Of a stretch of DNA of 64,000 nt, positions 1 through 64,000 are shown in pieces (positions within the stretch are counted from its first letter, which is position 1; each line of letters starts with the position of its first letter). This DNA is from a virus. The stretch lies in the IMG/VR virus record IMGVR_UViG_3300023296_000800. One strand, 5' to 3'. The position numbers and the translations under genes are program-made. A model generated the notes under the pieces. That model worked only from the letters and a program-made list of their open reading frames with translations. It was not told the origin of the DNA and made no database searches.

Positions 1-2
1 TA

Positions 3-395
3 ACAGAAGATGATATAGCAGAACAAGAAGTTCTCGTAATACCAGGCGCTAAACGCAAGGACCGCAAGACAGGCTTTGTACCGCAAGGTGAGAGCAGAGT
101 AGACCATGAAGTTAAAATGGCTAAGAGTGATCTATTTGCAACAGCGCAAAATGCGCAAGAAATAATGTCTTATCTCAAAGATCGAAGTGAAGATGAAGGT
201 ATCAAAGGATGGATGCAATCTTATATCACACTAGCAAATGACTATCTCAACTCAGTTAAAGAATCATTACAATACGAAGCGCAAATGCATGAAGCATCAG
301 AATATGGTCAAGGCGAACCAAATGATCGTTTGGCGGCAGGTATGAAAATAGACACAGAGCCATATATGGAATCTACAACAAAAGGAAACAAGTAA
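3..395 (+). CDS. Hypothetical phage protein, 5'-partial (frame is open from the window edge)
   Basis: The frame of ORF 117..395 has no stop back to nt 3 (TEDDIAEQEVLVIPG...DHEVKMAKSDL); acidic composition. Confidence 0.75.
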   Translation, partial: TEDDIAEQEVLVIPGAKRKDRKTGFVPQGESRVDHEVKMAKSDLFATAQNAQEIMSYLKDRSEDEGIKGWMQSYITLANDYLNSVKESLQYEAQMHEASEYGQGEPNDRLAAGMKIDTEPYMESTTKGNK

Positions 396-396
396 C

Positions 397-1380
397 ATGA
401 GTTCTATACTAGAAGGAGCAGATCAAGGATACCTCGCAGAATACAATGCATCTGAGGACGAAAGACGATTAGAAGCATTACAACATTCTATAGGCGATGT
501 TAGAAAAGCAACAAAAGGCGGTAAGTATCTTGGTAATGATGTCGTAGACATTATGGTACAAATAGAGACCTTTGCAGAACAGCTCGGTATTGATCCCGAT
601 GAACTTAGATACTATGAAGATCAAGTTAGAGAAGCGCAAAGCAATTTAGAATCTGCTATTTACGGACTAGAAGAACCATTTGAAGATGCTATTCGTAGTT
701 TACAAGGTAAGATAGATGATGCAATATCAGATGCGGAATTTGCTGATGATGAAATAATTGATGAAGTGTTTGACAACGATGCTTTCAATGACATTTTTAA
801 ATCAAAACCGGATCGCAGGGAGCCAAGCAGACCAGATATTTCGGGTGCTAAACGAGTGGCAGATCGTAAAGTAGCAGGATCTAGTGAGTTACCTAAAATA
901 AAAACTCTTCCAGGCGCGGCCCAATACACATCCGAAGATGGGAAGAAATCTCAAAGACTTGATCCATCATGTTGGAACGGTTACAAGAAACAAGGCACCA
1001 AGATGAAAGGTGATACCAAAGTTAACAATTGTGTTAAAAAAGAGTCACGTATTGGTAGCACACTTAGCATGGTGTCGGAAGAATACGAAAGAAATTTGCG
1101 CGAAGGTAATGGGAAAATGAGAAGCATAGCGGCAGGAGCTTTATTAATTGCTAGTCTATGGGGAGTTAACAACCATTTAGCACAGCAAGCATACGATAGC
1201 AGTTCACAGTTACAACAGTTAACAGCGTTGCATCAAAAAGCAATTGATTCTCCTGGCCAAGAAGCATATGCAAAAGAATTGAAGCAAAGAATCGCTAACC
1301 ATAAAATACGTTTAGACATAGGCAAAGGTGATATCCGTGATAAACACGGAGCAATCAAACAGATCACTAAAGAATCTTAA
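397..1380 (+). CDS. Hypothetical protein, probably virion-associated
   Basis: 327-aa ORF; contains CWNGYKKQGTKMKG..VNNCV, a motif I recognise from T4-like phage hypothetical proteins; N-terminus MSSILE. Confidence 0.75.
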   Translation: MSSILEGADQGYLAEYNASEDERRLEALQHSIGDVRKATKGGKYLGNDVVDIMVQIETFAEQLGIDPDELRYYEDQVREAQSNLESAIYGLEEPFEDAIRSLQGKIDDAISDAEFADDEIIDEVFDNDAFNDIFKSKPDRREPSRPDISGAKRVADRKVAGSSELPKIKTLPGAAQYTSEDGKKSQRLDPSCWNGYKKQGTKMKGDTKVNNCVKKESRIGSTLSMVSEEYERNLREGNGKMRSIAAGALLIASLWGVNNHLAQQAYDSSSQLQQLTALHQKAIDSPGQEAYAKELKQRIANHKIRLDIGKGDIRDKHGAIKQITKES

Positions 1381-1402
1381 TCAGATATAGAAACGTTATA
1401 AT

Positions 1403-1807
1403 ATGCAATTACGTGAAATAACTCAATCTAAGAGCCATAAAATCCCACAAACCGAAGGTATGGGTGGATCCTCTGGTGGAGGAACCGCAGGATCTGGCGG
1501 TGCTGGTGGCTCGTCATTAGGTCTTCCTTATCCATCGACATACGAAGAAGAAAACGACAAGTTTAAGACTTATCACCCAATCGACAAAAACAAACGACCA
1601 ATGCACAATCTTTCTATGACAACCGAAGAAGAGGATGAAGCAAAAACAATCAAGGATCGCCCAAAGAAGACCAAGAAGCGTTATACATCCACGACAGCAC
1701 AACAAAGAGAACTAGCATATGTTGAAAGTGCGGCTTTTAAAAAAGCATTGAAATTAGTAGAAAACTATTTGTGCCCGAGAGAAAGACTGACAGATAAATA
1801 CATGTAA
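1403..1807 (+). CDS. Hypothetical protein with Gly/Ser-rich linker
   Basis: 134-aa ORF; GGSSGGGTAGSGGAGG tract; N-terminus MQLREI. Confidence 0.7.
   Translation: MQLREITQSKSHKIPQTEGMGGSSGGGTAGSGGAGGSSLGLPYPSTYEEENDKFKTYHPIDKNKRPMHNLSMTTEEEDEAKTIKDRPKKTKKRYTSTTAQQRELAYVESAAFKKALKLVENYLCPRERLTDKYM
1793..1800 (+). promoter_or_regulatory. T4-late-like promoter (GATAAATA)
   Basis: Resembles T4 late consensus TATAAATA; 21 nt upstream of dps with an AGGA RBS between; the same motif recurs before many genes. Confidence 0.55.
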
Positions 1808-1821
1808 CAGGAACGATTATA

Positions 1822-2265
1822 ATGCTCGCAGAGAACCTTAAAATACTATTAGCAACATCATATGCATTTGTTATCAAAGTGCAAAACTTTCACTGGAATA
1901 TAGAAGGTAGCAACTTTCCACAATACCACAAATTTTTTGATGATTTGCAAGGGGAAGTATATGACAATGCAATCGATAGAACGGCTGAATACATTCGTAC
2001 ATTAGAATCCTATACCCCAGGTTCAATCACACGGTTTGCGGAATTATCATTAATACCAGATCAATTAAAAATACCTAGAGCAGAGTTGATGTTTCAAGAA
2101 TTATACAGAGACAATGAAATAATACTTGCACATTTAAAAGTATGCTATGATTCATGTGAAGCATCAGAACATTATGGCATTTCTAATTTTATTGCTGAAC
2201 GAATAGATGCTCAGAATAAACACCAGTGGATGTTACGAAGCACACTAAAGACATCTAGGGAGTAA
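1822..2265 (+). CDS. dps: Dps/ferritin-like DNA-protecting protein
   Basis: K.QNFHWNIEG..F..YH.FFDDL, D..AEYIR.L and K..WML motifs; 147 aa. Confidence 0.9.
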   Translation: MLAENLKILLATSYAFVIKVQNFHWNIEGSNFPQYHKFFDDLQGEVYDNAIDRTAEYIRTLESYTPGSITRFAELSLIPDQLKIPRAELMFQELYRDNEIILAHLKVCYDSCEASEHYGISNFIAERIDAQNKHQWMLRSTLKTSRE

Positions 2266-2268
2266 CGC

Positions 2269-5200
2269 ATGCTCTCATCACATTACGAAAATCTATTACT
2301 AGAATACAGACAAGACAAGACCGCTGAAAAAATGGGTGTTGCTTTAGCCGACAGATTGATGACCGATGTCGATAATAATCCAGACATCCTGGATGCAACC
2401 ACAGCACTCCGAATACAAGAAATCGAGGCCTCAAAAGATCCAAAACATCCATTATCGAAAGAATGGAATGAGAACGATAAGATGACGCCTGAAGCAATAG
2501 AAGCACTAGTTGCAAAAGCCTACGATTTCCTTGCTATCAAAGTCTTGAATACATTAGAAAAGACAGACCCTACAAAGAAGAAAGAATACGTACAATGGCT
2601 TGCGAGAATTTATATTAAAGATGCGATGTCGATAGAAGATATCCAATCTACTATCGCAGATTACTTAGAAAAATTTCATAAGTTAAAAATTAAGCGACAT
2701 TTATCCAACGCTGACATCGGTCAGTTCAAAAGCTTCAGCCTATTCATGAATGAGCTAGATACTTTTTCAAATGACTTGTTAGATGTTGAAGATGATGAAT
2801 TAAGCCCCAAGAGAGATTATACAAAGTTATATGACGAAGATAATATTTTAGTTATTCATCCGAAAACTAAGGCGGCTGCCATGAAATATGGTAGAGGTAC
2901 ACGATGGTGTACAGCGGCCACTAGAGGACAAAATTACTTCACTCATTATAATAAACAGGGCCCTCTGTCTATTTTTATTCCTAGACGACCCGATCATCCA
3001 GGAGAGAAATATCAGTTTCATAAAAACGGCCACGGTATAGTTGTTGCTGATGAGAAAGATGATTACCTCAATCAACTAGAACAAATAAATCTCGTTGATA
3101 GATATCCTGGTCTTAAAAAAGCACTTAAAGATCAAGCCGCTGAGGCTGGTGCTATCTGGCTACAAGAGCCGATAGAGACATCAACGGGTGATGGTTTTAC
3201 ATTAGACGAATATCGAAAAGATAGTCAACCATTTTATATTATAAAATCAACAGCAGACCCTTCCGAAGTATATACAGTCGTGCAAGGTACTAAGGGTTAT
3301 CCAACAATTATGGCCCTCGATATTAACGGCCGTGGAAACACTTTAAATCTGATACAACAACGGAATTTTCTTAAAAAATACCCCGAATTAGTAACTAGAT
3401 TCGGCGGAGATTCGATAGAAGAATTTGACCCAATTGATAACGTCGGGGATTTTGAAGTCGAGCAAATTAAAGGTGGGTATGTTGTTACAGATACAAATCC
3501 CCTAGAAGATGCTGACTTAGAGGCAGACGACTCTAAGGACCCCACCGCTACTAGACGAATTAGCGAGAATCAATACGGTATCAGCGTAAATATCCAGGAG
3601 GAGCGAGAAGAGGGTAGAAGATTTAGGCTTCCTATTGATCCGTTTACGATCATAGGAACTAGGCAAAGTGATCACACACATGAACCCGCTAATCCATATG
3701 AATTTACAAGAAGAATTCCAGGCATGGTTGAATTTTTAGAGCCTAAGGTAAAGGAATTGCTGGATAAATCACTAGACAGCATTAGCAAATTAAAACCCAG
3801 TGAGATAGGCTCTGGTAAGGGAGCCGCCGAAGAAAAAGCCGCGCTTGTACAAAAAGCATACGTAGATTTAGCATGGGCCATGCCTTATAAAATATACGAT
3901 AACCCGAAGACAGCTATTAATTCACATGTAACTTATGAAGGCAAGCCGCTAGTAGATTATATCATATCCAAAATTAATACAGATTATATTTATACGGTAG
4001 AACATGATCTGGTTGAAGATACTAAGCCAAATATTAATAGTATAAAGATGTATCGCCTGAAGGATACGGCAACTTATGAAAAATCTGAAGACGAAAGATT
4101 GATGTTCAATGTAAGTAATCTGGATAATCTGAAAGACAACAGTGGTAAGGCAATGGATACTCTAGCTAGTATTTCGTTCTTGAAAGCTCATCCAGAATTA
4201 AAAAAAATGTATGCAGGTACGAGTCTGGTAGACCCAGTAGTTACTGAAACAGAAAACGTTCAAATTGAAGATTATGGACTTCAGCGCAATGCTGATTATA
4301 GAGGTGGTGACAGCGATAACCCTTGGTATCCAACAACATGGAGAAACTTTGTGTTAGACTCTAAAGATGTGCCTGGACTTCAATACAGTATTACGTGGCC
4401 AATTGAAAACCCGGGCCTAACACAAGTACAAAGAATCAACACAGAAGGTACGGGATTGCTGGTTGACGACCACCACAGAATCCAATCAATTTTAAAATTA
4501 GTACCCGAAATCAAAACACTACTAAAGAAAGATTTTAAAAAACAATTAGAGGCTACTGGTGAAGATGCCGCACCTAATCGGGACAGGACTGGCCGCGGGG
4601 GAGGCAACCCATACCATGGCAACTACCATACGAAGTCGATACTACCTGATAACCTGCTTATTGATCCTACTGAAGTATATGAGGATGCCACTGTACAGAT
4701 AGATCAATTCGGTCCATATGGTGGTCCTTTTTCGCTCCCTAGATTTGTTGTCACTCCAAAAACCGAAAACCCTTTTGGTAGTGTAGGTGATACGTTTTAT
4801 ATAGACATGCAAACTAAAGACCGCAGGGGCAAGGCAGGTAAGATTGCCTCAATTGTAATCAGAAGAATGGCAAAAGCAGTCTATAGACATGAAGACGGAA
4901 ACGGAAATCCTTTTGCTGATGAGCTTGATAATCCCGGTACATTTGTAGAAGATTCGATAGATTTACCAGCAAAGCACGTAATAGACTTCTTCAAGGCTTA
5001 TCCAGGACTTAGGCGCATGGTGAAGGATGAGAATGTACATGCAACTGTGCCGCACCCTGCTCTAGCAGTTAAAGCAGATGACATAGAAGCCGCAAAAGAA
5101 GGAGTCCGGGACTTTCCTGCGTTTACAATGGAAGATGTTCCTGGCGTGAAGGGTTCATATTATGTTATCCCTAAGGAAGAAACATTTAATGATGAATACT

Positions 5201-7845
5201 ATACCATTCAAGTTCAACAGGAAGATGATGAACTACCAAAACAATACGGCAATGGTATCAGAATACCAACAATACAACTATTTTCAGGTGAGTCAAGAGA
5301 AATGCTAGCCAAGTTGAGTGGAACTTATGGAAGCAATCGCGGCAGAAGTAGATCAGTTAAAATTCCGACTAATACTGAAGAGTTTAATGCAATACTTGCG
5401 CGATTCCCAGAACTATTACCATTCTTAATCGACCTAGCAAAAGAGGAAGGATCATTAACATTACAGAATCCCGAAAATGTTACTGAGATAGGTATTCATA
5501 GAGTGTATGAGTTTACGAACGCTGATAAAAGTAAACAATATGTAGTTACTCCTATAGGCAACCCAGTAAGACCAGCTGTAGGCCAGATTGATAGCGAACA
5601 AGATGCCGAGACTCAACGCGCATACCGGGGCAGTAACGGCGATGACGGGAACATGATACCATCCGAGACCTGGAACCGCAATTCAATCACCATAAATTTT
5701 GAAAGTACTCAGGACAATATGGATCAGTTTGTCGAGTTAAATACCTTGCCGGACATTAAAGAACTTGCGTCTTTGGTAGAAAAAATTCCATATGAAGAGG
5801 CTAAGCAGAAGCACATGAACGCTGTCGATGAGTTTACACGTACTAGTACCAACTTTGTCGATGAGTATAGACGTTCTCATAACGGTTTTAGAACAGTTGA
5901 TCATGCGTCACCAGAGATATTACGCATTAGAGGAGATGCACCTTTAAAGAAATATTTTGAAGATTTAGCAGAAGCAAGAAATGCAGAAACTAAAGGTATC
6001 GGAGATTTCATTAACTTTTTACCAGACACTACCAACTTAGGTTCACTCCCTGCTAGTATTACGGTGTTTGATCTGCCAATACTAACTATTACTAAACTCG
6101 GAATTGCAAATCCTATAATATTCTATCTTTATCATGTAAGGCAATCTTTACAAGCATTGAGTGATTTAGACCCTAAGGCTTTGAAAGCTATGGCTATAAA
6201 GTTGGGTGCAGATGAAAAAGAAATAGAAGATATTGATTGGTCAACTAGCGATACGATAGCCCGCTCCAGATACAGCCATACATTAAACCAGAAGTTTATG
6301 GCCGCTGGATTTGGTAAAGTATTCTCCGAGGGATGGAATGATGGCATGAGAGCTAGTATAGGAAGAGAACTGACAGACCAGCATATGATGGCATTTAAAC
6401 CAGAGTCTGGTACGTATTTTGAAGGGCGAGGCAACTCACCAAATATCCTCGTACAAACTAATTCTCTTGTGGAACCATTCTTGTATAACCGCCTTCCTGG
6501 TCTAAAAGAGCAGATGTCCCCGAAAAAAGCAAAAGAAAATGGCTTGGCTCCTGCTTCCGTATGGAAGCCTCAGGCCGATACTCCGAAACCTAACCTACAG
6601 AATGACGGCAAACGATGGATCAAGAACATAGAAAAATTCAATATGCCCAATGGATTTACATTAATTAGTGGTAGGGGATACTATCGCGCTCAAGCAACAC
6701 ATACTCGGTTAGCGCCCGGTACTCTATACAAGATTAACCTGAATCCCATAGAGCATGATGCCGCAATGGGTGCCAGCCAGTCCCTTATGCAACTAGGTAA
6801 GAATTATCGGGACTTGCGATATAAACTTTTTAATAAATCGCAAAGCAACTTTTTCTATATGTACTTCGTAAACAATAAAACTGCTATAATTATAGATGAT
6901 CAAGGTCAAAAAATGCCACTCTCGACTAAAGACAAAGAAGCATTGTTCTTTGGTATACCCAGGCGCGGCCCTGATGGTGAGGATGTTAGGACATTGGGTT
7001 TGATGCCAGAAATAAGGTCTGCATTCGACGAATACAAAAAGTCTAATAAATGGATGCGCGAAGCATACGCTCACCAGCATCATCTTAATCGATTCTTGGT
7101 AGAATCATTCGATAACTTGACATGGACAATTCAAACCGAGAACAACAATAATTATAACAAATTGCATTTCTTAAAACCAGGAGAATTACGTGGCTCTTAC
7201 TCAGATAGTCAACTTATAAGTTTGGGCTTTAAGAAATCAAATAACGGACACTTTTATATACCACAAACAAAATGGGACACTCTAATTAATACAGGTAAGC
7301 TCAAAGAAATGACACTGCGACCATTGAAAACAGGGAAAGCAAAGATTGCTCAGACTGGCAGTAAGAAAATAGCAGAAGAAGATGACGATGACACACTAAC
7401 ATTGCCTAAAATTAAAGTAGGTGATGAAGTTAAAGTGGGCAAGTTTAAAAACCGCAAAGCAGAAGTAACTGGCTTTGCCAAAGATGAGAACAATCATCCT
7501 TTACTCAAAACTACTAAAGGTGAGCAACAAGTATTCAAGCCACGTTTCTCTAAACTGATGAAAGAAGAAGACGATGCAGTTATCGAAGAAGGGAAGAAAT
7601 TCCCAAGAACAAGTGAGTTCTTGCATGTCAGGGAATTAGATGATATTAAGCGATTGGCTGGTGTCTATGATCCATATGTTGACGAAGGTGATAGCTCAAT
7701 GGGTTCGAACATATCCAAGACTTCTAGTAAAATTGCACAGACAATGAGGGATAAAAAAATACAACCAGGCACCCCAGAATGGTTTCAATTATGGTTCTCA
7801 AAGCCATACTTAACGGGTGAAAAGCCCACTGGAGATGAGGAATGA
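2269..7845 (+). CDS. 1858-aa multidomain protein with degenerate internal repeats
   Basis: Long uninterrupted ORF; N-terminal GTRWCTA..YF..Y...GPL region; about 10 F/L-x-x-x-P-(E/G)-L helical motifs; short C-terminal modules including ELDDIKRLAG. Confidence 0.9.
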   Translation: MLSSHYENLLLEYRQDKTAEKMGVALADRLMTDVDNNPDILDATTALRIQEIEASKDPKHPLSKEWNENDKMTPEAIEALVAKAYDFLAIKVLNTLEKTDPTKKKEYVQWLARIYIKDAMSIEDIQSTIADYLEKFHKLKIKRHLSNADIGQFKSFSLFMNELDTFSNDLLDVEDDELSPKRDYTKLYDEDNILVIHPKTKAAAMKYGRGTRWCTAATRGQNYFTHYNKQGPLSIFIPRRPDHPGEKYQFHKNGHGIVVADEKDDYLNQLEQINLVDRYPGLKKALKDQAAEAGAIWLQEPIETSTGDGFTLDEYRKDSQPFYIIKSTADPSEVYTVVQGTKGYPTIMALDINGRGNTLNLIQQRNFLKKYPELVTRFGGDSIEEFDPIDNVGDFEVEQIKGGYVVTDTNPLEDADLEADDSKDPTATRRISENQYGISVNIQEEREEGRRFRLPIDPFTIIGTRQSDHTHEPANPYEFTRRIPGMVEFLEPKVKELLDKSLDSISKLKPSEIGSGKGAAEEKAALVQKAYVDLAWAMPYKIYDNPKTAINSHVTYEGKPLVDYIISKINTDYIYTVEHDLVEDTKPNINSIKMYRLKDTATYEKSEDERLMFNVSNLDNLKDNSGKAMDTLASISFLKAHPELKKMYAGTSLVDPVVTETENVQIEDYGLQRNADYRGGDSDNPWYPTTWRNFVLDSKDVPGLQYSITWPIENPGLTQVQRINTEGTGLLVDDHHRIQSILKLVPEIKTLLKKDFKKQLEATGEDAAPNRDRTGRGGGNPYHGNYHTKSILPDNLLIDPTEVYEDATVQIDQFGPYGGPFSLPRFVVTPKTENPFGSVGDTFYIDMQTKDRRGKAGKIASIVIRRMAKAVYRHEDGNGNPFADELDNPGTFVEDSIDLPAKHVIDFFKAYPGLRRMVKDENVHATVPHPALAVKADDIEAAKEGVRDFPAFTMEDVPGVKGSYYVIPKEETFNDEYYTIQVQQEDDELPKQYGNGIRIPTIQLFSGESREMLAKLSGTYGSNRGRSRSVKIPTNTEEFNAILARFPELLPFLIDLAKEEGSLTLQNPENVTEIGIHRVYEFTNADKSKQYVVTPIGNPVRPAVGQIDSEQDAETQRAYRGSNGDDGNMIPSETWNRNSITINFESTQDNMDQFVELNTLPDIKELASLVEKIPYEEAKQKHMNAVDEFTRTSTNFVDEYRRSHNGFRTVDHASPEILRIRGDAPLKKYFEDLAEARNAETKGIGDFINFLPDTTNLGSLPASITVFDLPILTITKLGIANPIIFYLYHVRQSLQALSDLDPKALKAMAIKLGADEKEIEDIDWSTSDTIARSRYSHTLNQKFMAAGFGKVFSEGWNDGMRASIGRELTDQHMMAFKPESGTYFEGRGNSPNILVQTNSLVEPFLYNRLPGLKEQMSPKKAKENGLAPASVWKPQADTPKPNLQNDGKRWIKNIEKFNMPNGFTLISGRGYYRAQATHTRLAPGTLYKINLNPIEHDAAMGASQSLMQLGKNYRDLRYKLFNKSQSNFFYMYFVNNKTAIIIDDQGQKMPLSTKDKEALFFGIPRRGPDGEDVRTLGLMPEIRSAFDEYKKSNKWMREAYAHQHHLNRFLVESFDNLTWTIQTENNNNYNKLHFLKPGELRGSYSDSQLISLGFKKSNNGHFYIPQTKWDTLINTGKLKEMTLRPLKTGKAKIAQTGSKKIAEEDDDDTLTLPKIKVGDEVKVGKFKNRKAEVTGFAKDENNHPLLKTTKGEQQVFKPRFSKLMKEEDDAVIEEGKKFPRTSEFLHVRELDDIKRLAGVYDPYVDEGDSSMGSNISKTSSKIAQTMRDKKIQPGTPEWFQLWFSKPYLTGEKPTGDEE

Positions 7846-8285
7846 GATTCTTAGAATTTATGGCAGAGTCAGTAACTTTTTCAGCTACTAAAGCAGTCCC
7901 ACATGAAAAATATGGGACCATCGACGAGTTCATGTCTGACTCGCCTGAAATGAATGTGAGCAATGGTAACGCAATGGCAATACAAAGAATGCTTGGTCTC
8001 GTTCCTGATTATGGCGGTACAATAAAACACGAAGATATACCCAACATTCTACGTACATTGATGCGATTAAAAAATTCAGATACAAGCCAACACACGCAGG
8101 CACCATCCAAGACTGGTGGGGAGATGGGCCGATACAAAGATGATGACGGCATGGATAGAATAGGTAAAAGTGCAACAATGCATGACGCGGGCCGATCTAA
8201 TGACCAAGTAAATCTTTATATTGATCGTTTATTTGAAATTCTTACCTTTGCACAAAAAAATGAAGGAGACTTAAGTTGGGGGTAA
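7842..8285 (+). CDS. Hypothetical protein with capsid-targeting-like N-terminus
   Basis: ATGA overlap with upstream gene; starts MRFLEFMAES. Confidence 0.75.
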   Translation: MRFLEFMAESVTFSATKAVPHEKYGTIDEFMSDSPEMNVSNGNAMAIQRMLGLVPDYGGTIKHEDIPNILRTLMRLKNSDTSQHTQAPSKTGGEMGRYKDDDGMDRIGKSATMHDAGRSNDQVNLYIDRLFEILTFAQKNEGDLSWG

Positions 8286-8758
8286 AGAAGTTTGAGATCA
8301 TACCAACAGAACCACGATGTGGCGATTGTACCGCATGTTGCGAATCAACAGGATTTACAGGTGACTGGAAAAAAATAGACCGATACAACGAAGCAGAAGC
8401 ATCTGGTATAGATTTTGGTCCTTGGAGCACTTGCAATAAACTTTGCAGTACAGGTTGTTCTATTCAAGACACCAAACCCAGAACGTGTACCGATTTCTTT
8501 TGTCATTTCATAGAACACGATTTAGAAGATAAGTTTAGACCCAAAGAGTTTGGGTATATTGCATTTACAAGTCTCGATAAGAACAGTGAAAACATAGAGA
8601 TTATGTCTTTGGACCATACCTTACCTGCGGAAACACAATATAATAACAACAAAAAAATGTTAGATGAGTTAATTGACAAAGTGCGTATAAGTCTAGGCAA
8701 GGAATATGTATATGCTACTCTACACACTAAAAAATCTGGAATCAAACGAATAAGATGA
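8276..8758 (+). CDS. CxxCxxCC (YkgJ-like) Zn/Fe-chelating domain protein
   Basis: CGDCTACC, CNKL...GCSI...KP..C..FFC; TTG start is uncertain. Confidence 0.75.
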   Translation: MGVKKFEIIPTEPRCGDCTACCESTGFTGDWKKIDRYNEAEASGIDFGPWSTCNKLCSTGCSIQDTKPRTCTDFFCHFIEHDLEDKFRPKEFGYIAFTSLDKNSENIEIMSLDHTLPAETQYNNNKKMLDELIDKVRISLGKEYVYATLHTKKSGIKRIR

Positions 8759-10191
8759 AGTTTTTCATATGCGACGATAATACTAAGTTCACCAAGACCG
8801 AGTATAAATCGTTTGGTAAGTGGCACTTCTACTGCGACGACCTAGTTAAAATATATGAAAATTCAGACTTTATAGTATTGTATTGTGGTTATCTGATTCA
8901 AGGAGATATACTAGAAGCGTGTAAGAACTTTAGTTTTGATGACGAAAACGGAAATTTCTTTGCTGTGAAACTGACCAAAGATGCTTACCAGATATCAATA
9001 GATTATTTTCAAAATCATAAGTTGTTTGTCGCAACCAAATACGGAACAGAGATTACTAACTATCTTCCGTACATGACAATCACCTTAAAGGATGTTGTTA
9101 GAAAAACTCTTACATATGACAAGTATGAACGTGAGATAATGCCCAAAGAGTCTGAAACTTTCTATGATCATATCAACTCGTTTGTCCCTCCATATGATTA
9201 TATACAAGACAGCAAAGATGCTCTTGCACAAGAATACTGGGATAACTTCGAGGAATTTGCTGAGTACATACATCAATGTATGGAATCACATGCAGACGTA
9301 ATTAAGAAAAACTATCCTAATAGATTTTGCTCATTAAGTGAAGGGATCGATTCTGCGGTCCAATCACAATATTTTTATGATGATCCGCAATATCTTTATG
9401 ACTTCTATCCATGTGACGCTGGTGCCATTCACAAAAAATATATAAAAATTGCACAAAGTAATTTTACTAATACACATCATGTCACTTTCTATGCAAAAAA
9501 TAACAAAGAAGAATGTTATAAACATCTAGTGGATTCTACTTGTCGCTGGCAAGTTATTATACCTACTTTCAAACAGCTTTCAGACTGTCCAGTAAAACCG
9601 GATATTGTTTTGTATGGAGTGAACGGTGACGAAGTATTCTTGCGAGATTTAATACCTCATTTACTATTGCTATCTTTAAAATATTATGATATACTCGATA
9701 CTACTAGCATGATAGCCCAACTTCGACAAGAGATCGAATCTAAAAAAGGGCATTATGCATCAACGTACTCTTTGCCATCAAAAGAGAACAGTAAAACAAC
9801 AGATACATTTCTTAGAAAGTTTTTAAATGATTGGTTTAAGACAGAGACTAAAGAGAAATGGTATTTATTTAAGAGAAGCCGCGAGGACATAGAAAATGCC
9901 TTATTAATGTACACTACGCCTAAACTATACACACGTGCAATCAGTTGTAACAGTGATATAATGTGTGCATCGTTATACAACGACAGAAGAATATATCACG
10001 AGTTTTTCAAGATGGAAAACCACTTCTTAGAAGGTGATGCCATGGATGCTCCTATCCAAAAATTAATACTAAATAAGTTTGAATACGAGTTTATTACACC
10101 TAGTAAGGATGTTCTTTTTGGGAACTATGATGAACTGTATGCTCACACCTACGGAGCAACTATTGATAATGACTTGGACCAAAACATATAA
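8755..10191 (+). CDS. Asparagine-synthetase-like ATP pyrophosphatase (adenylating enzyme)
   Basis: PP-loop-like SLSEGIDS and VLYGVNGDEVF (cf. LSGEGADELF); lacks the N-terminal catalytic Cys of the glutaminase domain. Confidence 0.6.
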   Translation: MKFFICDDNTKFTKTEYKSFGKWHFYCDDLVKIYENSDFIVLYCGYLIQGDILEACKNFSFDDENGNFFAVKLTKDAYQISIDYFQNHKLFVATKYGTEITNYLPYMTITLKDVVRKTLTYDKYEREIMPKESETFYDHINSFVPPYDYIQDSKDALAQEYWDNFEEFAEYIHQCMESHADVIKKNYPNRFCSLSEGIDSAVQSQYFYDDPQYLYDFYPCDAGAIHKKYIKIAQSNFTNTHHVTFYAKNNKEECYKHLVDSTCRWQVIIPTFKQLSDCPVKPDIVLYGVNGDEVFLRDLIPHLLLLSLKYYDILDTTSMIAQLRQEIESKKGHYASTYSLPSKENSKTTDTFLRKFLNDWFKTETKEKWYLFKRSREDIENALLMYTTPKLYTRAISCNSDIMCASLYNDRRIYHEFFKMENHFLEGDAMDAPIQKLILNKFEYEFITPSKDVLFGNYDELYAHTYGATIDNDLDQNI

Positions 10192-10787
10192 TGCGATTTA
10201 ACGAATTCAAAGACCTTACAGAAAACTCTTATAAAGGTGACGGCTCGCCTGGCATGGTGATGGGTATTGCAAGTGATGCTCGTGGTGGTACATACGAAGA
10301 CACAGACCTTACAGAATACGAGCTAGACAATGAAAATGGTTTAGGAGCTGTCCCTAACAACAGTGGCGACAATCCAGATTACTTTGGTATTCGTGTAATG
10401 ATGACTCCATCCATATTTCATAGATTGGCGGCATCCTTAGGTGACTATCGTGCAGGAGATTTTGAAGGGTTGGTAAAGAAAGTTGCAGATGGTGTACCTA
10501 TTGCTAGTCCATTTTTAAAAATTACTATACCTGATAGGTGGGAAGGTGATCCACCTATCTTTCATGATCCAGCACGTGTAGATGGACATGAAGGAAGACA
10601 TCGCATGCATGCTGTACATGAAGTAGACGGAGATGTTCCCGTAGAAGTTCATATATGGGGACGATTTCAAAGCAGTGAAATGCGTAGAAGACACTTAACT
10701 GACGAGATGATCGAAGAAATACTTAACGGCTTAATCAATGAGGCCGGTAACGAATACGTTCATAACATTGGAACTCTTAAGAGATAA
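10191..10787 (+). CDS. ParB/Sulfiredoxin-like domain protein
   Basis: VDGHEGRHRMHAV resembles the ParB-N DGHHR motif; N-terminus MRFNEFKDLTE. Confidence 0.55.
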   Translation: MRFNEFKDLTENSYKGDGSPGMVMGIASDARGGTYEDTDLTEYELDNENGLGAVPNNSGDNPDYFGIRVMMTPSIFHRLAASLGDYRAGDFEGLVKKVADGVPIASPFLKITIPDRWEGDPPIFHDPARVDGHEGRHRMHAVHEVDGDVPVEVHIWGRFQSSEMRRRHLTDEMIEEILNGLINEAGNEYVHNIGTLKR

Positions 10788-10790
10788 ATA
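10783..10790 (+). promoter_or_regulatory. T4-late-like promoter, probably leaderless transcript
   Basis: GATAAATA ends 6 nt before ATG 10796; no Shine-Dalgarno. Confidence 0.55.
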
Positions 10791-10795
10791 CTAAT

Positions 10796-11647
10796 ATGAA
10801 ACACTCTGAAATAATGGCAAAACTAAGCGAAGGTAAATTCATTCCTGGATTTATGGGAGCCGATGGTGAAACTACTGCTACTCCTACAAAGAAAGATTAT
10901 GATTCGAATGATGAATATCAAACGACGAAAGCAAAAGGGATCGCACCTGATGTTGACGAGAAGCACTGGGACGGATCAAAACCTGAGGATACGATACACG
11001 AGGAATCAGACGAAGAAATGAATGACATGAAAAGATTAGCTGGTCAAGCAGTAGAGGAAAATTTAGATATAGTTAGAGATCCAGAACATGGTATGCTCAA
11101 CTATGAAAAATTCTTTGACTTCTTACGGAATATGCCTAGTAACTCTACTAGTGTTGATAAAATAAAAGCACTCATTAACACGTATGAGTTAAGTAGACCT
11201 GAAGCAAGAGATATTATGAATATCGCTCGCCTTCAACGAGTAGTCGAACATGACATCAGTGTAGAAGATGCTGAATTGAATGAAATCTCACGCTTATCAG
11301 GACTTGGAGAAGCTCGTCCTGTACGCAGTGAGTATGACGATGACGATGATGACGATGATTATGAAGACAAGTCACCAGTAACTCCAGATGGTGATACCGT
11401 CCCTCACCTGTTAATGCAACTCAAAAAAGCAAAAGATGTTGATGGTGAGTATCCTATTAAATTTGCCGATGGAACAGAACACGTTCTTTCAATTTCCAGA
11501 ATAAACGATTTTATAGGGATATACATGGCAATAAAACCACTGGACAGGGAAAAGCTACAGGAAGTGGCTATCATGAGTAAAAAGCAATTCGATAAAATCT
11601 TAGACTTGTTTGTACCTGGCGCACAAAAAAGTACTGACGAGAAATAA
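10796..11647 (+). CDS. Acidic hypothetical protein, probably virion-associated
   Basis: 283 aa; two copies of an E(L/M)N(D/E)xxRL(A/S)G motif; poly-Asp tract. Confidence 0.8.
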   Translation: MKHSEIMAKLSEGKFIPGFMGADGETTATPTKKDYDSNDEYQTTKAKGIAPDVDEKHWDGSKPEDTIHEESDEEMNDMKRLAGQAVEENLDIVRDPEHGMLNYEKFFDFLRNMPSNSTSVDKIKALINTYELSRPEARDIMNIARLQRVVEHDISVEDAELNEISRLSGLGEARPVRSEYDDDDDDDDYEDKSPVTPDGDTVPHLLMQLKKAKDVDGEYPIKFADGTEHVLSISRINDFIGIYMAIKPLDREKLQEVAIMSKKQFDKILDLFVPGAQKSTDEK

Positions 11648-11649
11648 AG

Positions 11650-11844
11650 ATGAGAGTCGGTGAAGTAACAAGTCCTTATCATCTCTATGTAGCGACTGTG
11701 TTTATTAAACAGCCAGGCTATACGGGAAACATGGATTTTACTGTGTCAGCACAGACACATTTCGAAGCAAGACAATTAATGAAACGTATGTTTAGTATTC
11801 CAGACCACAGAATAGGAAGTTTGCGCCTAGTTAAAACAGGTTAA
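11650..11844 (+). CDS. Small hypothetical protein
   Basis: 64-aa ORF filling the gap between genes in operon orientation. Confidence 0.6.
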   Translation: MRVGEVTSPYHLYVATVFIKQPGYTGNMDFTVSAQTHFEARQLMKRMFSIPDHRIGSLRLVKTG

Positions 11845-12584
11845 GCAGGCTTACTGTATACAAAATATTTTCTATCGTTCGCATCTTGTTTGAACGTATC
11901 TAACAATAACCCAAACTCTTTCGCAAAGTCGTGCGCGATTTCAAAACTCCACTCAAACACTTCTACCCAAGGCCCTTGCTTATGTTGAATGCCTGGATTG
12001 ACTCTAAAGAACATCTTACCACCTTTAGCAAGTAGTTTATTACAGTTTGCTAGTCTGACTCTGATATCTTCAAGTGAGTTAAAGTTGATAGAGCCTAAGG
12101 CTATGATTGCATCAAAGTGTTCGTCAACGTTTGCATACTCTAAGATGTCTACTTGATAGTCTGACATGTTGTTGTAAGGGTCGATGCCGATCAAGTTTGT
12201 AATGCGTTCTTTAAACTGATTGTAACCACAACCTACATCTAGGACTGCTTTAGGGTTTAGTTTGTTTATTTCATCAACTAATGCCCAGCCTGTATAATTA
12301 TACTTCTCTGTCATGGGCTTCCAAATCTCACCAAAAAACATCATAGAATATTTAACATCTAACTGATCTACTATACTTTCGATAGTTCCTTCCCATCTGA
12401 TGGGAGTTTTCAGTCCCATCGTTTCGAGAATATCTTCTTGGAACTTCGCTAACTTGACAGGAGTTATTTTTATTTTTTCTATGTCAGTCTGCTCACACAG
12501 GTTACGACGAACTTCATCATATTTTGGTAAATATAGTGTTTCTTCTAAATTTTTCATTACTAATTTAAAAATTTTACTGTTCAT
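11841..12584 (-). CDS. Class I SAM-dependent methyltransferase
   Basis: VLDVGCGYNQFK motif I, LIGID, FDAIIALGSIN, LLAKGG. Confidence 0.85.
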   Translation of the reverse strand: MNSKIFKLVMKNLEETLYLPKYDEVRRNLCEQTDIEKIKITPVKLAKFQEDILETMGLKTPIRWEGTIESIVDQLDVKYSMMFFGEIWKPMTEKYNYTGWALVDEINKLNPKAVLDVGCGYNQFKERITNLIGIDPYNNMSDYQVDILEYANVDEHFDAIIALGSINFNSLEDIRVRLANCNKLLAKGGKMFFRVNPGIQHKQGPWVEVFEWSFEIAHDFAKEFGLLLDTFKQDANDRKYFVYSKPA

Positions 12585-12613
12585 GGAGTTTTTTCTCTCT
12601 GTATTGATAAAAG

Positions 12614-12646
12614 TATAAATACTTTTGAAATTATAACACTATTTAG
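12614..12646. promoter_or_regulatory. Pair of oppositely oriented late-like promoters: TATAAATA (+, 12614-21) and CTAAATA (-, 12640-46)
   Basis: Both motifs lie in the 87-nt gap between the methyltransferase and tctA, each pointing at one gene. Confidence 0.55.
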
Positions 12647-12671
12647 TAATTACTCAGAGGGCCAAAAATTT

Positions 12672-14120
12672 ATGGAATATTTCCCCTGGCTACTAGCAGG
12701 TACAGCATTCGGATTTATGTTTGGTATAATTCCTGTCGCTGGAGCGGGTATTGGACTGATTAGTATGTTCGGCTTTATCGAAATTTTTCGTCCAGACCCT
12801 TACACTATAGTGGTATTCTCAACAGCACTTGTATGTGCCGCGGCTATCGGTGATAGCTTTGCTAGTGTGGTGATGAACATACCAGGAGCAGGCGGAAGTG
12901 CCGCTACTATGGTAGATGGCTTTCCAATGACACAGAACGGAGAAGCAAGTAGAGCATTAGGTGCCGCTCTTGCTACATCAACAGTAAACGGATTGATCTG
13001 GGGAGGACTAGTATTTGCTTTCTTGCCCTACTATGCATCAGCAATAATGGCGTTCGGTATGCCAGAGATGTTAGCATTCTTACTACTAGCATTTGCGACT
13101 GTATGTTTTGTTAGCAGTGAATACTGGTTCAGAGGAATCATTGCTCTATGCATAGGTGTTACAATAGGACTCATTGGAGAACACCCGATCACAGGTGAAG
13201 CACGATTCACATTAGGTTGGGATTATCTTGGTGCTGGAGTTCAAATGGCTCCTTTACTAGCAGGTGTATTAGCAGTACCAGAACTTGTAATAGCATACAG
13301 GAACAGACACAAGACTAAGATACCTCAGATTAGAAGTGAGTGGTCAGGTATGTGGCAAGGCTTTAAAGATAGTTGGATTCACAAGTGGGACGGACTACGA
13401 GGTGGATTCGTTGGCGCAGTTGTTGGGATAATACCTGGCATAGGTGGCAACATTGCAGACTGGTTAGCATATGCACAAACAGTTGCGATAAACAAAAACG
13501 AAAAGATTCCATTCGGTTCAGGTAATGTCAAAGGAGTCATCGGTACTGAAGGTGCAAACAATGCACAAAAAGCAACAAGTTATGTACCGACTATATTGTT
13601 TGGTATCCCAGGTGCAAACTTTGAAATCATTATCATGTCATTGTTTATGATTGTAGGATTTGAGATGGGTACACCTGAAGTCTTAGAAGATATGACATTC
13701 TTTAAGTATCTGTTTAGCAGTTACATGTGGGCACTGCTGTTAAGTTTTATACTTGGGTTATTCTTCTACAGATATGCAGTCAAAATAACGAATATAGATT
13801 TTAAATATTACTTCTGGCCTATCATTGCATTACTTGTTTGGTCAAGTGTGCAATACACAGGTTACTGGGAAGATTACGCATTCTTTATCATAGCATGTAC
13901 ATTAGGCATGTTTCTTAGAGTGAACAAATTAAGCAGAGCGGCTTTTGTGATAGGGTTTGCATTATCACACCGCATTGAATCTACGAGCGTGGCATACATT
14001 GCACTATATGATACCCTTGATATCTTTACAAGACCAATCAGTGGTTCATTAATGGCTCTTATTATCGTAGCCATAATATACGGTATATTTTTTAACAAAA
14101 CGAGGATAAAATATGTTTAA
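12672..14120 (+). CDS. tctA: Tripartite tricarboxylate transporter large permease subunit
   Basis: Highly hydrophobic 482 aa; NIPGAGGSAATMVDGFPM, IPGIGG and EGANNA signatures of the TctA family. Confidence 0.85.
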   Translation: MEYFPWLLAGTAFGFMFGIIPVAGAGIGLISMFGFIEIFRPDPYTIVVFSTALVCAAAIGDSFASVVMNIPGAGGSAATMVDGFPMTQNGEASRALGAALATSTVNGLIWGGLVFAFLPYYASAIMAFGMPEMLAFLLLAFATVCFVSSEYWFRGIIALCIGVTIGLIGEHPITGEARFTLGWDYLGAGVQMAPLLAGVLAVPELVIAYRNRHKTKIPQIRSEWSGMWQGFKDSWIHKWDGLRGGFVGAVVGIIPGIGGNIADWLAYAQTVAINKNEKIPFGSGNVKGVIGTEGANNAQKATSYVPTILFGIPGANFEIIIMSLFMIVGFEMGTPEVLEDMTFFKYLFSSYMWALLLSFILGLFFYRYAVKITNIDFKYYFWPIIALLVWSSVQYTGYWEDYAFFIIACTLGMFLRVNKLSRAAFVIGFALSHRIESTSVAYIALYDTLDIFTRPISGSLMALIIVAIIYGIFFNKTRIKYV

Positions 14121-14700
14121 AAAAGTAATGTTGGTTGCCTTAGCAACTGTGTTATTGGCTCCGCTAGCAAGTGCAGACAGTGTTCGCTATGGATATCGAT
14201 TAGATAATTCATCTGGTACAGATGGATTTGATCAAAATGCATTTATGATTGATTACATGCATCAAACTAAAATTGAAAACTTTAGAGTCGGGCTTGGTTT
14301 CCGTAGAGTTGAGAGAGATAAAGATAATCGATTAACAAATCGTTATCAACTTAAATTCCAAAATAGAAATATTATGGGAGTTGACGGTCTTCATCTTGGA
14401 TATCAAATCGGAACAAAAGAACGCAGTAAAGCAGAAATGACTGAATATGGGCAAGTTCAACTACAGTATGGTCAAAGATTTAACGATGGTGCATCAAAAG
14501 TTGGTTGGGGAGTTGCATATGCATATAGAGAAGGTATCTTCTCGGGTGATAAATCAACAGACTACTCTCATGGTCCAAGCTTTCAGTTGACTTACAAACA
14601 TAGTTGGTTATGGGGTTCAAGTATTCAATTTGATCATCAAAAAAGAACTGACGGTGAAACACGTAATCGCATAGCATATAGAATACAGAGGAACTTCTGA
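14113..14700 (+). CDS. Putative outer-membrane beta-barrel (porin-like)
   Basis: Signal peptide ending ASA|DS; alternating amphipathic beta pattern; C-terminal Phe (RIQRNF) typical of the OMP beta-signal. Confidence 0.6.
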   Translation: MFKKVMLVALATVLLAPLASADSVRYGYRLDNSSGTDGFDQNAFMIDYMHQTKIENFRVGLGFRRVERDKDNRLTNRYQLKFQNRNIMGVDGLHLGYQIGTKERSKAEMTEYGQVQLQYGQRFNDGASKVGWGVAYAYREGIFSGDKSTDYSHGPSFQLTYKHSWLWGSSIQFDHQKRTDGETRNRIAYRIQRNF

Positions 14701-15755
14701 TGATCAGGCGTTTGTTATTAGTAATATTGCTTTTGGGTATGACTACACATACTTTTGCAGACTATCAATTGGTTGTTCCACAGAAACCAGGTGGTGGCAC
14801 TGACACTTGGGCTAGAATTATCGCACTTGAGTTAGAAAAGACATTGGGTGAAAGAATTATCGTAGTTAATTTTCCAGGACGCAATGATATTGCAGGGTTT
14901 AATAAATTTCACCAAGAATTCAGATTCGACGATAAAACTATTATGGTCAGTCATGGAGGGAATGCAGAAACATATTTATTAGAACCGGTCAAGTACAATT
15001 ATAATGACTACAATCTAATTGCATTGTCTAATCTAACTGTCATTGTTGGTAAACGTAACGATCAGAACGTAGAAGAAAAGGTTAAATTTGCGGCAGGTAG
15101 CGGACAAAATCCAGACAGCATGGCTATCACAATGATGGTGTGCGGACCACAAGATGAAGACACTATGAAAGCATATGAACAATGCTTCAGAGATAAAATC
15201 ATTTATGTGCCGAGTATGGGTGGTGGTGAACGTCGAAAGGCTTATTTGGGAGGAGAACTTAACGTAACACGCGAATCTCCTGCCAGATATAAGAAGATCA
15301 ACTCAGATGCAAATGAAACTTGGTTTACACATGGAGTACTTGATTTAGCGTCAGGAGAAGTTATTGACGACAAAAACAATTTGGGCATGCTGTTTAGTGA
15401 TGTGTATGAACAACGTTGGGGAGAGAAGCCCTCCGGCACGTTCCATGATGCATATTTACTGCTTAGAAACTACAGAGATGTTTTGCAGAAAGCACTCTGG
15501 GTCAATAAAGGTAATCCTAACCAAGCAAAGCTTGAACAAGCAGTTGTGGATATGATTGCTGATCCTGAAAGCAGTGAAGCACTCATTGCTCTTGCAGGGG
15601 ATTATGAATGGATTGTTGGTGAAGCCAACGGCGTAAAAGTATTAGATTTTTTACAGAGTCAAACAACTGAAAAAAATCTAAGAAATTTAGTTTGGTGGAA
15701 CTCGACTCTTTACGGACAAAAGCCCATTTTTAAAGAAGAACTACTAGGAAATTAA
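14700..15755 (+). CDS. tctC: Tripartite tricarboxylate transporter substrate-binding protein (Bug/TctC family)
   Basis: Signal peptide; VVPQKPGGGTD N-terminal signature; IVVNFPG; lies downstream of tctA. Confidence 0.8.
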   Translation: MIRRLLLVILLLGMTTHTFADYQLVVPQKPGGGTDTWARIIALELEKTLGERIIVVNFPGRNDIAGFNKFHQEFRFDDKTIMVSHGGNAETYLLEPVKYNYNDYNLIALSNLTVIVGKRNDQNVEEKVKFAAGSGQNPDSMAITMMVCGPQDEDTMKAYEQCFRDKIIYVPSMGGGERRKAYLGGELNVTRESPARYKKINSDANETWFTHGVLDLASGEVIDDKNNLGMLFSDVYEQRWGEKPSGTFHDAYLLLRNYRDVLQKALWVNKGNPNQAKLEQAVVDMIADPESSEALIALAGDYEWIVGEANGVKVLDFLQSQTTEKNLRNLVWWNSTLYGQKPIFKEELLGN

Positions 15756-15756
15756 T

Positions 15757-16374
15757 ATGAAATATATCTTTGTTGTAGGAGCTCCAGGCTCTAAATGGAG
15801 CAGTGTTGTAAAAAACATTTACTTTAGTCCGTCATTCGACAGGAGCGATTATAGTCTTGATAGAACTTATCACCATGATGCTGACGGCAGAATGCAGTTG
15901 ATGCATCTTGGTGCGTACTATGATCCAGGGATGGAGTTCGGAGAGTGGTTTGCTGATATCGACAAGTATTCTAAAAAAAAATGCGAAGCAGAGTTTGATA
16001 AGCCTTTCTCAGGTGACGGCATACGAATAATTAAGAGCCATGTGCTCGCACATCACACTGAGTTCTTGAAAGAGAATTGGCCAGACTGCTATATCGTGTT
16101 AGTTCACAGAGATGACGATGCATGTTTGGGCTGGTGGGTTAAATGTGGTCAGTTTGACATAACATATCCTCTGTATCACGAATACTACAAGAATTTGAAG
16201 GTCATGGGCAAGCACATTGGTCGTCAAAACAAAGATATTCTCGCATCATGGAAGGAAGATGGCATCGAAGTAGCCACTAACCTAGAGTTAGCTGAGATGT
16301 TAGGTATAGACGCACCTCCAACTGGTACTTACCAAGATTACAATAAGAAAAACATTAAAGTAAAAATAATATGA
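15757..16374 (+). CDS. P-loop/sulfotransferase-like protein
   Basis: N-terminal FVVGAPGSKWSSV resembles a PAPS-binding loop; IIKSH; IVLVHRD. Confidence 0.45.
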   Translation: MKYIFVVGAPGSKWSSVVKNIYFSPSFDRSDYSLDRTYHHDADGRMQLMHLGAYYDPGMEFGEWFADIDKYSKKKCEAEFDKPFSGDGIRIIKSHVLAHHTEFLKENWPDCYIVLVHRDDDACLGWWVKCGQFDITYPLYHEYYKNLKVMGKHIGRQNKDILASWKEDGIEVATNLELAEMLGIDAPPTGTYQDYNKKNIKVKII

Positions 16375-16484
16375 CTATGTTTACCATATGCAAAGTGCAT
16401 TGGAAGCAAATTGTAAGCGTGTCGGTAGTATTACATTTATTAGTACATGAGTTACCGATGTTAATTATATGGTTACTCATATAA
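16371..16484 (+). CDS. 37-aa hydrophobic peptide (absent from the ORF track)
   Basis: ATGA overlap with previous stop; MTMFTICKVHWKQIVSVSVVLHLLVHELPMLIIWLLI. Confidence 0.5.
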   Translation: MTMFTICKVHWKQIVSVSVVLHLLVHELPMLIIWLLI

Positions 16485-16503
16485 TAAAAATTAGGAGAGA
16501 CAC

Positions 16504-17172
16504 ATGACCGAAATTAAATCTAGTTGGGAAGAATTAAAGATTAGAAGCAACTATCACTTTAAAAATGATGTGATGGATTCTCTTTACGATACAGTCGAGC
16601 ATATAGGTGTTGTTACTCCGGTTTGGTCACAAAAAGACCTTGACATTATAATTTCTGGGTCAAACAAAGCCACATGGCGCACCCGTGGTAATCCTGCAAA
16701 AGAATCTAAAGTCAGAGGAGAAGAGGAATTCAAATCAGAAGACTATGACTTGGATGTTACTGGTTACGGCAAAGATTATGTTGTATCCAATCTTAACTGG
16801 GAAGTACCATCTAAGATAGTAGACTTAGCAAAAGCATTTGGTTTAGATGATATGACGATTAGAGCGCATGTTCAATATCCAGGCCAAGTATGGAACTTAC
16901 ATCTGGACAAACTTGAAAAGTGGTGCCCAGAAGATCCAGACAAAGTAGAAAGATACATGATTCAATTAACAGATTGGCAACCAGGTCAGTTCTGGGGTTA
17001 TGGTAACTTTAATTTTGCTCATTGGAAGGCTGGTGACGTTACTACATTTAAATGGAAAGACGTTCCTCATTGCACAGCAAATGCAGGACATCATCTACGA
17101 ATTACGTTGCAAATAACAGGTGTTCGCACAGCAAAGTCTATTGCATTTGTTAATTCTTTAAAAACAAATTAA
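16504..17172 (+). CDS. Fe(II)/2OG dioxygenase-like (AspH-type double-stranded beta helix)
   Basis: LHLD (HxD) ... PHCTANAG (distal His) ... RITLQITG; strong AGGAGA RBS. Confidence 0.6.
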   Translation: MTEIKSSWEELKIRSNYHFKNDVMDSLYDTVEHIGVVTPVWSQKDLDIIISGSNKATWRTRGNPAKESKVRGEEEFKSEDYDLDVTGYGKDYVVSNLNWEVPSKIVDLAKAFGLDDMTIRAHVQYPGQVWNLHLDKLEKWCPEDPDKVERYMIQLTDWQPGQFWGYGNFNFAHWKAGDVTTFKWKDVPHCTANAGHHLRITLQITGVRTAKSIAFVNSLKTN

Positions 17173-17405
17173 CGATTGCGTTTATCTACATCATCACAGA
17201 TAGATTTTGCTAAACTACTCCCTGTAGTTTTGAATAAAAAGGGTAAAAAAGCATGAATGATTACGGCTAATCCAGCAATAATCATCTGTGCTCCGTATGA
17301 TAAGGCACACCAAAGATGATGTAGGTATGATTCTCCGAGTGATCGAGGGTGTTCAGTAAATGTGTGTCTTAGTCTACTGAAAAATGTGGTTATTCTGTTC
17401 GCCAT
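17169..17405 (-). CDS. DUF6356-like small membrane protein
   Basis: FTEHPRSLGESYLHHL...IHAFLPFLF..TGS pattern; start moved to ATG 17405. Confidence 0.65.
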   Translation of the reverse strand: MANRITTFFSRLRHTFTEHPRSLGESYLHHLWCALSYGAQMIIAGLAVIIHAFLPFLFKTTGSSLAKSICDDVDKRNR

Positions 17406-17913
17406 ATATTTTAATATATTTACCGGCAACCATATCGGCAGCCGCCTCTATTGGTGATCCAGGATAACTGCTACCTGGAGTGATTAAATTCTTTTCGCCT
17501 TGTCTAATATGAACTAATTCATGGAATACTGTTCGCATAATATCAATTAAGTTTCTGTTACCATAGACCCAAATTTCATCAGAGCCTACTTCATGTCTAC
17601 CTGTATGGTGACCTTCTTGTGCTTCTTCTGTGTCGTAACTAATTACGATCTTGGGCATGTTTTCAATCTTAAGAAGTTTGCCCATCCAGTCTGCGCCTTT
17701 CTGTGCTTCGTCTTCTATGTTAAGACCATCGTCAAACATTTCATCAGAGGCGGTTAACTGCTCTCTAGCCTTATGTGCTTGTTTAGCGGCATCTTGGGCA
17801 TTGCGATAAATTTTGCCCTTTTCGTCTACATCATATTGATCACTTTTGATCTTAGGAAGTCTATTCTCTAAGTCTTTTAGCGGGGATTCTGTTATAAAGT
17901 CTATTGCTCTCAT
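17374..17913 (-). CDS. Zincin-like (HExxH) metallopeptidase-domain protein
   Basis: RTVFHELVHIRQ plus downstream E..AD; N-terminus MRAIDFITES. Confidence 0.65.
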   Translation of the reverse strand: MRAIDFITESPLKDLENRLPKIKSDQYDVDEKGKIYRNAQDAAKQAHKAREQLTASDEMFDDGLNIEDEAQKGADWMGKLLKIENMPKIVISYDTEEAQEGHHTGRHEVGSDEIWVYGNRNLIDIMRTVFHELVHIRQGEKNLITPGSSYPGSPIEAAADMVAGKYIKIYGEQNNHIFQ

Positions 17914-17919
17914 GCTATA

Positions 17920-17927
17920 TATTTATC
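17920..17927 (-). promoter_or_regulatory. T4-late-like promoter, near-leaderless
   Basis: GATAAATA on the minus strand ends 7 nt before ATG 17913. Confidence 0.55.
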
Positions 17928-17955
17928 TCTAAAGTTCTTTTGGGAAATTTATCAG

Positions 17956-17984
17956 TTGACTCGACACGCATTAAATATTATAAT
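17956..17984 (+). promoter_or_regulatory. Sigma70-like promoter
   Basis: TTGACT-17nt-TATAAT. Confidence 0.75.
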
Positions 17985-18015
17985 AGATAAAAGAATTTAC
18001 TATCATGAGGGCAGA

Positions 18016-18237
18016 ATGATTATTCCTAATAGCAAGGAAGCAGAATTGATTATACAAGAACTTCGATACGAAATGAATAACCCAGGCAATGATGGCTGGA
18101 CACGTTCAGCCATCAAAAAACGTTTATGGGATATTAAAATGCGAGTAGACCGAGCATTAAAAGACGCTCCTAAGTATACAGGTGATCCAAACTATGAAGA
18201 CCTATATCTGATAGAAAAAATAAAAGGGACAGTATGA
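18016..18237 (+). CDS. Hypothetical protein
   Basis: The track start (17956) overlaps the -35 box; ATG 18016 has a GAGGG RBS. Confidence 0.65.
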   Translation: MIIPNSKEAELIIQELRYEMNNPGNDGWTRSAIKKRLWDIKMRVDRALKDAPKYTGDPNYEDLYLIEKIKGTV

Positions 18238-19031
18238 AGTTAGGCATTATTGGTAAGGGCTTCGTAGGTTCAGCAGTCAGTCACGGCTTTGATGTGGATG
18301 TTGAACAGTTTATTGTTGATCCCAAGTTCAATTTTAACACGATACCAGGTTTAGTATCTTATGTAGCAGACATTATATTTGTCTGTGTGCCTACACCACA
18401 ACACGCGACACAATTAGATGTTGATACGCAAATGGCTCGCGAAGTCTTAGCAGAGTTAAATGAGTTGGAATACAAAGGTGTCGTGGTTGTTAAATCAACG
18501 ATCACCCCGAATCATTTAAAGCAGTTTAAAATACTTTATACCAATTTACGAATCGTGTACAATCCTGAATTCTTAACAGAAGCAAATAGTAACCAAGAGT
18601 TTATTAACCCACACATGCAAATACTAGGTGGGGAGTTACAAGATTGTATCGAAGTAGAGCAAGCATACATTAATCATAGTAAAGTTAAGATTGTGCCTAC
18701 ATTTAAGACAGATTTAACAACTGCTAGTCTTATTAAGTATTCAATCAACAGTTGGTTAGCAACTAAAGTAACATTCTTCAATGAGTTATATGATTTACAT
18801 GATCGAAGCCAGGCCAAAACATCATGGGAGCAATTCACCGACATGTTGAAATGTGATCCAAGAGTAGGCAATAGTCACATGCAAGTCCCAGGCCCAGATG
18901 GTTACTTTGGATTTGGAGGACATTGTTTACCTAAAGATACTAACGCATTGTTATATTATGCTAAACTAGAAGGGGTCTCTCTTCCAGTGCTAGAAAAAAT
19001 TATCGAACAAAACGATAATGATAGGCCGTAA
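18234..19031 (+). CDS. UDP-glucose/GDP-mannose 6-dehydrogenase family (short form)
   Basis: GKGFVG Rossmann motif, YNPEFL, KY..N.WLATKV.FFNE, catalytic GFGGHCLPKD; C-terminal domain absent. Confidence 0.9.
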   Translation: MKLGIIGKGFVGSAVSHGFDVDVEQFIVDPKFNFNTIPGLVSYVADIIFVCVPTPQHATQLDVDTQMAREVLAELNELEYKGVVVVKSTITPNHLKQFKILYTNLRIVYNPEFLTEANSNQEFINPHMQILGGELQDCIEVEQAYINHSKVKIVPTFKTDLTTASLIKYSINSWLATKVTFFNELYDLHDRSQAKTSWEQFTDMLKCDPRVGNSHMQVPGPDGYFGFGGHCLPKDTNALLYYAKLEGVSLPVLEKIIEQNDNDRP

Positions 19032-19126
19032 AGGCAAAATCACCCAAAGTGCTAGACGTGGTATAGCTAATACTGTATACTGCATATCTAAGCATATAAA
19101 ATTACGTTCATTCACAGGAGAAATTA

Positions 19127-19387
19127 ATGGCAGTAAAATACTTTAATCCAGAACAGGTTAACAAACTTAAACAATTAATAAATGAGGGCATGGGTGTCAT
19201 GCAAGAAGTCGAAACTCTTAACGGAGGACTCGCCGATACTGTAAAATCAATCGCAGAAGAATTAGAGATCAAGTCTTCTATTCTAAAGAAAGCAATCAGA
19301 ATTGCTCACAAAAGCAAACTAACTGATACGAACGCTGACCATGAGCAACTAAATGACATTTTGGAGACTGTTGGCAGAACTATTTAA
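19127..19387 (+). CDS. Small helical protein, possibly DsbA-like dsDNA-binding
   Basis: 86 aa; ...IAEELEIKSSILKKAIRIAHK; AGGAG RBS; just upstream of replication genes. Confidence 0.5.
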   Translation: MAVKYFNPEQVNKLKQLINEGMGVMQEVETLNGGLADTVKSIAEELEIKSSILKKAIRIAHKSKLTDTNADHEQLNDILETVGRTI

Positions 19388-20034
19388 TGCCGAGACTAGT
19401 CACTTTTGGGTGTTCATTTACATATGGTCACAGTTTACCTGATTGCTATATAGGAAATGGGTGCCCGAGTGACTCTCCTAGTAAGTATGCTTGGCCCAGT
19501 CTATTAGCAGAAAAGTTAGGTTATGATTGTTTAAATTTGTCTGCTTCTGGATCTGGTAATTATCAAATTTTACTAGATATCTTACGAACAGACTTTAAAC
19601 AAGATGATGTAGTGGTAATAGGATATTCATATTTTGATAGATATGAATATTACCAACTGATTAATAGAGATGGTGAAGGTCACCAGTTATCAAAAAAAAC
19701 TAAAGATATTCAACATAGAAAAGAAATCAATAAAAGTATGCTTACCACTTTACTCGGTGATACAAATATCAAAAATAACAATCAGAGATATTGGAATAAT
19801 TGGTTATCAATACAACATGCAGAAATGTTATTGCACTCTAAAAATATACAGAACTATTCTTTTCTTAATGTACCGGAAATCGCGCAAGAAAACAAACCTG
19901 ATTTGATTGAATTAAATAATTTTTTTGATGATATACAGCTAACTTTTAAGGATTATGCTTTGGACAAAGAACACCCAGGAATGGAGACTCATCGGTTGCA
20001 AGCAGAACAACTTTATAGTATGATAGCACTATGA
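19387..20034 (+). CDS. SGNH/GDSL hydrolase-like protein
   Basis: FGCSFTYG block I, NLSASGSGN, C-terminal D..HPG. Confidence 0.7.
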   Translation: MPRLVTFGCSFTYGHSLPDCYIGNGCPSDSPSKYAWPSLLAEKLGYDCLNLSASGSGNYQILLDILRTDFKQDDVVVIGYSYFDRYEYYQLINRDGEGHQLSKKTKDIQHRKEINKSMLTTLLGDTNIKNNNQRYWNNWLSIQHAEMLLHSKNIQNYSFLNVPEIAQENKPDLIELNNFFDDIQLTFKDYALDKEHPGMETHRLQAEQLYSMIAL

Positions 20035-22742
20035 GTTATGTCGATGCAATCCATGACAAATCAGCGGAAAAAATCACGGTAGTAGAGAGAAATAATGCGG
20101 GGGAAAGGGTGCTTAAAGAGTACCCTACAAACTACGTATTGTATTACGAAGATCCTAAAGGAAAACAGCGTTCTCTATACAACACCAAAGTATCTCGATT
20201 TTCTTCGCGTAGACAAGCAGAGTTTGAAAAAGAACGGCGCATGCATGCTGGCAAACGTATATTTGAAAGTGATGTTCCTGTTGTTTTCAGATGTCTGAGT
20301 GAAAACTATCTTAATGTAGAGGCTCCGAAACTACACAAGTGTTTTTTCGATATCGAAGTAGACTTTGATCCTTTAAAAGGCTACTCTCCTCCAAGTGATC
20401 CATTCAATCCTGTTACTGCGATCAGTCTATATTTAGATTGGATCGATCAATTAGTATGTTTGGCAGTACCACCATCGCACATGACGTATGATACAGCACA
20501 TGAAGAGATCAAAGACTTTCCAGACACGTTCTTGTTTAGAACAGAGAAAGAATTGTTTGATGCATTCTTTTCTCTAATCGATGATGCAGATGTATTGTCG
20601 GGGTGGAACTCAGAGGGATATGATGTTCCATATATGGTTAATCGTGTGACACAAGTGATGAGCAAAGATGATACTCGTAGATTTTGTTTGTTAGGGCAAT
20701 CACCGAAGAAAAGAAAGTATGAACGATTCGGTAAAGAAGAACAAACATTTGACTTTATAGGTCGCATTCATTTAGATTATCTTCAACTCTATAAAAAATA
20801 CAACTACGAATCTCGTCATAGTTACAAACTAGATGCAATTGCGGAGTTAGAACTCGGTGAGAAAAAGACTGAGTACGAAGGATCATTAGACCAACTTTAC
20901 AACAAAGACTTTAAAAAGTTTATTGAGTATAGCAGACAAGATTCGATGCTACTTAAGAGACTTGATGATAAGTTACAGTTCTTGGAACTTGCTAATCAGT
21001 TAGCACACGAAAATACAGTATTGCTTCCAACTGTGATGGGTTCAGTGGCGATGATTGAAATGGCTATAATGAACGAAGCACATTCACATGGCGTGGTCGT
21101 TCCTAACAAGATCAGGCAGAATATCAATACAGTAAGTGAAGGTCAAGCGGCAGGCGCTTATGTAGCGACTCCTAAGAAAGGATTACACGACTGGATTGGC
21201 TCAATCGATATCAACTCTTTGTACCCCTCTGTTATTAGAGCATTGAACATGGCACCAGAGACTATCTTAGGGCAAGTTAGACACACTCTTACTGATCAGT
21301 ATATGGAAGAAAAAGGCTTAAACTTGGCAAAGAAAAAGGCTCGCTACAAAAAAGGTGATGCTTCTGTAGAAGGTCCAGTTCTGTGGGAAGGATTGTTTGG
21401 TTCATTGGAATACACTGCGATTCTGAATCAAGAGCGCGGCACAATACTAACAATTGATTACGAGGACGGTCGTGAAGAAGAAAAGAGCGCGGCACAGATA
21501 TGGAAATGGATATTTGATTCAAGCAACAGTTTAATTCTAAGTGCTAATGGCACAATCTTTAGAGCAGACGTAGAAGGTATTATTCCTGGACTCTTGTCTA
21601 AATGGTATGCTGATCGTAAAGTGATGCAGAAGAAATTGAAAGAATCGACTACCAAAGTAGATAAAGATTATTGGGACAAGCGACAATTAGTTCGCAAGAT
21701 TCTACTTAACTCGGCATATGGTGCGCTACTTAATGAACATTGTCGATTCTATGATAAACGCATAGGACAGTCGGTGACATTAACTGGAAGAAGCGTGACA
21801 AAGCATATGTCTGCTTATGTCAATGAACTAATGACAGGTGAATATGACCACAGTGGTGACGCAATGATCTACGGTGACACTGACTCTTGTTATTTTTCTG
21901 CATGGCCAGTGTTAAAAGACCAATTCAAAGACAAGGAAATTGCTGAAATAAAACAAACCTTTATTGATTTGTATGATGCTATGTCAGACCAGGTTAATGA
22001 ATCGTTTCCAGGTTTTATGGAGAAGGCATTCCATTGTCCTCGTGCTAAGGGAGAGATCATTAGAGGCGACAGAGAAGTTTGTGGGGATAAAGGATTGTTC
22101 ATCACCAAGAAAAGATATGCGATTAATATCTATGACAAAGAAGGTAAACGAACTGATATTGACGGTGCAATGAAAGTTAAAGCAATGGGACTTGACTTAA
22201 AAAGAGCAGATACTCCTAAGTACGTGCAGGACTTCTTGAAGGAAATATTAGAAATGACACTTTATGGAAGAGATCGAGAGGAAATTATTACAAAAATCAA
22301 AGAGTTTAAGATTGAATTAGGTAAGCAAGACTCTTGGAAAAAAGGATCTCCGAAGGGTGTAAACAAACTAACTAATTACACACTGTTAGAAAAGAAATCA
22401 GAGACAGGTCGTGCTAACATGCCTGGACATGTTAGAGCATCGATGAACTGGAACACACTCAAAAAAATTCACTGTGACAACTATTCTATGGAAATTATGG
22501 ATGGTTTTAAGGTTGTCGTATGTAAACTAAAACCGAATCCACTAGGATACACGAGCATTGCGTATCCAGTCGATCAATTGAGGCTTCCGCAATGGTTTCA
22601 AGACCTTCCTTTTGATGATAACTTGATGGAATCAAACCTAGTAGATGAAAAGATCAGTAACTTGTTAGGCGTTCTTAAGTGGGACTTGAGAGCAAACACA
22701 AATACAAACTCAACTTTTGATGAGTTATTCAGTTTCGGGTAA
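20031..22742 (+). CDS. polB: Family B DNA polymerase (T4 gp43-like)
   Basis: Exonuclease FFDIEVD and GWNSEGYDVPY; polymerase DINSLYPS, K..LNSAYG, YGDTDS, KKRY; no intein or intron seen. Confidence 0.97.
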   Translation: MSYVDAIHDKSAEKITVVERNNAGERVLKEYPTNYVLYYEDPKGKQRSLYNTKVSRFSSRRQAEFEKERRMHAGKRIFESDVPVVFRCLSENYLNVEAPKLHKCFFDIEVDFDPLKGYSPPSDPFNPVTAISLYLDWIDQLVCLAVPPSHMTYDTAHEEIKDFPDTFLFRTEKELFDAFFSLIDDADVLSGWNSEGYDVPYMVNRVTQVMSKDDTRRFCLLGQSPKKRKYERFGKEEQTFDFIGRIHLDYLQLYKKYNYESRHSYKLDAIAELELGEKKTEYEGSLDQLYNKDFKKFIEYSRQDSMLLKRLDDKLQFLELANQLAHENTVLLPTVMGSVAMIEMAIMNEAHSHGVVVPNKIRQNINTVSEGQAAGAYVATPKKGLHDWIGSIDINSLYPSVIRALNMAPETILGQVRHTLTDQYMEEKGLNLAKKKARYKKGDASVEGPVLWEGLFGSLEYTAILNQERGTILTIDYEDGREEEKSAAQIWKWIFDSSNSLILSANGTIFRADVEGIIPGLLSKWYADRKVMQKKLKESTTKVDKDYWDKRQLVRKILLNSAYGALLNEHCRFYDKRIGQSVTLTGRSVTKHMSAYVNELMTGEYDHSGDAMIYGDTDSCYFSAWPVLKDQFKDKEIAEIKQTFIDLYDAMSDQVNESFPGFMEKAFHCPRAKGEIIRGDREVCGDKGLFITKKRYAINIYDKEGKRTDIDGAMKVKAMGLDLKRADTPKYVQDFLKEILEMTLYGRDREEIITKIKEFKIELGKQDSWKKGSPKGVNKLTNYTLLEKKSETGRANMPGHVRASMNWNTLKKIHCDNYSMEIMDGFKVVVCKLKPNPLGYTSIAYPVDQLRLPQWFQDLPFDDNLMESNLVDEKISNLLGVLKWDLRANTNTNSTFDELFSFG

Positions 22743-22760
22743 GGCAAGTAACCAAACCAC

Positions 22761-22812
22761 TTGCTTTGCTCAAAATAACCAGATATAATACACAACTATA
22801 TCTACCTAAATA
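22761..22812 (+). promoter_or_regulatory. Tandem sigma70-like (TTGCTT-17-TATAAT) and late-like (CTAAATA) promoters
   Basis: 22761-66, 22784-89 and 22806-12; AGAGGA RBS before the clamp gene. Confidence 0.6.
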
Positions 22813-22829
22813 ATATAAGAGGAATATTA

Positions 22830-23561
22830 ATGAAAGACAATTTATTAGACTTAATCGAGTACACACACGGACTAGGTATTATTGACCTAGTGAAGATCGT
22901 GGGGACTGCTCAAGAATCACAAATTCACGCAATCGCAGAAGATAAATCTGTTATTGTAAGTGGTGTCACTAAGACTCCAGTAGCAGATTTTATCGGTACA
23001 TTCGGTATGCCTAACTTAGGCAAACTCAGAACTATTTTAGGATTTGATGTTTATGATCAGAGTTCTGAGGTTAGGATGATTTTATCCAACAAAGAGGGAG
23101 TTGATGTTCCTAGCGCCATTCACTTTGCAACTAGCGCAGGCGACTTTGTTAACGACTATAGGTTAATGTCCCAAGCTATCATCGAAGAAAAAGTTAGAAA
23201 CGTAACTTTTAAAGGTGCAACATGGGACGTAGAGTTTGAGCCTACAATCGCAGGTATTATGCGTTTAAAAATGCAAGCGCAAGCAAACTCAGAAGAACTT
23301 AACTTCACTACGAAGACAGATAATGGCGAACTTAAAATCTTCTTTGGTGATCCTTCAACTCACTCAGGCAATTTCGTATTTCAACCTGGAGTAACAGGGA
23401 CATTGACTCGTGCATGGCAATGGCCTGTCAGAGTATTCTTGTCAATCATGGATCTTCCTGGTGACAAGACTGTGCGTATTTCGGATCAGGGCGCGGCACA
23501 GATTACAGTAGACAGTGGTTACACAGTTTACGAATATTTATTACCAGCACAAGCGAAGTAA
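22830..23561 (+). CDS. Sliding clamp (gp45-like) polymerase accessory protein
   Basis: 243 aa, beta-rich two-domain size; directly after polB. Confidence 0.65.
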   Translation: MKDNLLDLIEYTHGLGIIDLVKIVGTAQESQIHAIAEDKSVIVSGVTKTPVADFIGTFGMPNLGKLRTILGFDVYDQSSEVRMILSNKEGVDVPSAIHFATSAGDFVNDYRLMSQAIIEEKVRNVTFKGATWDVEFEPTIAGIMRLKMQAQANSEELNFTTKTDNGELKIFFGDPSTHSGNFVFQPGVTGTLTRAWQWPVRVFLSIMDLPGDKTVRISDQGAAQITVDSGYTVYEYLLPAQAK

Positions 23562-23568
23562 GGCTATT

Positions 23569-25119
23569 ATGGCGGACCAAATCAATCTTTCGGCGGAACA
23601 AAAGCCAGACTGGGCGTTATTTCTTCCTGCTGTCAGTAGTTTCTTTATTGCTGGCCTAGGCAAACAACGCAAAGGTGAAGAATATTTCCCACAAGAACGT
23701 ATTCCAGCTGGATTTAGTGGTGACGTAGAACGTCTTAATTTTCTAAATTCGAAAGAAGGTTTGTACACATACAAATGGGGCCTGTATTCTGCAGGTCATG
23801 CTGATTTGGATATCACTAAAGATATAGCAAGCGAGTCTATTATCAGAGAGCGGGAAGAGGGCACATTTATGTTAGGAGATTCTGGTGGTTTTCAGATTCT
23901 CAAGTGTCAGTGGCCCGCAGACTGGAAAGATCCGAATTGTCCTAAAGCAATGAAGCAACGCAAAAAAGTCCTTGCTTGGATGGATACGTATATGGATTAT
24001 GGCATGGGTTTAGATATTCCTTCACAGTCATTAAGTACATATCACGTTAAAGGTAAAGACGGTAAATCAGTACACGGTATCAAAACAATCGAAGAAGCAA
24101 TGCTCGCCACTCACATCAACAATGATTATTTTATTCATAATCGTAGTGGTAAATGCAAGTTTCTTAATGTACTTCAGGGTCTAAATCATACTCAATCTGA
24201 TGAATGGTATGAACAGATGAAAATGTACTGTGATCCTAAAGCATATCCAGATAACCATTTCAATGGTTGGGCATTTGGTGGCCAGAACAAAATTGACATT
24301 CACTTGATGCTAAAACGTATCGTAGGTCTTATACATGATGGCTTGTTAGAACAAGGCAAGCACGATTTAATTCATTGTTTAGGAACCTCTATTTTAGAAT
24401 ATGCAGTGTTGTTTACAGACATTCAGAAAGCAGTGAGAAAGCATCACAATCCCGATCTACAGATTACATTCGATTGTGCATCTCCTTTCTTTGCCGCGGC
24501 TAAGGGACTAGCATACAATAACTCAACGTTTGGACACAATACTAAGTGGACTTACGCTATGCAGAAGACGGCTGAGAATAAAGACTATGCTAATGACTCA
24601 AGGCCTTTTAGAGAGGCAGTCTTGCAAGATGATATACATGAGCATTTCAGCGAGTCCCCTGTTACTGAAGCATTAGTACTCAAAGATTTGTGTTATAGAG
24701 GACATGGCTTCTTAGGTGCGCATGGCAAAGAAACTAAGACTAGCTGGGACACATTAAGTTATACAATACTTCAGGCACACAATGTATATCAACATATGTT
24801 TGCTGTACAAGAAGCAAACCGACAATATGAGCAAGGTGTTATACCTAAGATGCTGATGAACGAAACATTTGAACGTGTTAACTTTGGTGAACTAGTTGAC
24901 GAAATCTTTAGTCTTAATGACAGACAAAAGAGTTTGGATTTGATCGATCATCACAGCAGATATTGGATGCAAGTGAAAGCAGGACAAGGCTTTTCGGGTA
25001 AACGCACAGTTAATGCAGGTACAATGTTTGATCAACTTTTTTCAGTTGATGCAGAACCCGTAGTAAATAACAATGAAGAATACGAAGAACTTGATCCAAC
25101 AATCGAAGTACTTGAATAA
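23569..25119 (+). CDS. dpdA: DNA 7-deazaguanine transglycosylase (TGT-fold DpdA)
   Basis: MLGDSGGFQI (TGT catalytic DSGG), MGLDIP, NVLQG, GWAFGG, IHCLG, TFDCASP; genomic link to folE/queD/queE; start moved to ATG 23569. Confidence 0.85.
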   Translation: MADQINLSAEQKPDWALFLPAVSSFFIAGLGKQRKGEEYFPQERIPAGFSGDVERLNFLNSKEGLYTYKWGLYSAGHADLDITKDIASESIIREREEGTFMLGDSGGFQILKCQWPADWKDPNCPKAMKQRKKVLAWMDTYMDYGMGLDIPSQSLSTYHVKGKDGKSVHGIKTIEEAMLATHINNDYFIHNRSGKCKFLNVLQGLNHTQSDEWYEQMKMYCDPKAYPDNHFNGWAFGGQNKIDIHLMLKRIVGLIHDGLLEQGKHDLIHCLGTSILEYAVLFTDIQKAVRKHHNPDLQITFDCASPFFAAAKGLAYNNSTFGHNTKWTYAMQKTAENKDYANDSRPFREAVLQDDIHEHFSESPVTEALVLKDLCYRGHGFLGAHGKETKTSWDTLSYTILQAHNVYQHMFAVQEANRQYEQGVIPKMLMNETFERVNFGELVDEIFSLNDRQKSLDLIDHHSRYWMQVKAGQGFSGKRTVNAGTMFDQLFSVDAEPVVNNNEEYEELDPTIEVLE

Positions 25120-25128
25120 CCAAACCCA

Positions 25129-25157
25129 TTGACTTACCTCTAATAACAGAGTATTAT
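25129..25157 (+). promoter_or_regulatory. Sigma70-like promoter, probably leaderless
   Basis: TTGACT-17-TATTAT; ATG 25164 lies 7 nt after the -10 box; no SD. Confidence 0.6.
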
Positions 25158-25163
25158 ATTTAT

Positions 25164-25592
25164 ATGGACAGCACAGCAGAATTAGTAGATCAGAGCAGAC
25201 GCAACATATGGGTTTCCTTTCAAAAAGAGGGAATACACAGTTATCCTGCCGCAGGCACTGACCCCAAGTTATGCACAGCAGGGGAAATGGATGTATCGTT
25301 TCTTGCTAATCCACACAGACATATATTTCACTTCAAAGTATGGATAGAAGTAACCCACTGGGATAGAGAAATAGAATTCATACAGTTCAAGCGATGGTTA
25401 GAAGGACTGTATGGCAAAGATATTTTACAACTTGACTTTAAGAGTTGTGAAATGATTGCTGATGATCTTTTTAACAGGATTAATCAGGAATACCCTGGCA
25501 GATATGTCAGAATTTCAGTAGCAGAAGATAATGAAAATGGTTGTGAAGTAGAATACAACACATCACGACTTAACCTTAACACAACGTACTAA
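25164..25592 (+). CDS. dpdL: QueD-paralogous T-fold protein, DpdL-like (predicted CDG decarboxylase)
   Basis: LANPHRHIF matches the LxxxHRHxF motif I recall for DpdL; DREIEFI, SCEMIA, V.V.EDNENG; adjacent to dpdA while a canonical queD lies elsewhere. Confidence 0.7.
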   Translation: MDSTAELVDQSRRNIWVSFQKEGIHSYPAAGTDPKLCTAGEMDVSFLANPHRHIFHFKVWIEVTHWDREIEFIQFKRWLEGLYGKDILQLDFKSCEMIADDLFNRINQEYPGRYVRISVAEDNENGCEVEYNTSRLNLNTTY

Positions 25593-25612
25593 TTTGAGAG
25601 AAGGAATGTTAT

Positions 25613-25828
25613 ATGTCTAAGTCTAATCCAAAAACTATTCAAGTTTTTAAAGACCTCGAAGCTTACACAGCTTTTTGTAAAGAATACGGTTATAAATTCA
25701 AAACCGAGTGTCTTTACAACAAACGCAGTCGTATTTGGCGACTGTATAGTCAGCGATACCTGGCAGGGAAACCTGTGAGGAATATGTGGGAAATAGATGG
25801 CAAAAATAAACAAAAAAGACGCAACTAA
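25613..25828 (+). CDS. Small basic hypothetical protein
   Basis: 71-aa ORF with AAGGA RBS. Confidence 0.7.
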   Translation: MSKSNPKTIQVFKDLEAYTAFCKEYGYKFKTECLYNKRSRIWRLYSQRYLAGKPVRNMWEIDGKNKQKRRN

Positions 25829-26744
25829 GAAAGTAACCACTAAAAAGGCTACTGCGAAAGCTGAAGCTCCAGTAGTAGAAAACTCGGTTAAACTAAAACC
25901 AATACAAATGCCGGCTTCTCCGTCACGAGAGAATGGTGTGGTAGTTTTGGTAACAGGTGGATTCGATCCTTTACATAGTGGTCACTTAGAATACATTGAC
26001 GCCGCGAAAGAACTAGGTAGAAATGAATCATGGTTCGGAAGTAAAGTAGTGGTTGGTGTTAACAGTGATGATTGGCTTGGACGCAAGAAAGGGAAAGCAT
26101 TCATGCCAGTAGAAGAACGTGTTAGGCTTTTACTGGCAATGCGTAATGTGGATCAGGTTATCACATTTGATGATACAGATGATTCTAGTAGCAATGCTAT
26201 ACACATTACTCGGCATATGTTTCCAGATGAACACATCATCTTTGCTAATGGTGGAGATAGAAACTCTGCAAACATCAAAGAAATGAACTATGCAGATACC
26301 AATTTATCATTTGCTTTTGGCGTAGGCGGAGGCAAGTCTCAGTCTAGTTCTTCTCTTTTAGGAGAATGGTCGGCCCCAAGAACAGACAGAGAGTGGGGTT
26401 ATTATCGTGTTGTACAGGAGTTCGGTCGAGAAGTTAAGTTAAAAGAACTGACAGTTGATCCAGGTTCATCATTGTCAATGCAAAGGCATCAAACTAGGGC
26501 TGAATTCTGGTTTGTAGCAGAAGGAATTGCATCAGTATACACAGTTGCATATCCCAATGATCCCATACGTGGCACCAAAGATATACTAGTAGGGAAGTTT
26601 GGTAAACATGGTCACACTTTTATCAATGTCGCAGAATGGCATAAACTAGTGAATGAGGGGAATGATCCTCTAAAAATTATAGAGATTCAATTCGGTGACA
26701 ACTGTATTGAAGACGATATTGAACGAGTTTATACGGGTTTTTAA
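25797..26744 (+). CDS. Cytidylyltransferase (HxGH) fused to a mannose-6-phosphate-isomerase-type cupin
   Basis: TGGFDPLHSGH, VGVNSD.WL.RKKG, FANGGDR; C-terminal WGYYRV...SLSMQRH..RAEFW...EDDIER. Confidence 0.88.
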   Translation: MAKINKKDATKKVTTKKATAKAEAPVVENSVKLKPIQMPASPSRENGVVVLVTGGFDPLHSGHLEYIDAAKELGRNESWFGSKVVVGVNSDDWLGRKKGKAFMPVEERVRLLLAMRNVDQVITFDDTDDSSSNAIHITRHMFPDEHIIFANGGDRNSANIKEMNYADTNLSFAFGVGGGKSQSSSSLLGEWSAPRTDREWGYYRVVQEFGREVKLKELTVDPGSSLSMQRHQTRAEFWFVAEGIASVYTVAYPNDPIRGTKDILVGKFGKHGHTFINVAEWHKLVNEGNDPLKIIEIQFGDNCIEDDIERVYTGF

Positions 26745-26750
26745 ATAATT

Positions 26751-26906
26751 ATGAATTGTTGGCACTGTAATCACGAACTAATATGGGGAGGCGATCATGA
26801 TATTGACGAAGAAGATTCTGATTATGCCATGGAAACTAATTTAAGCTGTCCTAAATGTCATGCGGCAGTACTAGTCTATTTACCGAAGGAAATAAACAAT
26901 GCGTAA
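26751..26906 (+). CDS. Small zinc-ribbon protein (absent from the ORF track)
   Basis: MNCWHC...WGGDHD...LSCPKC; fills the gap and overlaps the next start. Confidence 0.7.
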   Translation: MNCWHCNHELIWGGDHDIDEEDSDYAMETNLSCPKCHAAVLVYLPKEINNA

Positions 26907-28092
26907 GTTATATTATATGGGCCTGGAGCCCTACCAAGCAAGGTACACTTTACAGTTAACTGATTGGAATAAAGAAGTTTTTGATCGCAGAGATATTGAC
27001 TACGTGATTGTTCCTGGTGATCTACTGTCTACTGACCAAGAAATAGTAACAGGCCAAGTGTTAGACGCTCATGGTCGTTCTTACTTTGGCATGTCACAGA
27101 TGATGTCATTAGTTAAACTAATGAAAGAAGGTGAAGTAACAAGCGATGATGTAATATTTTTCGAAGATATGTTTCAGCCAGGGATAGAATCACTTCCTTA
27201 TATAATGGATCAAGTAGCGAAAGAACATAGACCGAAAGTTTATGTAAGATGCCTAGCACAATCAATTGACCCAGACGATTTTGTTCATGTCTGGGGAATG
27301 TGTAAATGGATGGGTCTATATGAGAAAATGGTCAATGAGTTCGTGACTGGTGTATTAGCAACTAATGAAGAAATGGTTGCACACATGAAGATAGCAGGTT
27401 GGACTGCTCCTATCTATAATATCTCAGGTCTTGCATTCGGTAAGAATGAAGTACAAAGACGTTTGTTAGAACTAGAAGACTTCAAAGATTTCTCTGAACG
27501 CAAAATGCGTATAGGATTCTCTGCTCGTTGGGATCAAGAGAAGCAACCTGACTTTTATATGGATCTCATTGAAGAATGGTACGAAAGGTATGGTACAGGT
27601 AGTGGTGTTGATGTAGAATTCGCAGTATTCTCTGGTGCTACATTGCGCAGTAACAATAATTCATACATGGAACGCACTGAGAGACTTGCAGAAGAAGGTA
27701 AACTTGTTATCTATGATAACTTATCCAAGAATGAATACTATCGTTTACTTAATGATACACGAGTTATCTTTAACTGTGCATTACAAGACTGGGTATCTAA
27801 CACCGTCAGCGAAGCAGACGCATTAGGTACAAACGTGTTGTTTCCTGCTTACAGGAGTTTCCCTGAGACATTTGCCAACTGCAAAGATAGATTATACGTG
27901 CCTTGGTCAATTGAAGATGTAATTTCTAAATTGCATCCTTTATTAACAGATCAACACAAAGATATAGGAAAGATTTCTGATTGGACTGACGGCACTGTAG
28001 ATCGATGCATTGATATTATGTATGGTAATGGTGAGGAGTGGTTGAGAATGTCACCTGATTATAGAAAACACGCACGAGAGGCGAAATTTTAA
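26899..28092 (+). CDS. GT-B fold glycosyltransferase (GT4/phage DNA-glucosyltransferase-like)
   Basis: FSARWDQEKQPDF, EYYRLL, NTVSEADALG..VLFPAYRSFPE (E-x7-E-like nucleotide-sugar-binding region). Confidence 0.75.
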   Translation: MRKLYYMGLEPYQARYTLQLTDWNKEVFDRRDIDYVIVPGDLLSTDQEIVTGQVLDAHGRSYFGMSQMMSLVKLMKEGEVTSDDVIFFEDMFQPGIESLPYIMDQVAKEHRPKVYVRCLAQSIDPDDFVHVWGMCKWMGLYEKMVNEFVTGVLATNEEMVAHMKIAGWTAPIYNISGLAFGKNEVQRRLLELEDFKDFSERKMRIGFSARWDQEKQPDFYMDLIEEWYERYGTGSGVDVEFAVFSGATLRSNNNSYMERTERLAEEGKLVIYDNLSKNEYYRLLNDTRVIFNCALQDWVSNTVSEADALGTNVLFPAYRSFPETFANCKDRLYVPWSIEDVISKLHPLLTDQHKDIGKISDWTDGTVDRCIDIMYGNGEEWLRMSPDYRKHAREAKF

Positions 28093-29237
28093 TGAGAATT
28101 GAATCTGAAGTAAAATTAGATTTTTCAGATGTGCTTATAAAACCGAAAAGATCGGCATTAGGTTCTCGCAAAGCAGTCGAGTTATACCGAGAATACACTT
28201 TTAAAAACTACATTAGTATAGAACCAGCCTATTCTGTTGATGACAAGCGGTCCCATTATAATGGCATTCCGATCATGGCGGCTAACATGGACGGAGTCGG
28301 TACCTTTGAAATGGCAGATAGACTTGGGTATTTAGGAATGTTCTCGTGCCTAGCTAAAACCTATAGTGCCGAAAAATTGATTAGATACTTCAGAAAAAAA
28401 CCTACACCTACTGAGTACGTTGCCTATTCAATGGGTATCATGGACCACGACTATGATAAGTTTAAGGCAGTCTATGCAGACGTTGGAGATGATATTAAAT
28501 ATGTATGTGTTGATGTAGCGAACGGCTACTCTAGTCGCTTTAATAAATTTATCCAAACGTTAAGAAAGGACTACCCCTTTATTGTTATTATAGCAGGCAA
28601 CGTAGTAACGGGTAATATGACAGAGGAGTTAATTCTAAGTGGGGCTGATATAGTCAAAGTTGGGATTGGTCCCGGTAGTGTTTGTACTACTCGCATTAAG
28701 ACTGGCGTGGGATATCCCCAACTATCGGCAATTATTGAATGCGCAGACGCCGCTCATGGTCTTGGTGGACACATCATTGCTGATGGAGGTTGTGGTAGCG
28801 CCGGAGATGTAGCAAAAGCATTTGGTGCTGGCGCAGATTTCGTAATGCTAGGTGGCATGTTGGCAGGATGTGATGAAGGGGGTGGCGAGGTCATATACAA
28901 AAACTTTAGTACTACTGAACTAGTATACGAAGTTGGCACTCATTTAAAGAACCATACTCCAGTGACTCATAACAAAGCAGTAGTGCGATTCTATGGCATG
29001 TCAAGTGATTCAGCAAACAAAAAGCATTTCGGCGGCCTTAAAGACTATCGCACTTCAGAAGGTAGAGAAGTATTAATAGATTACAAAGGCGCAGTCGCTG
29101 ACGTGGTACAAGACATCCTAGGCGGTCTTAGGAGCGCCTGTACCTACGCAGGAGCGAAGAGACTTAAAGATTTGTGTAAGTGTACTACCTTTATAAAAGT
29201 AAACAATCAATACAATCGCATATTCGAAAACAAGTAA
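28092..29237 (+). CDS. guaC: GMP reductase
   Basis: [59 protein letters not shown]. Confidence 0.93.
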
Positions 29238-29848
29238 TGGATATTGGTTTAATCTCGATTGATAATTTTTATGATACTCCAGATAAGGTGAGAGACTTCG
29301 CCCTTTCTTGTGAGTATTATCCTGAAAAATTCTCAAAAGGATATCCAAACGGAAATGCACCATGGTCAGGTAAGATGAGTAAAGAGACATATGGTACTGG
29401 TTGGATTGATGCAGTAGTCTCTAACATTTTACAAAAAAATCTTAGACAAATGCGACAGATAGATAGTGGTAGTTTTAGAATAAGCAAGTCTGATTCCTCG
29501 ACAGGAATGTTCGATAACACACTACATGCTGATTCACCTGAAGATATCTATTATGCAGGAGTGCTTTATCTATCAAAAGACCACGACAATACTCCTGGCA
29601 CTCTTTTCTATAAACAGAAATCTAGTGGGTCTGACAGAGCATTAAATACGGAACATATCAACGATATAGTTAGTAGCAAAGAATACAAAGACATGAACAA
29701 GTGGAACATACATACGGTATCAAACATAGTCTACAATAGATTAATAATATACCCAGCATCTAAGTTTCACGGCCCCGGCCCTGTTTTTGGAACTACTGAT
29801 GATACTGCAAGGATAGTTCAACTTTTTAATTGGATAGACATAAAATGA
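29237..29848 (+). CDS. DUF6445-like / 2OG-Fe(II) oxygenase-like protein
   Basis: IDNFYDTPD.VR, LHADS..YYAGVLYL, NRLIIY....FHG; start moved to 29237. Confidence 0.65.
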   Translation: MDIGLISIDNFYDTPDKVRDFALSCEYYPEKFSKGYPNGNAPWSGKMSKETYGTGWIDAVVSNILQKNLRQMRQIDSGSFRISKSDSSTGMFDNTLHADSPEDIYYAGVLYLSKDHDNTPGTLFYKQKSSGSDRALNTEHINDIVSSKEYKDMNKWNIHTVSNIVYNRLIIYPASKFHGPGPVFGTTDDTARIVQLFNWIDIK

Positions 29849-30876
29849 ATCACAAGCCAAAATTAATAATAACAGGAGGATGTTCGTACAGTCAAGTTCC
29901 TAATAGAGATATTACTTGGCCTGTACATCTTGTTAACGCACTTGATCCTGATCAATATGTATATATGGGTCATGGAGCGGCTGGCAACGACACAATCTCA
30001 CGAAAAATCATTAGTACTGTGCAAGAAGCACTTGATAGAGGGTTTGACACACAAGATATTTTGGTAGGCATTGCCTGGTCTGGGTGTGATAGAACTAGTA
30101 GGTACTCCGAGAATGAAACTGTATATAATAAAGCGACACATCTAGGTAGTGACGAACGAGTTGATTCAGATTTTATTGTTACAAGGACCCAAGAAACAGA
30201 TCCATTCATTCGTAGAGGCGGCCTAGACCTTTCGATAGAAAATAGTGATCCTGCTACTAAATACGAATCTGCTGGTCACAATCTTAGAGGCGCTATGACG
30301 CCGTACGCCATTCGTCACAAAACTCGCGGCTATTTTTATTTATTAAACCCCAATTGGGAAGATGAGGCGACAATTGAACATTTTAAGCATTACGTGAGTC
30401 CTGTGCAGGCTATTATGCAAACATGTGAGCATATATTAAGAATCCAATGGTTTTTAAAATCTCTTAATATCAAATACTTTATGACTGAATATGATTGTGA
30501 TGTCTTTACATATGCGGGCCCACATAAAAAGGAATTTGGATGGAAGAACAGTCATTATATGAATGATCAGTATACAGGTGATGCTGATGATCCTGATAAT
30601 CATTATAATGTAGATGACTGTATGGTTCCACTGAACAATGATCAGTTAAAGAAACTTATAAACACGGTATACGATAATCCAGAAGTAAATTATCTATACA
30701 ACATGATAAACAAAGACCAATGGCTACCAATACGCCATATAAAACATTGGACGACAGAGAATTCAGTGCATCCACTCAGAGACCCAAGTGATTCTCATCC
30801 AAGTACTGGGCAACACAAAGACTTTACTGAACAAGTAATTTTACCCTATTTACTTGAAAAATATCACATGCAATAG
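29845..30876 (+). CDS. SGNH hydrolase-like protein
   Basis: GGCSYS block I, GAAGNDTI, C-terminal DSHPS. Confidence 0.65.
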   Translation: MNHKPKLIITGGCSYSQVPNRDITWPVHLVNALDPDQYVYMGHGAAGNDTISRKIISTVQEALDRGFDTQDILVGIAWSGCDRTSRYSENETVYNKATHLGSDERVDSDFIVTRTQETDPFIRRGGLDLSIENSDPATKYESAGHNLRGAMTPYAIRHKTRGYFYLLNPNWEDEATIEHFKHYVSPVQAIMQTCEHILRIQWFLKSLNIKYFMTEYDCDVFTYAGPHKKEFGWKNSHYMNDQYTGDADDPDNHYNVDDCMVPLNNDQLKKLINTVYDNPEVNYLYNMINKDQWLPIRHIKHWTTENSVHPLRDPSDSHPSTGQHKDFTEQVILPYLLEKYHMQ

Positions 30877-30884
30877 TATAATGC

Positions 30885-31000
30885 ATAAATAGTTCTGTAA
30901 CACAAAGGTTACGAAAACAATTAGACAGTACTGACCACATACCGGTGGTATATAGGGCAAACCCCTCGTTACGTGTAACGTTAGTCACGGTGGAGAGAAA
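30885..31000 (+). promoter_or_regulatory. Late-like promoter followed by a four-hairpin leader
   Basis: ATAAATA 30885-91; stems GTAAC/GTTAC, ACCAC/GTGGT, GGG/CCC and CGTTA/TAACG. Confidence 0.45.
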
Positions 31001-31180
31001 ATGCATAAACTGTATCAAATTACCAACACTGTTAATGGAAAATCCTACATCGGCATTACGAAGCTAGATGTGACACAAAGGTTTGCAATTCACGCCAGTT
31101 CTGCTCGGACACCCAAATACCCCATACAATACGCGATAGCAAAATACGGCGAAGATAACTTCACCGTGAAAAAGATTTAG
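31001..31180 (+). pseudogene. Truncated GIY-YIG homing endonuclease (N-terminal 59 aa)
   Basis: MHKLYQITNTVNGKSYIGIT...QRFAIH...IQYAIAKYGEDNF then stop; GGAGAG RBS; missed by the ORF track. Confidence 0.8.
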
Positions 31181-31260
31181 TGGCCAGCGCGCCAGTTGTC
31201 TATGTTGCAGTAGAGAATGGGACATCGGTAATTATACACAACACATAACGAGGATAGAAA

Positions 31261-31935
31261 ATGAGCTTTAACAAGACAAAAACCGACCCAGTATTAGGTC
31301 AAAAAGTACACGAACACCTAGTAAAAATGGGCGTCGAAACACCAATAATAGAGAATAACCTTAGTCGGACTGTTAAAATAAACATCATCGAAACAAAGGT
31401 ACACGACATTATGACTACGCTTGGGCTTGATCTATCAGATGACAGTCTTATGGATAGTCCAAAACGTGTTGCTAAAATGTATGTAGGGGAAATCTTTTGG
31501 GGACTAGACTATGATGCATTCCCTAAGGCAACTGTGGTCGAGAACAAAATGCAATACAACGAAATGGTTGTTGAAAAAGGTATTTCAGTTCAGTCTTTTT
31601 GCGAACATCACTTTGTCAACATTGACGGACTAGCAACAGTTGCATATGTACCTAATAAAAAAGTATTAGGATTATCAAAGATGAATCGCATTGTTGAATA
31701 CTTTTCTAGGAGACCTCAGATACAAGAACGCTTGTCTGAACAAATATATCACGCACTATCTTTTATCTTGGATACAGACGATGTAGCAGTCTTGATTGAT
31801 GCGAAACATTTTTGTGTCAAGTCAAGGGGTGTTGAAGATACGAATTGTTCAACAATTACAAGCAGACTAGGCGGCGGCTTCAAAACAGATCCTGAAGTCA
31901 GAGCAGAATTTTTAGCATTAGCAAGGATGCAATAA
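31261..31935 (+). CDS. folE: GTP cyclohydrolase I
   Basis: DDSLMDSPKRVAKMY, SFCEHHF, GLSKMNRIV.YFSRRPQIQERL, H.CV..RGV. Confidence 0.96.
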   Translation: MSFNKTKTDPVLGQKVHEHLVKMGVETPIIENNLSRTVKINIIETKVHDIMTTLGLDLSDDSLMDSPKRVAKMYVGEIFWGLDYDAFPKATVVENKMQYNEMVVEKGISVQSFCEHHFVNIDGLATVAYVPNKKVLGLSKMNRIVEYFSRRPQIQERLSEQIYHALSFILDTDDVAVLIDAKHFCVKSRGVEDTNCSTITSRLGGGFKTDPEVRAEFLALARMQ

Positions 31936-31938
31936 TTA

Positions 31939-32172
31939 ATGCCTGGTCCAACTAATGTCAGTGAACTTGTGAGCCAAATCCGCAAGATGAATGTAGAAAT
32001 GACTTCACCTTACAACGATGGTTACACGGCATGGGGTATCAAGCAAGATTTGTTTATGGTTAAATTCTTTTTAGATAAAGTTATAACAGATGCGCCTACA
32101 TTCGGTGAGCAAGAAAAGAATTGGTTGAAAGAGCAAGAACAAACAAAAATGATGGGGGTTTTAAAAAAATGA
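31939..32172 (+). CDS. Hypothetical protein, distantly similar to 18016..18237
   Basis: 77 aa; EM.SPYNDGYTAWGIKQDL resembles EMNNPGNDGWTRSAIKKRL in the 18 kb gene. Confidence 0.7.
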   Translation: MPGPTNVSELVSQIRKMNVEMTSPYNDGYTAWGIKQDLFMVKFFLDKVITDAPTFGEQEKNWLKEQEQTKMMGVLKK

Positions 32173-32361
32173 TTTTTAATAAAATACGTGAATTAAAAGA
32201 TACAGGTAAGAAGAGGTGTTTCTAACCCCAAGCATTTTAAGTCTGTAGAAGTAAACGGTGTTGTTTACATTTCTGTAAACGAAGCCTGTGCAGAAGTAGG
32301 CATTAGTAAGCCTACATTTTACAACTGGATTAAAAAAGGAAAAGCATCATATGTCAATTAA
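32169..32361 (+). pseudogene. Composite remnant: 18-codon N-terminal stub joined out of frame to a homing-endonuclease C-terminal NUMOD1/HTH-like tail
   Basis: 32169-32225 encodes MIFNKIRELKDTGKKRCF*; another frame encodes SVEVNGVVYISVNEACAEVGISKPTFYNWIKKG with no start codon. Confidence 0.65.
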
Positions 32362-32800
32362 AGTAGGATTCACGGCGTCGGCTTTTGATTTGCTTCACGC
32401 AGGTCATGTACAAATGTTACGTGACGCAAGGGATCAGTGCGATTATTTAATATGCGGATTGCAAGTTGATCCTAGTATTGACCGAACTGATAAGGCCGCC
32501 CCTATACAAACTGTTGTGGAACGATACACCCAACTTAAAGCAGTGGGGTATGTTGACGAAATTATTCCTTACGGCACTGAAGCAGACTTAGATGATATAT
32601 TGAGTATGTATAATATACACGTTCGTATATTAGGCGAAGAGTATCGTGACAAAGACTTTACTGGAAGGGATATATGTCGCAAGCGTGATATAGATATCTA
32701 TTTCAATAGCAGAGATCATTCATTCAGTTCAAGCAGTCTGCGGAAAAGAATAGTTGACCTACACCAAGATCAATTTACTCCCCAGCGCCAATCTGATTGA
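32351..32800 (+). CDS. Glycerol-3-phosphate cytidylyltransferase-like (TagD family)
   Basis: GFTASAFDLLHAGH, CDYLICGLQ.DP, VDEIIPY, RILGEEY, RDHSFSSS.LR. Confidence 0.9.
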   Translation: MSIKVGFTASAFDLLHAGHVQMLRDARDQCDYLICGLQVDPSIDRTDKAAPIQTVVERYTQLKAVGYVDEIIPYGTEADLDDILSMYNIHVRILGEEYRDKDFTGRDICRKRDIDIYFNSRDHSFSSSSLRKRIVDLHQDQFTPQRQSD

Positions 32801-32825
32801 CATTTGACAAAGAATAGAGTATAAG
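32797..32825 (+). promoter_or_regulatory. Sigma70-like promoter, near-leaderless
   Basis: TTGACA-17-TATAAG; ATG 32831 lies 6 nt downstream. Confidence 0.55.
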
Positions 32826-32830
32826 ACAAT

Positions 32831-33358
32831 ATGTTTAAATTTAATAACAAAAAAGAAATAGAAAAAATACCATATGAGATAGGGTTTCCTACTGGAACCT
32901 TTTTCTCTACAAAAACGTATGGCAATGATCGAGGACTGAGTTGTTGTTTTAGGCAATGGAAGGCAGATCATTCACATTGCTCGTTATTGCATGGTTATTC
33001 ACTGGGTTTCAAGCTAACATTTGAATGTGATAGCCTCGATGAACGCAACTGGGTACAAGACTTTGGTGGATTGCAAGAACTCAAAGAATGGTTAGAATAC
33101 ACGTTTGATCACACTATTGTTCTAGCAGAAGATGATCCTCAACGCCATGTTTTTGTGGAATTAGAAAAGAAAGGTCTTGCCAGAGTTGTTGTGATGGAGC
33201 AAGTAGGTTCAGAAAAATTTGCTGAAGAGGTATTCAAACGAATGACAATCCTCCTAGAAAAACACAAATACAACGAGACATCATTGAATCCTACTGTAAG
33301 AGTAAGATCAGTTGAATGTTTTGAACATGGTGCAAACTCGGCTGGATTTGAAAGATGA
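32831..33358 (+). CDS. queD: 6-carboxy-5,6,7,8-tetrahydropterin synthase
   Basis: HSHCSLLHGYS, WVQDFG, FDHT, VGSEKFAE, ECFEHGANSA. Confidence 0.9.
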   Translation: MFKFNNKKEIEKIPYEIGFPTGTFFSTKTYGNDRGLSCCFRQWKADHSHCSLLHGYSLGFKLTFECDSLDERNWVQDFGGLQELKEWLEYTFDHTIVLAEDDPQRHVFVELEKKGLARVVVMEQVGSEKFAEEVFKRMTILLEKHKYNETSLNPTVRVRSVECFEHGANSAGFER

Positions 33359-33444
33359 TGGAGCTTGATATTGGCTATGTATTACTTGGGGTAGCATTGG
33401 TCGCACTCATTTATAGTGTCAATGGACCGAAGAATGATCGGTAA
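33355..33444 (+). CDS. 29-aa single-TM peptide
   Basis: ATGA overlap; MMELDIGYVLLGVALVALIYSVNGPKNDR. Confidence 0.5.
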   Translation: MMELDIGYVLLGVALVALIYSVNGPKNDR

Positions 33445-33688
33445 AAAACTTAATTACTCTACAATTAGCAGAGACAGATTAGTGTATTGTTGCAAGAGCG
33501 CGGCGATTGCCGATATCTTCGAGCGAGTGATGAAGGAAGAGCCTCAGGCGAACAGGGAACGTGTTACAGAGTGTTTAGTTACCATTGGGGTAACTGATGC
33601 TGACAAGATTATCAAAGAAGTTGATGATTTTATTGAAATACACAACGCAGGATTAACAAGTGCATTGAATGTACTAGGGATAATGTAA
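33434..33688 (+). CDS. Hypothetical protein
   Basis: ORF track 33416..33688; ATG 33434 is the more plausible start. Confidence 0.6.
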   Translation: MIGKKLNYSTISRDRLVYCCKSAAIADIFERVMKEEPQANRERVTECLVTIGVTDADKIIKEVDDFIEIHNAGLTSALNVLGIM

Positions 33689-33783
33689 TGTCAAAAGGTA
33701 TGGATAAGAAGGGTAAAGAGAAGAAAAAAGAACCTAAACTTTCTCTTAAAGAGAAGAGACAGATTAAAAACAAGAAAAAATAA
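33688..33783 (+). CDS. 31-aa Lys-rich peptide
   Basis: TAATG overlap; MSKGMDKKGKEKKKEPKLSLKEKRQIKNKKK. Confidence 0.55.
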   Translation: MSKGMDKKGKEKKKEPKLSLKEKRQIKNKKK

Positions 33784-33825
33784 CTGTACGCTTGCTAAAT
33801 AATAGTATATACTAGGAGAACAAAT

Positions 33826-34155
33826 GTGTCAGAGAAGAAAATTAAAAAAACTACAACAAAGAAAACTGTTGGACTCGAAAAACCCGTTACAAAAAGTAAT
33901 AAACTAGATAGCTTTTTGCGCGGGGATGTGTTAACAGCCTGTAACAAGAATGAAATTGTCGCAGACAAAATCTTACAATTAATTGGGGATTACTCATTCG
34001 AAAAAGATCAAACAGAACGACAACGTTGTATTTGTATTGCGTTTGGTAATTGGAGATACGGTGCCGAGTTTGATGCAAAACTTGGAACAATGGGAGATTT
34101 CGAAGTACACAACTTTAAGAAATGTGAGAAGATTCTCAAAAAATTATTGGGATAA
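33826..34155 (+). CDS. Hypothetical protein
   Basis: GTG start with AGGAG RBS; CTAAATA at 33795-801. Confidence 0.65.
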   Translation: MSEKKIKKTTTKKTVGLEKPVTKSNKLDSFLRGDVLTACNKNEIVADKILQLIGDYSFEKDQTERQRCICIAFGNWRYGAEFDAKLGTMGDFEVHNFKKCEKILKKLLG

Positions 34156-34168
34156 AACGAAGGGAAAC

Positions 34169-34312
34169 ATGATGTATAAGTTCAAAGAATGGTGTTCAGT
34201 TATCACAGAAGATATTCAACATAAGTTAGGTATATCAGACTACCACTATCTATGGCTTACTCAGTCGTTAGCTGGCATTTTGTTTGTGTTGCTATTACTG
34301 TGGTTGTTTTAA
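34169..34312 (+). CDS. Small membrane protein
   Basis: MMYKFKEW...LAGILFVLLLLWLF; RBS-like AAGGG upstream. Confidence 0.55.
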   Translation: MMYKFKEWCSVITEDIQHKLGISDYHYLWLTQSLAGILFVLLLLWLF

Positions 34313-34313
34313 A

Positions 34314-34826
34314 TTGAGCAACAGAAATGATCTGATCTACACATTGAAAGATGTTAGAAGTGGTGTACACCAGATTTTGCGGGAGATGAACGTAACTAAG
34401 TTTAATCCTGATTATATTGTTGGTATTACTCGTGGAGGTTTACTCCCTGCACTAATGATCTCTCATTATATTGCGAAACCGATGCATGCGTTAGATGTAT
34501 CATTGCGTGATAAGGTGTCGGGACCAGAGAGCAACGCATGGATGTCATCTGATGCATTTGAAGGAAAGAACATTCTCGTTGTAGACGATATCAATGATTC
34601 AGGTAAAACACTGCAATGGATCAAAGATGATTGGATGTCTGGATGTCATCCAGATGAAAAGGATGCATGGGACAGTGTGTGGGGCAACACAGCTAAGTTT
34701 GCTACCCTAGTCAATAATGACTGTAGTGAATTTAAAGACGTAGATTATCATCATGTAAGTGTAAATAGGATCGAAACCCCAGATATCTGGGTAACTTTTC
34801 CCTGGGAAGACTGGTGGTTAAATTGA
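34314..34826 (+). CDS. Type I phosphoribosyltransferase (xanthine/guanine PRT-like)
   Basis: IVGITRGGLLPA, ILVVDDINDSGKT PRPP motif, WVTFPWE; TTG start inferred. Confidence 0.85.
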   Translation: MSNRNDLIYTLKDVRSGVHQILREMNVTKFNPDYIVGITRGGLLPALMISHYIAKPMHALDVSLRDKVSGPESNAWMSSDAFEGKNILVVDDINDSGKTLQWIKDDWMSGCHPDEKDAWDSVWGNTAKFATLVNNDCSEFKDVDYHHVSVNRIETPDIWVTFPWEDWWLN

Positions 34827-34851
34827 CATTAACAGAGTAAGGAGATATAAT
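34823..34851 (+). promoter_or_regulatory. Consensus sigma70 promoter
   Basis: TTGACA-17-TATAAT. Confidence 0.8.
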
Positions 34852-35028
34852 ATGGAAGCACTTTATGAAGTAATCGAATGGATGTTTTCAATCATACTAA
34901 TGGTAATGGCTGGATTGTGGGTGTGGAGCGGTGAGTTTCTGATATCAGAAAGAAAAGCAAGATACAAAGCAGGCACACATGATTATTACGATAACCCAAT
35001 AGAAAAAGAGAAAAATGGCGAAGATTAA
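34852..35028 (+). CDS. 58-aa membrane protein (absent from the ORF track)
   Basis: AAGGAG RBS; MEALYEVIEWMFSIILMVMAGLWVWSG... Confidence 0.6.
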   Translation: MEALYEVIEWMFSIILMVMAGLWVWSGEFLISERKARYKAGTHDYYDNPIEKEKNGED

Positions 35029-35863
35029 ATTAGCAGAATTATTCTACAGTATTCAAGGTGAAGGACGTTACATGGGAGTACCTTCTGTGTTTCTTAGAAC
35101 ATTTGGGTGCAACTTTACATGTGATGGTTTCGGCATGAAAAGAGGCGAGAAGACCAACGAACGTCACATCATTGCTAAAGACATAAAGAATTTTACTAAA
35201 TATGAAGAACTTCCGATTGTTTCTACAGGGTGTGATTCATATGCAAGTTGGGACGTAAGATTTAAGAACTTGAGTCCGATGGTCGAGACTGATGGAATTG
35301 TTGAATCTATTATGAAGATGTTACCTCATGGTGAATGGAGAGATGAGCATCTAGTTATAACTGGGGGCGAGCCTTTATTAGGTTGGCAACGAGCATATCC
35401 TGATCTCCTCGATCATCCTAAGATGAAGGACTTAAAAGAGATTACGTTTGAAACGAACGGTACACAGAAACTAGACGAAGGGTTCGCAGAGTATCTTTGG
35501 TTATGGCAAGATGCACATGATGATAGAGAAATTACTTTCTCGGTAAGTGCTAAACTTCCTTGTAGCGGAGAAACATTTGAAGATGCAATCAAGCCTGAGA
35601 TCGTGTGTGACTACGAAAATGTTGGCACAGCATTTCTTAAGTTTGTTGTCGCAACTGAGCAAGACTTTGAAGATGCTCAAGTGGCCATTTCACAGTACAA
35701 ATTAAATGGTTTTAAAGGTCACGTATACCTAATGCCAATTGGTGGCACAGAGTCGGTCTATACATTAAACAGCAAAACTGTTGCTGATATTTCTATCAGA
35801 AATGGGTATAGATACAGTGATAGATTACAGGTTCCATTGTTCAAAAATGAATGGGGAACGTAA
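35015..35863 (+). CDS. queE: 7-carboxy-7-deazaguanine synthase (radical SAM)
   Basis: ELFYSIQGEG, VFLRTFGCNFTC...CDS, VITGGEPLL, FETNGT, YSDRLQVPLF. Confidence 0.92.
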   Translation: MAKIKLAELFYSIQGEGRYMGVPSVFLRTFGCNFTCDGFGMKRGEKTNERHIIAKDIKNFTKYEELPIVSTGCDSYASWDVRFKNLSPMVETDGIVESIMKMLPHGEWRDEHLVITGGEPLLGWQRAYPDLLDHPKMKDLKEITFETNGTQKLDEGFAEYLWLWQDAHDDREITFSVSAKLPCSGETFEDAIKPEIVCDYENVGTAFLKFVVATEQDFEDAQVAISQYKLNGFKGHVYLMPIGGTESVYTLNSKTVADISIRNGYRYSDRLQVPLFKNEWGT

Positions 35864-35873
35864 AAGGATTATA

Positions 35874-36113
35874 ATGGATTGGTTCACAAAATTATGGAAG
35901 TCGTCAATTTCAACTTATGAAAGAACTGTACTCGAAGTACCAAAAGTTGAACGAATTGATGTAATGAGGGATGATACCAATCCCTCAGAAATTACGATTG
36001 AAAACGCATACAAAACAAGATGGATATGGTATCACACGATATTAGCAATAGGCATTTTCATGACTAACATGTTGTTAATAGCAATACTAACATTACTGGC
36101 GATAAAATTATGA
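35874..36113 (+). CDS. Small protein with C-terminal TM helix
   Basis: MDWFTKLWK...ILAIGIFMTNMLLIAILTLLAIKL. Confidence 0.6.
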   Translation: MDWFTKLWKSSISTYERTVLEVPKVERIDVMRDDTNPSEITIENAYKTRWIWYHTILAIGIFMTNMLLIAILTLLAIKL

Positions 36114-36970
36114 AAAAGGTATTAATAACAGGTTGTTCTGGTTATATAGGTTCGCATCTAACGACAATGCTACGAAGTCAAGGGTATGAGGTCTGGGGAT
36201 TAGATATAAACTTTCCTAAACACCATATAAATCCAGATGAATCTAATTTAGAGCATCCTCATCAATATCTACCTTTCAACATCAATCAACCTTTTCCGAA
36301 AGACTTTGACGAAGAATTTGATGCAGTTGTGCATCTTGCGGCCAAAGTAAGAGTTAACGAAAGTAAGCAGATACCGATTCAATACTACATCACCAATCTC
36401 AATGGTACGATGAATTGTTTGTCTAAGATAAAGACAAAGAACTTCGTCTTCGCATCTACGGGTGTAGCAGAACATTGCCATGACGCCTACGGTATATCTA
36501 AACGTGCGGCAGAAGATTGTGTAATAGAATACTGCATGAAACACAATGCAAAAGACTTTACAATCTTTAGATTCTATAATGTGATTGGTACAAATGGATT
36601 CCCCGCAACTAACCCCGATGGATTAATGTATAATTTAGTAAATGCTATGAAGACAAAAGAACTAACAATCTTTGGCAATGACTACGACACACCAGACGGT
36701 ACGTGTCTCCGAGACTATGTGCATGTAAGCGAGATATGCCAATCATTGGGTATGGCCATCGAACAACCTGCAAACAGCATTGAATGTCTAGGTCATGGTG
36801 TTGGGATAAGTGTCAAGACAATTGCAGAAACATTTAGGAGAGTTAACAACGCCGACTTTGAAATCAAGTACGGTGATCGTCGAGAGGGCGATATGCCAAA
36901 GACAGTACTCAAAGATAAATCAATGTATATGAAAGACCTGTATACGGTAGATGAATTGCTTAGAGTTTAA
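36110..36970 (+). CDS. galE: NAD-dependent epimerase (UDP-glucose 4-epimerase-like)
   Basis: ITGCSGYIGSH, HLAA, YGISK (YxxxK), FRFYNV, DYDTPDGTCLRDYVHV. Confidence 0.9.
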   Translation: MKKVLITGCSGYIGSHLTTMLRSQGYEVWGLDINFPKHHINPDESNLEHPHQYLPFNINQPFPKDFDEEFDAVVHLAAKVRVNESKQIPIQYYITNLNGTMNCLSKIKTKNFVFASTGVAEHCHDAYGISKRAAEDCVIEYCMKHNAKDFTIFRFYNVIGTNGFPATNPDGLMYNLVNAMKTKELTIFGNDYDTPDGTCLRDYVHVSEICQSLGMAIEQPANSIECLGHGVGISVKTIAETFRRVNNADFEIKYGDRREGDMPKTVLKDKSMYMKDLYTVDELLRV

Positions 36971-38280
36971 GAACTCGGTGGTATAATCGGAGGAGGAGGC
37001 GTAACAGGAAATGCGCAATCAGTACCTTTTGGGTTGTCAGCATTATTTAATTTAGCATTCCGAGTAAAATCAGGATGGTTGATCGCGTACCCGTAACAGC
37101 AACATGGATTGTGATTGGGGTTGGCTTGAATTAAATCTACAACTACTGCGTCACCCGTACCGCTCCCTGCCGACGTAGCAATAAACACCGTACCTATCTC
37201 GTTATCCTCACTACCACATGCAGTAAAGTCTGTGGTTCCCACAGTTTTAATTTTGTATTTAAAACCAAGACTATAATCAAATGAATCAAAAATAAAAGAG
37301 CCTGCTGTGATAGTCTCACCAGCACTTTGTCCACCAAGATCATCAGGGACGCTCAGGGAACTGTATTCTTCTGCAAATGTCACATCTATGCCAACATCTG
37401 TATAACCTAAATTGGCTCCCGGCGATTTAGGAACACTGTCTTCAGTGTTTGTTAATTTCCAAAATCTATGTTTAAGTTTTCTATTGTCCTTGTCGAATTG
37501 CTTATCAAACCAGGTTTTAAATTCTGGACTTGCTACTTTTGGACTAGCACTTACTGATCCTACCACCGTCTGGAATATGTCCCAGTAGACTGCTTGTGAC
37601 GCGACCAATGTTGCGACTGCTGATCCTAAACTATGACCAGTAACAACCAAATGTTTAACTCCACTGACGTTTACAAGATCATGTAAAGTCTGGTATAATG
37701 TTTTGCCTTGTGGTTTAGGGTAAAGATAGCCATCGCCTTGATGTTGTCCCGCATTTAGACGGGAACCGTCTTCGTCGATACCCAAGCCTGCGAAATATTT
37801 AGAAAATCCTTCGTGTGTTTTACCACCGTCCACATCGTCGGGTACGATTGGATTTTGCACTAATTTAACAGAGACATCAATGCCAACATCAGTTATGCCC
37901 AATGTTCCCCTAAATACAATGTATGCAGTGTCTGGTTTAGTTTTTTCGAATGCAATGAATGCGGCTGGAGCTATAGTAACTACTCCGAGTACGCCGCGGT
38001 ATAAAGTAAAGATGAGATCGTTTGGATTACTTGATATAATAAAATCTTCAAACTTTGCGCCGGTTGTATTAACATCGGCCCCACATTGATTTGTTGGAGT
38101 CCAACTAAAAATGTCGTTCCATTTTCCGAAACCGTTTCCTGGACCGCCTTCATTCTCCCAGTCCTTGGCCATTTGGCTGCCGACATCAGTTAAAAGACTG
38201 CACTTTTGTTGCTGTATTATGTACTCTTCTCGACTGACTATTGGGTGTTCTATTCCTACAGGAAAGATAATGCGGGACAT
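36967..38280 (-). CDS. Class 3 lipase/phospholipase with an inserted repeat-like module
   Basis: YIVFRGT, THEGF, VTGHSLGSA nucleophile elbow, NTEDSVP, candidate distal His in NPNHNP; AGGAG RBS. Confidence 0.85.
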   Translation of the reverse strand: MSRIIFPVGIEHPIVSREEYIIQQQKCSLLTDVGSQMAKDWENEGGPGNGFGKWNDIFSWTPTNQCGADVNTTGAKFEDFIISSNPNDLIFTLYRGVLGVVTIAPAAFIAFEKTKPDTAYIVFRGTLGITDVGIDVSVKLVQNPIVPDDVDGGKTHEGFSKYFAGLGIDEDGSRLNAGQHQGDGYLYPKPQGKTLYQTLHDLVNVSGVKHLVVTGHSLGSAVATLVASQAVYWDIFQTVVGSVSASPKVASPEFKTWFDKQFDKDNRKLKHRFWKLTNTEDSVPKSPGANLGYTDVGIDVTFAEEYSSLSVPDDLGGQSAGETITAGSFIFDSFDYSLGFKYKIKTVGTTDFTACGSEDNEIGTVFIATSAGSGTGDAVVVDLIQANPNHNPCCCYGYAINHPDFTRNAKLNNADNPKGTDCAFPVTPPPPIIPPSS

Positions 38281-38292
38281 TTAGAACTCCTA

Positions 38293-40305
38293 TTAATGCA
38301 TCAATAGATATGTGCCCAATACATCTGAGCGATTTGCTGAGTCATCACCATCGCCTGGAGCAACAACAACATTATACAAATTATTTCTGAAATTTCTAGC
38401 ACCATCTGCGTGGGCTCCGCCTAGAGGAGTATCCATCATTTCTGAATAACTAATAATAGTAGATTTATCGATAGAGTATTTTGCGGTTAAGCGATCTTTG
38501 AATGTCTCCCAATCTTCAGGGTTATTCCATTGAATGCGGCCGCCTGCATCTTTAATGAGTTTATTACCGTCTTTTTGGATAAGATCAGTAAACATTTCTC
38601 TAGGAACAACTGACGAATGTTTTGTCGTGCCGAAATCAACTCGTCTTTCTTCTGCTTTTCTGGCACCCATTGAGAAATTAATCATAAAGTTAGGTGGTCT
38701 ATTTTGATTCGATCCTGCAACGTCAGCCATTTTAGTATATGCGTAGAAGTCTACTGTTGGATGAGTGGCCGCCATTTTGTATGCCATCTCTAAATATTCT
38801 TGAGAAAAGAAATCTCCTGCATCATGCCAACGTATAACAACTTTGTGTTTGTCTTGTTTCGCATCGCCCTTACGTTTTTCTTGATCAATTTCTCCACTTA
38901 GTGTTACAAAGAAGCCAGTCGGATCATTGTATAAAAAGTTTAGTATTTTTGTTTGACTCATCGATACAGCAGACCATTGTACATACCCACCTTTTAATGC
39001 ATAGCAGTATGTCTTGCATTCTCCTGCGCCTGGACATGTATTAATAACAACGAATTCTTTCTTTTCTTCATTGTAGCCTAGACCTGTTAGTGCAGGTAAG
39101 CCAATGTTGTAGAAAATACTAGTAGTACCGTCACTATGTTGCATTTTTTCATTTTGTTTAAGTAATTTCTTTGGTCGCTCAGTGATATCTGCGGCCAATT
39201 TGTCTAAATCGTATTCATGTCCGTCTGGATCAACAATTGGAATCAAATTCTTGACAGTTGATCGGTGAACATATGGCAGTTTGTACTTGTCCGTTTTGCC
39301 TTTTTCCTTATCCAAGATTCGGTCTAAATAATCCACAAGTTCTTTCTTGTCAAGTTTTCTAGTTTGTGCGTCTATTGCTTCATCAACATGGCCTGACAAT
39401 TTCTTAATGTCATTTAACTCCGAGTCTGATTCTGCGATGGTAGCAGTCCCGCCATTGTTAAATTCTACTGCTTTGTTGACAACCTTCGTGATCAAGTCAT
39501 CTGTGTCCATCTCAAACCATTCTTCCTTGTCACCTATTTGTAACAAAATAGCAGGATGATAACCATGCTTGTAATCCTGGTTGACTTCGCCTACTTTAGT
39601 ACCATTGATAATTATAGTACCATTATCAATATTTACGATGTCGCCGTCGATGTTCCACTCTTTGCCTTCTTCCATAGTAGACGTTTCCGCAAGGTCGTCT
39701 GCTGGTGCTTCTGCATCTGCTTCTTCTCTGTCTGGACCTTTTGGACCTTTTGACCTTAGCATTTTATCAGCTAAATCTGCGTCGAGTGCTTCGTCAACAT
39801 AACCAGATAATTTCGTGTTCGGAGTGTATCTTAATGATCGACCGACTTTACTTTCAATATCGCCTTTGTCGTCGCTTTCAGCGTAATATTCATCATTAAC
39901 TTCGGCTTGTGTAGACAACACTCCAGTACCATTACATTTTGGACACTGTATCGGCACATTCCTAGTGTAATCAATTACCCATGTGTCTCCATAACAGACA
40001 TTGCATTCTTCTGAAGAGTTTGAACGTGGTACAGGACTATTCCACTTTTCATTAACTGCTTCAATTTCTTCTTCAGCTTCTTCTTCCCCTGCAGGTAATT
40101 CAACTCCTTCGTCTTTTAAGAACTCGGGTAGGGTTTCGATATCCCAACCATTAACCATGGAATCTAGTGTTTGCTCTGCATGAGAGGCGAATTTCGCATT
40201 ATTTTTAGTAAACTGTGATGTTTCGCCTGGATTTGATTCGGGTAAACGAGTCTTGACTTCAACTTCGTTCTCTGTTAATATGTCTAGTATATTGCGTAAA
40301 TCCAT
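38293..40305 (-). CDS. Multidomain protein: acidic N-terminus with CxxC..CxxCxG zinc finger, C-terminal GP88-like (radical-SAM-like) domain
   Basis: CNVCYG...CPKCNGTG; TCPGAGECKTYCYA, RWHDAGDF, FYAYTK; ELNDIKKLSG. Confidence 0.7.
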   Translation of the reverse strand: MDLRNILDILTENEVEVKTRLPESNPGETSQFTKNNAKFASHAEQTLDSMVNGWDIETLPEFLKDEGVELPAGEEEAEEEIEAVNEKWNSPVPRSNSSEECNVCYGDTWVIDYTRNVPIQCPKCNGTGVLSTQAEVNDEYYAESDDKGDIESKVGRSLRYTPNTKLSGYVDEALDADLADKMLRSKGPKGPDREEADAEAPADDLAETSTMEEGKEWNIDGDIVNIDNGTIIINGTKVGEVNQDYKHGYHPAILLQIGDKEEWFEMDTDDLITKVVNKAVEFNNGGTATIAESDSELNDIKKLSGHVDEAIDAQTRKLDKKELVDYLDRILDKEKGKTDKYKLPYVHRSTVKNLIPIVDPDGHEYDLDKLAADITERPKKLLKQNEKMQHSDGTTSIFYNIGLPALTGLGYNEEKKEFVVINTCPGAGECKTYCYALKGGYVQWSAVSMSQTKILNFLYNDPTGFFVTLSGEIDQEKRKGDAKQDKHKVVIRWHDAGDFFSQEYLEMAYKMAATHPTVDFYAYTKMADVAGSNQNRPPNFMINFSMGARKAEERRVDFGTTKHSSVVPREMFTDLIQKDGNKLIKDAGGRIQWNNPEDWETFKDRLTAKYSIDKSTIISYSEMMDTPLGGAHADGARNFRNNLYNVVVAPGDGDDSANRSDVLGTYLLMH

Positions 40306-40330
40306 AGTTTTTCTCTTTTTCCTATAAGAG

Positions 40331-40338
40331 TATTTATC
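40331..40338 (-). promoter_or_regulatory. T4-late-like promoter for the GP88-lipase operon
   Basis: GATAAATA on the minus strand about 25 nt upstream of start 40305. Confidence 0.55.
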
Positions 40339-40371
40339 AATGTTTACTAGGAATGATATTAAAAGGCCAAC

Positions 40372-40962
40372 ATGAATATATTTTATTTAGATACAAATCC
40401 AATTAAGGCGGCTGAACTGCATTGTGATAAGCACGTGGTCAAAATGATCATCGAGTATGCACAGTTAATGTCTACCGCACATAGAGTATTAGACGGTGAG
40501 TTGTACGAAGATAGAACCGCAAATAATAGACGTATCAAGCGTTGGAGACTTAACAATAACGACATGGAGAATGTCGTATACAAAGCATCTCACATCAATC
40601 ACCCAAGTGCTATCTGGACACGAGCCAATGCTAAACAGTATCAGTTTGTGTATGATATGTTCGTTGCTCTTTGTGATGAATATACACGCAGGTATGACAG
40701 AGTGCATCTCACTGAGGGAAAACTCAAAGACATTCTTAAACATCTACCCAAAAATATCGAAGATGCAAACTTTGTTGATCCTCCCCAGGCAATGCCCGAT
40801 GATGTCAAAACACTAGATGCAGTGAAGGCTTATCAAAATTATTACAGAGTTTATAAAAAAGATTTTGCTAGATGGACTAATAGACTAACTCCATCTTTTA
40901 TGGAAAATAAATCAGAGCAACAAGACATCTCTAAATACAACACGAGGGAAATATATGTTTGA
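40372..40962 (+). CDS. Pyrimidine-dimer DNA glycosylase / endonuclease V-like
   Basis: MNIFYLD..P...AELHCDKHVVKMIIEYAQLMSTAH; HINHPSAIW; PPQAMPD; AYQNYY. Confidence 0.8.
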   Translation: MNIFYLDTNPIKAAELHCDKHVVKMIIEYAQLMSTAHRVLDGELYEDRTANNRRIKRWRLNNNDMENVVYKASHINHPSAIWTRANAKQYQFVYDMFVALCDEYTRRYDRVHLTEGKLKDILKHLPKNIEDANFVDPPQAMPDDVKTLDAVKAYQNYYRVYKKDFARWTNRLTPSFMENKSEQQDISKYNTREIYV

Positions 40963-41449
40963 AAAGATAAGAAACGCATTTAGCAAGCCTAAACCAGTTC
41001 CAGAGCCTGAACCAGTTCCAGTTCCAGAGCCTGAACCAGTTCCAGAGCCTGAACCAGCCCCAAAGCCAAAGAAAAGGGCACCGAAGAAAAAGCCTGCTAC
41101 TAAATTATCTGAAAAAGAAAAAGCAACTAGGGCTGGTGAGCCGTGGGTAGATATCGTAAAAGTTAATATAGATCCAGAAGACATCAGCAGTGGTGCATTC
41201 GAACTCGATTGGAATGATAAGTTTTTATTAAATCTTATTAAACAAGGTTACAAAGTATCAGAAGAAGACAAAGATGAAAAAATCATCGATAGGTGGTTCC
41301 AAACAGTCTGTCGTAATATTGCTTTGGAAGTTTATGAACAAGAACAAGCAGACCCTCATAATAGAAAAGATACAGACCCAGTTACTGGCGCAGACATGCG
41401 AATTGTTGCAAGCAAAGATTTGGGCAACGGCAGATCGGAGATGAGCTAA
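40955..41449 (+). CDS. Hypothetical protein with Pro/Glu-rich N-terminus
   Basis: PKPVPEPEPVPVPEPEP; conserved-looking KEKATRAGEPWV...GAFELDWNDKF. Confidence 0.8.
   Translation: MFEKIRNAFSKPKPVPEPEPVPVPEPEPVPEPEPAPKPKKRAPKKKPATKLSEKEKATRAGEPWVDIVKVNIDPEDISSGAFELDWNDKFLLNLIKQGYKVSEEDKDEKIIDRWFQTVCRNIALEVYEQEQADPHNRKDTDPVTGADMRIVASKDLGNGRSEMS
40994..41053 (+). repeat. Three copies of coding 18-mer CCAGTTCCAGAGCCTGAA
   Basis: Copies at 40994, 41018 and 41036 with one 6-nt partial unit between the first two. Confidence 0.9.
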
Positions 41450-41784
41450 TGTCAGAAGAAATGATAGATGTTGTGTTTTGTCAAAAATATAAAGAAGAAT
41501 TGCCACGAATGGTGTTCCCACCTTTACCAGGTGAAAGGGGAAAAGCTATTTTAGAGCAATATTCGCAAAAAGCCTTTGATGCATGGAAGTTTCACCAAAC
41601 TACGTTGATCAATGAACGTAAGTTAGACCTATCTCTCGCTGAAAATAGGACCTGGTTAATCGAAGAAATGTACAAGTTTTTGCAAAACGAAGAAGTTGCT
41701 CAAGCCGAAGGGTTTGTAGAGCCAATTAAAGAAGAATCCATCGTAAATACGTATACACCACCTATACCTCCACCATTCGTATAA
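41449..41784 (+). CDS. yggX: Fe(II)-trafficking / oxidative damage protection protein YggX
   Basis: VFCQKYKEE...PPLPGERGKAI.EQ.SQKA..AW..HQTTLINE.KL.L...R..L.EEM.KFL. Confidence 0.85.
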   Translation: MSEEMIDVVFCQKYKEELPRMVFPPLPGERGKAILEQYSQKAFDAWKFHQTTLINERKLDLSLAENRTWLIEEMYKFLQNEEVAQAEGFVEPIKEESIVNTYTPPIPPPFV

Positions 41785-41808
41785 TTTGCCCAAAGACTTG
41801 ACAAAAAC

Positions 41809-41837
41809 TTGACATGTACGTAGTTATTACGTATAAT
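41809..41837 (+). promoter_or_regulatory. Consensus sigma70 promoter
   Basis: TTGACA-17-TATAAT, followed by an AT-only tract. Confidence 0.8.
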
Positions 41838-41864
41838 ATTATATTATATTATATAAAATATCTA

Positions 41865-41972
41865 ATAGGCGATATTAAGGGCGTGTCTCCCTACCATCGC
41901 GACCTGCAAACAGCTAAGTCTTAACAGATTTAGTCAATGGCAGTTGACACAACACGAACATAGAGTGCCTAT
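41865..41972 (+). promoter_or_regulatory. Candidate structured 5' leader of rnh
   Basis: ATAGGC/GCCTAT closing helix ends at the nt before ATG; two internal hairpins. Confidence 0.45.
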
Positions 41973-42980
41973 ATGAAGTACGTCCTTATCGATACAATGA
42001 ATAATTTTTTTCGAGCAAAGCATGTTGCTTCTCGCAACGCTTCCACGTGGGAAAAAATAGGTATGGCATTGCATCTGACATTAGGTTTTGTTAACAAAGC
42101 AATGCGTGACTATGGCGCAGAGCATGTTGTGTTTTTCTTGGAAGGTCGTTCATGGCGTAAAGATTTTTATACTCCGTACAAGGCAAATCGTAAAGTCAAA
42201 GAACAAGACTTGACTGAGGCAGAAGTTGAAGAAAGTGCAATGTTTTGGGAGACGTATGAGGCATTAATTACATTTTTACAAGAGAAAACTAATGTTTCAG
42301 TCTTGCGTGATCCAAATGCTGAGGCTGATGATTGTATAGCACGTTTCACCGCACTTCATCCAAACGATGAGCATATCATTATTTCAACTGATACTGACTT
42401 TCTACAGTTAATAACTGAGTCAGTTCAGATATACAATGGCATGAGCAAACAATTAATTACACTCGACGGTTACTTTGATGATCGAGGTAAACCATTCATT
42501 GATAAGAAGACGAAACAGCATAAGCTATTAGAGGACCCGCAATATCTTTTATTCGAGAAGTGTATGCGCGGTGATACAAGTGACAATATATTCTCTGCAT
42601 ATCCAGGTGTTCGTAAGAAAGGCTCAAAGAATAAAACAGGGCTGTTAGAAGCATATGATGACAAAAATAGAGGTGGCTTCAACTGGAATAACATCATGTT
42701 ACAGCGTTGGACAGACCACAATGAGGTAGAACATAGAGTTCGTGATGACTATGAACGCAATCGCACACTGATTGACTTAACTGCACAACCAATTGCATTT
42801 AGGTCTGGTACCGATACTTGTATTATAGAGGGATTGAATAACAATCCAATTGTTCCACAAGTAGGTATACACTTTATGCGATTTTGCGGCAAATACGAAC
42901 TTACTAGAATTAGCGAGCAAGCAGGAACCTATGCTAAATGGCTGAATTCTTCATACAGCGGTTCATTAATGAATGAATAA
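41973..42980 (+). CDS. rnh: T4 RNase H-like 5'-3' exonuclease
   Basis: LIDTMN.FFR, WRKDFY.PYKANR, EADDCIA, ISTDTDFLQL, GDTSDNI. Confidence 0.92.
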   Translation: MKYVLIDTMNNFFRAKHVASRNASTWEKIGMALHLTLGFVNKAMRDYGAEHVVFFLEGRSWRKDFYTPYKANRKVKEQDLTEAEVEESAMFWETYEALITFLQEKTNVSVLRDPNAEADDCIARFTALHPNDEHIIISTDTDFLQLITESVQIYNGMSKQLITLDGYFDDRGKPFIDKKTKQHKLLEDPQYLLFEKCMRGDTSDNIFSAYPGVRKKGSKNKTGLLEAYDDKNRGGFNWNNIMLQRWTDHNEVEHRVRDDYERNRTLIDLTAQPIAFRSGTDTCIIEGLNNNPIVPQVGIHFMRFCGKYELTRISEQAGTYAKWLNSSYSGSLMNE

Positions 42981-43767
42981 AATTATAACTACGTTAGACC
43001 AGATGCATTCTTTTGTAGATATTATGCAAAGAGACAACATCAATATCAGTGTGGTGGGTGAAGAACCCCACAGAGCAGTTTTCCCTACATCCAAGCTAGA
43101 TTTAACAATGGAATTCATTGTTTTTAAAAATGGTGGATTTTATATTGGTCTTGCTCGTAACGGTGGAGCAGATACTAGATTAAGTGACGAGATACATACT
43201 CAACTAATCAATCTGATTGAGGACACGGGTTATATGGTGTCAATAAATCAATCCAATGTTAGATGGAAGTCAGACGATCATATAGCAGACATAAAAGCAA
43301 TTCATGCGTTAGTAGAAGGTGCAGAGTTTGTACCAAATGGTGGCTCTTCGTGGAGAAAGACTAATTTCAATCAGCGGTTTAATACTATTGCAAAACATTG
43401 GTATACAAATTGGGAAAATAATGATACCACAGCATTCAACAGAGACATTCTGGATACTATGAACACGAGAGTTGCTGTAAATTTACGTACAAACGAACTT
43501 AAGCATGGCGAACATGTGGTACCAGTTGATTATCTATACAGAAAAAGCTTGGATATGTATGCGGTTGGCAAAACCGTAGAAAATGTAACAAACTTCTTGA
43601 CGAGGAACTGTAAGATAGTTTATATTCGATCTGCGGATGCTATCAAACTCGACTTCGAACTTAAATTAAAAACGGTAATGACAGAAGGTTGGGTAGATGG
43701 GGATTCTCCGTTTGCAAGACTTGACTTTGCTGGTATTAAGATAGAAGGAAACATGATAAATGAGTAA
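42973..43767 (+). CDS. Hypothetical protein with a C-terminal His-motif (EHVVP) possibly of HNH type
   Basis: 264 aa; KHGEHVVPVDYL. Confidence 0.6.
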   Translation: MNKIITTLDQMHSFVDIMQRDNINISVVGEEPHRAVFPTSKLDLTMEFIVFKNGGFYIGLARNGGADTRLSDEIHTQLINLIEDTGYMVSINQSNVRWKSDDHIADIKAIHALVEGAEFVPNGGSSWRKTNFNQRFNTIAKHWYTNWENNDTTAFNRDILDTMNTRVAVNLRTNELKHGEHVVPVDYLYRKSLDMYAVGKTVENVTNFLTRNCKIVYIRSADAIKLDFELKLKTVMTEGWVDGDSPFARLDFAGIKIEGNMINE

Positions 43768-44932
43768 GAACAACTTATTCACAAAAGCGGCCGATTTTAA
43801 CGCTCGCTTCTATAATTCCGGTGATGAGCGGGTGTGGGAAAGAATAGAACATACATTACTAATGAATCCTGACAGAGTGAAGCTTGCAAAACGAATCGAT
43901 ATAGCTAAACTCCAATTTAAAAGAAAAAATCCAAATTTGGTATCCGATCCTTCTTTGTTGTTTTCTCTATTACCCGAAGGGGCGATAGACGGTGCCTTAA
44001 TACCTGATATTTGCATTGACAAGACGTTACAAAGATATGTGTATTATGAAAAAATTATCGAGATTCTGTGTAATTTCGAAACTATCAAAATACAATGTAT
44101 TAGAGTATATCGTAACGAAGCTGGACAACTAATTTGTTGGGACGGTCAACACACTTTCATTGCATTGTATATTATTACATGTTTAATATTAGAGTTAGAC
44201 CCGTCTGAAGTGTATTTACCTATCACTATTTCAAAGGGGACGCTGAGAGCAGACATGCGTAGAACTACTCTAGGCGAGAATGGTGATGCTAAGACTCCCT
44301 TTGATGGATTTGATATTTTCGAATCACATGTATTTGGCGTAATTGGTGATAAGATGACTGATCTAGCATATCTTGCGTCACACACAAAGCACATGCATTT
44401 AGTAAAACACAACATGTTTTTGTCGAGCAAAAGAATGCATTCTAATGCTATTCCAGGTGCACTGACTCGTGTAGAAGAAATTATGGACATGAAATATCAC
44501 CCCGACATTACACTGTATTTTGCACAATGGTGTCATTATCTAAACTATATCAATCGACCATTCGGCGGCACCGAAGTTAGTTTAATGTATGAGTATTTTA
44601 ACAGGTGTTACGATGATGATACTATTACCCTCAATGAGGATTACGTTCGCTCAGTTGGTATAGCATGTAGGGGAGTCAGTGACAATGATTTCAATGGTAA
44701 GATATTTTTGGAAATGTCCAGTAAGAGTTTAGCAAGAGACCTATTAGAAAAATCAAATGCTTTGGCTATACCAGAGCGGTACATCAATAAAGATGGTACG
44801 GTAAGTGGTAAAAAGCTAGGTCCAAAAATGGACCGAAATTTAGACTATTTGTGTCAGTCGTTACAATTCCATGACATCAAAGTTCCAACACATGACCTTG
44901 AATGGATTGTCACTGAGGAAGAAGGATTTTAA
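43760..44932 (+). CDS. ParB-like N-terminal domain protein
   Basis: IDKTLQR ... CWDGQHT resembles ParB-like QR/DGQH motifs; 390 aa. Confidence 0.55.
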   Translation: MSKNNLFTKAADFNARFYNSGDERVWERIEHTLLMNPDRVKLAKRIDIAKLQFKRKNPNLVSDPSLLFSLLPEGAIDGALIPDICIDKTLQRYVYYEKIIEILCNFETIKIQCIRVYRNEAGQLICWDGQHTFIALYIITCLILELDPSEVYLPITISKGTLRADMRRTTLGENGDAKTPFDGFDIFESHVFGVIGDKMTDLAYLASHTKHMHLVKHNMFLSSKRMHSNAIPGALTRVEEIMDMKYHPDITLYFAQWCHYLNYINRPFGGTEVSLMYEYFNRCYDDDTITLNEDYVRSVGIACRGVSDNDFNGKIFLEMSSKSLARDLLEKSNALAIPERYINKDGTVSGKKLGPKMDRNLDYLCQSLQFHDIKVPTHDLEWIVTEEEGF

Positions 44933-44979
44933 AATAAATGAGAAATAACAAATATATTTACGAATACAACGGAGAAAAA

Positions 44980-45444
44980 ATGATTTTAGATATTGAATTA
45001 ACAGCTAAACCAATCACTGATGGCGAGTTTTGGATTTTAACTGATGGAAAAAACAAAGTAGGTAATGTCTGTGCTAATTCTGCGGGCTATGGAGTGCAAT
45101 TGGCAGGTAGTTTCTTTCAATTTAAATCTACTAAAGATATTCAGAAAAAAACTAGAATTAAGTTTGCTTCCCCACCGGCATTACTAGCAGAAATAGATGT
45201 GCCGTATCCTGAATATCCCCAGCCCCCTCGAATTTATAATTCAGTGTATGACGTTAAACGTGGGTTGCATGTATTTACAAAAACCATGAAGTCTAAATGT
45301 TTTCATGCGGCAGGATACTTCGTTGTTGAACACAATGGATTAGAGGAAGTTATTTTTTGTCCAAAATACATCTTTATTCAGCGTTATCCGTACAAAGGGC
45401 CGTACAAATCGAAAGAAGAAGCCAAAATTGAGATAAATATATAA
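44980..45444 (+). CDS. Hypothetical phage protein
   Basis: GGAG RBS before ATG 44980; FCPKYIFIQRYPYKGP. Confidence 0.7.
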   Translation: MILDIELTAKPITDGEFWILTDGKNKVGNVCANSAGYGVQLAGSFFQFKSTKDIQKKTRIKFASPPALLAEIDVPYPEYPQPPRIYNSVYDVKRGLHVFTKTMKSKCFHAAGYFVVEHNGLEEVIFCPKYIFIQRYPYKGPYKSKEEAKIEINI

Positions 45445-45448
45445 GCAT

Positions 45449-45646
45449 ATGTTACACATTAAAAATTTTATTAATAAAATGTCAGTTATGGAGGCCAAGC
45501 AACAAACCAACTTTGTGCTTCCAATTACTGAAGCGAGAGGTCTTCGGGACGATATTACTCTCCTATTAGCAGAATTGCACGAGTTAGAGAAGGTTAAAGA
45601 CATGAACGAAATCACATATATAAACGTTAATGGTGGCTCGTTTTAA
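45449..45646 (+). CDS. Hypothetical protein
   Basis: 65 aa; GATAAATA at 45432-39. Confidence 0.7.
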   Translation: MLHIKNFINKMSVMEAKQQTNFVLPITEARGLRDDITLLLAELHELEKVKDMNEITYINVNGGSF

Positions 45647-45945
45647 TGAGCAGAAGCCAACCAACTGTGATATTAGAATATGTGGACAAAGAGACATATA
45701 AATGCGACCAGATTATTGAAGCATCTGGTATCTGGGCAGTCTATTACGATGACCAGCCTATTAATTTAAAGTCTTCACATTATTTAACTAATGACGCGGC
45801 GCCAAAATACAAGAAAACTAGTTTTTCTAATCCTGGTCACGCCAGAAACCTGTGCAGAAAATTAAATGCACAATTTAAAACTGACAAATTTACCGTTGTA
45901 TTTTTGACTGTGGGACGTAAAGTATACCCTGATGATATTACCTAA
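45646..45945 (+). CDS. Hypothetical protein
   Basis: MSRSQPTVILE...KYKKTSFSNPGHARNL. Confidence 0.75.
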   Translation: MSRSQPTVILEYVDKETYKCDQIIEASGIWAVYYDDQPINLKSSHYLTNDAAPKYKKTSFSNPGHARNLCRKLNAQFKTDKFTVVFLTVGRKVYPDDIT

Positions 45946-46351
45946 AACCAAAAAAGAGATTACCCAAGCTGTGCTAAATGTTTTGCCTGAACAAAACAAT
46001 AAGCCGATTGACCAGATGATGTTTGCGTGGTGGTTAACTGGTCGAGGTGGACAGGGGCTGAGATTAAGTGCTGAAGGACTTAAAGCATTTGAAGAGGCAT
46101 TACTTGAATACTATGATTTCCCCTTAGGACTTGACACCACTGGGAAACTTAGTATCGCACCGGAATCTTTCGTATCTGAAATTATTAAGAAAATTAAATG
46201 TCCTTATTATTTAGGGATAACCAAAGTTAGACACCAGGAGAAACACGAAGGTAACACGGGAGCACCCTTTATTCGAGTCTATGATCACAAAACAGCCATG
46301 ATGATGACATTGCACGGCACACTAAGAAGCTATTTAGACTCCCGAATCTGA
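45932..46351 (+). CDS. Hypothetical protein
   Basis: 139-aa ORF overlapping the previous gene. Confidence 0.7.
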   Translation: MILPKTKKEITQAVLNVLPEQNNKPIDQMMFAWWLTGRGGQGLRLSAEGLKAFEEALLEYYDFPLGLDTTGKLSIAPESFVSEIIKKIKCPYYLGITKVRHQEKHEGNTGAPFIRVYDHKTAMMMTLHGTLRSYLDSRI

Positions 46352-46357
46352 ATCCAC

Positions 46358-46423
46358 CACCAACTTGTTCACCACTTGTACACCAACTTGTTCACCACTT
46401 GTACACCAACTTGTTCACCACTT
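46358..46423 (+). repeat. Intergenic tandem repeat, about 2.9 copies of 23-mer CACCAACTTGTTCACCACTTGTA
   Basis: Exact copies at 46358 and 46381; 20-nt copy at 46404. Confidence 0.92.
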
Positions 46424-46439
46424 TAAATTACGATAGGCG

Positions 46440-46468
46440 TTGACATTAGGTAACCCTTCTGTTACACT
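46440..46468 (+). promoter_or_regulatory. Sigma70-like early promoter
   Basis: TTGACA-17-TACACT. Confidence 0.7.
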
Positions 46469-46503
46469 ACAGGTACAATAAACTAAATTAAAAGGAACAC
46501 AGT

Positions 46504-46902
46504 ATGGATATGTTCAGTGATATAATGTCAATCATCATCGTTGGTATCGTAGCAACCGCAGTATCAATTACTGTGGGCCTGATCCTACATCATTGGTATT
46601 GGTTATATAGTAGCGAAGAGGATGGTGACGAACCGCAATGGCCAATGGCACTTATGCCCGCTCAGTGGACGAAGTTCGGGCCAGATTCTACTGAGTCTTA
46701 TTTGCCTGAGTTAGGAGTATTTGTTCAGGCACTGATTAAAGAGCGGTTATATTACCCGCCCGTAGTGGTCTGCCTATCTTCGTCAGAACAGCACCATTTA
46801 CTTGATGGGACAACTGAATTGTATGCAATATGGCAGGATGAATTCAAAGAATGCCAATACACTCAAGACCAAATATATGCTTGGGCACCTCTTCCGCGGT
46901 AG
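46504..46902 (+). CDS. Hypothetical protein with N-terminal TM helix
   Basis: AAGGA RBS; IIIVGIVATAVSITVGLIL. Confidence 0.7.
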   Translation: MDMFSDIMSIIIVGIVATAVSITVGLILHHWYWLYSSEEDGDEPQWPMALMPAQWTKFGPDSTESYLPELGVFVQALIKERLYYPPVVVCLSSSEQHHLLDGTTELYAIWQDEFKECQYTQDQIYAWAPLPR

Positions 46903-46994
46903 CAGAAGATGACAGGAGAAGAATTATCTACATTGATAGGGGATAAGAACTAATGTTCAATGTTGGGTATTGTGATTAACCACAGGAGTATGAT

Positions 46995-47234
46995 ATGACG
47001 TTTAGAATAACATTCAATCCTTGTTTGGAAACGGGGGTCGAACATAAAATTGTTTCCTTATACGACACGGCCGCAGAAATGATTGCCGCCCGAGATGCGG
47101 CGGCTGGACTTCTATTATACTTACATGAACATAAACTAATGGAGGATTCCTCGAACCTGTTTATGATGGAAGAACTTGTGGCCGTAAAATATGGTGTATG
47201 GTCGGAGTACCTAGAAGATGTGGAGATCGTCTAA
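46995..47234 (+). CDS. Hypothetical protein
   Basis: AGGAG RBS; 79 aa. Confidence 0.7.
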   Translation: MTFRITFNPCLETGVEHKIVSLYDTAAEMIAARDAAAGLLLYLHEHKLMEDSSNLFMMEELVAVKYGVWSEYLEDVEIV

Positions 47235-47506
47235 TGCAACACACTCACGAGTGTAACGGGCAAGGATTACCAAACTATCCAAGAAACGTTAAAATGAAAG
47301 ATATTAATGTCTGGGTACATGATAGTAATATGGTAATGACTCACGACTATAGTTGTACGGTTTGTCGTGAGGATCATGCAGTATTGGACGGTAGTACTGG
47401 TATAATGCAACCCTGTTGGCCATGTAGGGAAAAGGGTTACAAGGTAGTCAAATACGATAAGCGTAGTTGGCGTGAACGATTTAAATCATTTTTAAAAGGA
47501 TTCTGA
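47234..47506 (+). CDS. Small Cys-motif (CxxC...CxxC) protein
   Basis: CTVC...CWPC; start moved to 47234 (GGAG RBS, TAATG overlap). Confidence 0.65.
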   Translation: MQHTHECNGQGLPNYPRNVKMKDINVWVHDSNMVMTHDYSCTVCREDHAVLDGSTGIMQPCWPCREKGYKVVKYDKRSWRERFKSFLKGF

Positions 47507-47507
47507 T

Positions 47508-47903
47508 ATGTTAGATTTACAACAGTTAGTTAATAACTTAAACGAGGTATCTAGGCAACAAAGATCAAGAACACAATTAACTTTGGGTGGGATGATCGAA
47601 ACTCTTCAGGGTATGCATGGAGATACTATCGTGCAGGGCATCGATGTTGATGCAGGTAGTTATCGAGGTTATTACAGTGACCTAGCGTTTGAACCTAGTA
47701 ACACTGGTACGACTGTGAAGGCCTTATTGGAAGTCTGTATTGCATCTAACGGAAAGACATTCGATGGATATAAGGGTGGAGATTTCTTGATGGCCGACGA
47801 CACACCTGTATGGTTATCTAAATATGGAACCACTGGAGATAAGCTAATGTCTATCAGTACGGATGGTGTTGTTGAGACCGAAGATGATACGGTACCGTTC
47901 TGA
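47508..47903 (+). CDS. Hypothetical phage protein
   Basis: QLTLGGMIE.L, SYRGYYSDLAF, FDGYKGGDFLM...TPVW. Confidence 0.75.
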   Translation: MLDLQQLVNNLNEVSRQQRSRTQLTLGGMIETLQGMHGDTIVQGIDVDAGSYRGYYSDLAFEPSNTGTTVKALLEVCIASNGKTFDGYKGGDFLMADDTPVWLSKYGTTGDKLMSISTDGVVETEDDTVPF

Positions 47904-48268
47904 TGCCGATAGCAACATCAGAACTGTCTGATGAGAGATACAATGGCAATGCCAATTTGGTGATAGAATATCTCCGTGAAAATCTTCCGAGAGGCAAACG
48001 TAATCTATATGTCATCTTACAGGCAATTCATATTGCAGACGTAATGCATATGGATTTGTATGGTCGTTTCATAATAGAAAATATCTCTCCTTCCGAGGAA
48101 AAATATCGATCGGAAGGAGAGACCTTAGACGCATTTAGTGGATCGGAAATAGAATGTTTGGATAAAGTAATCGGTATGGCTTACCAAGGTGATATTGCCG
48201 AATATATTATATCCAAACTGTCTGATGCAGAAATGTTACTAGACTTACATAGGAATAGATGGAAATGA
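47903..48268 (+). CDS. Hypothetical protein, possibly a truncated GepA/SocA-like domain
   Basis: LYVILQAIHIAD..HMDLYGRFI; FSGSEIECLDKVI. Confidence 0.55.
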   Translation: MPIATSELSDERYNGNANLVIEYLRENLPRGKRNLYVILQAIHIADVMHMDLYGRFIIENISPSEEKYRSEGETLDAFSGSEIECLDKVIGMAYQGDIAEYIISKLSDAEMLLDLHRNRWK

Positions 48269-48447
48269 CACATTTTATATCATGTTATGATCAGGAGTCT
48301 CTACAGTTGCTACCTGTAGAGACTCCGCACAGTGTATATGTGTATGTGAAACAATTAGAACACTGTATCAAGCATCCTGAGACTTCCAAGTTAAAAGATA
48401 CATATCCATTTAGATTTGGAAAAGAGATCGAAGACGCCGAAGAATAA
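48259..48447 (+). CDS. Hypothetical protein
   Basis: 62-aa ORF in a coupled operon. Confidence 0.6.
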   Translation: MEMTHFISCYDQESLQLLPVETPHSVYVYVKQLEHCIKHPETSKLKDTYPFRFGKEIEDAEE

Positions 48448-48461
48448 TAGGAGAATTTTGG

Positions 48462-48731
48462 ATGGGTTGGTTTAGAAAAAGATACGGTAAACGATTAGAC
48501 AAGTGTTTGTGGAGTCCTAATATGACTGGACTTGACGGCCAAAAAAACACACCCCAAGCAATGAGAGCGAGAGTGCGTTTGCTCCCTTACAAAACCCTAG
48601 TCTCGTGGCACACGAATTGGAACTATTACAATGATCATTCAAAAAATTACTGGACTCCTATCGCTACCCAATCGAGACTAATTAAAAACGAATTGAAGAA
48701 AAGAGGTTACTATGAAGATGCCCATGTATGA
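48462..48731 (+). CDS. Hypothetical protein
   Basis: AGGAG RBS; 89 aa. Confidence 0.65.
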   Translation: MGWFRKRYGKRLDKCLWSPNMTGLDGQKNTPQAMRARVRLLPYKTLVSWHTNWNYYNDHSKNYWTPIATQSRLIKNELKKRGYYEDAHV

Positions 48732-49020
48732 AGATTTAGGTAAAGTGTTGGGAATAATATCAGAAACTGGGTTGATGGTTATCAGTACTAAAAAGAGTGA
48801 TTGTGTTGGTACGAAACTAGGTTGGGGCGTTATCTATCCAGCTGGTCATGGCTATGGCGAAAGTTATGGTTGGGTTAATCCTTCCAAAGCAGAACTGCAC
48901 AAACATGCAACCTTCACTAGTCCGCTCGCTATTACCAGCCCTAACAGTCAGTACTTTGATGAGCTAAAAACTGGTGTCGTTGTTAAAGTGACTCGAAAAA
49001 TTATCGTGGAAATAGAGTGA
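48712..49020 (+). CDS. Hypothetical protein
   Basis: GAGG RBS; 102 aa. Confidence 0.65.
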   Translation: MKMPMYEDLGKVLGIISETGLMVISTKKSDCVGTKLGWGVIYPAGHGYGESYGWVNPSKAELHKHATFTSPLAITSPNSQYFDELKTGVVVKVTRKIIVEIE

Positions 49021-49034
49021 CATAAATAAAAACC

Positions 49035-49063
49035 TTGACCTTTGGGCAATTATAACATATAAT
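49035..49063 (+). promoter_or_regulatory. Sigma70-like promoter
   Basis: TTGACC-17-TATAAT. Confidence 0.7.
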
Positions 49064-49094
49064 GCCTGTATAAATTCAAAAAGAGTATCTGATA

Positions 49095-50159
49095 ATGAAA
49101 ACAGCCAAAGAACTAGAGTTACAGAAAGCACTACAAGCCGCACAAGACGCACTAACTATTTATCAATCTATGACGCTGGGGTGGGTGCCCGTAACGGGAG
49201 ACCTCTACTACTTTATAGGAGGAAGCGGTAGAGTAGATGTGTGTTATCGACCTGACGTGACTGCGCGGATGCGTATGGCGATAGGCAACTGCTATCAAAC
49301 ACGCGCACTAGCACTTAAAGCCGTGGCGTATTCAAGAGTACAAGGGCTAATCAACCAAGCGTGTTTGAATATCGAGGGTGATTATGTGCCTGATTGGAGT
49401 AATGATAACGGAAAAAAACACAGGGTTTCCTATAGTGTGGGTGAGGGTAAGTGGGTAGCTGAATATGCGTACTGGATCACAAGCGAGATACACCAATCCA
49501 CAGCAGCCAAGTGCCAACAAGTCTGCGACATATTGAATGACATTAAGTTAAAACCAGTAGGGGTTGAAGTAATGAATAAAGAACAAGAGCTACAAAAAGC
49601 ACTACAAGCCGCACAGGACGCACTAACTGCTTATCGATCTAAGCCTGCGGTGTGGGTTCCTAAATCTGGAGGGGAGGAGTGGCATTACATGGTGAGTGAC
49701 CGTGGGAGGATAGCAGATGTGTGTTATCGACCTGACGAGACTGCGCGGATGCGTATGGCGATAGGCAACTGCTATCAAACAAAGGAACTAGCACTCAAAG
49801 CCTCAGAGTATTCAAGAGTACAAGGGCTGATAAACCAGGCGTGTATTAATGTTGAGTCTGATTATGTGCCTGATTGGAATGACAAGTGGGAGACAAAACA
49901 CATTGCAACATTTCACCCCAGTTTGGGCAAAAGGGGAGAATGGATGCCTTTGCCTAGCCTACGTTTTGATTTTAACTCTATACCGCAATCATCTACCCAG
50001 CTTTGCCAACAAGTCTGCGACATCTTGAATGACATTAATTTAAAACCAGTTGGGGTGAAGGCAACCACCGAGAAGCTAGAAGTAGATTGTACTGACTATT
50101 ATAGCGAGGGAGAATGTAATGACATGCTCTTGCACCAGACCAGAGAAAACAATAAGTAA
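49095..50159 (+). CDS. Hypothetical protein made of two ~160-aa tandem repeats
   Basis: ELQKALQAAQDALT...GNCYQT..LA.KA..YSRVQGLINQAC...CQQVCDILNDI occurs twice. Confidence 0.85.
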   Translation: MKTAKELELQKALQAAQDALTIYQSMTLGWVPVTGDLYYFIGGSGRVDVCYRPDVTARMRMAIGNCYQTRALALKAVAYSRVQGLINQACLNIEGDYVPDWSNDNGKKHRVSYSVGEGKWVAEYAYWITSEIHQSTAAKCQQVCDILNDIKLKPVGVEVMNKEQELQKALQAAQDALTAYRSKPAVWVPKSGGEEWHYMVSDRGRIADVCYRPDETARMRMAIGNCYQTKELALKASEYSRVQGLINQACINVESDYVPDWNDKWETKHIATFHPSLGKRGEWMPLPSLRFDFNSIPQSSTQLCQQVCDILNDINLKPVGVKATTEKLEVDCTDYYSEGECNDMLLHQTRENNK

Positions 50160-50210
50160 ACTAACAGCAGAGCAAGTTACATTACTACAAGAGATAATAG
50201 AGGTGAAACA

Positions 50211-50741
50211 ATGACTAAAGAACAAGAGTTACAGAAAGCACTACAAATCGCACAAGATGCACTAACTGCTTATCAATCTGGGCCTCAGCCGCCTGAGGTG
50301 TGGATACCTGATTCAAGGGAAAAATACTACTCAGTTGCGCAGTCTGGGTATCATGTGAATTTTGCTAACGAGAATAAGAGAACCGACCGGGCGTTAGCTA
50401 TTAGAGGCAACTGCTATCAAACAGAAGAATTATCACGGAAAGCGGCAGAGTATATGAGAGTTCATGGGTTAATACTTCAAGCTTCTCTTAATGTCGAGGG
50501 TGATTTTGAACATCAACTGAGGGATACTACTGAGTGGAAGTGGTCGCCGGGATATAATAGCGAGGATTGTCGATGGATGCCGATATTTTCACAGATGGTA
50601 TACCATGGTGAACCGGTACAATCTACAAAATTTAAATGCCAACAAGTCTGTGACATTTTAGACCACATTAAGCTAAGACCAGCAGAATTTTATAATGGTC
50701 GGCCCACTGAACCGTTCACTGGAACAATGAGCGTTCGATGA
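50211..50741 (+). CDS. Single-domain paralog of 49095..50159
   Basis: Third copy of the same domain; GAGG RBS. Confidence 0.85.
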   Translation: MTKEQELQKALQIAQDALTAYQSGPQPPEVWIPDSREKYYSVAQSGYHVNFANENKRTDRALAIRGNCYQTEELSRKAAEYMRVHGLILQASLNVEGDFEHQLRDTTEWKWSPGYNSEDCRWMPIFSQMVYHGEPVQSTKFKCQQVCDILDHIKLRPAEFYNGRPTEPFTGTMSVR

Positions 50742-50968
50742 TAGATTTAAAGTGCAAAGAATGTAAGGTGGGTACGATGCAACGAGTAGATGATACTTGG
50801 TTTGTTAAACACAAAAGCAAGAGACTAAGAGTAACAACTCCTTATGACCTATGTGATACCTGCGGTTTTGACATAGTTTCATACGAGTATATGAAAGAAG
50901 CAGATATTAGTATCAAGAAGGCAAAACTGGCGGCAGATGCCGAAGAAGATTTAAGTGATACCGAATAA
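50738..50968 (+). CDS. Zinc-ribbon protein (YgiT/MqsA N-terminal-like)
   Basis: CKECKVGTM...CDTCG. Confidence 0.6.
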   Translation: MIDLKCKECKVGTMQRVDDTWFVKHKSKRLRVTTPYDLCDTCGFDIVSYEYMKEADISIKKAKLAADAEEDLSDTE

Positions 50969-51161
50969 CCTATATAGATGTGGTTGGTGTGGACTGCCTA
51001 CAGATAAAGAAGGTCGAGTGACTTCCATGTTTGAAGTTGGGCGCATATCGGATATTGATGAGGTTTGGAAAGACGCAGAGCATGTACATGGTGAGTGTTG
51101 CAGAAATGATATGCAAGACGCAGAAGATTATTATAACAGAAGGTTAAGAGAAGAGGAATAA
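50955..51161 (+). CDS. Small Cys-containing hypothetical protein
   Basis: CGWCG...HGECC. Confidence 0.6.
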   Translation: MIPNNLYRCGWCGLPTDKEGRVTSMFEVGRISDIDEVWKDAEHVHGECCRNDMQDAEDYYNRRLREEE

Positions 51162-51165
51162 TGAT

Positions 51166-51528
51166 ATGAGACCAACTTTAAGTATAGCCATAGTCGGAGG
51201 CAGAGACTTTGATGACTACCCACTACTAGAATCTACGATGGATTTTTACTTAGGTGGTGAAGAACTTGACGTATGTATTGTGTCGGGCGGTGCCAAAGGT
51301 GCAGATACTCTTGGGAAACGATATGCAGATGAAAAAGGCCTGACAACTATAATCTTTGTTGCTGACTGGAATACTCATGGTAAGAGTGCAGGTTATAAAC
51401 GTAACGTAAGTATCGTTAAGAACTCTGATGCTGTAATAGCCTTCTGGGACGGTAAGTCCAAAGGAACCAAACATACCATAGACCTTGCCAATAAAGCTGA
51501 CAAGCCGGTATTGACAATTAACTACTAA
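51166..51528 (+). CDS. SLOG-family (DUF2493/YspA-like) protein
   Basis: AIVGGRDFDDY, IVSGGAKGADTL, AGYKRN, IAFWDGKSKGTKH. Confidence 0.85.
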   Translation: MRPTLSIAIVGGRDFDDYPLLESTMDFYLGGEELDVCIVSGGAKGADTLGKRYADEKGLTTIIFVADWNTHGKSAGYKRNVSIVKNSDAVIAFWDGKSKGTKHTIDLANKADKPVLTINY

Positions 51529-51548
51529 AAGAGGAAGAGGAAAAGTAA

Positions 51549-51794
51549 ATGACTGAGATTAGCGATTTAACAGCAAAGGGTGAACCTTTTGAGCATCCCA
51601 ATATAAAATTCTGTCCAAAGGACGGCGATGCTTTGATGATAGACAAGATAGGATTTCATTATCGAGGGAAAACAATAACTGATGCTGGTAAAGCATACAC
51701 CATCTTTATGGAAGTTCTGAATGGTATGAAGGATGAGATTGATAACCGTGATTGGTTACCAGAAAAAGAGGAGAAAGTTAAAGATGGATTCTAA
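51549..51794 (+). CDS. Hypothetical protein
   Basis: GAGG RBS; 81 aa. Confidence 0.65.
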   Translation: MTEISDLTAKGEPFEHPNIKFCPKDGDALMIDKIGFHYRGKTITDAGKAYTIFMEVLNGMKDEIDNRDWLPEKEEKVKDGF

Positions 51795-51978
51795 TAAAAT
51801 TGCAATGTTGCTTTCGGTTCTATTTGTTCTAATTTTAATGGCGACAGTTATGGGCGCCAAATCCGGAATAGCGCAAGAGAACAGGCGGTGGGAAATTAAA
51901 ACAGCACAAACAGAGTGTGCAAGGTATCATCCTGATACTGGGGAATTTGAGTGGATAAAGGAGACTTTAAATGAGTAA
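51784..51978 (+). CDS. Small protein with N-terminal TM helix
   Basis: MDSNKIAMLLSVLFVLILMATVMG; start moved to 51784. Confidence 0.6.
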   Translation: MDSNKIAMLLSVLFVLILMATVMGAKSGIAQENRRWEIKTAQTECARYHPDTGEFEWIKETLNE

Positions 51979-52309
51979 GATTGATTACAGAGAACTCGCA
52001 CACGTATTGACAACTCCTCGACAAACAGGAGTGACCACTGCGATGTGTCGCCAAGCAATTTCGTTAGATGCAACTCTTATCGTACACAACTACTCAGAAG
52101 TAGTACGATTGAATGTGGCACACGGAGTAAAGACGGTCACATTAAATCACTTAGAAAGACTCATGGGGCTAGGGAAACCAGTCCTAATAGATCATAACGC
52201 CTTAGCGATTGTTATACATCGAATGCAAGACGAAATAGATGAGTTGAAAGAAAAGTCAGAACTCGCAGATAAACTCAAGTTTAGATTAAAAGAAGTATTA
52301 GGAGAATAA
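51971..52309 (+). CDS. Hypothetical protein resembling a degenerate terminase/helicase ATPase fragment
   Basis: TPRQTGVTT resembles the PRQxGKT Walker A with Lys replaced; VLIDH. Confidence 0.55.
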   Translation: MSKIDYRELAHVLTTPRQTGVTTAMCRQAISLDATLIVHNYSEVVRLNVAHGVKTVTLNHLERLMGLGKPVLIDHNALAIVIHRMQDEIDELKEKSELADKLKFRLKEVLGE

Positions 52310-52479
52310 TGAAGAAGAATCCCAAGATAGCCTTAAAGGGTGGTGCTGAGTTGGATGCACTTACCAAGTCGAGGAGATGGTACTCATATTTAACCAAATC
52401 AACTGTAGCCAAGAAGCTCAAACGACAGTACAATAAACGATTCAGGCGAATCGCCAAGAAAGAGATAAGAGACGAATAA
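52309..52479 (+). CDS. 56-aa basic protein (absent from the ORF track)
   Basis: AGGAG RBS, TAATG overlap; MKKNPKIALKGGAELDALTKSRRWY... Confidence 0.65.
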   Translation: MKKNPKIALKGGAELDALTKSRRWYSYLTKSTVAKKLKRQYNKRFRRIAKKEIRDE

Positions 52480-52492
52480 TGATCTTAGGTGC

Positions 52493-52521
52493 TTGACTTT
52501 TAAACGAGTAGCATGTATAAT
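52493..52521 (+). promoter_or_regulatory. Sigma70-like promoter, probably leaderless
   Basis: TTGACT-17-TATAAT with extended -10 TG; in-frame ATG 52528 lies 7 nt downstream. Confidence 0.7.
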
Positions 52522-52527
52522 AGACGA

Positions 52528-52947
52528 ATGAGTTTCTTACTACAGTTTAATTCCTTGCGTATACGTAAGTATAAGCCAGCAATGACCAAAAAGAACATTG
52601 CTAAGTGGAAACTTGGTATGGTGGTAAAGAATAAACAACTCAAAAAATTAGGTCAGTCTAAGATGAACTTTGAGCAGTATGTTGACTATGCACATGGCAT
52701 CGCACCAAAAAGAGACTTAAAACGAGACAGAAGTGTTTATCAACCACCACAAGAAACACATCGCACAACGATAGACTATCCAAGTGTACCAATGTCTACT
52801 AAAGGTAACACGACCAAAAAAGACTCGTTATATTATACGGGTGAGCGTAAACTGTTAGGTATTGCAACAATGCACAAGAGTAATGCCGTGCCTATTTTTG
52901 AAGATGATAAACAACATGCAATTGATATTGCCAGGATGAGACGATGA
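52528..52947 (+). CDS. Hypothetical protein of T4-like phages
   Basis: C-terminal YTGE..LLGIATMHKSNAVPIF...A.DIARMRR; the track start lies upstream of the -10 box. Confidence 0.75.
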   Translation: MSFLLQFNSLRIRKYKPAMTKKNIAKWKLGMVVKNKQLKKLGQSKMNFEQYVDYAHGIAPKRDLKRDRSVYQPPQETHRTTIDYPSVPMSTKGNTTKKDSLYYTGERKLLGIATMHKSNAVPIFEDDKQHAIDIARMRR

Positions 52948-53243
52948 ACAGGAAAGCAAGCCATGTTGATAGCCGAAATTATGATGCTGAAGCAAAAAAC
53001 TTATTGAAAGAAGTTAAAGGCAGCCAAATCTATGCTTTGTATGATTTGGCTATTACACAATTAAAGAAATCGTGCAGTGACGAAAGACGCAGGGAATTAG
53101 AGGCTGTTAAAAAAGCCGTTGAAAAAATACCACACATTGATAGGCCACGACTAGCAAAGATTATTCGAGGGTATCGAAGTTCTATGGCCCAAGATGCCAG
53201 AGCCGTTGATGGTAATACCAAGAAAGAACGAAAAAAAGGATAA
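52944..53243 (+). CDS. Hypothetical protein
   Basis: ATGA overlap; 99 aa. Confidence 0.65.
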   Translation: MNRKASHVDSRNYDAEAKNLLKEVKGSQIYALYDLAITQLKKSCSDERRRELEAVKKAVEKIPHIDRPRLAKIIRGYRSSMAQDARAVDGNTKKERKKG

Positions 53244-53346
53244 AAGAACATTTATCATGAATCTCAGATTTTATGATAATGTATTATGTGGCAGGGTTAT
53301 TTGGGTTTCTAACAGATGCGATAGGTTTCGTGTTTGCCCAAAATAC

Positions 53347-53375
53347 TTGCATTCAATACTGAATTGCCATATAAT
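53347..53375 (+). promoter_or_regulatory. Sigma70-like promoter
   Basis: TTGCAT-17-TATAAT. Confidence 0.65.
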
Positions 53376-53433
53376 AGCGTCACGGTAAAGGGGTTCCTTT
53401 ACTGACACACAACAAAACTAAGAGGAAACATGC

Positions 53434-53712
53434 ATGAAAACTTCAACAACTTTTGTACCAAAAGGCAAGAAACTTGTAACAGCTTTACAAAAAGGTGAAA
53501 ATCTTACTGCAAAGCAAATTGCCGCACGATTTGGAATCGGTAACCCAACAGCTTGTATTAGCGACCTACGTCTAAGAGTAGGATACGCAATTTATGGCAA
53601 TCCTACTAAAAACTCTAAAGGAGTTTCAGTAACAAAGTATCGTTTGGGTACACCAACACGTAAGGTCGTAGCCGCAGGTTACAGAGCGTTAGTAGACGCT
53701 AAATCAGCCTAA
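53434..53712 (+). CDS. Winged helix-turn-helix DNA-binding protein
   Basis: LQKGENLTAKQIAARFGIGNPTACISDLR..GYAIY..TKYRLG; own promoter, RBS and terminator. Confidence 0.75.
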   Translation: MKTSTTFVPKGKKLVTALQKGENLTAKQIAARFGIGNPTACISDLRLRVGYAIYGNPTKNSKGVSVTKYRLGTPTRKVVAAGYRALVDAKSA

Positions 53713-53730
53713 TTAACTAGTTGATTCGGT

Positions 53731-53770
53731 TTGGGGTGAGCCTTGCAGGAAGCAAAATCTCCCCAATTTT
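53731..53770 (+). terminator. Putative intrinsic terminator
   Basis: TTGGGG/CCCCAA outer stem, TTGC/GCAA inner stem, followed by TTTT. Confidence 0.5.
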
Positions 53771-53790
53771 ACTTCTCGTGGTAATTTCAC

Positions 53791-54219
53791 ATGAATAATT
53801 TATTTCATTCTATAATGATAAAGTTAGATAGATACAGGCTAATTCCTGATCGATTCTCTGGTGCAGATTATATGCATCGTTATTATCTTTTCTTAAAAGA
53901 CCGCAATACATTTCCTTTTAACCTCACACTTCACAAGATTGTTAAAAGTGACGAACCTTTTTTACATGATCACCCATGGTCGTATATAACAATTATATTG
54001 CGAGGTGGTTATTGGGAAAATACTATCGATGGGAGAACTTGGAAAGGTCCTGGTAGTATTATCAAACGTAAAGCAAAAGACTATCATTGGCTTGAATTAG
54101 ACAACGATAATCCTGCCACCACACTGTTTTTTATGGGTCGCCAACAAAGAAATTGGGGATTTCTAAATAATAAAAATGAATGGATTGAGCACGAGGAGTT
54201 TTTGGATGAACGGATTTAG
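53791..54219 (+). CDS. Cupin-fold protein
   Basis: LHKIVKSDE..LHDHPWSY.TIILRGGYWE ... YHWLEL ... TLFFMG. Confidence 0.7.
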   Translation: MNNLFHSIMIKLDRYRLIPDRFSGADYMHRYYLFLKDRNTFPFNLTLHKIVKSDEPFLHDHPWSYITIILRGGYWENTIDGRTWKGPGSIIKRKAKDYHWLELDNDNPATTLFFMGRQQRNWGFLNNKNEWIEHEEFLDERI

Positions 54220-54640
54220 AGAGTTAGAAGAGAAACTGACCAACGAAGGTTGGTATGTGGGCTGGGGAGAACCCTGTTGTTCGAGTTGTGCATGGTCATG
54301 CCTTCCCGATGAACACGAGACTGGTCCGTTCAAGGGACAAGAAATAGACCTTTGCAAAGTGTTGTTCAATCACGAACAAGATTGTGAGAACGAGGAGAAC
54401 GTCGAAGTGTATGGGCGCGATTATGATTTAGAGGATGAAGAGGATGAGGAAGAGTACGAGGGCCCTATGCTAACATACACTCCCGAAGAACAAGACTCTA
54501 GTTCATTTTGTTTTGCAGGTGATAAGCAAGGTGTTAAGAACTTAAAAGCAATCATACCTATTATCACGAAATGTGGATGTAAAATTAATTGGAGTGGGGA
54601 AGGCACTGAGCGTCCTACCATCTCCTGGGAGTTATTATAA
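54206..54640 (+). CDS. Hypothetical protein
   Basis: GAGGAG RBS before ATG 54206; CCSSCAW. Confidence 0.7.
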   Translation: MNGFRELEEKLTNEGWYVGWGEPCCSSCAWSCLPDEHETGPFKGQEIDLCKVLFNHEQDCENEENVEVYGRDYDLEDEEDEEEYEGPMLTYTPEEQDSSSFCFAGDKQGVKNLKAIIPIITKCGCKINWSGEGTERPTISWELL

Positions 54641-55006
54641 ATGGAAGATACTATTATATTATCAATATGCACGTTTTGGTTAGGTTGGTTTCTCAGTAAA
54701 AAATATCGGGACTTCAAAGCTAACCTTCTGTTAACGCGCCTACTGGAAAAGATTGACGAAGAGGACAAACCCGAAGACAAAATTCATACGAGTTTTTCTA
54801 TGTGCTATATCGAAGAAGACCTGAGTAAAATGCTTCGGTTGTACAATGAAGATACCCATAAATATATGTGCCAAGGTAAATCATATGAGGAACTGGCAGA
54901 AAAAGTGTACACAGATTTAAAAATGGAGGTGTGTTTAGCGAAGGCTGGTGACACGGTAATGTGGTTTATTAGAGGTGAACCGCGAGAAGCAGAAAGAATC
55001 AGCTAA
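54641..55006 (+). CDS. Hypothetical protein with N-terminal TM helix
   Basis: GGGAG RBS; 121 aa. Confidence 0.65.
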   Translation: MEDTIILSICTFWLGWFLSKKYRDFKANLLLTRLLEKIDEEDKPEDKIHTSFSMCYIEEDLSKMLRLYNEDTHKYMCQGKSYEELAEKVYTDLKMEVCLAKAGDTVMWFIRGEPREAERIS

Positions 55007-55046
55007 TAGCTTACTTGGCTAAATATACATATATTAGGAGATTTAA

Positions 55047-55400
55047 TTGACACACGTAGTAACTGAAGCATGTATTAAGTGTAAACATACGGATTGTGTG
55101 GTTGTATGTCCCGTAGATTGTTTTTATGAAGGTGCAAATTTTTTAACAATCAGTCCTGATGAGTGCATAGACTGTGGTGTCTGTATTCCAGAATGTCCAG
55201 AAAATGCCATCTTTGCTGATACTGAAAAGAACATAGTTGAAAAAACTGGTCAAGACATGGAGTACTGGGTTAAGTTAAATGGTGATCTTGCAGAGAAGTG
55301 GGAAGACGCAAACATCGTAGACAAGAAAAATGTCCTTGAAGATTATGCTAAGTGGCAAAATAGGCCGATCGGCGAGAAAATTTTTTTATTGGAGATATGA
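55047..55400 (+). CDS. fdxA: 7Fe (3Fe-4S/4Fe-4S) ferredoxin, FdxA type
   Basis: [28 protein letters not shown]...[13 protein letters not shown]; TTG start with AGGAG RBS; CTAAATA at 55019. Confidence 0.92.
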
Positions 55401-55404
55401 TACA

Positions 55405-55632
55405 ATGAGTAAAAAATACATACATGTTAATCAACATAAAATTCGTGATAACAAGAAAAATGGCACCAATGAACCAGTGATCACTATCAAAGAAGGCAGA
55501 AAAAATACTTACTGCCACGAAGTAGAGATACTTGGTCCTAGTAAAATGTTTTATGGAGGCAATGACAAGCCAATATTACCTTGTGGCGCCCGAGTGGTAA
55601 TAGAAACGGAAGCAGAAGTGGCATTTAAATGA
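55405..55632 (+). CDS. Hypothetical phage protein
   Basis: YIHVNQHKIR.N.K.GTNEPVITIK...CGARVVIET; GGAG RBS. Confidence 0.75.
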   Translation: MSKKYIHVNQHKIRDNKKNGTNEPVITIKEGRKNTYCHEVEILGPSKMFYGGNDKPILPCGARVVIETEAEVAFK

Positions 55633-56051
55633 AAGCGAAATTTATAAATTACTTTATGTCTATGGCAGAATTAACGTCTACCCTCAGTTATGCTAAAAGA
55701 CTTAAAGTGGGAGCATTGATTGTTAAAGGCAATCGCATCGTTGGTACAGGTTACAATGGTATGCCGACGGATTGGGACAACGATTGTGAGGTAGTAACGG
55801 GTGATACACTCACAACCAAACCAGAAGTTCTCCATGCTGAAACAAATGCTATCGCAAAGGTAGCACAAAGTACAGAGACTAGTGAAGGCTCTACTATGTT
55901 TTGTACTCATGCACCTTGTTTAGATTGTGCAAAACTTATCTATCAATCTGGCATAGCCATTCTCTATTACAGAGACACATACAGGGATGATACTGGATTA
56001 AAGTTTTTAGAATTGAGCGGTGTTGAGATACATCATCACGGGACAACATGA
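55629..56051 (+). CDS. dCMP deaminase
   Basis: KVGALIVK, GYNG, HAETNAI, THAPCLDCAK. Confidence 0.92.
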   Translation: MKAKFINYFMSMAELTSTLSYAKRLKVGALIVKGNRIVGTGYNGMPTDWDNDCEVVTGDTLTTKPEVLHAETNAIAKVAQSTETSEGSTMFCTHAPCLDCAKLIYQSGIAILYYRDTYRDDTGLKFLELSGVEIHHHGTT

Positions 56052-56638
56052 CATTAAAATGTATCCCTAAGGAAGAAATGATTGATTTAAAATTACATAT
56101 AAGGACTGTGCTAGATTTCCCCATCAATGGGATAGAATTTAGAGATATTACCAGCCTATTAGAAAATCCTAAGGCATTCAACCTGGCGTTACTGGATTTA
56201 GGATTGTTGGTTATCAATTTTGACACAACTAAAATTGTTGGTATAGAGAGCAGAGGATTTATTTTTGGCGCTCCACTCGCAAGAGACTTAGATTATCCAT
56301 TTATAATGGCAAGAAAGCCAGGCAAGTTGCCTAATCCTACTTACAAGCGAGATTTTGATTTAGAATATGGAAGCACAAGTTTAGAGATACAAAAAAATAC
56401 TGAACTTTTTGAAAAGGACAGGGTAACAATTGTAGATGATCTGATCGCTACTGGTGGAACAGCAATAGCATGCGCAGAGTTGATACACGAGAATTTTCTT
56501 ATACCTAAAGAAAACATCAGTATAATTGCAGTTATTGATTTACCTAGTCTAGGTGGAAGTGATGCCATTAGAAATGCAGGATACACAGTAAACACACTAA
56601 TTGAATTTAAAGGAGAACTATCAGATGAACCTAATTAA
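56048..56638 (+). CDS. apt: Adenine phosphoribosyltransferase
   Basis: DFPINGIEFRDIT, GIESRGF, ARKPGKLP, LEYG, IVDDLIATGGT. Confidence 0.93.
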   Translation: MTLKCIPKEEMIDLKLHIRTVLDFPINGIEFRDITSLLENPKAFNLALLDLGLLVINFDTTKIVGIESRGFIFGAPLARDLDYPFIMARKPGKLPNPTYKRDFDLEYGSTSLEIQKNTELFEKDRVTIVDDLIATGGTAIACAELIHENFLIPKENISIIAVIDLPSLGGSDAIRNAGYTVNTLIEFKGELSDEPN

Positions 56639-56807
56639 AGATAGATTTGAGCATAAAGCAGGCACTGTTGTGTATGAATTCATCGGACATGATTATGGGT
56701 GCAGAAGGGACGATGAATGGTGTACTAAAACACCTCATTCTGTAGTAACATTAGAGTCAGATGGGTCAGGAGCATTCTTCACTGTACCAACAGAGGATTT
56801 ATCATAA
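56625..56807 (+). CDS. Hypothetical protein
   Basis: AAGGAG RBS before ATG 56625. Confidence 0.65.
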   Translation: MNLIKDRFEHKAGTVVYEFIGHDYGCRRDDEWCTKTPHSVVTLESDGSGAFFTVPTEDLS

Positions 56808-57217
56808 AACACGATCATGGACCATGGCGTAGATTTAACGAATGGATAGACGATCTACCTTGGCAAGAATATGGTGGTGTTCTTGTCGAAACAAGAACCG
56901 TACCCGTAAGTGGTCCTTTTCCAGAGGGCCACGGAATGCATGGGTTGAATGAGTGGGATGAAGTTCAATGTACAACAACAAAAATGCTTTCGTATCGTCC
57001 TATAGAAAGACGGGTGATATGGGAGGCTAAGACTTATTGTGGAGTAGGCGTACCCACCGACCATCTGGAGAGGGTGCATATAAGAGAGTTTGAGAATGCG
57101 ATGGAAGTAAAGAAGAACAAGGGAAAGAGGGTTTTGAAAAAGATACAGCCCATGACCATAGAGCTTGCGCCCGAAGGTGGATCACCTTACCCACCCGACT
57201 TTTATGAGGAGATTTAA
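56804..57217 (+). CDS. Hypothetical protein, probable non-canonical ATA start
   Basis: The frame of ORF 56936 continues upstream; ATA at 56804 overlaps the previous TAA and has AGAGGA 6 nt upstream. Confidence 0.55.
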   Translation: MKHDHGPWRRFNEWIDDLPWQEYGGVLVETRTVPVSGPFPEGHGMHGLNEWDEVQCTTTKMLSYRPIERRVIWEAKTYCGVGVPTDHLERVHIREFENAMEVKKNKGKRVLKKIQPMTIELAPEGGSPYPPDFYEEI

Positions 57218-57219
57218 GA

Positions 57220-57747
57220 ATGAAAGACCTTATTTTAATGGCATTAGCACATGAAGCGCCTCATATGGCTAAATGGGACAACGTATTCTTTACTGGAGTA
57301 GGTAAAGTCAATGCCGCACTTACGGCCGCAAGATTAATCGAAATATACAATCCTAGGACTGTTTGGAACTTTGGGACAGCAGGTGGTATTAAGTTAGACA
57401 AGGGATTGCATGAAATGAAGAATTTTGTTGAACGAGATAGAGGCAAGTGTCCCGAATCTATTCAACTGGTTCTTCCAACTGATCCGGTTGTATTATCTTT
57501 TGGCATAGGATATACTTGTAGCACAGGAGACAATTTTGTCACTGATCCTAATTTAGAAATACCTGCGCATGTGGTTGACATGGAAGCATATGCAATTGCA
57601 AAAGCATGCAACAATCAATACCTTGAATTTAAGTGTTTTAAATACGTGAGTGATAGTGCTGACGAAGGGGCTGATACTGAATGGTTAACCAACATACAAG
57701 CAGGCGAAAATCATTACATAACAACATACCAAAGCTATGTCTCTTAG
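57220..57747 (+). CDS. MTA/SAH nucleosidase-like (PNP/UDP family)
   Basis: TGVGKVNAA, NFGTAGG, STGDNF, VDMEAYAIA, KYVSDSAD. Confidence 0.8.
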   Translation: MKDLILMALAHEAPHMAKWDNVFFTGVGKVNAALTAARLIEIYNPRTVWNFGTAGGIKLDKGLHEMKNFVERDRGKCPESIQLVLPTDPVVLSFGIGYTCSTGDNFVTDPNLEIPAHVVDMEAYAIAKACNNQYLEFKCFKYVSDSADEGADTEWLTNIQAGENHYITTYQSYVS

Positions 57748-57763
57748 AGGAGGGATAAATTAC

Positions 57764-57967
57764 ATGAAAGATAAGTATCACACATTTACAAATGATAACA
57801 AAAAAGCAGAAGTCTTTTTAGACACAACCGCAGGCCCTAAGGGAATTTGGATAGTTGAGTGTTCGGAAAAGAAAGAACTGGTGAAATTATTTACAGTGGC
57901 CAATGAAAAAGCCGCAGAACTTTTGTCAGATGAATGGGTTATGGGCGAACTAAAAATTGATAGGTAG
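57764..57967 (+). CDS. Hypothetical protein
   Basis: GGAGG RBS before ATG 57764. Confidence 0.6.
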   Translation: MKDKYHTFTNDNKKAEVFLDTTAGPKGIWIVECSEKKELVKLFTVANEKAAELLSDEWVMGELKIDR

Positions 57968-57972
57968 AAGAT

Positions 57973-59079
57973 ATGATAATTAAAGAATTACTGCGCGAAG
58001 ACGAGAATGTTTCTCGCCATAAACCACATCTATATTTAGATATGGATGGAGTCCAGGCTGACTTTGATAAATCATGGTGTGAGTTTGAAGGGGTTAGTGA
58101 TTGCGAAGACATAGCCAACCCAGAGCAGTCAATACAGCGTTTGGCAGCCGGCGGATCTGACGCTGTATACGAGTTTTTCCGCGATCTGGAGACCCTAAGG
58201 GGAGGCCTAAGCGTTATTAAGTGGCTACAACAACATAATATCAACTATACAATACTTTCTGCACCTTTAAGGTATGATCCTGAGCCAAGTATCAAAGGCA
58301 AGCAAGAATGGCTTGATAAACACCACCCAGGAACGTCTGAGGACGCCATATACACATCTAACAAGTACAAGTATGCAACTGACAAAAATGGCAATCCCAA
58401 CGTGCTAATCGACGATTACAGCAAGAATATAGTCCCATGGGACAACGCAGGGGGCATAGCAATCACGCATGATCCAGCTGATGCAGGGCCCACAATCAAA
58501 GCACTTGAGCAGATATATCTCAAAGATGAGATAGATGAAGCAAGTCCTGACACATTAGAGGGTAGTTTTACCCCTGATCTACAGTATAGTAAAGTCTGGT
58601 TACTAGATGAGGTACAGAAGATACTAAAGAAAGCCAAAGTACCAAATTTAGATACTATCTATAACTTAGGTAGTTGGTACAGTAACATGGGATTGTTCTT
58701 AGTTGCGAACAAGTTAGGGTTTAACAAGTTAATCAACGTTGATATAGATGAGAATACATTGACAACAGGAGCAAAACTACTAGATAAACTCGGTATATCT
58801 GATAAAGTAGAACATATGCACAAGGATGCCAATACAATAGACTACAGACAACTTAAATCTCCTGGACTAGTTATCAATACATCGACTAATGACATTGATG
58901 GAGATGATTGGTTAAAGAATATCCCTGAGGGGACATTAGTTGCAATGCAAGGTAGACACGGAACACTAGCAGAATTTGACAATCAATTCCCATTGAGGAA
59001 AACATACTTTTTAGATGAAGTTGAACTGGAAGATCCAGAGACTGAATATGAAAGGTTTATGAAAATAGGTGTTAAATGA
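57973..59079 (+). CDS. Fusion: HAD 5'(3')-deoxyribonucleotidase-like domain plus methyltransferase-like Rossmann domain
   Basis: YLDMDGVQADF (DxDG), ILSAP, LIDDY; C-terminal IYNLGSWYSNM, INVDID, VINTST. Confidence 0.7.
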   Translation: MIIKELLREDENVSRHKPHLYLDMDGVQADFDKSWCEFEGVSDCEDIANPEQSIQRLAAGGSDAVYEFFRDLETLRGGLSVIKWLQQHNINYTILSAPLRYDPEPSIKGKQEWLDKHHPGTSEDAIYTSNKYKYATDKNGNPNVLIDDYSKNIVPWDNAGGIAITHDPADAGPTIKALEQIYLKDEIDEASPDTLEGSFTPDLQYSKVWLLDEVQKILKKAKVPNLDTIYNLGSWYSNMGLFLVANKLGFNKLINVDIDENTLTTGAKLLDKLGISDKVEHMHKDANTIDYRQLKSPGLVINTSTNDIDGDDWLKNIPEGTLVAMQGRHGTLAEFDNQFPLRKTYFLDEVELEDPETEYERFMKIGVK

Positions 59080-59729
59080 TTTATTTTGAAGATGACTTCT
59101 TACCAGAAGATCAATTTTTAGCACTAAAAGCGCAAGTTGAATCTAAGTATAAGCCTATAAAACCTAGAAAGTTATTCGCTAACTATGACTACAGACTAGA
59201 ACCAGACAAATTTATTCTGCCTGTAGCACGAACAGGTAACTGGATGGATAGTTGTACACAAGCGGTCGAATGTATCCCTGCTTTGCAAAAAATGGAAGAC
59301 ACACTGAAGTCATTGGGCATACAAGAATTAAAGAACTGGTCATCTTGGTTTCAATATTCAGTAGATACAATGTCTCTTCCTGTCCACAGAGATCAATCAG
59401 TAAGAAAGAGTTTACCTAAAGATACTTACACTGCTGTTATCTATACAAGTGATTGGAAGCCTAATTGGGGAGGAGAATTTGTTGTAGGCAAGCCAGTCTT
59501 TGATAGACCAGGCGGAAATGTAAAATCATTAACAAACTTTACTCACACTATCGAGCCTAAACCAAATCGTATGACTATATGGAGCAGAGAAGAATGGCAT
59601 ATGGTCAATGCACTAACTGTTAATGATCCTGACTATGTTAGATCATTCATGGGTACTAGCTGGAGTTCAGTAGAAAACAGTGAATATGAAAATAACCCAT
59701 ATCAACGTTTTTACTTTACTGAAAGATGA
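59076..59729 (+). CDS. 2OG-Fe(II) oxygenase (prolyl-hydroxylase-like)
   Basis: VHRD, AVIY..DWKPNWGGEF, PKPNRM, WHMV, R. Confidence 0.85.
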   Translation: MIYFEDDFLPEDQFLALKAQVESKYKPIKPRKLFANYDYRLEPDKFILPVARTGNWMDSCTQAVECIPALQKMEDTLKSLGIQELKNWSSWFQYSVDTMSLPVHRDQSVRKSLPKDTYTAVIYTSDWKPNWGGEFVVGKPVFDRPGGNVKSLTNFTHTIEPKPNRMTIWSREEWHMVNALTVNDPDYVRSFMGTSWSSVENSEYENNPYQRFYFTER

Positions 59730-60382
59730 TATACTACCAAGATAATTTTTTACCCCAAGAACAGTTTGAAGCCTTAGCGAAAAGAGTACAAGGAAGATTT
59801 GGAACTGGAGACACACGTAGCTTAGTTGAAGATTCTGATGAGCCAGTAAGATTAACTTATCACGACCACACTGGGAATTGGCGTGAAGGGTGTAATTTTC
59901 TAGGACATGAATGTATTCCAGCTATAGAAAAAATCATTGCGACTATGGAAGAGAACAACATTGAAAATATAAAAAACTGGTCTGTATGGTTTCAATATAT
60001 TATTGACACCATGACTTTGCCGCCACACCAAGATACAGGTTTGCGTAAAAGTGATCAAGCAAATACATACACTGCGGTTATCTATACAAGTGATTGGAAG
60101 CCGGGATGGGGCGGCGAGTTTATCGTAGGTGAACCAGTCTACAAAGAACTAGAGCCATCACTAGCTAAATCAATGATTCATGCCAGAGCAGACTCGCTTA
60201 CTAATTTAACGCATGTAATTGATCCAGTACCAAATCGGATGTTGATGTGGAGCAGAGAAGAATGGCATGCAGTAAACAAAGTTACTGTTAATGATCCGAA
60301 ATACATGAGAGCGTTCTTTGGAACTGGTTGGAGTTCGATAGACGTAAATGCTATAGCCCGCAATGCAACAGAGCACGGATAA
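59726..60382 (+). CDS. 2OG-Fe(II) oxygenase, paralog of the upstream gene
   Basis: PHQD, DWKPGWGGEF, PVPNRM, WHAV. Confidence 0.85.
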   Translation: MIYYQDNFLPQEQFEALAKRVQGRFGTGDTRSLVEDSDEPVRLTYHDHTGNWREGCNFLGHECIPAIEKIIATMEENNIENIKNWSVWFQYIIDTMTLPPHQDTGLRKSDQANTYTAVIYTSDWKPGWGGEFIVGEPVYKELEPSLAKSMIHARADSLTNLTHVIDPVPNRMLMWSREEWHAVNKVTVNDPKYMRAFFGTGWSSIDVNAIARNATEHG

Positions 60383-60386
60383 TAAT

Positions 60387-60992
60387 ATGATATTTAAAGA
60401 AGACAATTTTTTACCAATCGATGTGCTTGACAAGTTAAGTGACAAAACAGCATATCTTTATAAATTGGCTAAAGTAGAAACATCCTTTCTGAATATCACG
60501 GTACCAGTGATAGACGATGATAATGGTGTATACGAAATTACTCAAAGTAAGCAATTTTGCAAACGATTTAGATTTTTCTGTAACGGCGATGATGTAATGA
60601 AAGAAACAGTGGATTTCTTTGGAGAAGACATAGAAAAAGTGATACTGTGCACCAAGCAATACATCATTGATCAGGGTTGGAAAGACATCAAGTTAAGTAA
60701 TGTATGGTTTCAGTACGGAGATACCGAATCACTGATGCATAGACACACTGACGGACAAATACGCGGTGTAGAATATCAAAATTGTCTTACGTCTATGATT
60801 TTCTGTCACAAAAAATGGGATGATGATTGTGGAGGTATCTTCAGAGCAGTAGATGGCGATACTACCAAATCATTCGGGCCCACGCCTAATCGTTTAGTTG
60901 TATGGAACAGAAATCATGCTCACTGGATGACGCCTATAGTCAAGGAATGCCCACTTAGAATGTTTATCGGAATGTCTTGGTATGCAAAATAA
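60387..60992 (+). CDS. 2OG-Fe(II) oxygenase
   Basis: RHTD, KWDDDCGG, PTPNRLV, HAHWM, RMF. Confidence 0.8.
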   Translation: MIFKEDNFLPIDVLDKLSDKTAYLYKLAKVETSFLNITVPVIDDDNGVYEITQSKQFCKRFRFFCNGDDVMKETVDFFGEDIEKVILCTKQYIIDQGWKDIKLSNVWFQYGDTESLMHRHTDGQIRGVEYQNCLTSMIFCHKKWDDDCGGIFRAVDGDTTKSFGPTPNRLVVWNRNHAHWMTPIVKECPLRMFIGMSWYAK

Positions 60993-61536
60993 TTTAGCAG
61001 AATTAAGATCAGTTGATATCGATATCGGAGTGCTTCGAACAGAATGGGAAGCACAAGTTGTTTATCAATTTGATCATGCATGGGAAGCACGTAATTATGT
61101 TAGTTTCGAATTCTTTACTGCTTACTATAAGCAATTGCTACTCGACATTGAAAATAAAATAGGCGAGACACCACTTAATTATATCATTCAGATGCACGAC
61201 CCCAAGTTAATTACTGATAAATGGTATCTTAACATAGCACACAAAGATGCAGATCGATTGGCATGCATTACCATACCAGTATACTATAATCGCATGGAAC
61301 CTATCAATTTTTATGACGATGTATTTGAAAAAATGCCCGAGCATGGCAAGCCTATCACAACAAGACCCAATCAGGTTGGACAGTACAGCGAGTGTCATCC
61401 AACACTGGTCAACGTAAACAATTATCATAATGTCAGAATATTAGACGAGGTAGAACCTAGAATTTTTATTCAAATGAGTTACAACATCCATTTTGACGAT
61501 CTAATAGAGAAGAATAAAAACATGTATGTATTATAA
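60982..61536 (+). CDS. 2OG-Fe(II) oxygenase-like (divergent)
   Basis: AHKD...ITIP...PTLVNV..YHNV...RIFIQM. Confidence 0.6.
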   Translation: MQNNLAELRSVDIDIGVLRTEWEAQVVYQFDHAWEARNYVSFEFFTAYYKQLLLDIENKIGETPLNYIIQMHDPKLITDKWYLNIAHKDADRLACITIPVYYNRMEPINFYDDVFEKMPEHGKPITTRPNQVGQYSECHPTLVNVNNYHNVRILDEVEPRIFIQMSYNIHFDDLIEKNKNMYVL

Positions 61537-61550
61537 GGATAAATACTATA

Positions 61551-61727
61551 ATGTCAGAATCAGATAAAGTTAGATACGAAGTAATTACACAAGAAAACAC
61601 GGACGGTGATTTGATTATTCCAATCCCTGCTCCGTTACTTAAATCATTGGGCTGGACAGAAGAAACAGAACTAGCTATCGGTGTTAACGAAAACGGCACT
61701 ATATTTTTAAAGAAGGCTGAACAATGA
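61551..61727 (+). CDS. AbrB/MazE/SpoVT-like swapped-hairpin protein (absent from the ORF track)
   Basis: GDLIIPIPAPLLKSLGWTEETELAI; GATAAATA ends 6 nt before ATG. Confidence 0.65.
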   Translation: MSESDKVRYEVITQENTDGDLIIPIPAPLLKSLGWTEETELAIGVNENGTIFLKKAEQ

Positions 61728-62296
61728 GCAAAACGAAAGAAAAGAATTACAGACTACATCCAAATTTCGCGGCAGGATACTTGAACCAACCGTTCGAACC
61801 GATAACGCCGCCCTACGCACCATCCAGCCACCTAAATGCAGTATCAAATACAGGTCCAAAACGAAGTCTTAGTAATTTAGGCTTAACTTCAGGTCACAGT
61901 TCACCAGGCTTAACTTCAGGCAATCCGCCTAATCCCAATGGTAATGGTTTCACTGGTAATGGTACTAGTTTCACCGTTACGGATGGTACCACGACTCAAC
62001 TAAACGGCATGAATTATGGTACCATAACTAGTGTTGGTGATTCTTATGGTATCGGTATCGGTGAAACCAAAGGACATCTCGCAGTTGATGGTGAGATCCT
62101 CACCGCAGAAAAAATACAAATATTAGATGGTTTAAAAGACTGGCAAAAAGAAATAGATGCTAAACTTGGAATCCTGCGGCCCAATCCTAAGTTAGAAGCA
62201 GAATGGGCTGAGTTAAAAGAACTCAGAGAACGATACGAGGAACTTGAAAAAGAGTTTACAGAGAAAAACCTGGCGTGGGATATTCTTAAGAAATAA
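61724..62296 (+). CDS. Low-complexity N-terminus with C-terminal coiled coil
   Basis: G/T/N-rich region; LGILRPNPKLEAEWAELKELRERY. Confidence 0.75.
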   Translation: MSKTKEKNYRLHPNFAAGYLNQPFEPITPPYAPSSHLNAVSNTGPKRSLSNLGLTSGHSSPGLTSGNPPNPNGNGFTGNGTSFTVTDGTTTQLNGMNYGTITSVGDSYGIGIGETKGHLAVDGEILTAEKIQILDGLKDWQKEIDAKLGILRPNPKLEAEWAELKELRERYEELEKEFTEKNLAWDILKK

Positions 62297-62313
62297 CGAG
62301 TTAGGGGAAACCA

Positions 62314-62928
62314 ATGATCGATGTTCAACGCGGGTTTCTTGTCAATGATCGAGAAATCGATGCATCATTCAATTCAATAGGTCATCGATGCCCTGAGATC
62401 GATGATGTTCTTGGTAAAGATTTAAATTGGAAAAGATATTTTATCGTTTTGGGTGATAATGCTGGCCTGCACATGCATTTACCACTAGAAGATACTTGGC
62501 CATATCTATTATCAAAAAATATTGGCCATACATATTATAATCTGTGTGTTATAGACGGCGGGACAGAAGCAGTCAGATTTAACTTAATGTCTTGGCTTCA
62601 TAAATATCCGACACCTAAATATATCTTTGTTTCGTGTGAATGGGCTAATCGATTCTTCGGAGTAAATTATGAAGACGACACCCACGACATTAACAAAGCA
62701 TCGACTCTTGCAGATGAGGTAGGATATTTCTCAGGTAGACAAAGATTGTTAAGTACATTGGTCGAACATATAGATATACCTATCTACCAAATCATGCGTT
62801 CCACCGACATTCCTGTGCTTATATCAAATAATGTAACTAATATTATAGTTGATCACACAGACGATCAATTAGTCGCTGAAACGCTCGCCAGGGGCTTTAG
62901 GCAGAAGCAGAGAGCTATATCTGTATGA
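62314..62928 (+). CDS. Degenerate SGNH-like protein
   Basis: NSIGHRC, TWPYLL, YYNL; lacks the block I Ser; paralog of the next gene. Confidence 0.55.
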   Translation: MIDVQRGFLVNDREIDASFNSIGHRCPEIDDVLGKDLNWKRYFIVLGDNAGLHMHLPLEDTWPYLLSKNIGHTYYNLCVIDGGTEAVRFNLMSWLHKYPTPKYIFVSCEWANRFFGVNYEDDTHDINKASTLADEVGYFSGRQRLLSTLVEHIDIPIYQIMRSTDIPVLISNNVTNIIVDHTDDQLVAETLARGFRQKQRAISV

Positions 62929-63557
62929 AGCAAATGCTGTTTAGTCATGCGGCTATTGCTGAAGATCCTGAATACAACTCATATGGTCATCGATGCAAAG
63001 AGGTAGCAGACCTTGACAAAGACAACTATGTACTTTTTGCAGGATGTAGTCATGTCGTAGGCGTCGGTGTTAAAATAGAAGAATCATTTCCCTACCTGAT
63101 AGCAAAAGAACTAGGATGCGATTACTACAACTTAGGTGTGGGTGGTGGTGGATTAGATGCACTAGAACACAATTTACTTTTATGGGGCGCATTAATACCG
63201 AACCCACCCAAATACATATTCTGTGAATGGCCGCCAGAGCAGAGATTTATGAATCAGTTGCCAGGCTATGACAATATGCTTCCATGTGGATCATGGCATG
63301 GGGGCAAGAACCAAGAATTTTTAATAGAGGCTTACTATCCTTTAAAGGTTAAACAACAGTTAGTATATCAGTTGGTCAGAGAAGTCATTGATGTACCTAT
63401 CATTGACATAAGATACGGTCCATTGGCTATAATGGGGCGTAATGCGTATACTATCTGGCATCAGAAATCTGATGTGGGAACTGATGGGAAGCATCCAGGT
63501 CCACTTTCTCATCAAGAAACCACCAACAAAGTAATGGAGTATCTTAATACTAGATAA
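62925..63557 (+). CDS. SGNH hydrolase-like protein
   Basis: NSYGHRC, FAGCSHVVG, YYNLGVGG, DGKHPG. Confidence 0.7.
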   Translation: MKQMLFSHAAIAEDPEYNSYGHRCKEVADLDKDNYVLFAGCSHVVGVGVKIEESFPYLIAKELGCDYYNLGVGGGGLDALEHNLLLWGALIPNPPKYIFCEWPPEQRFMNQLPGYDNMLPCGSWHGGKNQEFLIEAYYPLKVKQQLVYQLVREVIDVPIIDIRYGPLAIMGRNAYTIWHQKSDVGTDGKHPGPLSHQETTNKVMEYLNTR

Positions 63558-63565
63558 ATAAATAT

Positions 63566-64000
63566 ATGATAAAACAATATAAACAAGCAGTAACCGAAGG
63601 GAAAAGAGTAAATAGACCGGCCGACATCGAGATCATTCCTCTTAACTTTGATGCTAAGGAAGTAAAGCCAGTAATGAGCCAAGACACCCTAGATTTACAT
63701 TATGATAAGTTAGCGAAGGGTTATGCGACACGGTATAATAAACACGAAGGGAAGGCTGAATTTAATTATGCAGGAGCTTTTTTGCATAATATTTATTTCC
63801 CGCAGTTTAGAGAAGTAATAAACAATAACAAACCCAATGGGCCTATCAAAGGCTTTATTGAAAAGAAATTTGGATCGTTTGAGTTGTTTCAAAAAGAAGT
63901 CGAAGTGAAAGCAATGGCAATCGAAGGATCAGGTTGGGTATACCTTGCAAAAGACGGCAAGGTCAAGATAATAGAAAACCACGAAGTACGAGATGATATA
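63566..64000 (+). CDS. sod: Fe/Mn superoxide dismutase, 3'-partial (absent from the ORF track)
   Basis: Manual translation: MSQDTLDLHYDKLAKGY...FNYAGAFLHNIYF...KFGSFELF...GSGWVYL; GATAAATA ends 6 nt before ATG. Confidence 0.9.
   Translation, partial: MIKQYKQAVTEGKRVNRPADIEIIPLNFDAKEVKPVMSQDTLDLHYDKLAKGYATRYNKHEGKAEFNYAGAFLHNIYFPQFREVINNNKPNGPIKGFIEKKFGSFELFQKEVEVKAMAIEGSGWVYLAKDGKVKIIENHEVRDDI

Follow-up and report, generated by a model that had tools for sequence, protein, structure and literature searches.

In phage T4, the internal proteins IPII and IPIII carry the capsid-targeting sequence (CTS) MKTYQEFIAE and conform to an L/I-x-E rule (PMC9026906; bioRxiv 10.1101/2021.01.19.427310). 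For the jumbo phage Atu_ph07, which infects Agrobacterium, the virion proteome has been published from ESI-MS/MS data (Attai 2018, PMC6102473, Table S5), in a study that does not mention the N-terminal leader described below. The 64,000-nt stretch of DNA analysed here (the window) comes from a jumbo myovirus that is uncultured and carries T4-type core genes (T4-core jumbo group). Among cultured phages, Sinorhizobium phage Phosso, Atu_ph07 and the Rak2-like phages stand closest to it, Atu_ph07 being the second-closest by DNA polymerase. A first-pass annotation had proposed that ten unrelated proteins of the window share a T4-like targeting leader and travel in the head. All ten N-termini are present with correct position and strand, and the proteins are indeed mutually unrelated: a short internal motif common to some of them aside, BLAST gave no pair below E 0.01.

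A narrow leader above background

The rule by which these N-termini had been grouped, [ILVMF]-x-E within about 12 residues, does not rise above chance. Scored as ^M x(1-10) [ILVMF]-x-E, it is matched by 26 of the window's 93 ORFs (28%) and by 69 of 258 T4 ORFs (27%), while internal controls give 17-21% (21% for this form). A narrower, portable leader of 8-12 residues, M-[RK]-x-x-[E/D/Q]-[F/L/I]-x(0-4)-[I/L]-x-E, is a real signal. Its core M[RK]xx[ED]F stands at three of 93 N-termini in the window with 0.1 expected (P = 2e-4) and at five of 366 in a 335-kb relative (G001) with 0.2 expected (P = 2e-6). A stricter regular expression lies about 10-fold above the internal control in the window, with 22830 (MKDNLLDLIE↓Y; arrows mark candidate cleavage positions) as a false positive; four of its seven T4 matches are false positives too, one being what we take, from its N-terminus, to be a thymidylate-synthase-like ORF.

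We therefore ranked 95 window N-termini by a position matrix trained on non-window leaders only. Ranks one to five fell to 17913 (p = 6e-5), a 204-aa gene truncated at the window start (p = 3e-4), 7842 (p = 0.002), 57973 (p = 0.004) and 10191, followed by 1403 in 6th place (p = 0.02) and 10796 in 9th, a rank that comes from a fixed-length matrix. The other listed genes were placed 39th (40305), 71st (SOD), 88th (2269) and 89th (397).

Among relatives, 80 DNA-polymerase neighbourhoods with 1039 ORFs yielded 56 leader-bearing ORFs from 15 families with unrelated mature parts, and in G001 the leader is found on GNAT-like proteins as well as others. Leaders differ in synonymous codons (AGA/CGA, TTC/TTT, GAA/GAG). 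Their length and the linker behind them vary, but the terminal Glu never changes among 26 zincin homologues (E9) or within the 10191 family (E42); this pattern indicates that selection acts on the leader as protein. The likeness extends to T4: a matrix trained solely on 9-residue leaders from uncultured relatives, applied to 258 T4 ORFs, recognises the CTS, with ipIII 1st and ipII 2nd, followed by gp61.1, by gp2, annotated as DNA end protector of injected DNA, and by the head vertex protein gp24 (MAKINELLRE↓S).

Leader genes and promoter sites of the window

The features are collected in Table 1. Judged by their N-terminal sequences, 7842, 10191, 17913 and the 204-aa gene are the strong leader cases. 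The last was missing from the original list and is complete on another contig of the same phage (L001). Its homologue in G001 starts MKINQIILE↓TSAGATGSGSVATV, and behind the leader it has a segment similar to the N-terminus of the mature major capsid protein in G001 and Atu_ph07. Gene 7842 carries the MRxxEF core, encoded by leader codons that differ synonymously from those of other leaders. In 10191, the leader is followed by a 31-residue inserted cassette (NSYKGDGSPGMVMG...) and then by a second L-T-E↓Y at E42, the alignment counterpart of the I-T-E↓Y with which leaders of relatives end; M1, R2, F6 and E42 are invariant in the family alignment, and relatives start MRARDFIDE↓Y, MRANEFITE↓Y and MRATDFITE↓V. 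The protein contains a GHEGRHR motif. Its earlier description as ParB-like found no confirmation, with no match in Pfam or PDB, an unusable AF2 model, and ParB/Srx as just a lead in an Atlas search.

Table 1. Leader candidates and late-like promoter sites in the window. Genes are named by their start coordinate.
Feature	Position	Strand	N-terminus (leader position)	Remark
204-aa gene, 3' part	3..395	+	MKFNEITE↓NASSGGTSAGNVATVNQP (from L001)	start just outside the window; whole gene at L001:1940-2554
397, 327 aa	397..1380	+	MSSILE↓G	I-L-E↓G alone, no targeting-like part
1403, 134 aa	1403..1807	+	MQLREI...	without canonical [IL]-x-E end
GATAAATA site	1793..1800	+		head of operon 1822-10787
2269, 1858 aa	2269..7845	+	MLSSHYENLLLE↓Y	leader at background level
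7842, 147 aa	7842..8285	+	MRFLEFMAE↓S (7842-7868)	
10191, 198 aa	10191..10787	+	MRFNEFKDLTE↓N (10191-10223)	
GATAAATA site	10783..10790	+		5 nt upstream of the 10796 ATG
10796, 283-aa acidic protein	10796..11647	+	MKHSEIMAKLSE↓G (10796-10831)	
17913, 179-aa minimal zincin (HExxH) metallopeptidase-like	17374..17913	-	MRAIDFITE↓S (17887-17913)	
GATAAATA site	17920..17927	-		6 nt upstream of the ATG at 17913
40305, 670 aa, Pfam GP88	38293..40305	-	MDLRNILDILTE↓N (40270-40305)	
GATAAATA site	40331..40338	-		precedes 40305
57973, 368-aa NT5C/HAD 5'-nucleotidase plus second domain	57973..59079	+	MIIKELLRE↓D (57973-57999)	
GATAAATA site	63553..63560	+		precedes the SOD gene
SOD, Fe/Mn superoxide-dismutase-like	63566..64000	+	MIKQYKQAVTE↓G	cut by the window end

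The metallopeptidase assignment of 17913 is supported by a fold that matches SprT/IrrE/DUF4157/Wss1-like zincins and by an invariant HExxH, with E9, H131, E132 and H135 unchanged across 26 aligned sequences of variable leader length. In the AF2 model, residues 1-9 have pLDDT < 50 and lie outside the folded domain (confident over residues 62-179), so that the leader is predicted to be disordered. Two homologues have a complete leader, a 45-residue insert and a second x-Y-E↓S/T. Some orthologues start with just M-I-T-E↓S or M-Y-E↓S, a cleavage-like end without T4-type targeting residues, and the conserved Glu-Ser could therefore partly be mature-domain sequence.

The putative leaders of 10796, 40305 and 57973 are supported by homologues. 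Relatives of the C-terminal domain of 10796, a protein that has the motif E[LM]N[DE]xx[RK]L[AS]G twice in its interior, start MKIQEILFE↓G, MRTFIDIVNE↓N and MDKYKKTAGLNYLSE↓N. Although 40305 is placed 39th by matrix, its G001 orthologue starts MNIKELFE↓G; its GP88 domain was verified with Pfam (residues 383-571, E = 1.8e-30), and an internal SELNDIKKLSG motif lies at residue 296. For 57973, Pfam NT5C and a phrog_2643 match agree with the earlier nucleotidase label. Its leader, close to the N-terminus of T4 gp24, lies within an extension of about 15 residues preceding the NT5C domain, whereas the Atu_ph07 homologue starts MNTLFCDLDG without such an extension. An I-D-E↓A site is located at the domain junction (E189, 58537-58539), and in relatives the C-terminal domain occurs as separate proteins starting exactly there (MRVNE↓ASPDTFEGS, MRYKNLHLDE↓ERLNTLEGS).

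The cargo idea is supported for about half of the list; 2269, 397, 1403 and SOD look like background by leader score, and their support from orthologues is indirect. The N-terminus of 397, ILE↓G-x-DQ-x-x-L, parallels that of G001_203780 (MANTLRKFQYILE↓GIDQEHL), which also matches an internal segment of 397 (E = 6e-5). A GLPYPxTYExEN segment of 1403 recurs in G001_203780 and in a leader-bearing 442-aa protein of another relative (L080, MRADEFISE↓G). The large protein 2269 shares its operon with 7842 and 10191 and has an internal ELDDIKRLAG motif at residue 1789, a motif confined to proteins of the original list. A language-model lead describes its N-terminal domain as PcfJ-like. The SOD label is supported by Pfam matches to Sod_Fe_N and Sod_Fe_C from residue 22 onwards. 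The N-terminal extension of about 20 residues in front of them may hold a leader, albeit as a weak to moderate candidate; the G001 orthologue has an extension with MRDIITLLE↓E, while a Vibrio jumbo-phage homologue has none.

Late-like promoters had been reported ahead of several of these genes, and their placement holds. Seven of eight GATAAATA sites are followed, within 32 nt and in the right orientation, by a start codon, one of them heading the operon of a Dps-like gene, 2269, 7842, 8276, 8755 and 10191, and in G001 the same sequence is found ahead of the portal gene and of a small head-core gene. Their number does not exceed expectation (8 in the window against 5.6), and the association of leaders with ATAAATA promoters in G001 was not significant (4/14 against 52/352, p = 0.15).

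Prohead protease and virion proteomes of relatives

Peptidase_S77, the family of T4 gp21, was found in all five related genomes searched, namely G001 (98 bits), CBB, Atu_ph07, Phosso and one Vibrio jumbo phage. The window itself holds no protease, capsid or scaffold gene; going by these relatives, its phage presumably encodes a gp21 homologue as well. In G001 and Atu_ph07, the capsid proteins show T4-like L-x-E↓ sites preceding the gp23-like mature N-terminus.

In Atu_ph07, 16 of the 17 annotated CDSs with a leader belong to the published virion proteome (PMC6102473; gp47, 53, 55, 56, 59-63, 381, 408, 482, 487, 548, 561 and 672; gene numbers verified by exact molecular weight) against a background of 131/714 (Fisher p = 1e-11), and counted by independent families the proportion is 7/8. 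The preparation was PEG-purified and the list includes some replication enzymes (PMC6102473); the listing gives virion association and is no proof of location inside the head. Both leader-type CDSs of CBB, gp299 and gp321, are annotated as virion structural proteins. In cultured phages with proteomics, no homologue was found for any candidate cargo protein of the window, so the virion evidence reaches these proteins through leader type only.

Proposed head loading and its alternatives

Several independent lines support a T4-type leader on about half of the listed proteins, and based on this tag and the near-complete virion presence of tagged Atu_ph07 proteins, we regard these and the overlooked 204-aa protein as probable packaged cargo. 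The leader genes comprise the 204-aa gene, 7842, 10191, 10796 and 17913, probably joined by 40305 and 57973; the remaining listed proteins match just a chance-common pattern. We hold with moderate confidence that the leader is a T4-type loading signal acting through docking, cleavage, residence in the head interior and release with the DNA.

An unlikely competitor is a leader that directs proteins to other parts of the virion, such as tail, baseplate or whisker, or that serves as a never-cleaved assembly or chaperone tag. The Atu_ph07 data are compatible with it, as they show virion association and not location. The tails of Atu_ph07 and the Rak2-like phages are complex and bear whiskers, many virion proteins of these phages are unassigned, and cleavage in this lineage is a candidate step. 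However, the leader terminates in a gp21 cleavage motif whose Glu is invariant, the leader-trained model selects T4 internal proteins, gp2 and gp24, which are head and not tail proteins, and the predicted window proteins are small enzymes rather than fibre-like. We consider it somewhat less probable still that the whole list, or at least 2269, 397, 1403 and SOD, arises from chance or from a generic bias at N-termini (AT-rich early codons, amphipathic helix preference). The ubiquity of the loose motif, the ranks of 2269, 397 and SOD, and the fit of the conserved polymerase-adjoining, non-cargo protein 22830 to the stricter expression speak for such a bias, but for the narrow leader chance is excluded by its enrichment in the window and G001, its 15 unrelated families, the invariant Glu and the Atu_ph07 virion statistics, so that this explanation likely applies to the weak list members only.

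Least probable is a RiPP-like recognition sequence for a modifying enzyme, with the asparagine-synthetase-like 8755 and its CxxC partner 8276 as candidates. These two genes do lie between 7842 and 10191 inside the leader-gene operon, and many leaders share with those of lasso peptides a Thr at position -2. Yet 8276 and 8755 lack homologues in G001, three cultured jumbo phages and 80 related loci, although leader-bearing proteins are retained in every one of these; moreover, the tagged proteins are enzymes of 130-670 residues and not short peptides, and those of Atu_ph07 are virion components.

On the favoured loading reading, which is modelled on the T4 CTS and the gp24 N-terminus, the N-terminal part of the leader would attach a freshly synthesised protein to the scaffolding core of the prohead during assembly, and a gp21-type prohead protease would cut after the terminal Glu of [I/L]-x-E; similar motifs at module junctions, such as that in 57973, are probably cut too. 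The mature protein would be retained in the DNA-filled head and then released into the cell together with the DNA. As cargo we predict a minimal zincin metallopeptidase, a HAD 5'-nucleotidase fusion, a GP88-domain protein and several others, which by analogy with T4 may be injected by this phage and act early, before transcription starts.

A narrow N-terminal leader on unrelated proteins

The first-pass annotation had read a common T4-like leader from about ten proteins of the window, and all ten N-termini are indeed encoded where it had placed them, on proteins that proved mutually unrelated. Its criterion, hydrophobic-x-Glu within the first dozen residues, turned out to be uninformative, being found in 26 of the 93 window ORFs (28%) versus 21% of internal control windows; the same loose motif occurs in 27% of T4 ORFs, shows no enrichment and was rejected as a statistic. 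A narrower pattern, M-[RK]-x-x-[ED]-F, is found at three of 93 window N-termini versus 0.1 expected (P = 2e-4) and at five of 366 N-termini of the uncultured 335-kb relative G001 versus 0.2 expected (P = 2e-6). The shared leader stands for this enriched pattern, but not for the loose motif or for the low-scoring genes 2269, 397 and 63566, the last encoding a superoxide dismutase-like protein (SOD).

All 95 N-termini were ranked against an internal-position null by a position matrix trained on leaders from outside the window only (see table; arrows mark proposed cuts after the leader Glu). A short N-terminal peptide on otherwise unrelated proteins was found for 7842, 10191, 17913, 10796, 57973 and a 204-residue protein missed by the first reading, whose gene is cut by the window start and begins in L001, a contig of the same phage, with MKFNEITE↓NASSGG. 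By score, the peptide was lacking in 2269, 397 and SOD. The leaders end in Glu in the L/I-x-E manner of the T4 prohead protease gp21, as ITE↓S, LTE↓N, LSE↓G or LRE↓D, while 7842 ends in M-A-E, placing Met at P3.

Ranked leader candidates and further features, with coordinates (window unless another record is named)
Feature	Coordinates	Rank	N-terminus or position
17913(-), zincin	17374-17913(-)	1	MRAIDFITE↓S
204-residue protein	3-395; L001:1940-2554; cf. G001:202652-203770	2	MKFNEITE↓N
7842	from 7842	3	MRFLEFMAE↓S
57973, nucleotidase	from 57973	4	MIIKELLRE↓D
10191	10191-10787	5	MRFNEFKDLTE↓N
1403	from 1403	6	MQLREI...
10796	from 10796	9	MKHSEIMAKLSE↓G
40305(-), GP88 domain	38293-40305(-)	39	MDLRNILDILTE↓N
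SOD	from 63566	71	MIKQYKQAVTE↓G
2269	from 2269	88	MLSSHYENLLLE↓Y
397	from 397	89	MSSILE↓G
Cassette in 10191	10224-10316
Internal motif, 2269	7633-7662		residue 1789
Internal motif, 10796	11015-11044		residue 74
Internal motif, 10796	11273-11302		residue 160
Internal motif, 38293	39391-39420		residue 296
PcfJ-like N-terminal domain of 2269	2269-3300
Dps/ferritin-like protein	1822-2265
CxxCxxCC protein and asparagine-synthetase-like enzyme	8276-10191
GATAAATA close to ATG	10783-10796; 17913-17927; 61538-61551; 63553-63566
G001_203780	G001:203780-206290		MANTLRKFQYILE↓G
Atu_ph07 gp407	NC_042013.1: 303755-304783		internal MKLINLLE↓H
T4 gp61.1	NC_000866: 18966-19130		MKTFKEFIKE
T4 gp2	NC_000866: 76061-76885		MAIFQIINE↓S

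In the polymerase neighbourhoods of 80 relatives the leader is present on 56 of 1039 ORFs with the consensus MRAxEFI[TI]E, and the mature parts of these proteins fall into 15 unrelated families. G001 likewise carries MRAREFITE, MRAHEFLTE, MRALEFLNE, MRHFEFITE, MRLNEFVVDE and MRIKELLE on non-homologous proteins. Synonymous codon differences between leaders (AGA/CGA, TTC/TTT, GAA/GAG) show that what is conserved is not a nucleotide signal; selection acts on the leader as a protein module, and a portable one. Relatives of 10191 have MRAxxFITE↓Y directly ahead of the conserved domain. In the window protein a cassette of 31 residues comes between the leader and another L-T-E↓Y, whose Glu falls on the invariant Glu of the alignment. 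This cassette, NSYKGDGSPGMVMG(I/V)ASDAR, recurs in six related loci (L028, L029, L034, L037, L044 and L045) and stands behind three leaders (MRFNEFKDLTE, MRTFIDIVNE and MDKYKKTAGLNYLSE) on two protein families, a pattern indicating that cargo genes exchange N-terminal modules by recombination.

An internal motif, E-[LM]-[ND]-[DE]-x-x-[RK]-L-[AS]-G, has four copies in only three proteins, all from the first-pass list, and is located at module boundaries. Within the 10796 family, close marine relatives keep it (EALEDIKRLSG, MDINELKKLSG), but it is missing from G001; as a second element it might serve docking or processing.

Relation to T4 signals and to the Atu_ph07 virion

The window (GC 37–41%) found no match among deposited phages in a nucleotide search, and neither did its 1858-residue gene 2269 among phage records; no relatives of the encoded protein were found in viral contigs. 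The DNA polymerase is of the T4-type family B (phrog_262, E = 6e-199), closest among cultured phages to those of Sinorhizobium phage Phosso (49% identity) and Agrobacterium phage Atu_ph07 (46%), with the Rak2-like jumbo phages CBB, GAP32 and BF at 43%. IMG/VR holds hundreds of uncultured relatives, among them G001 (335,035 bp, 95% complete), whose polymerase is 71% identical and whose synteny with the window spans positions 202–257 kb. Several metagenome contigs carry genes identical to those of the window, L001 reaching 2.2 kb upstream of it; contigs L001–L006 are attributed to the window phage.

In T4, packaging needs no more than the first 10 residues of IPIII (MKTYQEFIAE), the capsid-targeting sequence (CTS); positions 4 and 7 are important in targeting, positions 8 and 10 in processing, and gp21 cleaves after L/I-x-E (PMC9026906; 10.1101/2021.01.19.427310; PMC3012670). 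A matrix built from 9-residue leaders of the uncultured relatives only, with a one-residue gap allowed, ranked ipIII and ipII first and second of 258 T4 ORFs (p = 9e-5), followed by gp61.1, gp2, annotated as the protector of injected DNA ends, and the head vertex protein gp24 (MAKINELLRE↓S). As this matrix picks proven T4 signals, these and the jumbo-phage leader belong to one sequence class. The hypothetical gp61.1 of 54 residues begins almost as the CTS does, and under the jumbo-phage model gp61.1 and gp2 score like ipII and ipIII. Close to the gp24 N-terminus, from which the first 10 residues are removed, are MIIKELLRE↓D of 57973 and MRIKELLE↓S and MNIKELFE↓G of G001. T4 gp24 has gp21 cleavage sites (PMC9026906), but it is a shell protein and not cargo; a precedent for a head-packaged enzyme whose ends are cleaved by gp21 is T4 Alt (PMC9026906). 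Beyond the leader, the window proteins are unrelated to gp24, gp2 and Alt.

Like the CTS, the leader occupies the extreme N-terminus over about 9–12 residues, with a basic position 2, a hydrophobic or aromatic residue, an acidic residue or Gln followed by Phe, Leu or Ile, and an [I/L]-x-E end; it likewise sits on otherwise unrelated proteins encoded away from the head-gene module, in a lineage with a gp21-family protease. The jumbo-phage consensus is, however, one residue shorter (MRxxEFxxE versus MKTYQEFIAE) and more variable in length, and some proteins carry an extra cassette and second cleavage-like site behind it. T4 has the CTS itself on IPII and IPIII and a related propeptide on IPI, whereas the tagged families here are far more numerous, with 15 across the neighbourhoods sampled and some 20 tagged proteins in Atu_ph07, and the candidate cargo consists mostly of acidic enzymes instead of small basic proteins. 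Packaging is proven in T4, whereas we infer packaging and cleavage for the jumbo-phage leader. In a giant phage, a gp21-family protease cuts many proteins of the head interior on the C-terminal side of Glu, and these enter the host on ejection (PMC9026906), but their propeptides are long, without a conserved short N-terminal tag, and have Ser or Ala instead of Ile or Leu at P3. The giant phages in question lack the T4-type core genes present in the lineage of the window.

In Atu_ph07, a leader of the form M[RK][WLY]x[QED]Lx(1-3)E, so far unannotated, heads gp47, gp53, gp55, gp56, gp59–63, gp381, gp408, gp482, gp487, gp548, gp561 and gp672, and all 16 of these proteins are contained in its virion proteome determined by ESI-MS/MS (Table S5 of Attai et al. 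2018, PMC6102473), gene numbers being verified by exact molecular weight. Leader-bearing coding sequences are thus represented by 16 of 17, versus 131 of 714 overall (Fisher p = 1e-11), and after collapsing paralogues by seven of eight families. Four further proteins with the leader at their annotated starts, gp54, gp57, gp58 and gp394, are likewise in Table S5 (PMC6102473). In the virion protein gp407 a typical leader begins at an internal Met, 11 codons downstream of the annotated start, and this Met may be the true start. In CBB, both leader-type coding sequences (MRFSQITE and MRYNQLQE) are annotated as virion structural proteins. The Atu_ph07 paper (PMC6102473) makes no mention of a leader, a prohead or internal proteins, and we found no description of a CTS or propeptide for Rak2-like or Atu_ph07-like phages in the literature searched, nor one of this leader. 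The Atu_ph07 leader shares lineage, L-x-E end and occurrence on several unrelated families with that of the window, but it is 8 residues long, Trp-rich, has Leu for Phe and sits mostly on paralogues of about 250 residues from one family. The presence of leader-bearing proteins in the virion is an experimental record for Atu_ph07 and a prediction for the window phage. As homologues of the window cargo were not found in cultured jumbo phages, save a leaderless NT5C-like protein in Atu_ph07, the virion evidence does not transfer gene by gene.

A Peptidase_S77 protein of the gp21 family was detected in all five related genomes searched, namely G001 (98 bits), CBB, Atu_ph07 (gp204), Phosso and a Vibrio jumbo phage. 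Neither this protease nor a T4-type scaffold or capsid gene is encoded within the window, and a gp21 homologue in the window phage is predicted from these relatives. A gp23-family capsid gene is present in G001, Atu_ph07 and CBB, and the capsid proteins of the former two have a T4-like L-x-E↓ site before a gp23-like mature N-terminus. Regarding the proposed late-like promoters, ATAAATA-type GATAAATA sites do lie 5–32 nt upstream of 10796, 17913, 40305, 63566 and the 2269/7842/10191 operon, but their total count is not above that of shuffled sequences, so only their position is informative. In G001 the motif stands ahead of the genes for the portal and for a small core protein; its association with the leader there is not significant (p = 0.15). 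At four places in the window only 5–6 nt separate the end of GATAAATA from the ATG, with no Shine-Dalgarno sequence; the mRNAs made there would have little or no untranslated leader if GATAAATA is a T4-type late promoter.

Candidate cargo

The proposed metallopeptidase, 17913(-), is a minimal zincin whose HExxH residues H131, E132 and H135 do not vary among 26 aligned sequences, although no Pfam match reached threshold. The leader-terminal Glu E9 is invariant in the same alignment while leader length varies (MRAxxFITE, MITE, MYE), and in two homologues the full leader is followed by an insert of 45 residues and another x-Y-E↓S/T. In the AF2 model residues 62–179 form a domain (pLDDT 75–92), and residues 1–9 are unstructured and outside the fold; Foldseek returned SprT-like, IrrE-like and DUF4157 clusters (E = 2e-4 to 1e-3, TM about 0.5–0.6) and Wss1 (TM 0.58).

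The nucleotidase label of 57973 was borne out by an NT5C/HAD domain, which is preceded by an extension of about 15 residues containing the leader; the Atu_ph07 NT5C-like protein has no such extension. Its domain junction, with I-D-E↓A at residue 189, reads E-I-D-E↓A-S-P-D-T-L-E-G-S, and the second domain occurs in relatives as separate proteins starting MRVNE↓ASPDTFEGS or MRYKNLHLDE↓ERLNTLEGS, as one would expect if a protease cuts at the junction. Likewise, 40305(-) contains the Pfam GP88 domain it had been assigned, its G001 orthologue lending support to a leader by starting MNIKELFE↓G, and the SOD has Fe/Mn-SOD domains with modest scores. The 20-residue extension before the SOD Pfam domain corresponds to one in the G001 orthologue that contains MRDIITLLE↓E, while a Vibrio jumbo-phage homologue has none; as a leader, this extension is suggestive only.

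The ParB-like label of 10191 is unconfirmed. Neither Pfam nor PDB profiles matched, also when searched with a five-sequence family alignment, ParB/Srx appeared only as low-ranked Atlas leads, and the AF2 model of the five-sequence family (pLDDT 37) is unusable; the protein has a GHEGRHR motif. Most candidates have no Pfam or PHROGs family, and none was recognisable there for 7842 and 10796, homologues of the C-terminal domain of the latter starting MKIQEILFE↓G or MRTFIDIVNE↓N. The N-terminus of 397 shares I-L-E↓G-x-D-Q with G001_203780 (MANTLRKFQYILE↓GIDQ), an 836-residue protein in which segments resembling 397 and 1403 are fused with a GNAT-like segment. This G001 protein may be a polyprotein, its parts being encoded separately in the window phage. 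Support for a leader on 2269 comes only from its operon and the shared internal motif. Its N-terminal domain (motif GTRWCTA) gave PcfJ-like (PF14284) ESM Atlas leads, with scores of about 0.91 and few shared features.

Directly after its leader, the 204-residue protein has NASSGGTSAGNVATVNQP, closely resembling the predicted mature capsid N-termini of Atu_ph07 (PLME↓NATAGATSSGNVAVLNQ) and G001 (LLAE↓STAGTTTAGNIATLN), and it may mimic the N-arm of the major capsid protein. The window also encodes a leaderless Dps/ferritin-like DNA-binding protein (phrog_3636, Pfam Ferritin), whose place in the middle of the leader genes is conserved in G001 and at nine related loci; it might enter the head by a different loading route.

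Competing readings and biological meaning

Chance explains the loose motif, probably also 2269, 397 and 1403 and perhaps the SOD, yet it does not explain the narrow leader. Recognition of the leader in a RiPP-like pathway was considered as well, for an AsnB-like enzyme, 8755, is encoded between leader genes. This PP-loop enzyme is asparagine-synthetase-like, and the CxxCxxCC protein 8276 is translationally coupled to it; the pair is unique to the window phage among the relatives examined. Both are missing, however, from G001, from three cultured jumbo phages and from each of the 80 related loci, all of which retain the leader. Because every such relative lacks 8755, the RiPP-like reading is unlikely and was rejected. 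That the leader sends proteins to the virion but outside the head, or is a tag that is never cleaved, we regard as a less probable alternative.

On the present analysis the leader is best read as having a T4-type capsid-targeting function, and the leader-bearing proteins of the window phage would accordingly be packaged, cleaved and injected. More broadly, we tentatively propose, at somewhat below even confidence, that T4-core jumbo phages of the Atu_ph07/Rak2 type load a large, sequence-predictable enzyme set for delivery with their DNA by means of a portable, freely recombining CTS-type leader, with multi-domain cargo cut inside the capsid. The head-loaded set would comprise the zincin protease, the HAD nucleotidase fusion, the GP88-domain protein, GNAT acetyltransferases in relatives and possibly the SOD, and multi-domain cargo would be split into separate enzymes at [I/L]-x-E junctions. 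This would apply to an abundant uncultured aquatic clade including the window phage, whose injected proteome would be readable from the genome.

The proposed mechanism is the known one of T4, so that the finding widens a known principle; new are its extension to the Atu_ph07/Rak2-type jumbo lineage, the larger, enzyme-rich cargo set, the junction sites in fused cargo and the tie to an existing virion proteome. As nearly every leader-bearing Atu_ph07 protein is found in the particle, the re-read proteome provides an immediately usable cultured model. The leader could serve as a packaging tag in jumbo-phage engineering, as the CTS does for T4. If it works as in T4, the proteins delivered with jumbo-phage DNA could be listed from sequence alone; they would be first-minute weapons against host defences, with an injected zincin protease, a nucleotidase and perhaps a SOD as testable candidates.

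Follow-up and report, generated by a model that had tools for sequence, protein, structure and literature searches.

We found that a jumbo phage probably carries a phage-specific importer of the TTT type, which spans the host envelope, lacks TctB and takes up a putative anionic solute that its linked enzymes probably process. The cassette lies at 11841-17172 of the window, by which we mean the whole 64,000-nucleotide stretch of viral DNA analysed here. The phage is uncultured and comes from a salt lake, and its DNA polymerase is 49% identical to the homologue of Sinorhizobium phage Phosso. A divergent class I methyltransferase gene is followed by tctA, a barrel gene, a tctC-like gene, a sulfotransferase-like gene and an oxygenase gene. 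An earlier note on this DNA had proposed that the phage installs a route of its own across outer membrane, periplasm and inner membrane, together with tailoring enzymes. This idea gained support from the fold of the barrel, the association of the barrel with TTT genes, the adjacency of TctA and TctC, the co-travel of the enzymes and a weak docking score. All seven open reading frames listed in that note are present, and the translational coupling it described was borne out: tctA and the barrel gene overlap by 8 nt (ATGTTTAA), the barrel gene and tctC by 1 nt (TGATG), and tctC meets the sulfotransferase-like gene at TAATATG. Contigs about 90% identical to the cassette from a marine metatranscriptome (RNA) library, which may represent carried-over DNA, span the methyltransferase, tctA, barrel, tctC and sulfotransferase-like genes and bridge both barrel junctions.

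The product of tctA (12672..14120, plus strand, 482 aa) is predicted to be the large membrane subunit of the transporter. It matches PF01970 at an E value of 1e-84 over profile positions 3-423 of 423, a full-length match, and a crude scan found at least nine hydrophobic segments, about 12 TM segments being expected of a TTT permease. TctA proteins are expected to carry the signature G-Hy3-G-Hy3-G-Hy2-P-G-Hy-G in both TM1 and TM7 (PMC5812351). The TM7 motif, G-x3-G-x3-G-x2-P-G-x-G, was found exactly at residues 244-258 (G244, G248, G252, P255-G256-I-G258), and TM1 holds a near match (G10, G14, G18, P21-V-A-G24). Family match and membrane motif together point to a permease of the TTT family (TC 2.A.80). 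Its identity to the TctA of 18 IMG/VR loci ranges from 52 to 94%.

The small subunit of a TTT system, TctB with its four to five TM segments, is missing from the cassette. No small multi-TM open reading frame was seen in the window, and a search of five related viral records, of which three are 99% complete or more, gave no TctB (PF07331) at E ≤ 1; the reported absence of tctB thus holds for the window and for three complete related phage genomes. TctB is poorly conserved, and a very divergent analogue, for example DUF6552 in some relatives, is possible. TctB has no established role, while its counterpart in TRAP transporters, the Q subunit, is essential (PMC5812351), and because TctB is absent here, function without it is an assumption of our reading. 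A 37-aa hydrophobic open reading frame (16371..16484, plus strand) is not conserved and so finds no support as a surrogate for TctB. It lies inside an insertion of about 130 bp which L010 and L017, relatives with 90% identity, lack; in these two, the stop of the sulfotransferase-like gene overlaps the start of the oxygenase gene, and the segment is also missing in L001 and L018. The insertion provides the ribosome-binding site of the oxygenase gene (AGGAGA), and the 37-aa frame is probably not a gene.

The next component of the predicted transporter is a divergent periplasmic solute-binding protein of the TctC/Bug type (14700..15755, plus strand, 351 aa). Its signal peptide ends TFA/DY, leaving a mature protein of 331 aa, and residues 27-35 (P27-Q-K-P-G31-G32-G-T-D35) give a Bug domain-1 signature of the form P-x-x-P-G-G-G-T-D. 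The 'pincer' signature of domain 1 in TctC/Bug proteins of TTT systems is P-F-x-A-G-G-x-x-D, and both the motif and the disulfide agree with the TTT review (PMC5812351); two cysteines (C148/C162) are invariant. The Pfam TctC profile gave an E value of 0.016 and 15.2 bits, under the cut-off of 27. Our family profile, A3, matched BugE (2dvz), BugD (2f5x) and TctC (6hke) at E values of about 1e-5 with a second, short and collinear C-terminal match, good alignment to the solved Bug proteins being limited to the N-terminal ~120 residues. Signal peptide and domain-1 signature together argue for a TTT binding protein. When TctA and mature TctC were modelled as a complex, the ipSAE was 0.59-0.61 over three runs, against 0.00 for the best control, with contact agreement of at least 88% and partner pLDDT of at least 82. 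Of 80 solved complexes in the benchmark, 58 attained this mark, as did 2 of the 110 mismatches, and the range up to 0.60 held seven of the 80 solved complexes together with both of those mismatches. The prediction hints, weakly, that TctC may dock onto TctA.

Between these two genes, 14113..14700 (plus strand, 195 aa) is predicted to encode a small outer-membrane beta-barrel. The signal peptide and terminal Phe reported earlier are both present (ASA/D and RNF), and the AlphaFold2 model, a check which the earlier note had proposed, is a closed outer-membrane barrel consisting of a signal helix and 10 strands (pLDDT 86.6, pTM 0.76). Foldseek matches in the PDB included OmpU, KdgM, the designed TMB10 and NanC; the model aligned with an AFDB 'porin family protein' at TM 0.77/0.88 and rmsd 2.2 and with viral barrel clusters at TM ~0.8, and the fold searches gave outer-membrane barrels only. 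A Sec signal peptide, a closed even-stranded barrel and a C-terminal aromatic residue are all consistent with insertion into the outer membrane. The predicted lumen is basic and Gly-rich, with 17 R/K against 3 D/E in the window protein, and 17-23 against 3-8 across its subfamily; the remote L004-type barrel has 12 against 5. Ten-stranded barrels may be non-conducting, as in OmpT and OpcA, and we regard this one as a putative channel.

The barrel family is small, with 23 representative clusters among 1.84 billion proteins, and all eight contexts with flanking genes place it in or beside a phage TTT module. The order tctA-barrel-tctC occurs in the window, L001, L010, L023, L024-26 and the P0130 contig, and L027 has the sulfotransferase-like gene, the barrel gene and tctC in that order. 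Among the remote barrels of the L004 type, the one in L004 is found one gene upstream of tctA, that in L028 next to a TctC-like gene and that in L030 next to a 2OG oxygenase gene. The barrel is missing from nine of the 16 lineages compared. Small outer-membrane proteins of unknown role are frequent in phages, many virus-only barrel clusters share this fold, and biosynthetic clusters usually carry exporters. It is conceivable on these grounds that the barrel and the binding protein alter the host envelope, through superinfection exclusion or receptor masking, or that TctA exports the product of the linked enzymes. However, the barrel gene sits between tctA and tctC in translational coupling with both and was never seen away from the module in those eight contexts, TctC retains the ligand-clamping signature, and transport systems that rely on a solute-binding protein work as importers (PMC5812351). 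We hold a role other than import to be very improbable.

Upstream of tctA, 11841..12584 (minus strand, 247 aa) is predicted to encode a class I SAM-dependent methyltransferase, divergently transcribed. It scored 22.7 bits against PF08241 (cut-off 21.2) in the Pfam search, PF13489 and PF13649 remaining under their cut-offs; a Rossmann domain carries the VLDVGCG motif (motif I), and the N-terminal ~100 aa have no assigned domain. The Atlas placed it among virus-only methyltransferase clusters with a score of 0.99. The divergent intergenic region (12585..12671) contains a single copy of TATAAATA at 12614-12621 on the plus strand, and near 12640 the minus strand reads CTAAATA. The proposal that each side has its own late-like promoter found no statistical support: the TATAAATA motif occurs three times in the window against 6.5 expected, and TAAATA is merely about 2-fold enriched, in AT-rich intergenic DNA. 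Since the TATAAATA motif is not enriched, a promoter function of these motifs is unproven.

Downstream of tctC, the putative sulfotransferase-like P-loop protein (15757..16374, plus strand, 205 aa) has an N-terminal GAPGSKWS motif and a weak match to PF13469 (E 0.005). Four of six family members match this profile, the best at E 0.001 and all under the cut-off. Members of the sulfotransferase superfamily are expected to carry a PAPS-binding 5'-PSB loop and a 3'-PB motif. Its Atlas feature score to viral clusters with PF13469/PF00685 was 0.95, and a sequence search of the PDB gave no match. The last gene (16504..17172, plus strand, 222 aa) encodes a protein with the 2OG/Fe(II) oxygenase fold. 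Its HxD...H triad (H133-x-D135 and H189) and R199 are invariant in the 10 sequences of alignment A2, and in the AF2 model (pLDDT 80.3), which has the DSBH fold, these residues lie on or right after the expected strands. The model aligned by VIA-align with proline 3-hydroxylase (1e5r; Z 13.6, rmsd 2.9, 146 aa) and with PHD2, P4H and SnoN at Z 11-13, and P4H was matched by Foldseek at E 2e-6; its Atlas neighbours are virus-only clusters. With fold and iron triad in place, and with a basic residue available to bind the C5 carboxylate of 2OG, the product is likely to be a 2OG/Fe(II) oxygenase. DNA, a glycan or a protein are other conceivable targets of these three enzymes, which may merely share an island with the transporter.

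An alternative is a sulfur route, in which an organosulfonate or sulfate ester would be imported and the oxygenase, like TauD or AtsK, would free sulfite or sulfate, which would supply the sulfotransferase-like proteins for sulfation. SlcHFG is a known TTT system for sulfolactate (PMC5812351), the oxygenase profile weakly matches AtsK (E 0.12), related modules contain several sulfotransferase-like genes, and L011 has an APS-kinase-like gene (PF01583, 44 bits), with a marginal one in L004. Against this, the oxygenase has proline and prolyl hydroxylases as its structural neighbours, neither TauD nor AtsK being among the best 50 matches listed; APS kinase was not detected genome-wide in five related records, and no ATP sulfurylase was found. 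Moreover, salt-lake and marine waters are rich in sulfate. We consider such a route highly unlikely.

In order to assess the conservation of the cassette, a check likewise proposed earlier, 16 lineages were compared, 15 of which show both TctA and TctC genes. The two stand side by side in every one of these 15, and at least one of the enzymes lies beside them in nearly all 16 lineages: the methyltransferase adjoins TctA/TctC in 11, the sulfotransferase-like gene is present in nine and the oxygenase gene in seven. Gene order is shuffled between lineages, and the enzymes accompany the transporter on unrelated backbones with differing flanking phage genes. The module is widespread among uncultured phages; the TctC-like protein alone has homologues of about 350 aa in at least 1261 clusters at 90% identity, a few of them with PF03401, from uncultured aquatic phages. 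The earlier remark that such a route is unusual for a phage is thus true of isolates and of the literature, but not of uncultured aquatic phages. Our literature search for such a module found no description, the sole mention being a bare viral tctA domain match.

A more general explanation would be a scavenging AMG, importing a common carboxylate (2-oxoglutarate, citrate, a C4-dicarboxylate or an acidic amino acid) for replication or as 2OG supply to the phage oxygenases, with the sulfotransferase-like protein and the methyltransferase acting on unrelated targets, for instance surface glycans or DNA. In many loci, the oxygenase gene directly adjoins tctA or tctC or overlaps one of them, and the window presumably contains many further modification genes. 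The characterised TTT substrates are common carboxylates (PMC5812351), and tctA has already been listed as a viral AMG (PMC4164917). However, the enzyme set accompanies the transporter through about 15 lineages with differing backbones and gene orders, which would not be expected if the enzymes were unrelated neighbours, and the TctC family has diverged very far from those carboxylate binders that have been characterised. In addition, hosts produce 2OG and citrate themselves. We therefore regard scavenging of this kind as unlikely.

Based on these observations, we favour import followed by modification of the solute. During infection of a diderm host, the Arg/Lys-lined 10-stranded barrel would enter the outer membrane and admit a small anionic solute. 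The Sec-exported TctC-like protein would bind it in the periplasm, its conserved Bug 'pincer' loop clamping a carboxylate, and would hand it to TctA, a permease that would be driven by an ion gradient and work with TctC in the absence of TctB. In the cytoplasm, the solute would most probably be a substrate of the oxygenase, which may hydroxylate it, and of the sulfotransferase-like protein and the SAM methyltransferase, giving a phage-specific product. A bolder version of this reading, which is possible but which we consider less likely than not, is that the cassette represents a TTT importer that naturally works with two components, independently of TctB, and has a dedicated outer-membrane anion channel, feeding an exogenous acid into a phage pathway of hydroxylation, sulfation and methylation. 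The product might be a phage-specific metabolite, such as a donor for hypermodification of DNA or surface glycans, and the complete 'import and tailor' pathway might move as a unit among many uncultured aquatic phages.

The cassette shares its TctA Pfam family with the TTT systems (TC 2.A.80) TctCBA of Salmonella enterica and BctCBA of Bordetella pertussis, and like them it combines a Bug/TctC protein bearing a signal peptide and 'pincer' signature with adjacent, co-oriented genes. It differs from them in being phage-borne, in lacking TctB, in having tctA first with an outer-membrane barrel gene between tctA and tctC, and in its attached enzymes; its TctA is just ~25% identical to that of Salmonella, and its TctC is larger (331 aa mature) and falls under the Pfam threshold. 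Archaeal TctA homologues without TctB and TctC have been described (Winnen 2003, reviewed in PMC5812351); these too lack TctB, but in the phages a cognate TctC is always there and the host is a diderm bacterium. The acidic-sugar channels NanC and KdgM, working with the TRAP transporter SiaPQM or with NanT, likewise present a small monomeric barrel with a basic lumen that feeds uptake of acidic solutes, dependent on a binding protein in the case of SiaPQM. They are cellular, have 12 strands and no sequence kinship to the phage barrel, and their inner-membrane partner is a TRAP or MFS rather than a TTT system, with no single overlapping operon. In tauABCD and atsK-atsRBC, a binding-protein-dependent importer is also genetically coupled to a 2OG/Fe(II) oxygenase, but these importers are ABC transporters, and the oxygenase of the cassette is nearer to proline and prolyl hydroxylases than to the TauD family. 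The tctA 'AMG' of SUP05 viral contigs (Roux et al. 2014, PMC4164917) similarly places a TctA-family gene on viral DNA, but as a domain match alone, with no TctC, barrel, enzyme set or analysis of TctB.

Few uptake systems are as poorly understood as the TTT transporters, and we found no report in the literature of a solved structure of their membrane part. A large natural clade with TctA and TctC only would make the need for TctB directly testable. Since the module is abundant, with its 1261 or more clusters of binding proteins, identification of the ligand would allow thousands of 'hypothetical' phage genes from marine, lake and saline viromes to be given a function. A virus that supplies components for all three layers of the envelope along with linked enzymes implies that phages may, in the course of infection, take up a compound from outside and alter its chemistry, which would go past the usual picture of AMGs as boosting host pathways.

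We read the cassette at 11841-17172 as probably encoding an importer of an anionic, probably carboxylate-bearing solute, which would act via the barrel, TctC and TctA, with the linked enzymes processing the solute. All the open reading frames that an earlier note had named were found where it had placed them. The gene for the permease TctA (12672-14120, plus strand) gives a full-length match to PF01970 (E 1e-84), and the barrel ORF (14113-14700, plus strand) begins upstream of the tctA stop, the two genes overlapping by 8 nt in ATGTTTAA. The barrel stop and the tctC start overlap in TGATG, and the sulfotransferase-like start lies one base past the tctC stop. The translational coupling proposed for these genes is thus borne out, by overlap at the first two junctions and near-abutment at the third; the orientation of the divergent SAM methyltransferase was likewise confirmed, with a score above the PF08241 cut-off. 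In X24, a marine metatranscriptome library, contigs about 90% identical to the window span the tctA/barrel and barrel/tctC junctions (window 14066-14828), a hint that the operon of a relative is transcribed as one unit; cover is incomplete, with parts of the cassette stretch lacking it, and where it exists it may stem from carried-over DNA. Late-like promoters had also been proposed for each side. One TATAAATA was observed upstream of tctA and one CTAAATA upstream of the methyltransferase, but statistical support was absent: TATAAATA showed no enrichment in the window, and TAAATA, only weakly enriched in intergenic DNA, was counted with it as not enriched across the window. The promoter statement is therefore unproven.

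The barrel ORF had been described as porin-like, and structure prediction (AlphaFold2, nine-sequence alignment) returned a closed barrel of ten strands behind a signal helix (pLDDT 86.6, pTM 0.76). Searched against the PDB with Foldseek, this model matched outer-membrane barrels only, namely OmpU, KdgM, NalP, OmpG, NanC and a designed 10-strand barrel (TM 0.52/0.68 for the last). It also matched an AFDB cluster labelled 'porin family protein' (169 aa; TM 0.77/0.88, rmsd 2.2) and several virus-only clusters of 180-196 aa (TM about 0.8). Alternate strand residues were assigned to the lumen or the lipid face by hydrophobicity, which gave a predicted lumen with 17 Arg/Lys against 3 Asp/Glu, together with 11 Gly. 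The same bias is seen throughout the window's subfamily (17-23 against 3-8) and in a remote, L004-type member (12 against 5); the mature protein has a pI of 9.6. We infer that the barrel may conduct the solute.

A profile of the barrel family found only 23 representative clusters among 1.84 billion proteins, all of 175-196 aa, and genomic contexts were retrieved for seven distant members. In three of these (P0129, P0130 and P0132) the barrel sits between tctA and the gene of a 352-aa TctC-type protein, with stops and starts that mostly overlap, and in P0137 it has a sulfotransferase-like gene on one side and tctC on the other. The P0140 barrel adjoins a TctC-like gene and the P0146 barrel a 2OG oxygenase. 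Both share their type with the barrel of the 383-kb contig L004, which lies one gene upstream of tctA; although it seemed unrelated at first, the L004 barrel thus belongs to this family as a remote member. All eight of the barrel contexts that show flanking genes lie inside or beside a tripartite tricarboxylate transporter (TTT) module.

The TctC-like protein (351 aa) carries a signal peptide and two invariant cysteines. Its Bug domain-1 signature reads P-Q-K-P-G-G-G-T-D, the published form being P-F-x-A-G-G-x-x-D (PMC5812351). Pfam alone gave an E of 0.016; the family profile matched BugE, BugD and a TctC structure at E of about 1e-5. These matches cover the N-terminal ~120 residues, and a second, short C-terminal match is collinear with them. 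Homologues are numerous, falling into at least 1261 90%-identity clusters, which with few exceptions are ~350 aa long and carry the label 'hypothetical'. When TctA and mature TctC were predicted as a complex, the ipSAE was 0.60 in three concordant runs and 0.00 in three controls. Of 80 solved complexes 58 attain the ipSAE mark, as do 2 of 110 mismatches, though scores of 0.60 or below are less reliable. This lends weak support to a predicted TctA-TctC docking. That the cassette serves some role other than import appears very improbable to us.

The absence of tctB, claimed earlier, was upheld: the window holds no small multi-TM ORF, and PF07331 (TctB) gave no match, even at an E of 1, in any of five related viral records, of which CheckV puts three at 99% completeness or more. 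Since TctB is poorly conserved (PMC5812351), this absence is strong but not absolute. The 37-aa hydrophobic peptide does exist as an ORF, but it is not counted as a gene, because the ~130-bp segment around it has no counterpart in L010 and L017, relatives of 90% identity in which the sulfotransferase-like stop overlaps the oxygenase start. The segment is also missing from L001 and L018, and the peptide was rejected as a TctB substitute. A DUF6356 membrane protein (86 aa; 17169-17429, minus strand; PF19883, E 1.3e-22) is encoded directly after the oxygenase, with a 56-nt overlap with the start of the next minus-strand gene. It was rejected as a cassette partner for its absence from the close relatives L010 and L017, which also marks the gene as a recent insertion. 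In three lineages, a DUF6552 membrane protein of 74-86 aa (PF20189, E 3e-13), absent from the window, is encoded just upstream of tctA (L013:9041-9265, L016:9741-10001, L024:3301-3540), and it is a candidate that could be a functional substitute or analogue of TctB.

Among the linked enzymes, the oxygenase (222 aa) had been proposed as an HxD..H dioxygenase, which its invariant H133-x-D135, H189 and R199 and its DSBH model (pLDDT 80) corroborate. The structural neighbours that rank best are proline 3-hydroxylase (Z 13.6), SnoN, PHD2 and bacterial/viral P4H, and its Atlas neighbours are virus-only clusters. A sulfonate or sulfate-ester route appears improbable: a weak match of the oxygenase profile to AtsK (E 0.12) finds no support in the fold ranking, and no TauD-type enzyme occurs among the 50 best structural entries listed. 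In the five related viral records APS kinase had no match at E <= 0.001, and ATP sulfurylase had one marginal match (E 0.0098), below the cut-off. Weak but consistent evidence points to the 205-aa protein as sulfotransferase-like; its profile had no match among PDB sequences, and profile-profile comparison of its family with a second P-loop family (A9) and with a 289-aa unknown (A8) was not significant. In some loci, radical SAM and SGNH genes appear as well, and so do further P-loop proteins of the sulfotransferase-like kind and an APS-kinase-like kinase (L011, 44 bits). The window encodes a hydrolase of the SGNH/GDSL-like type (19387-20034, plus strand), whose N-terminal motif is of the GCSFTYG type; such a hydrolase directly adjoins TctA/TctC modules in two unrelated loci (L019:5372-6115, L027:1948-2577) and may be part of an extended enzyme set. 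On the MAG contig L020 (4621-8698, minus strand), three paralogues of ~220-230 aa with an N-terminal P-loop-like 'GSYGS' lie directly downstream of tctC, which suggests a local expansion of sulfotransferase-like tailoring genes. No support was obtained for counting the AsnB-like PP-loop gene (8755-10191) as part of the module; none of the fetched loci showed it at 10 kb or less from tctA.

The 31 fetched loci, labelled with HMMs, represent about 16 distinct lineages. TctA and TctC are adjacent in every lineage that shows both genes (15 of ~16); the methyltransferase family is present in 11 lineages, compared with 9 for the sulfotransferase-like family and 7 for this family of oxygenases. A generic supply of carboxylate or 2OG is conceivable, though we regard it as unlikely. 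Conservation of the cassette holds for the gene set and the TctA/TctC adjacency but not for gene order, which shuffles between lineages (tctA-tctC-ST-ox, tctA-ox-tctC, ST-MT-tctA-tctC and others). The flanks vary as well (DNA polymerase, PhoH, ClpP-like and structural genes), so the set acts as a single mobile functional unit. A scan of genome contigs returned only four MAG contigs; genes of phage type are present on L019, whereas L021 and L022 have a cellular look by eye. L022 (1190-3186 and 7995-14720), a high-GC contig of 'Marine bacterium B5-7', carries TctA-TctC-sulfotransferase-like-MTase, near genes that by eye resemble YcaO/TfuA, a 2OG oxygenase and a further P-loop protein; the module may be present in cells too.

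The DNA polymerase of the window is a T4-type family B enzyme (phrog_262, E 6e-199). Jumbo phages supply its best relatives, led by Sinorhizobium phage Phosso (48.9% identity) and Agrobacterium phage Atu_ph07 (45.7%), with Serratia BF and Erwinia pEa_SNUABM phages at 43%. Cassette DNA was nearly complete in 7 salt-lake metagenome runs, from which it may originate, and at least half of the sampled words occurred in 8 further ones, probably from a single sampling campaign. The window also has a 179-aa protein gene (17374-17913, minus strand) with a HELVH (HExxH) motif and weak metallopeptidase-toxin-like Pfam matches, kept beside the cassette in L001 and L010 with its strand reversed in L001; a 93-aa ORF next to the cassette (17956-18237) with a paralogue 14 kb downstream (31939-32172; hmmsearch E 4e-24); and a UDP-glucose/GDP-mannose dehydrogenase-like gene (18234-19031, plus strand; phrog_9148) of only 265 aa, with NAD-binding and central domains and no C-terminal domain.

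Among 50,697 isolate-phage records there was no close homologue and no nucleotide match, and tblastn of TctA gave matches of at most 31% identity, on unrelated records. The literature searched had only a bare tctA domain match on SUP05 viral contigs (PMC4164917, PMC6359870), and the jumbo-phage survey of Iyer et al. 2021 (PMC7824862) lacks the terms TctA, tricarboxylate, sulfotransferase, solute-binding and transporter. What is new here is a dedicated barrel that is associated exclusively with the TTT module. In the import that we favour, the solute would pass the outer membrane via the barrel, TctC would capture it, TctA would then move it, and the linked enzymes would process it. The barrel is found in only ~7 of 16 lineages and is therefore an optional third layer.
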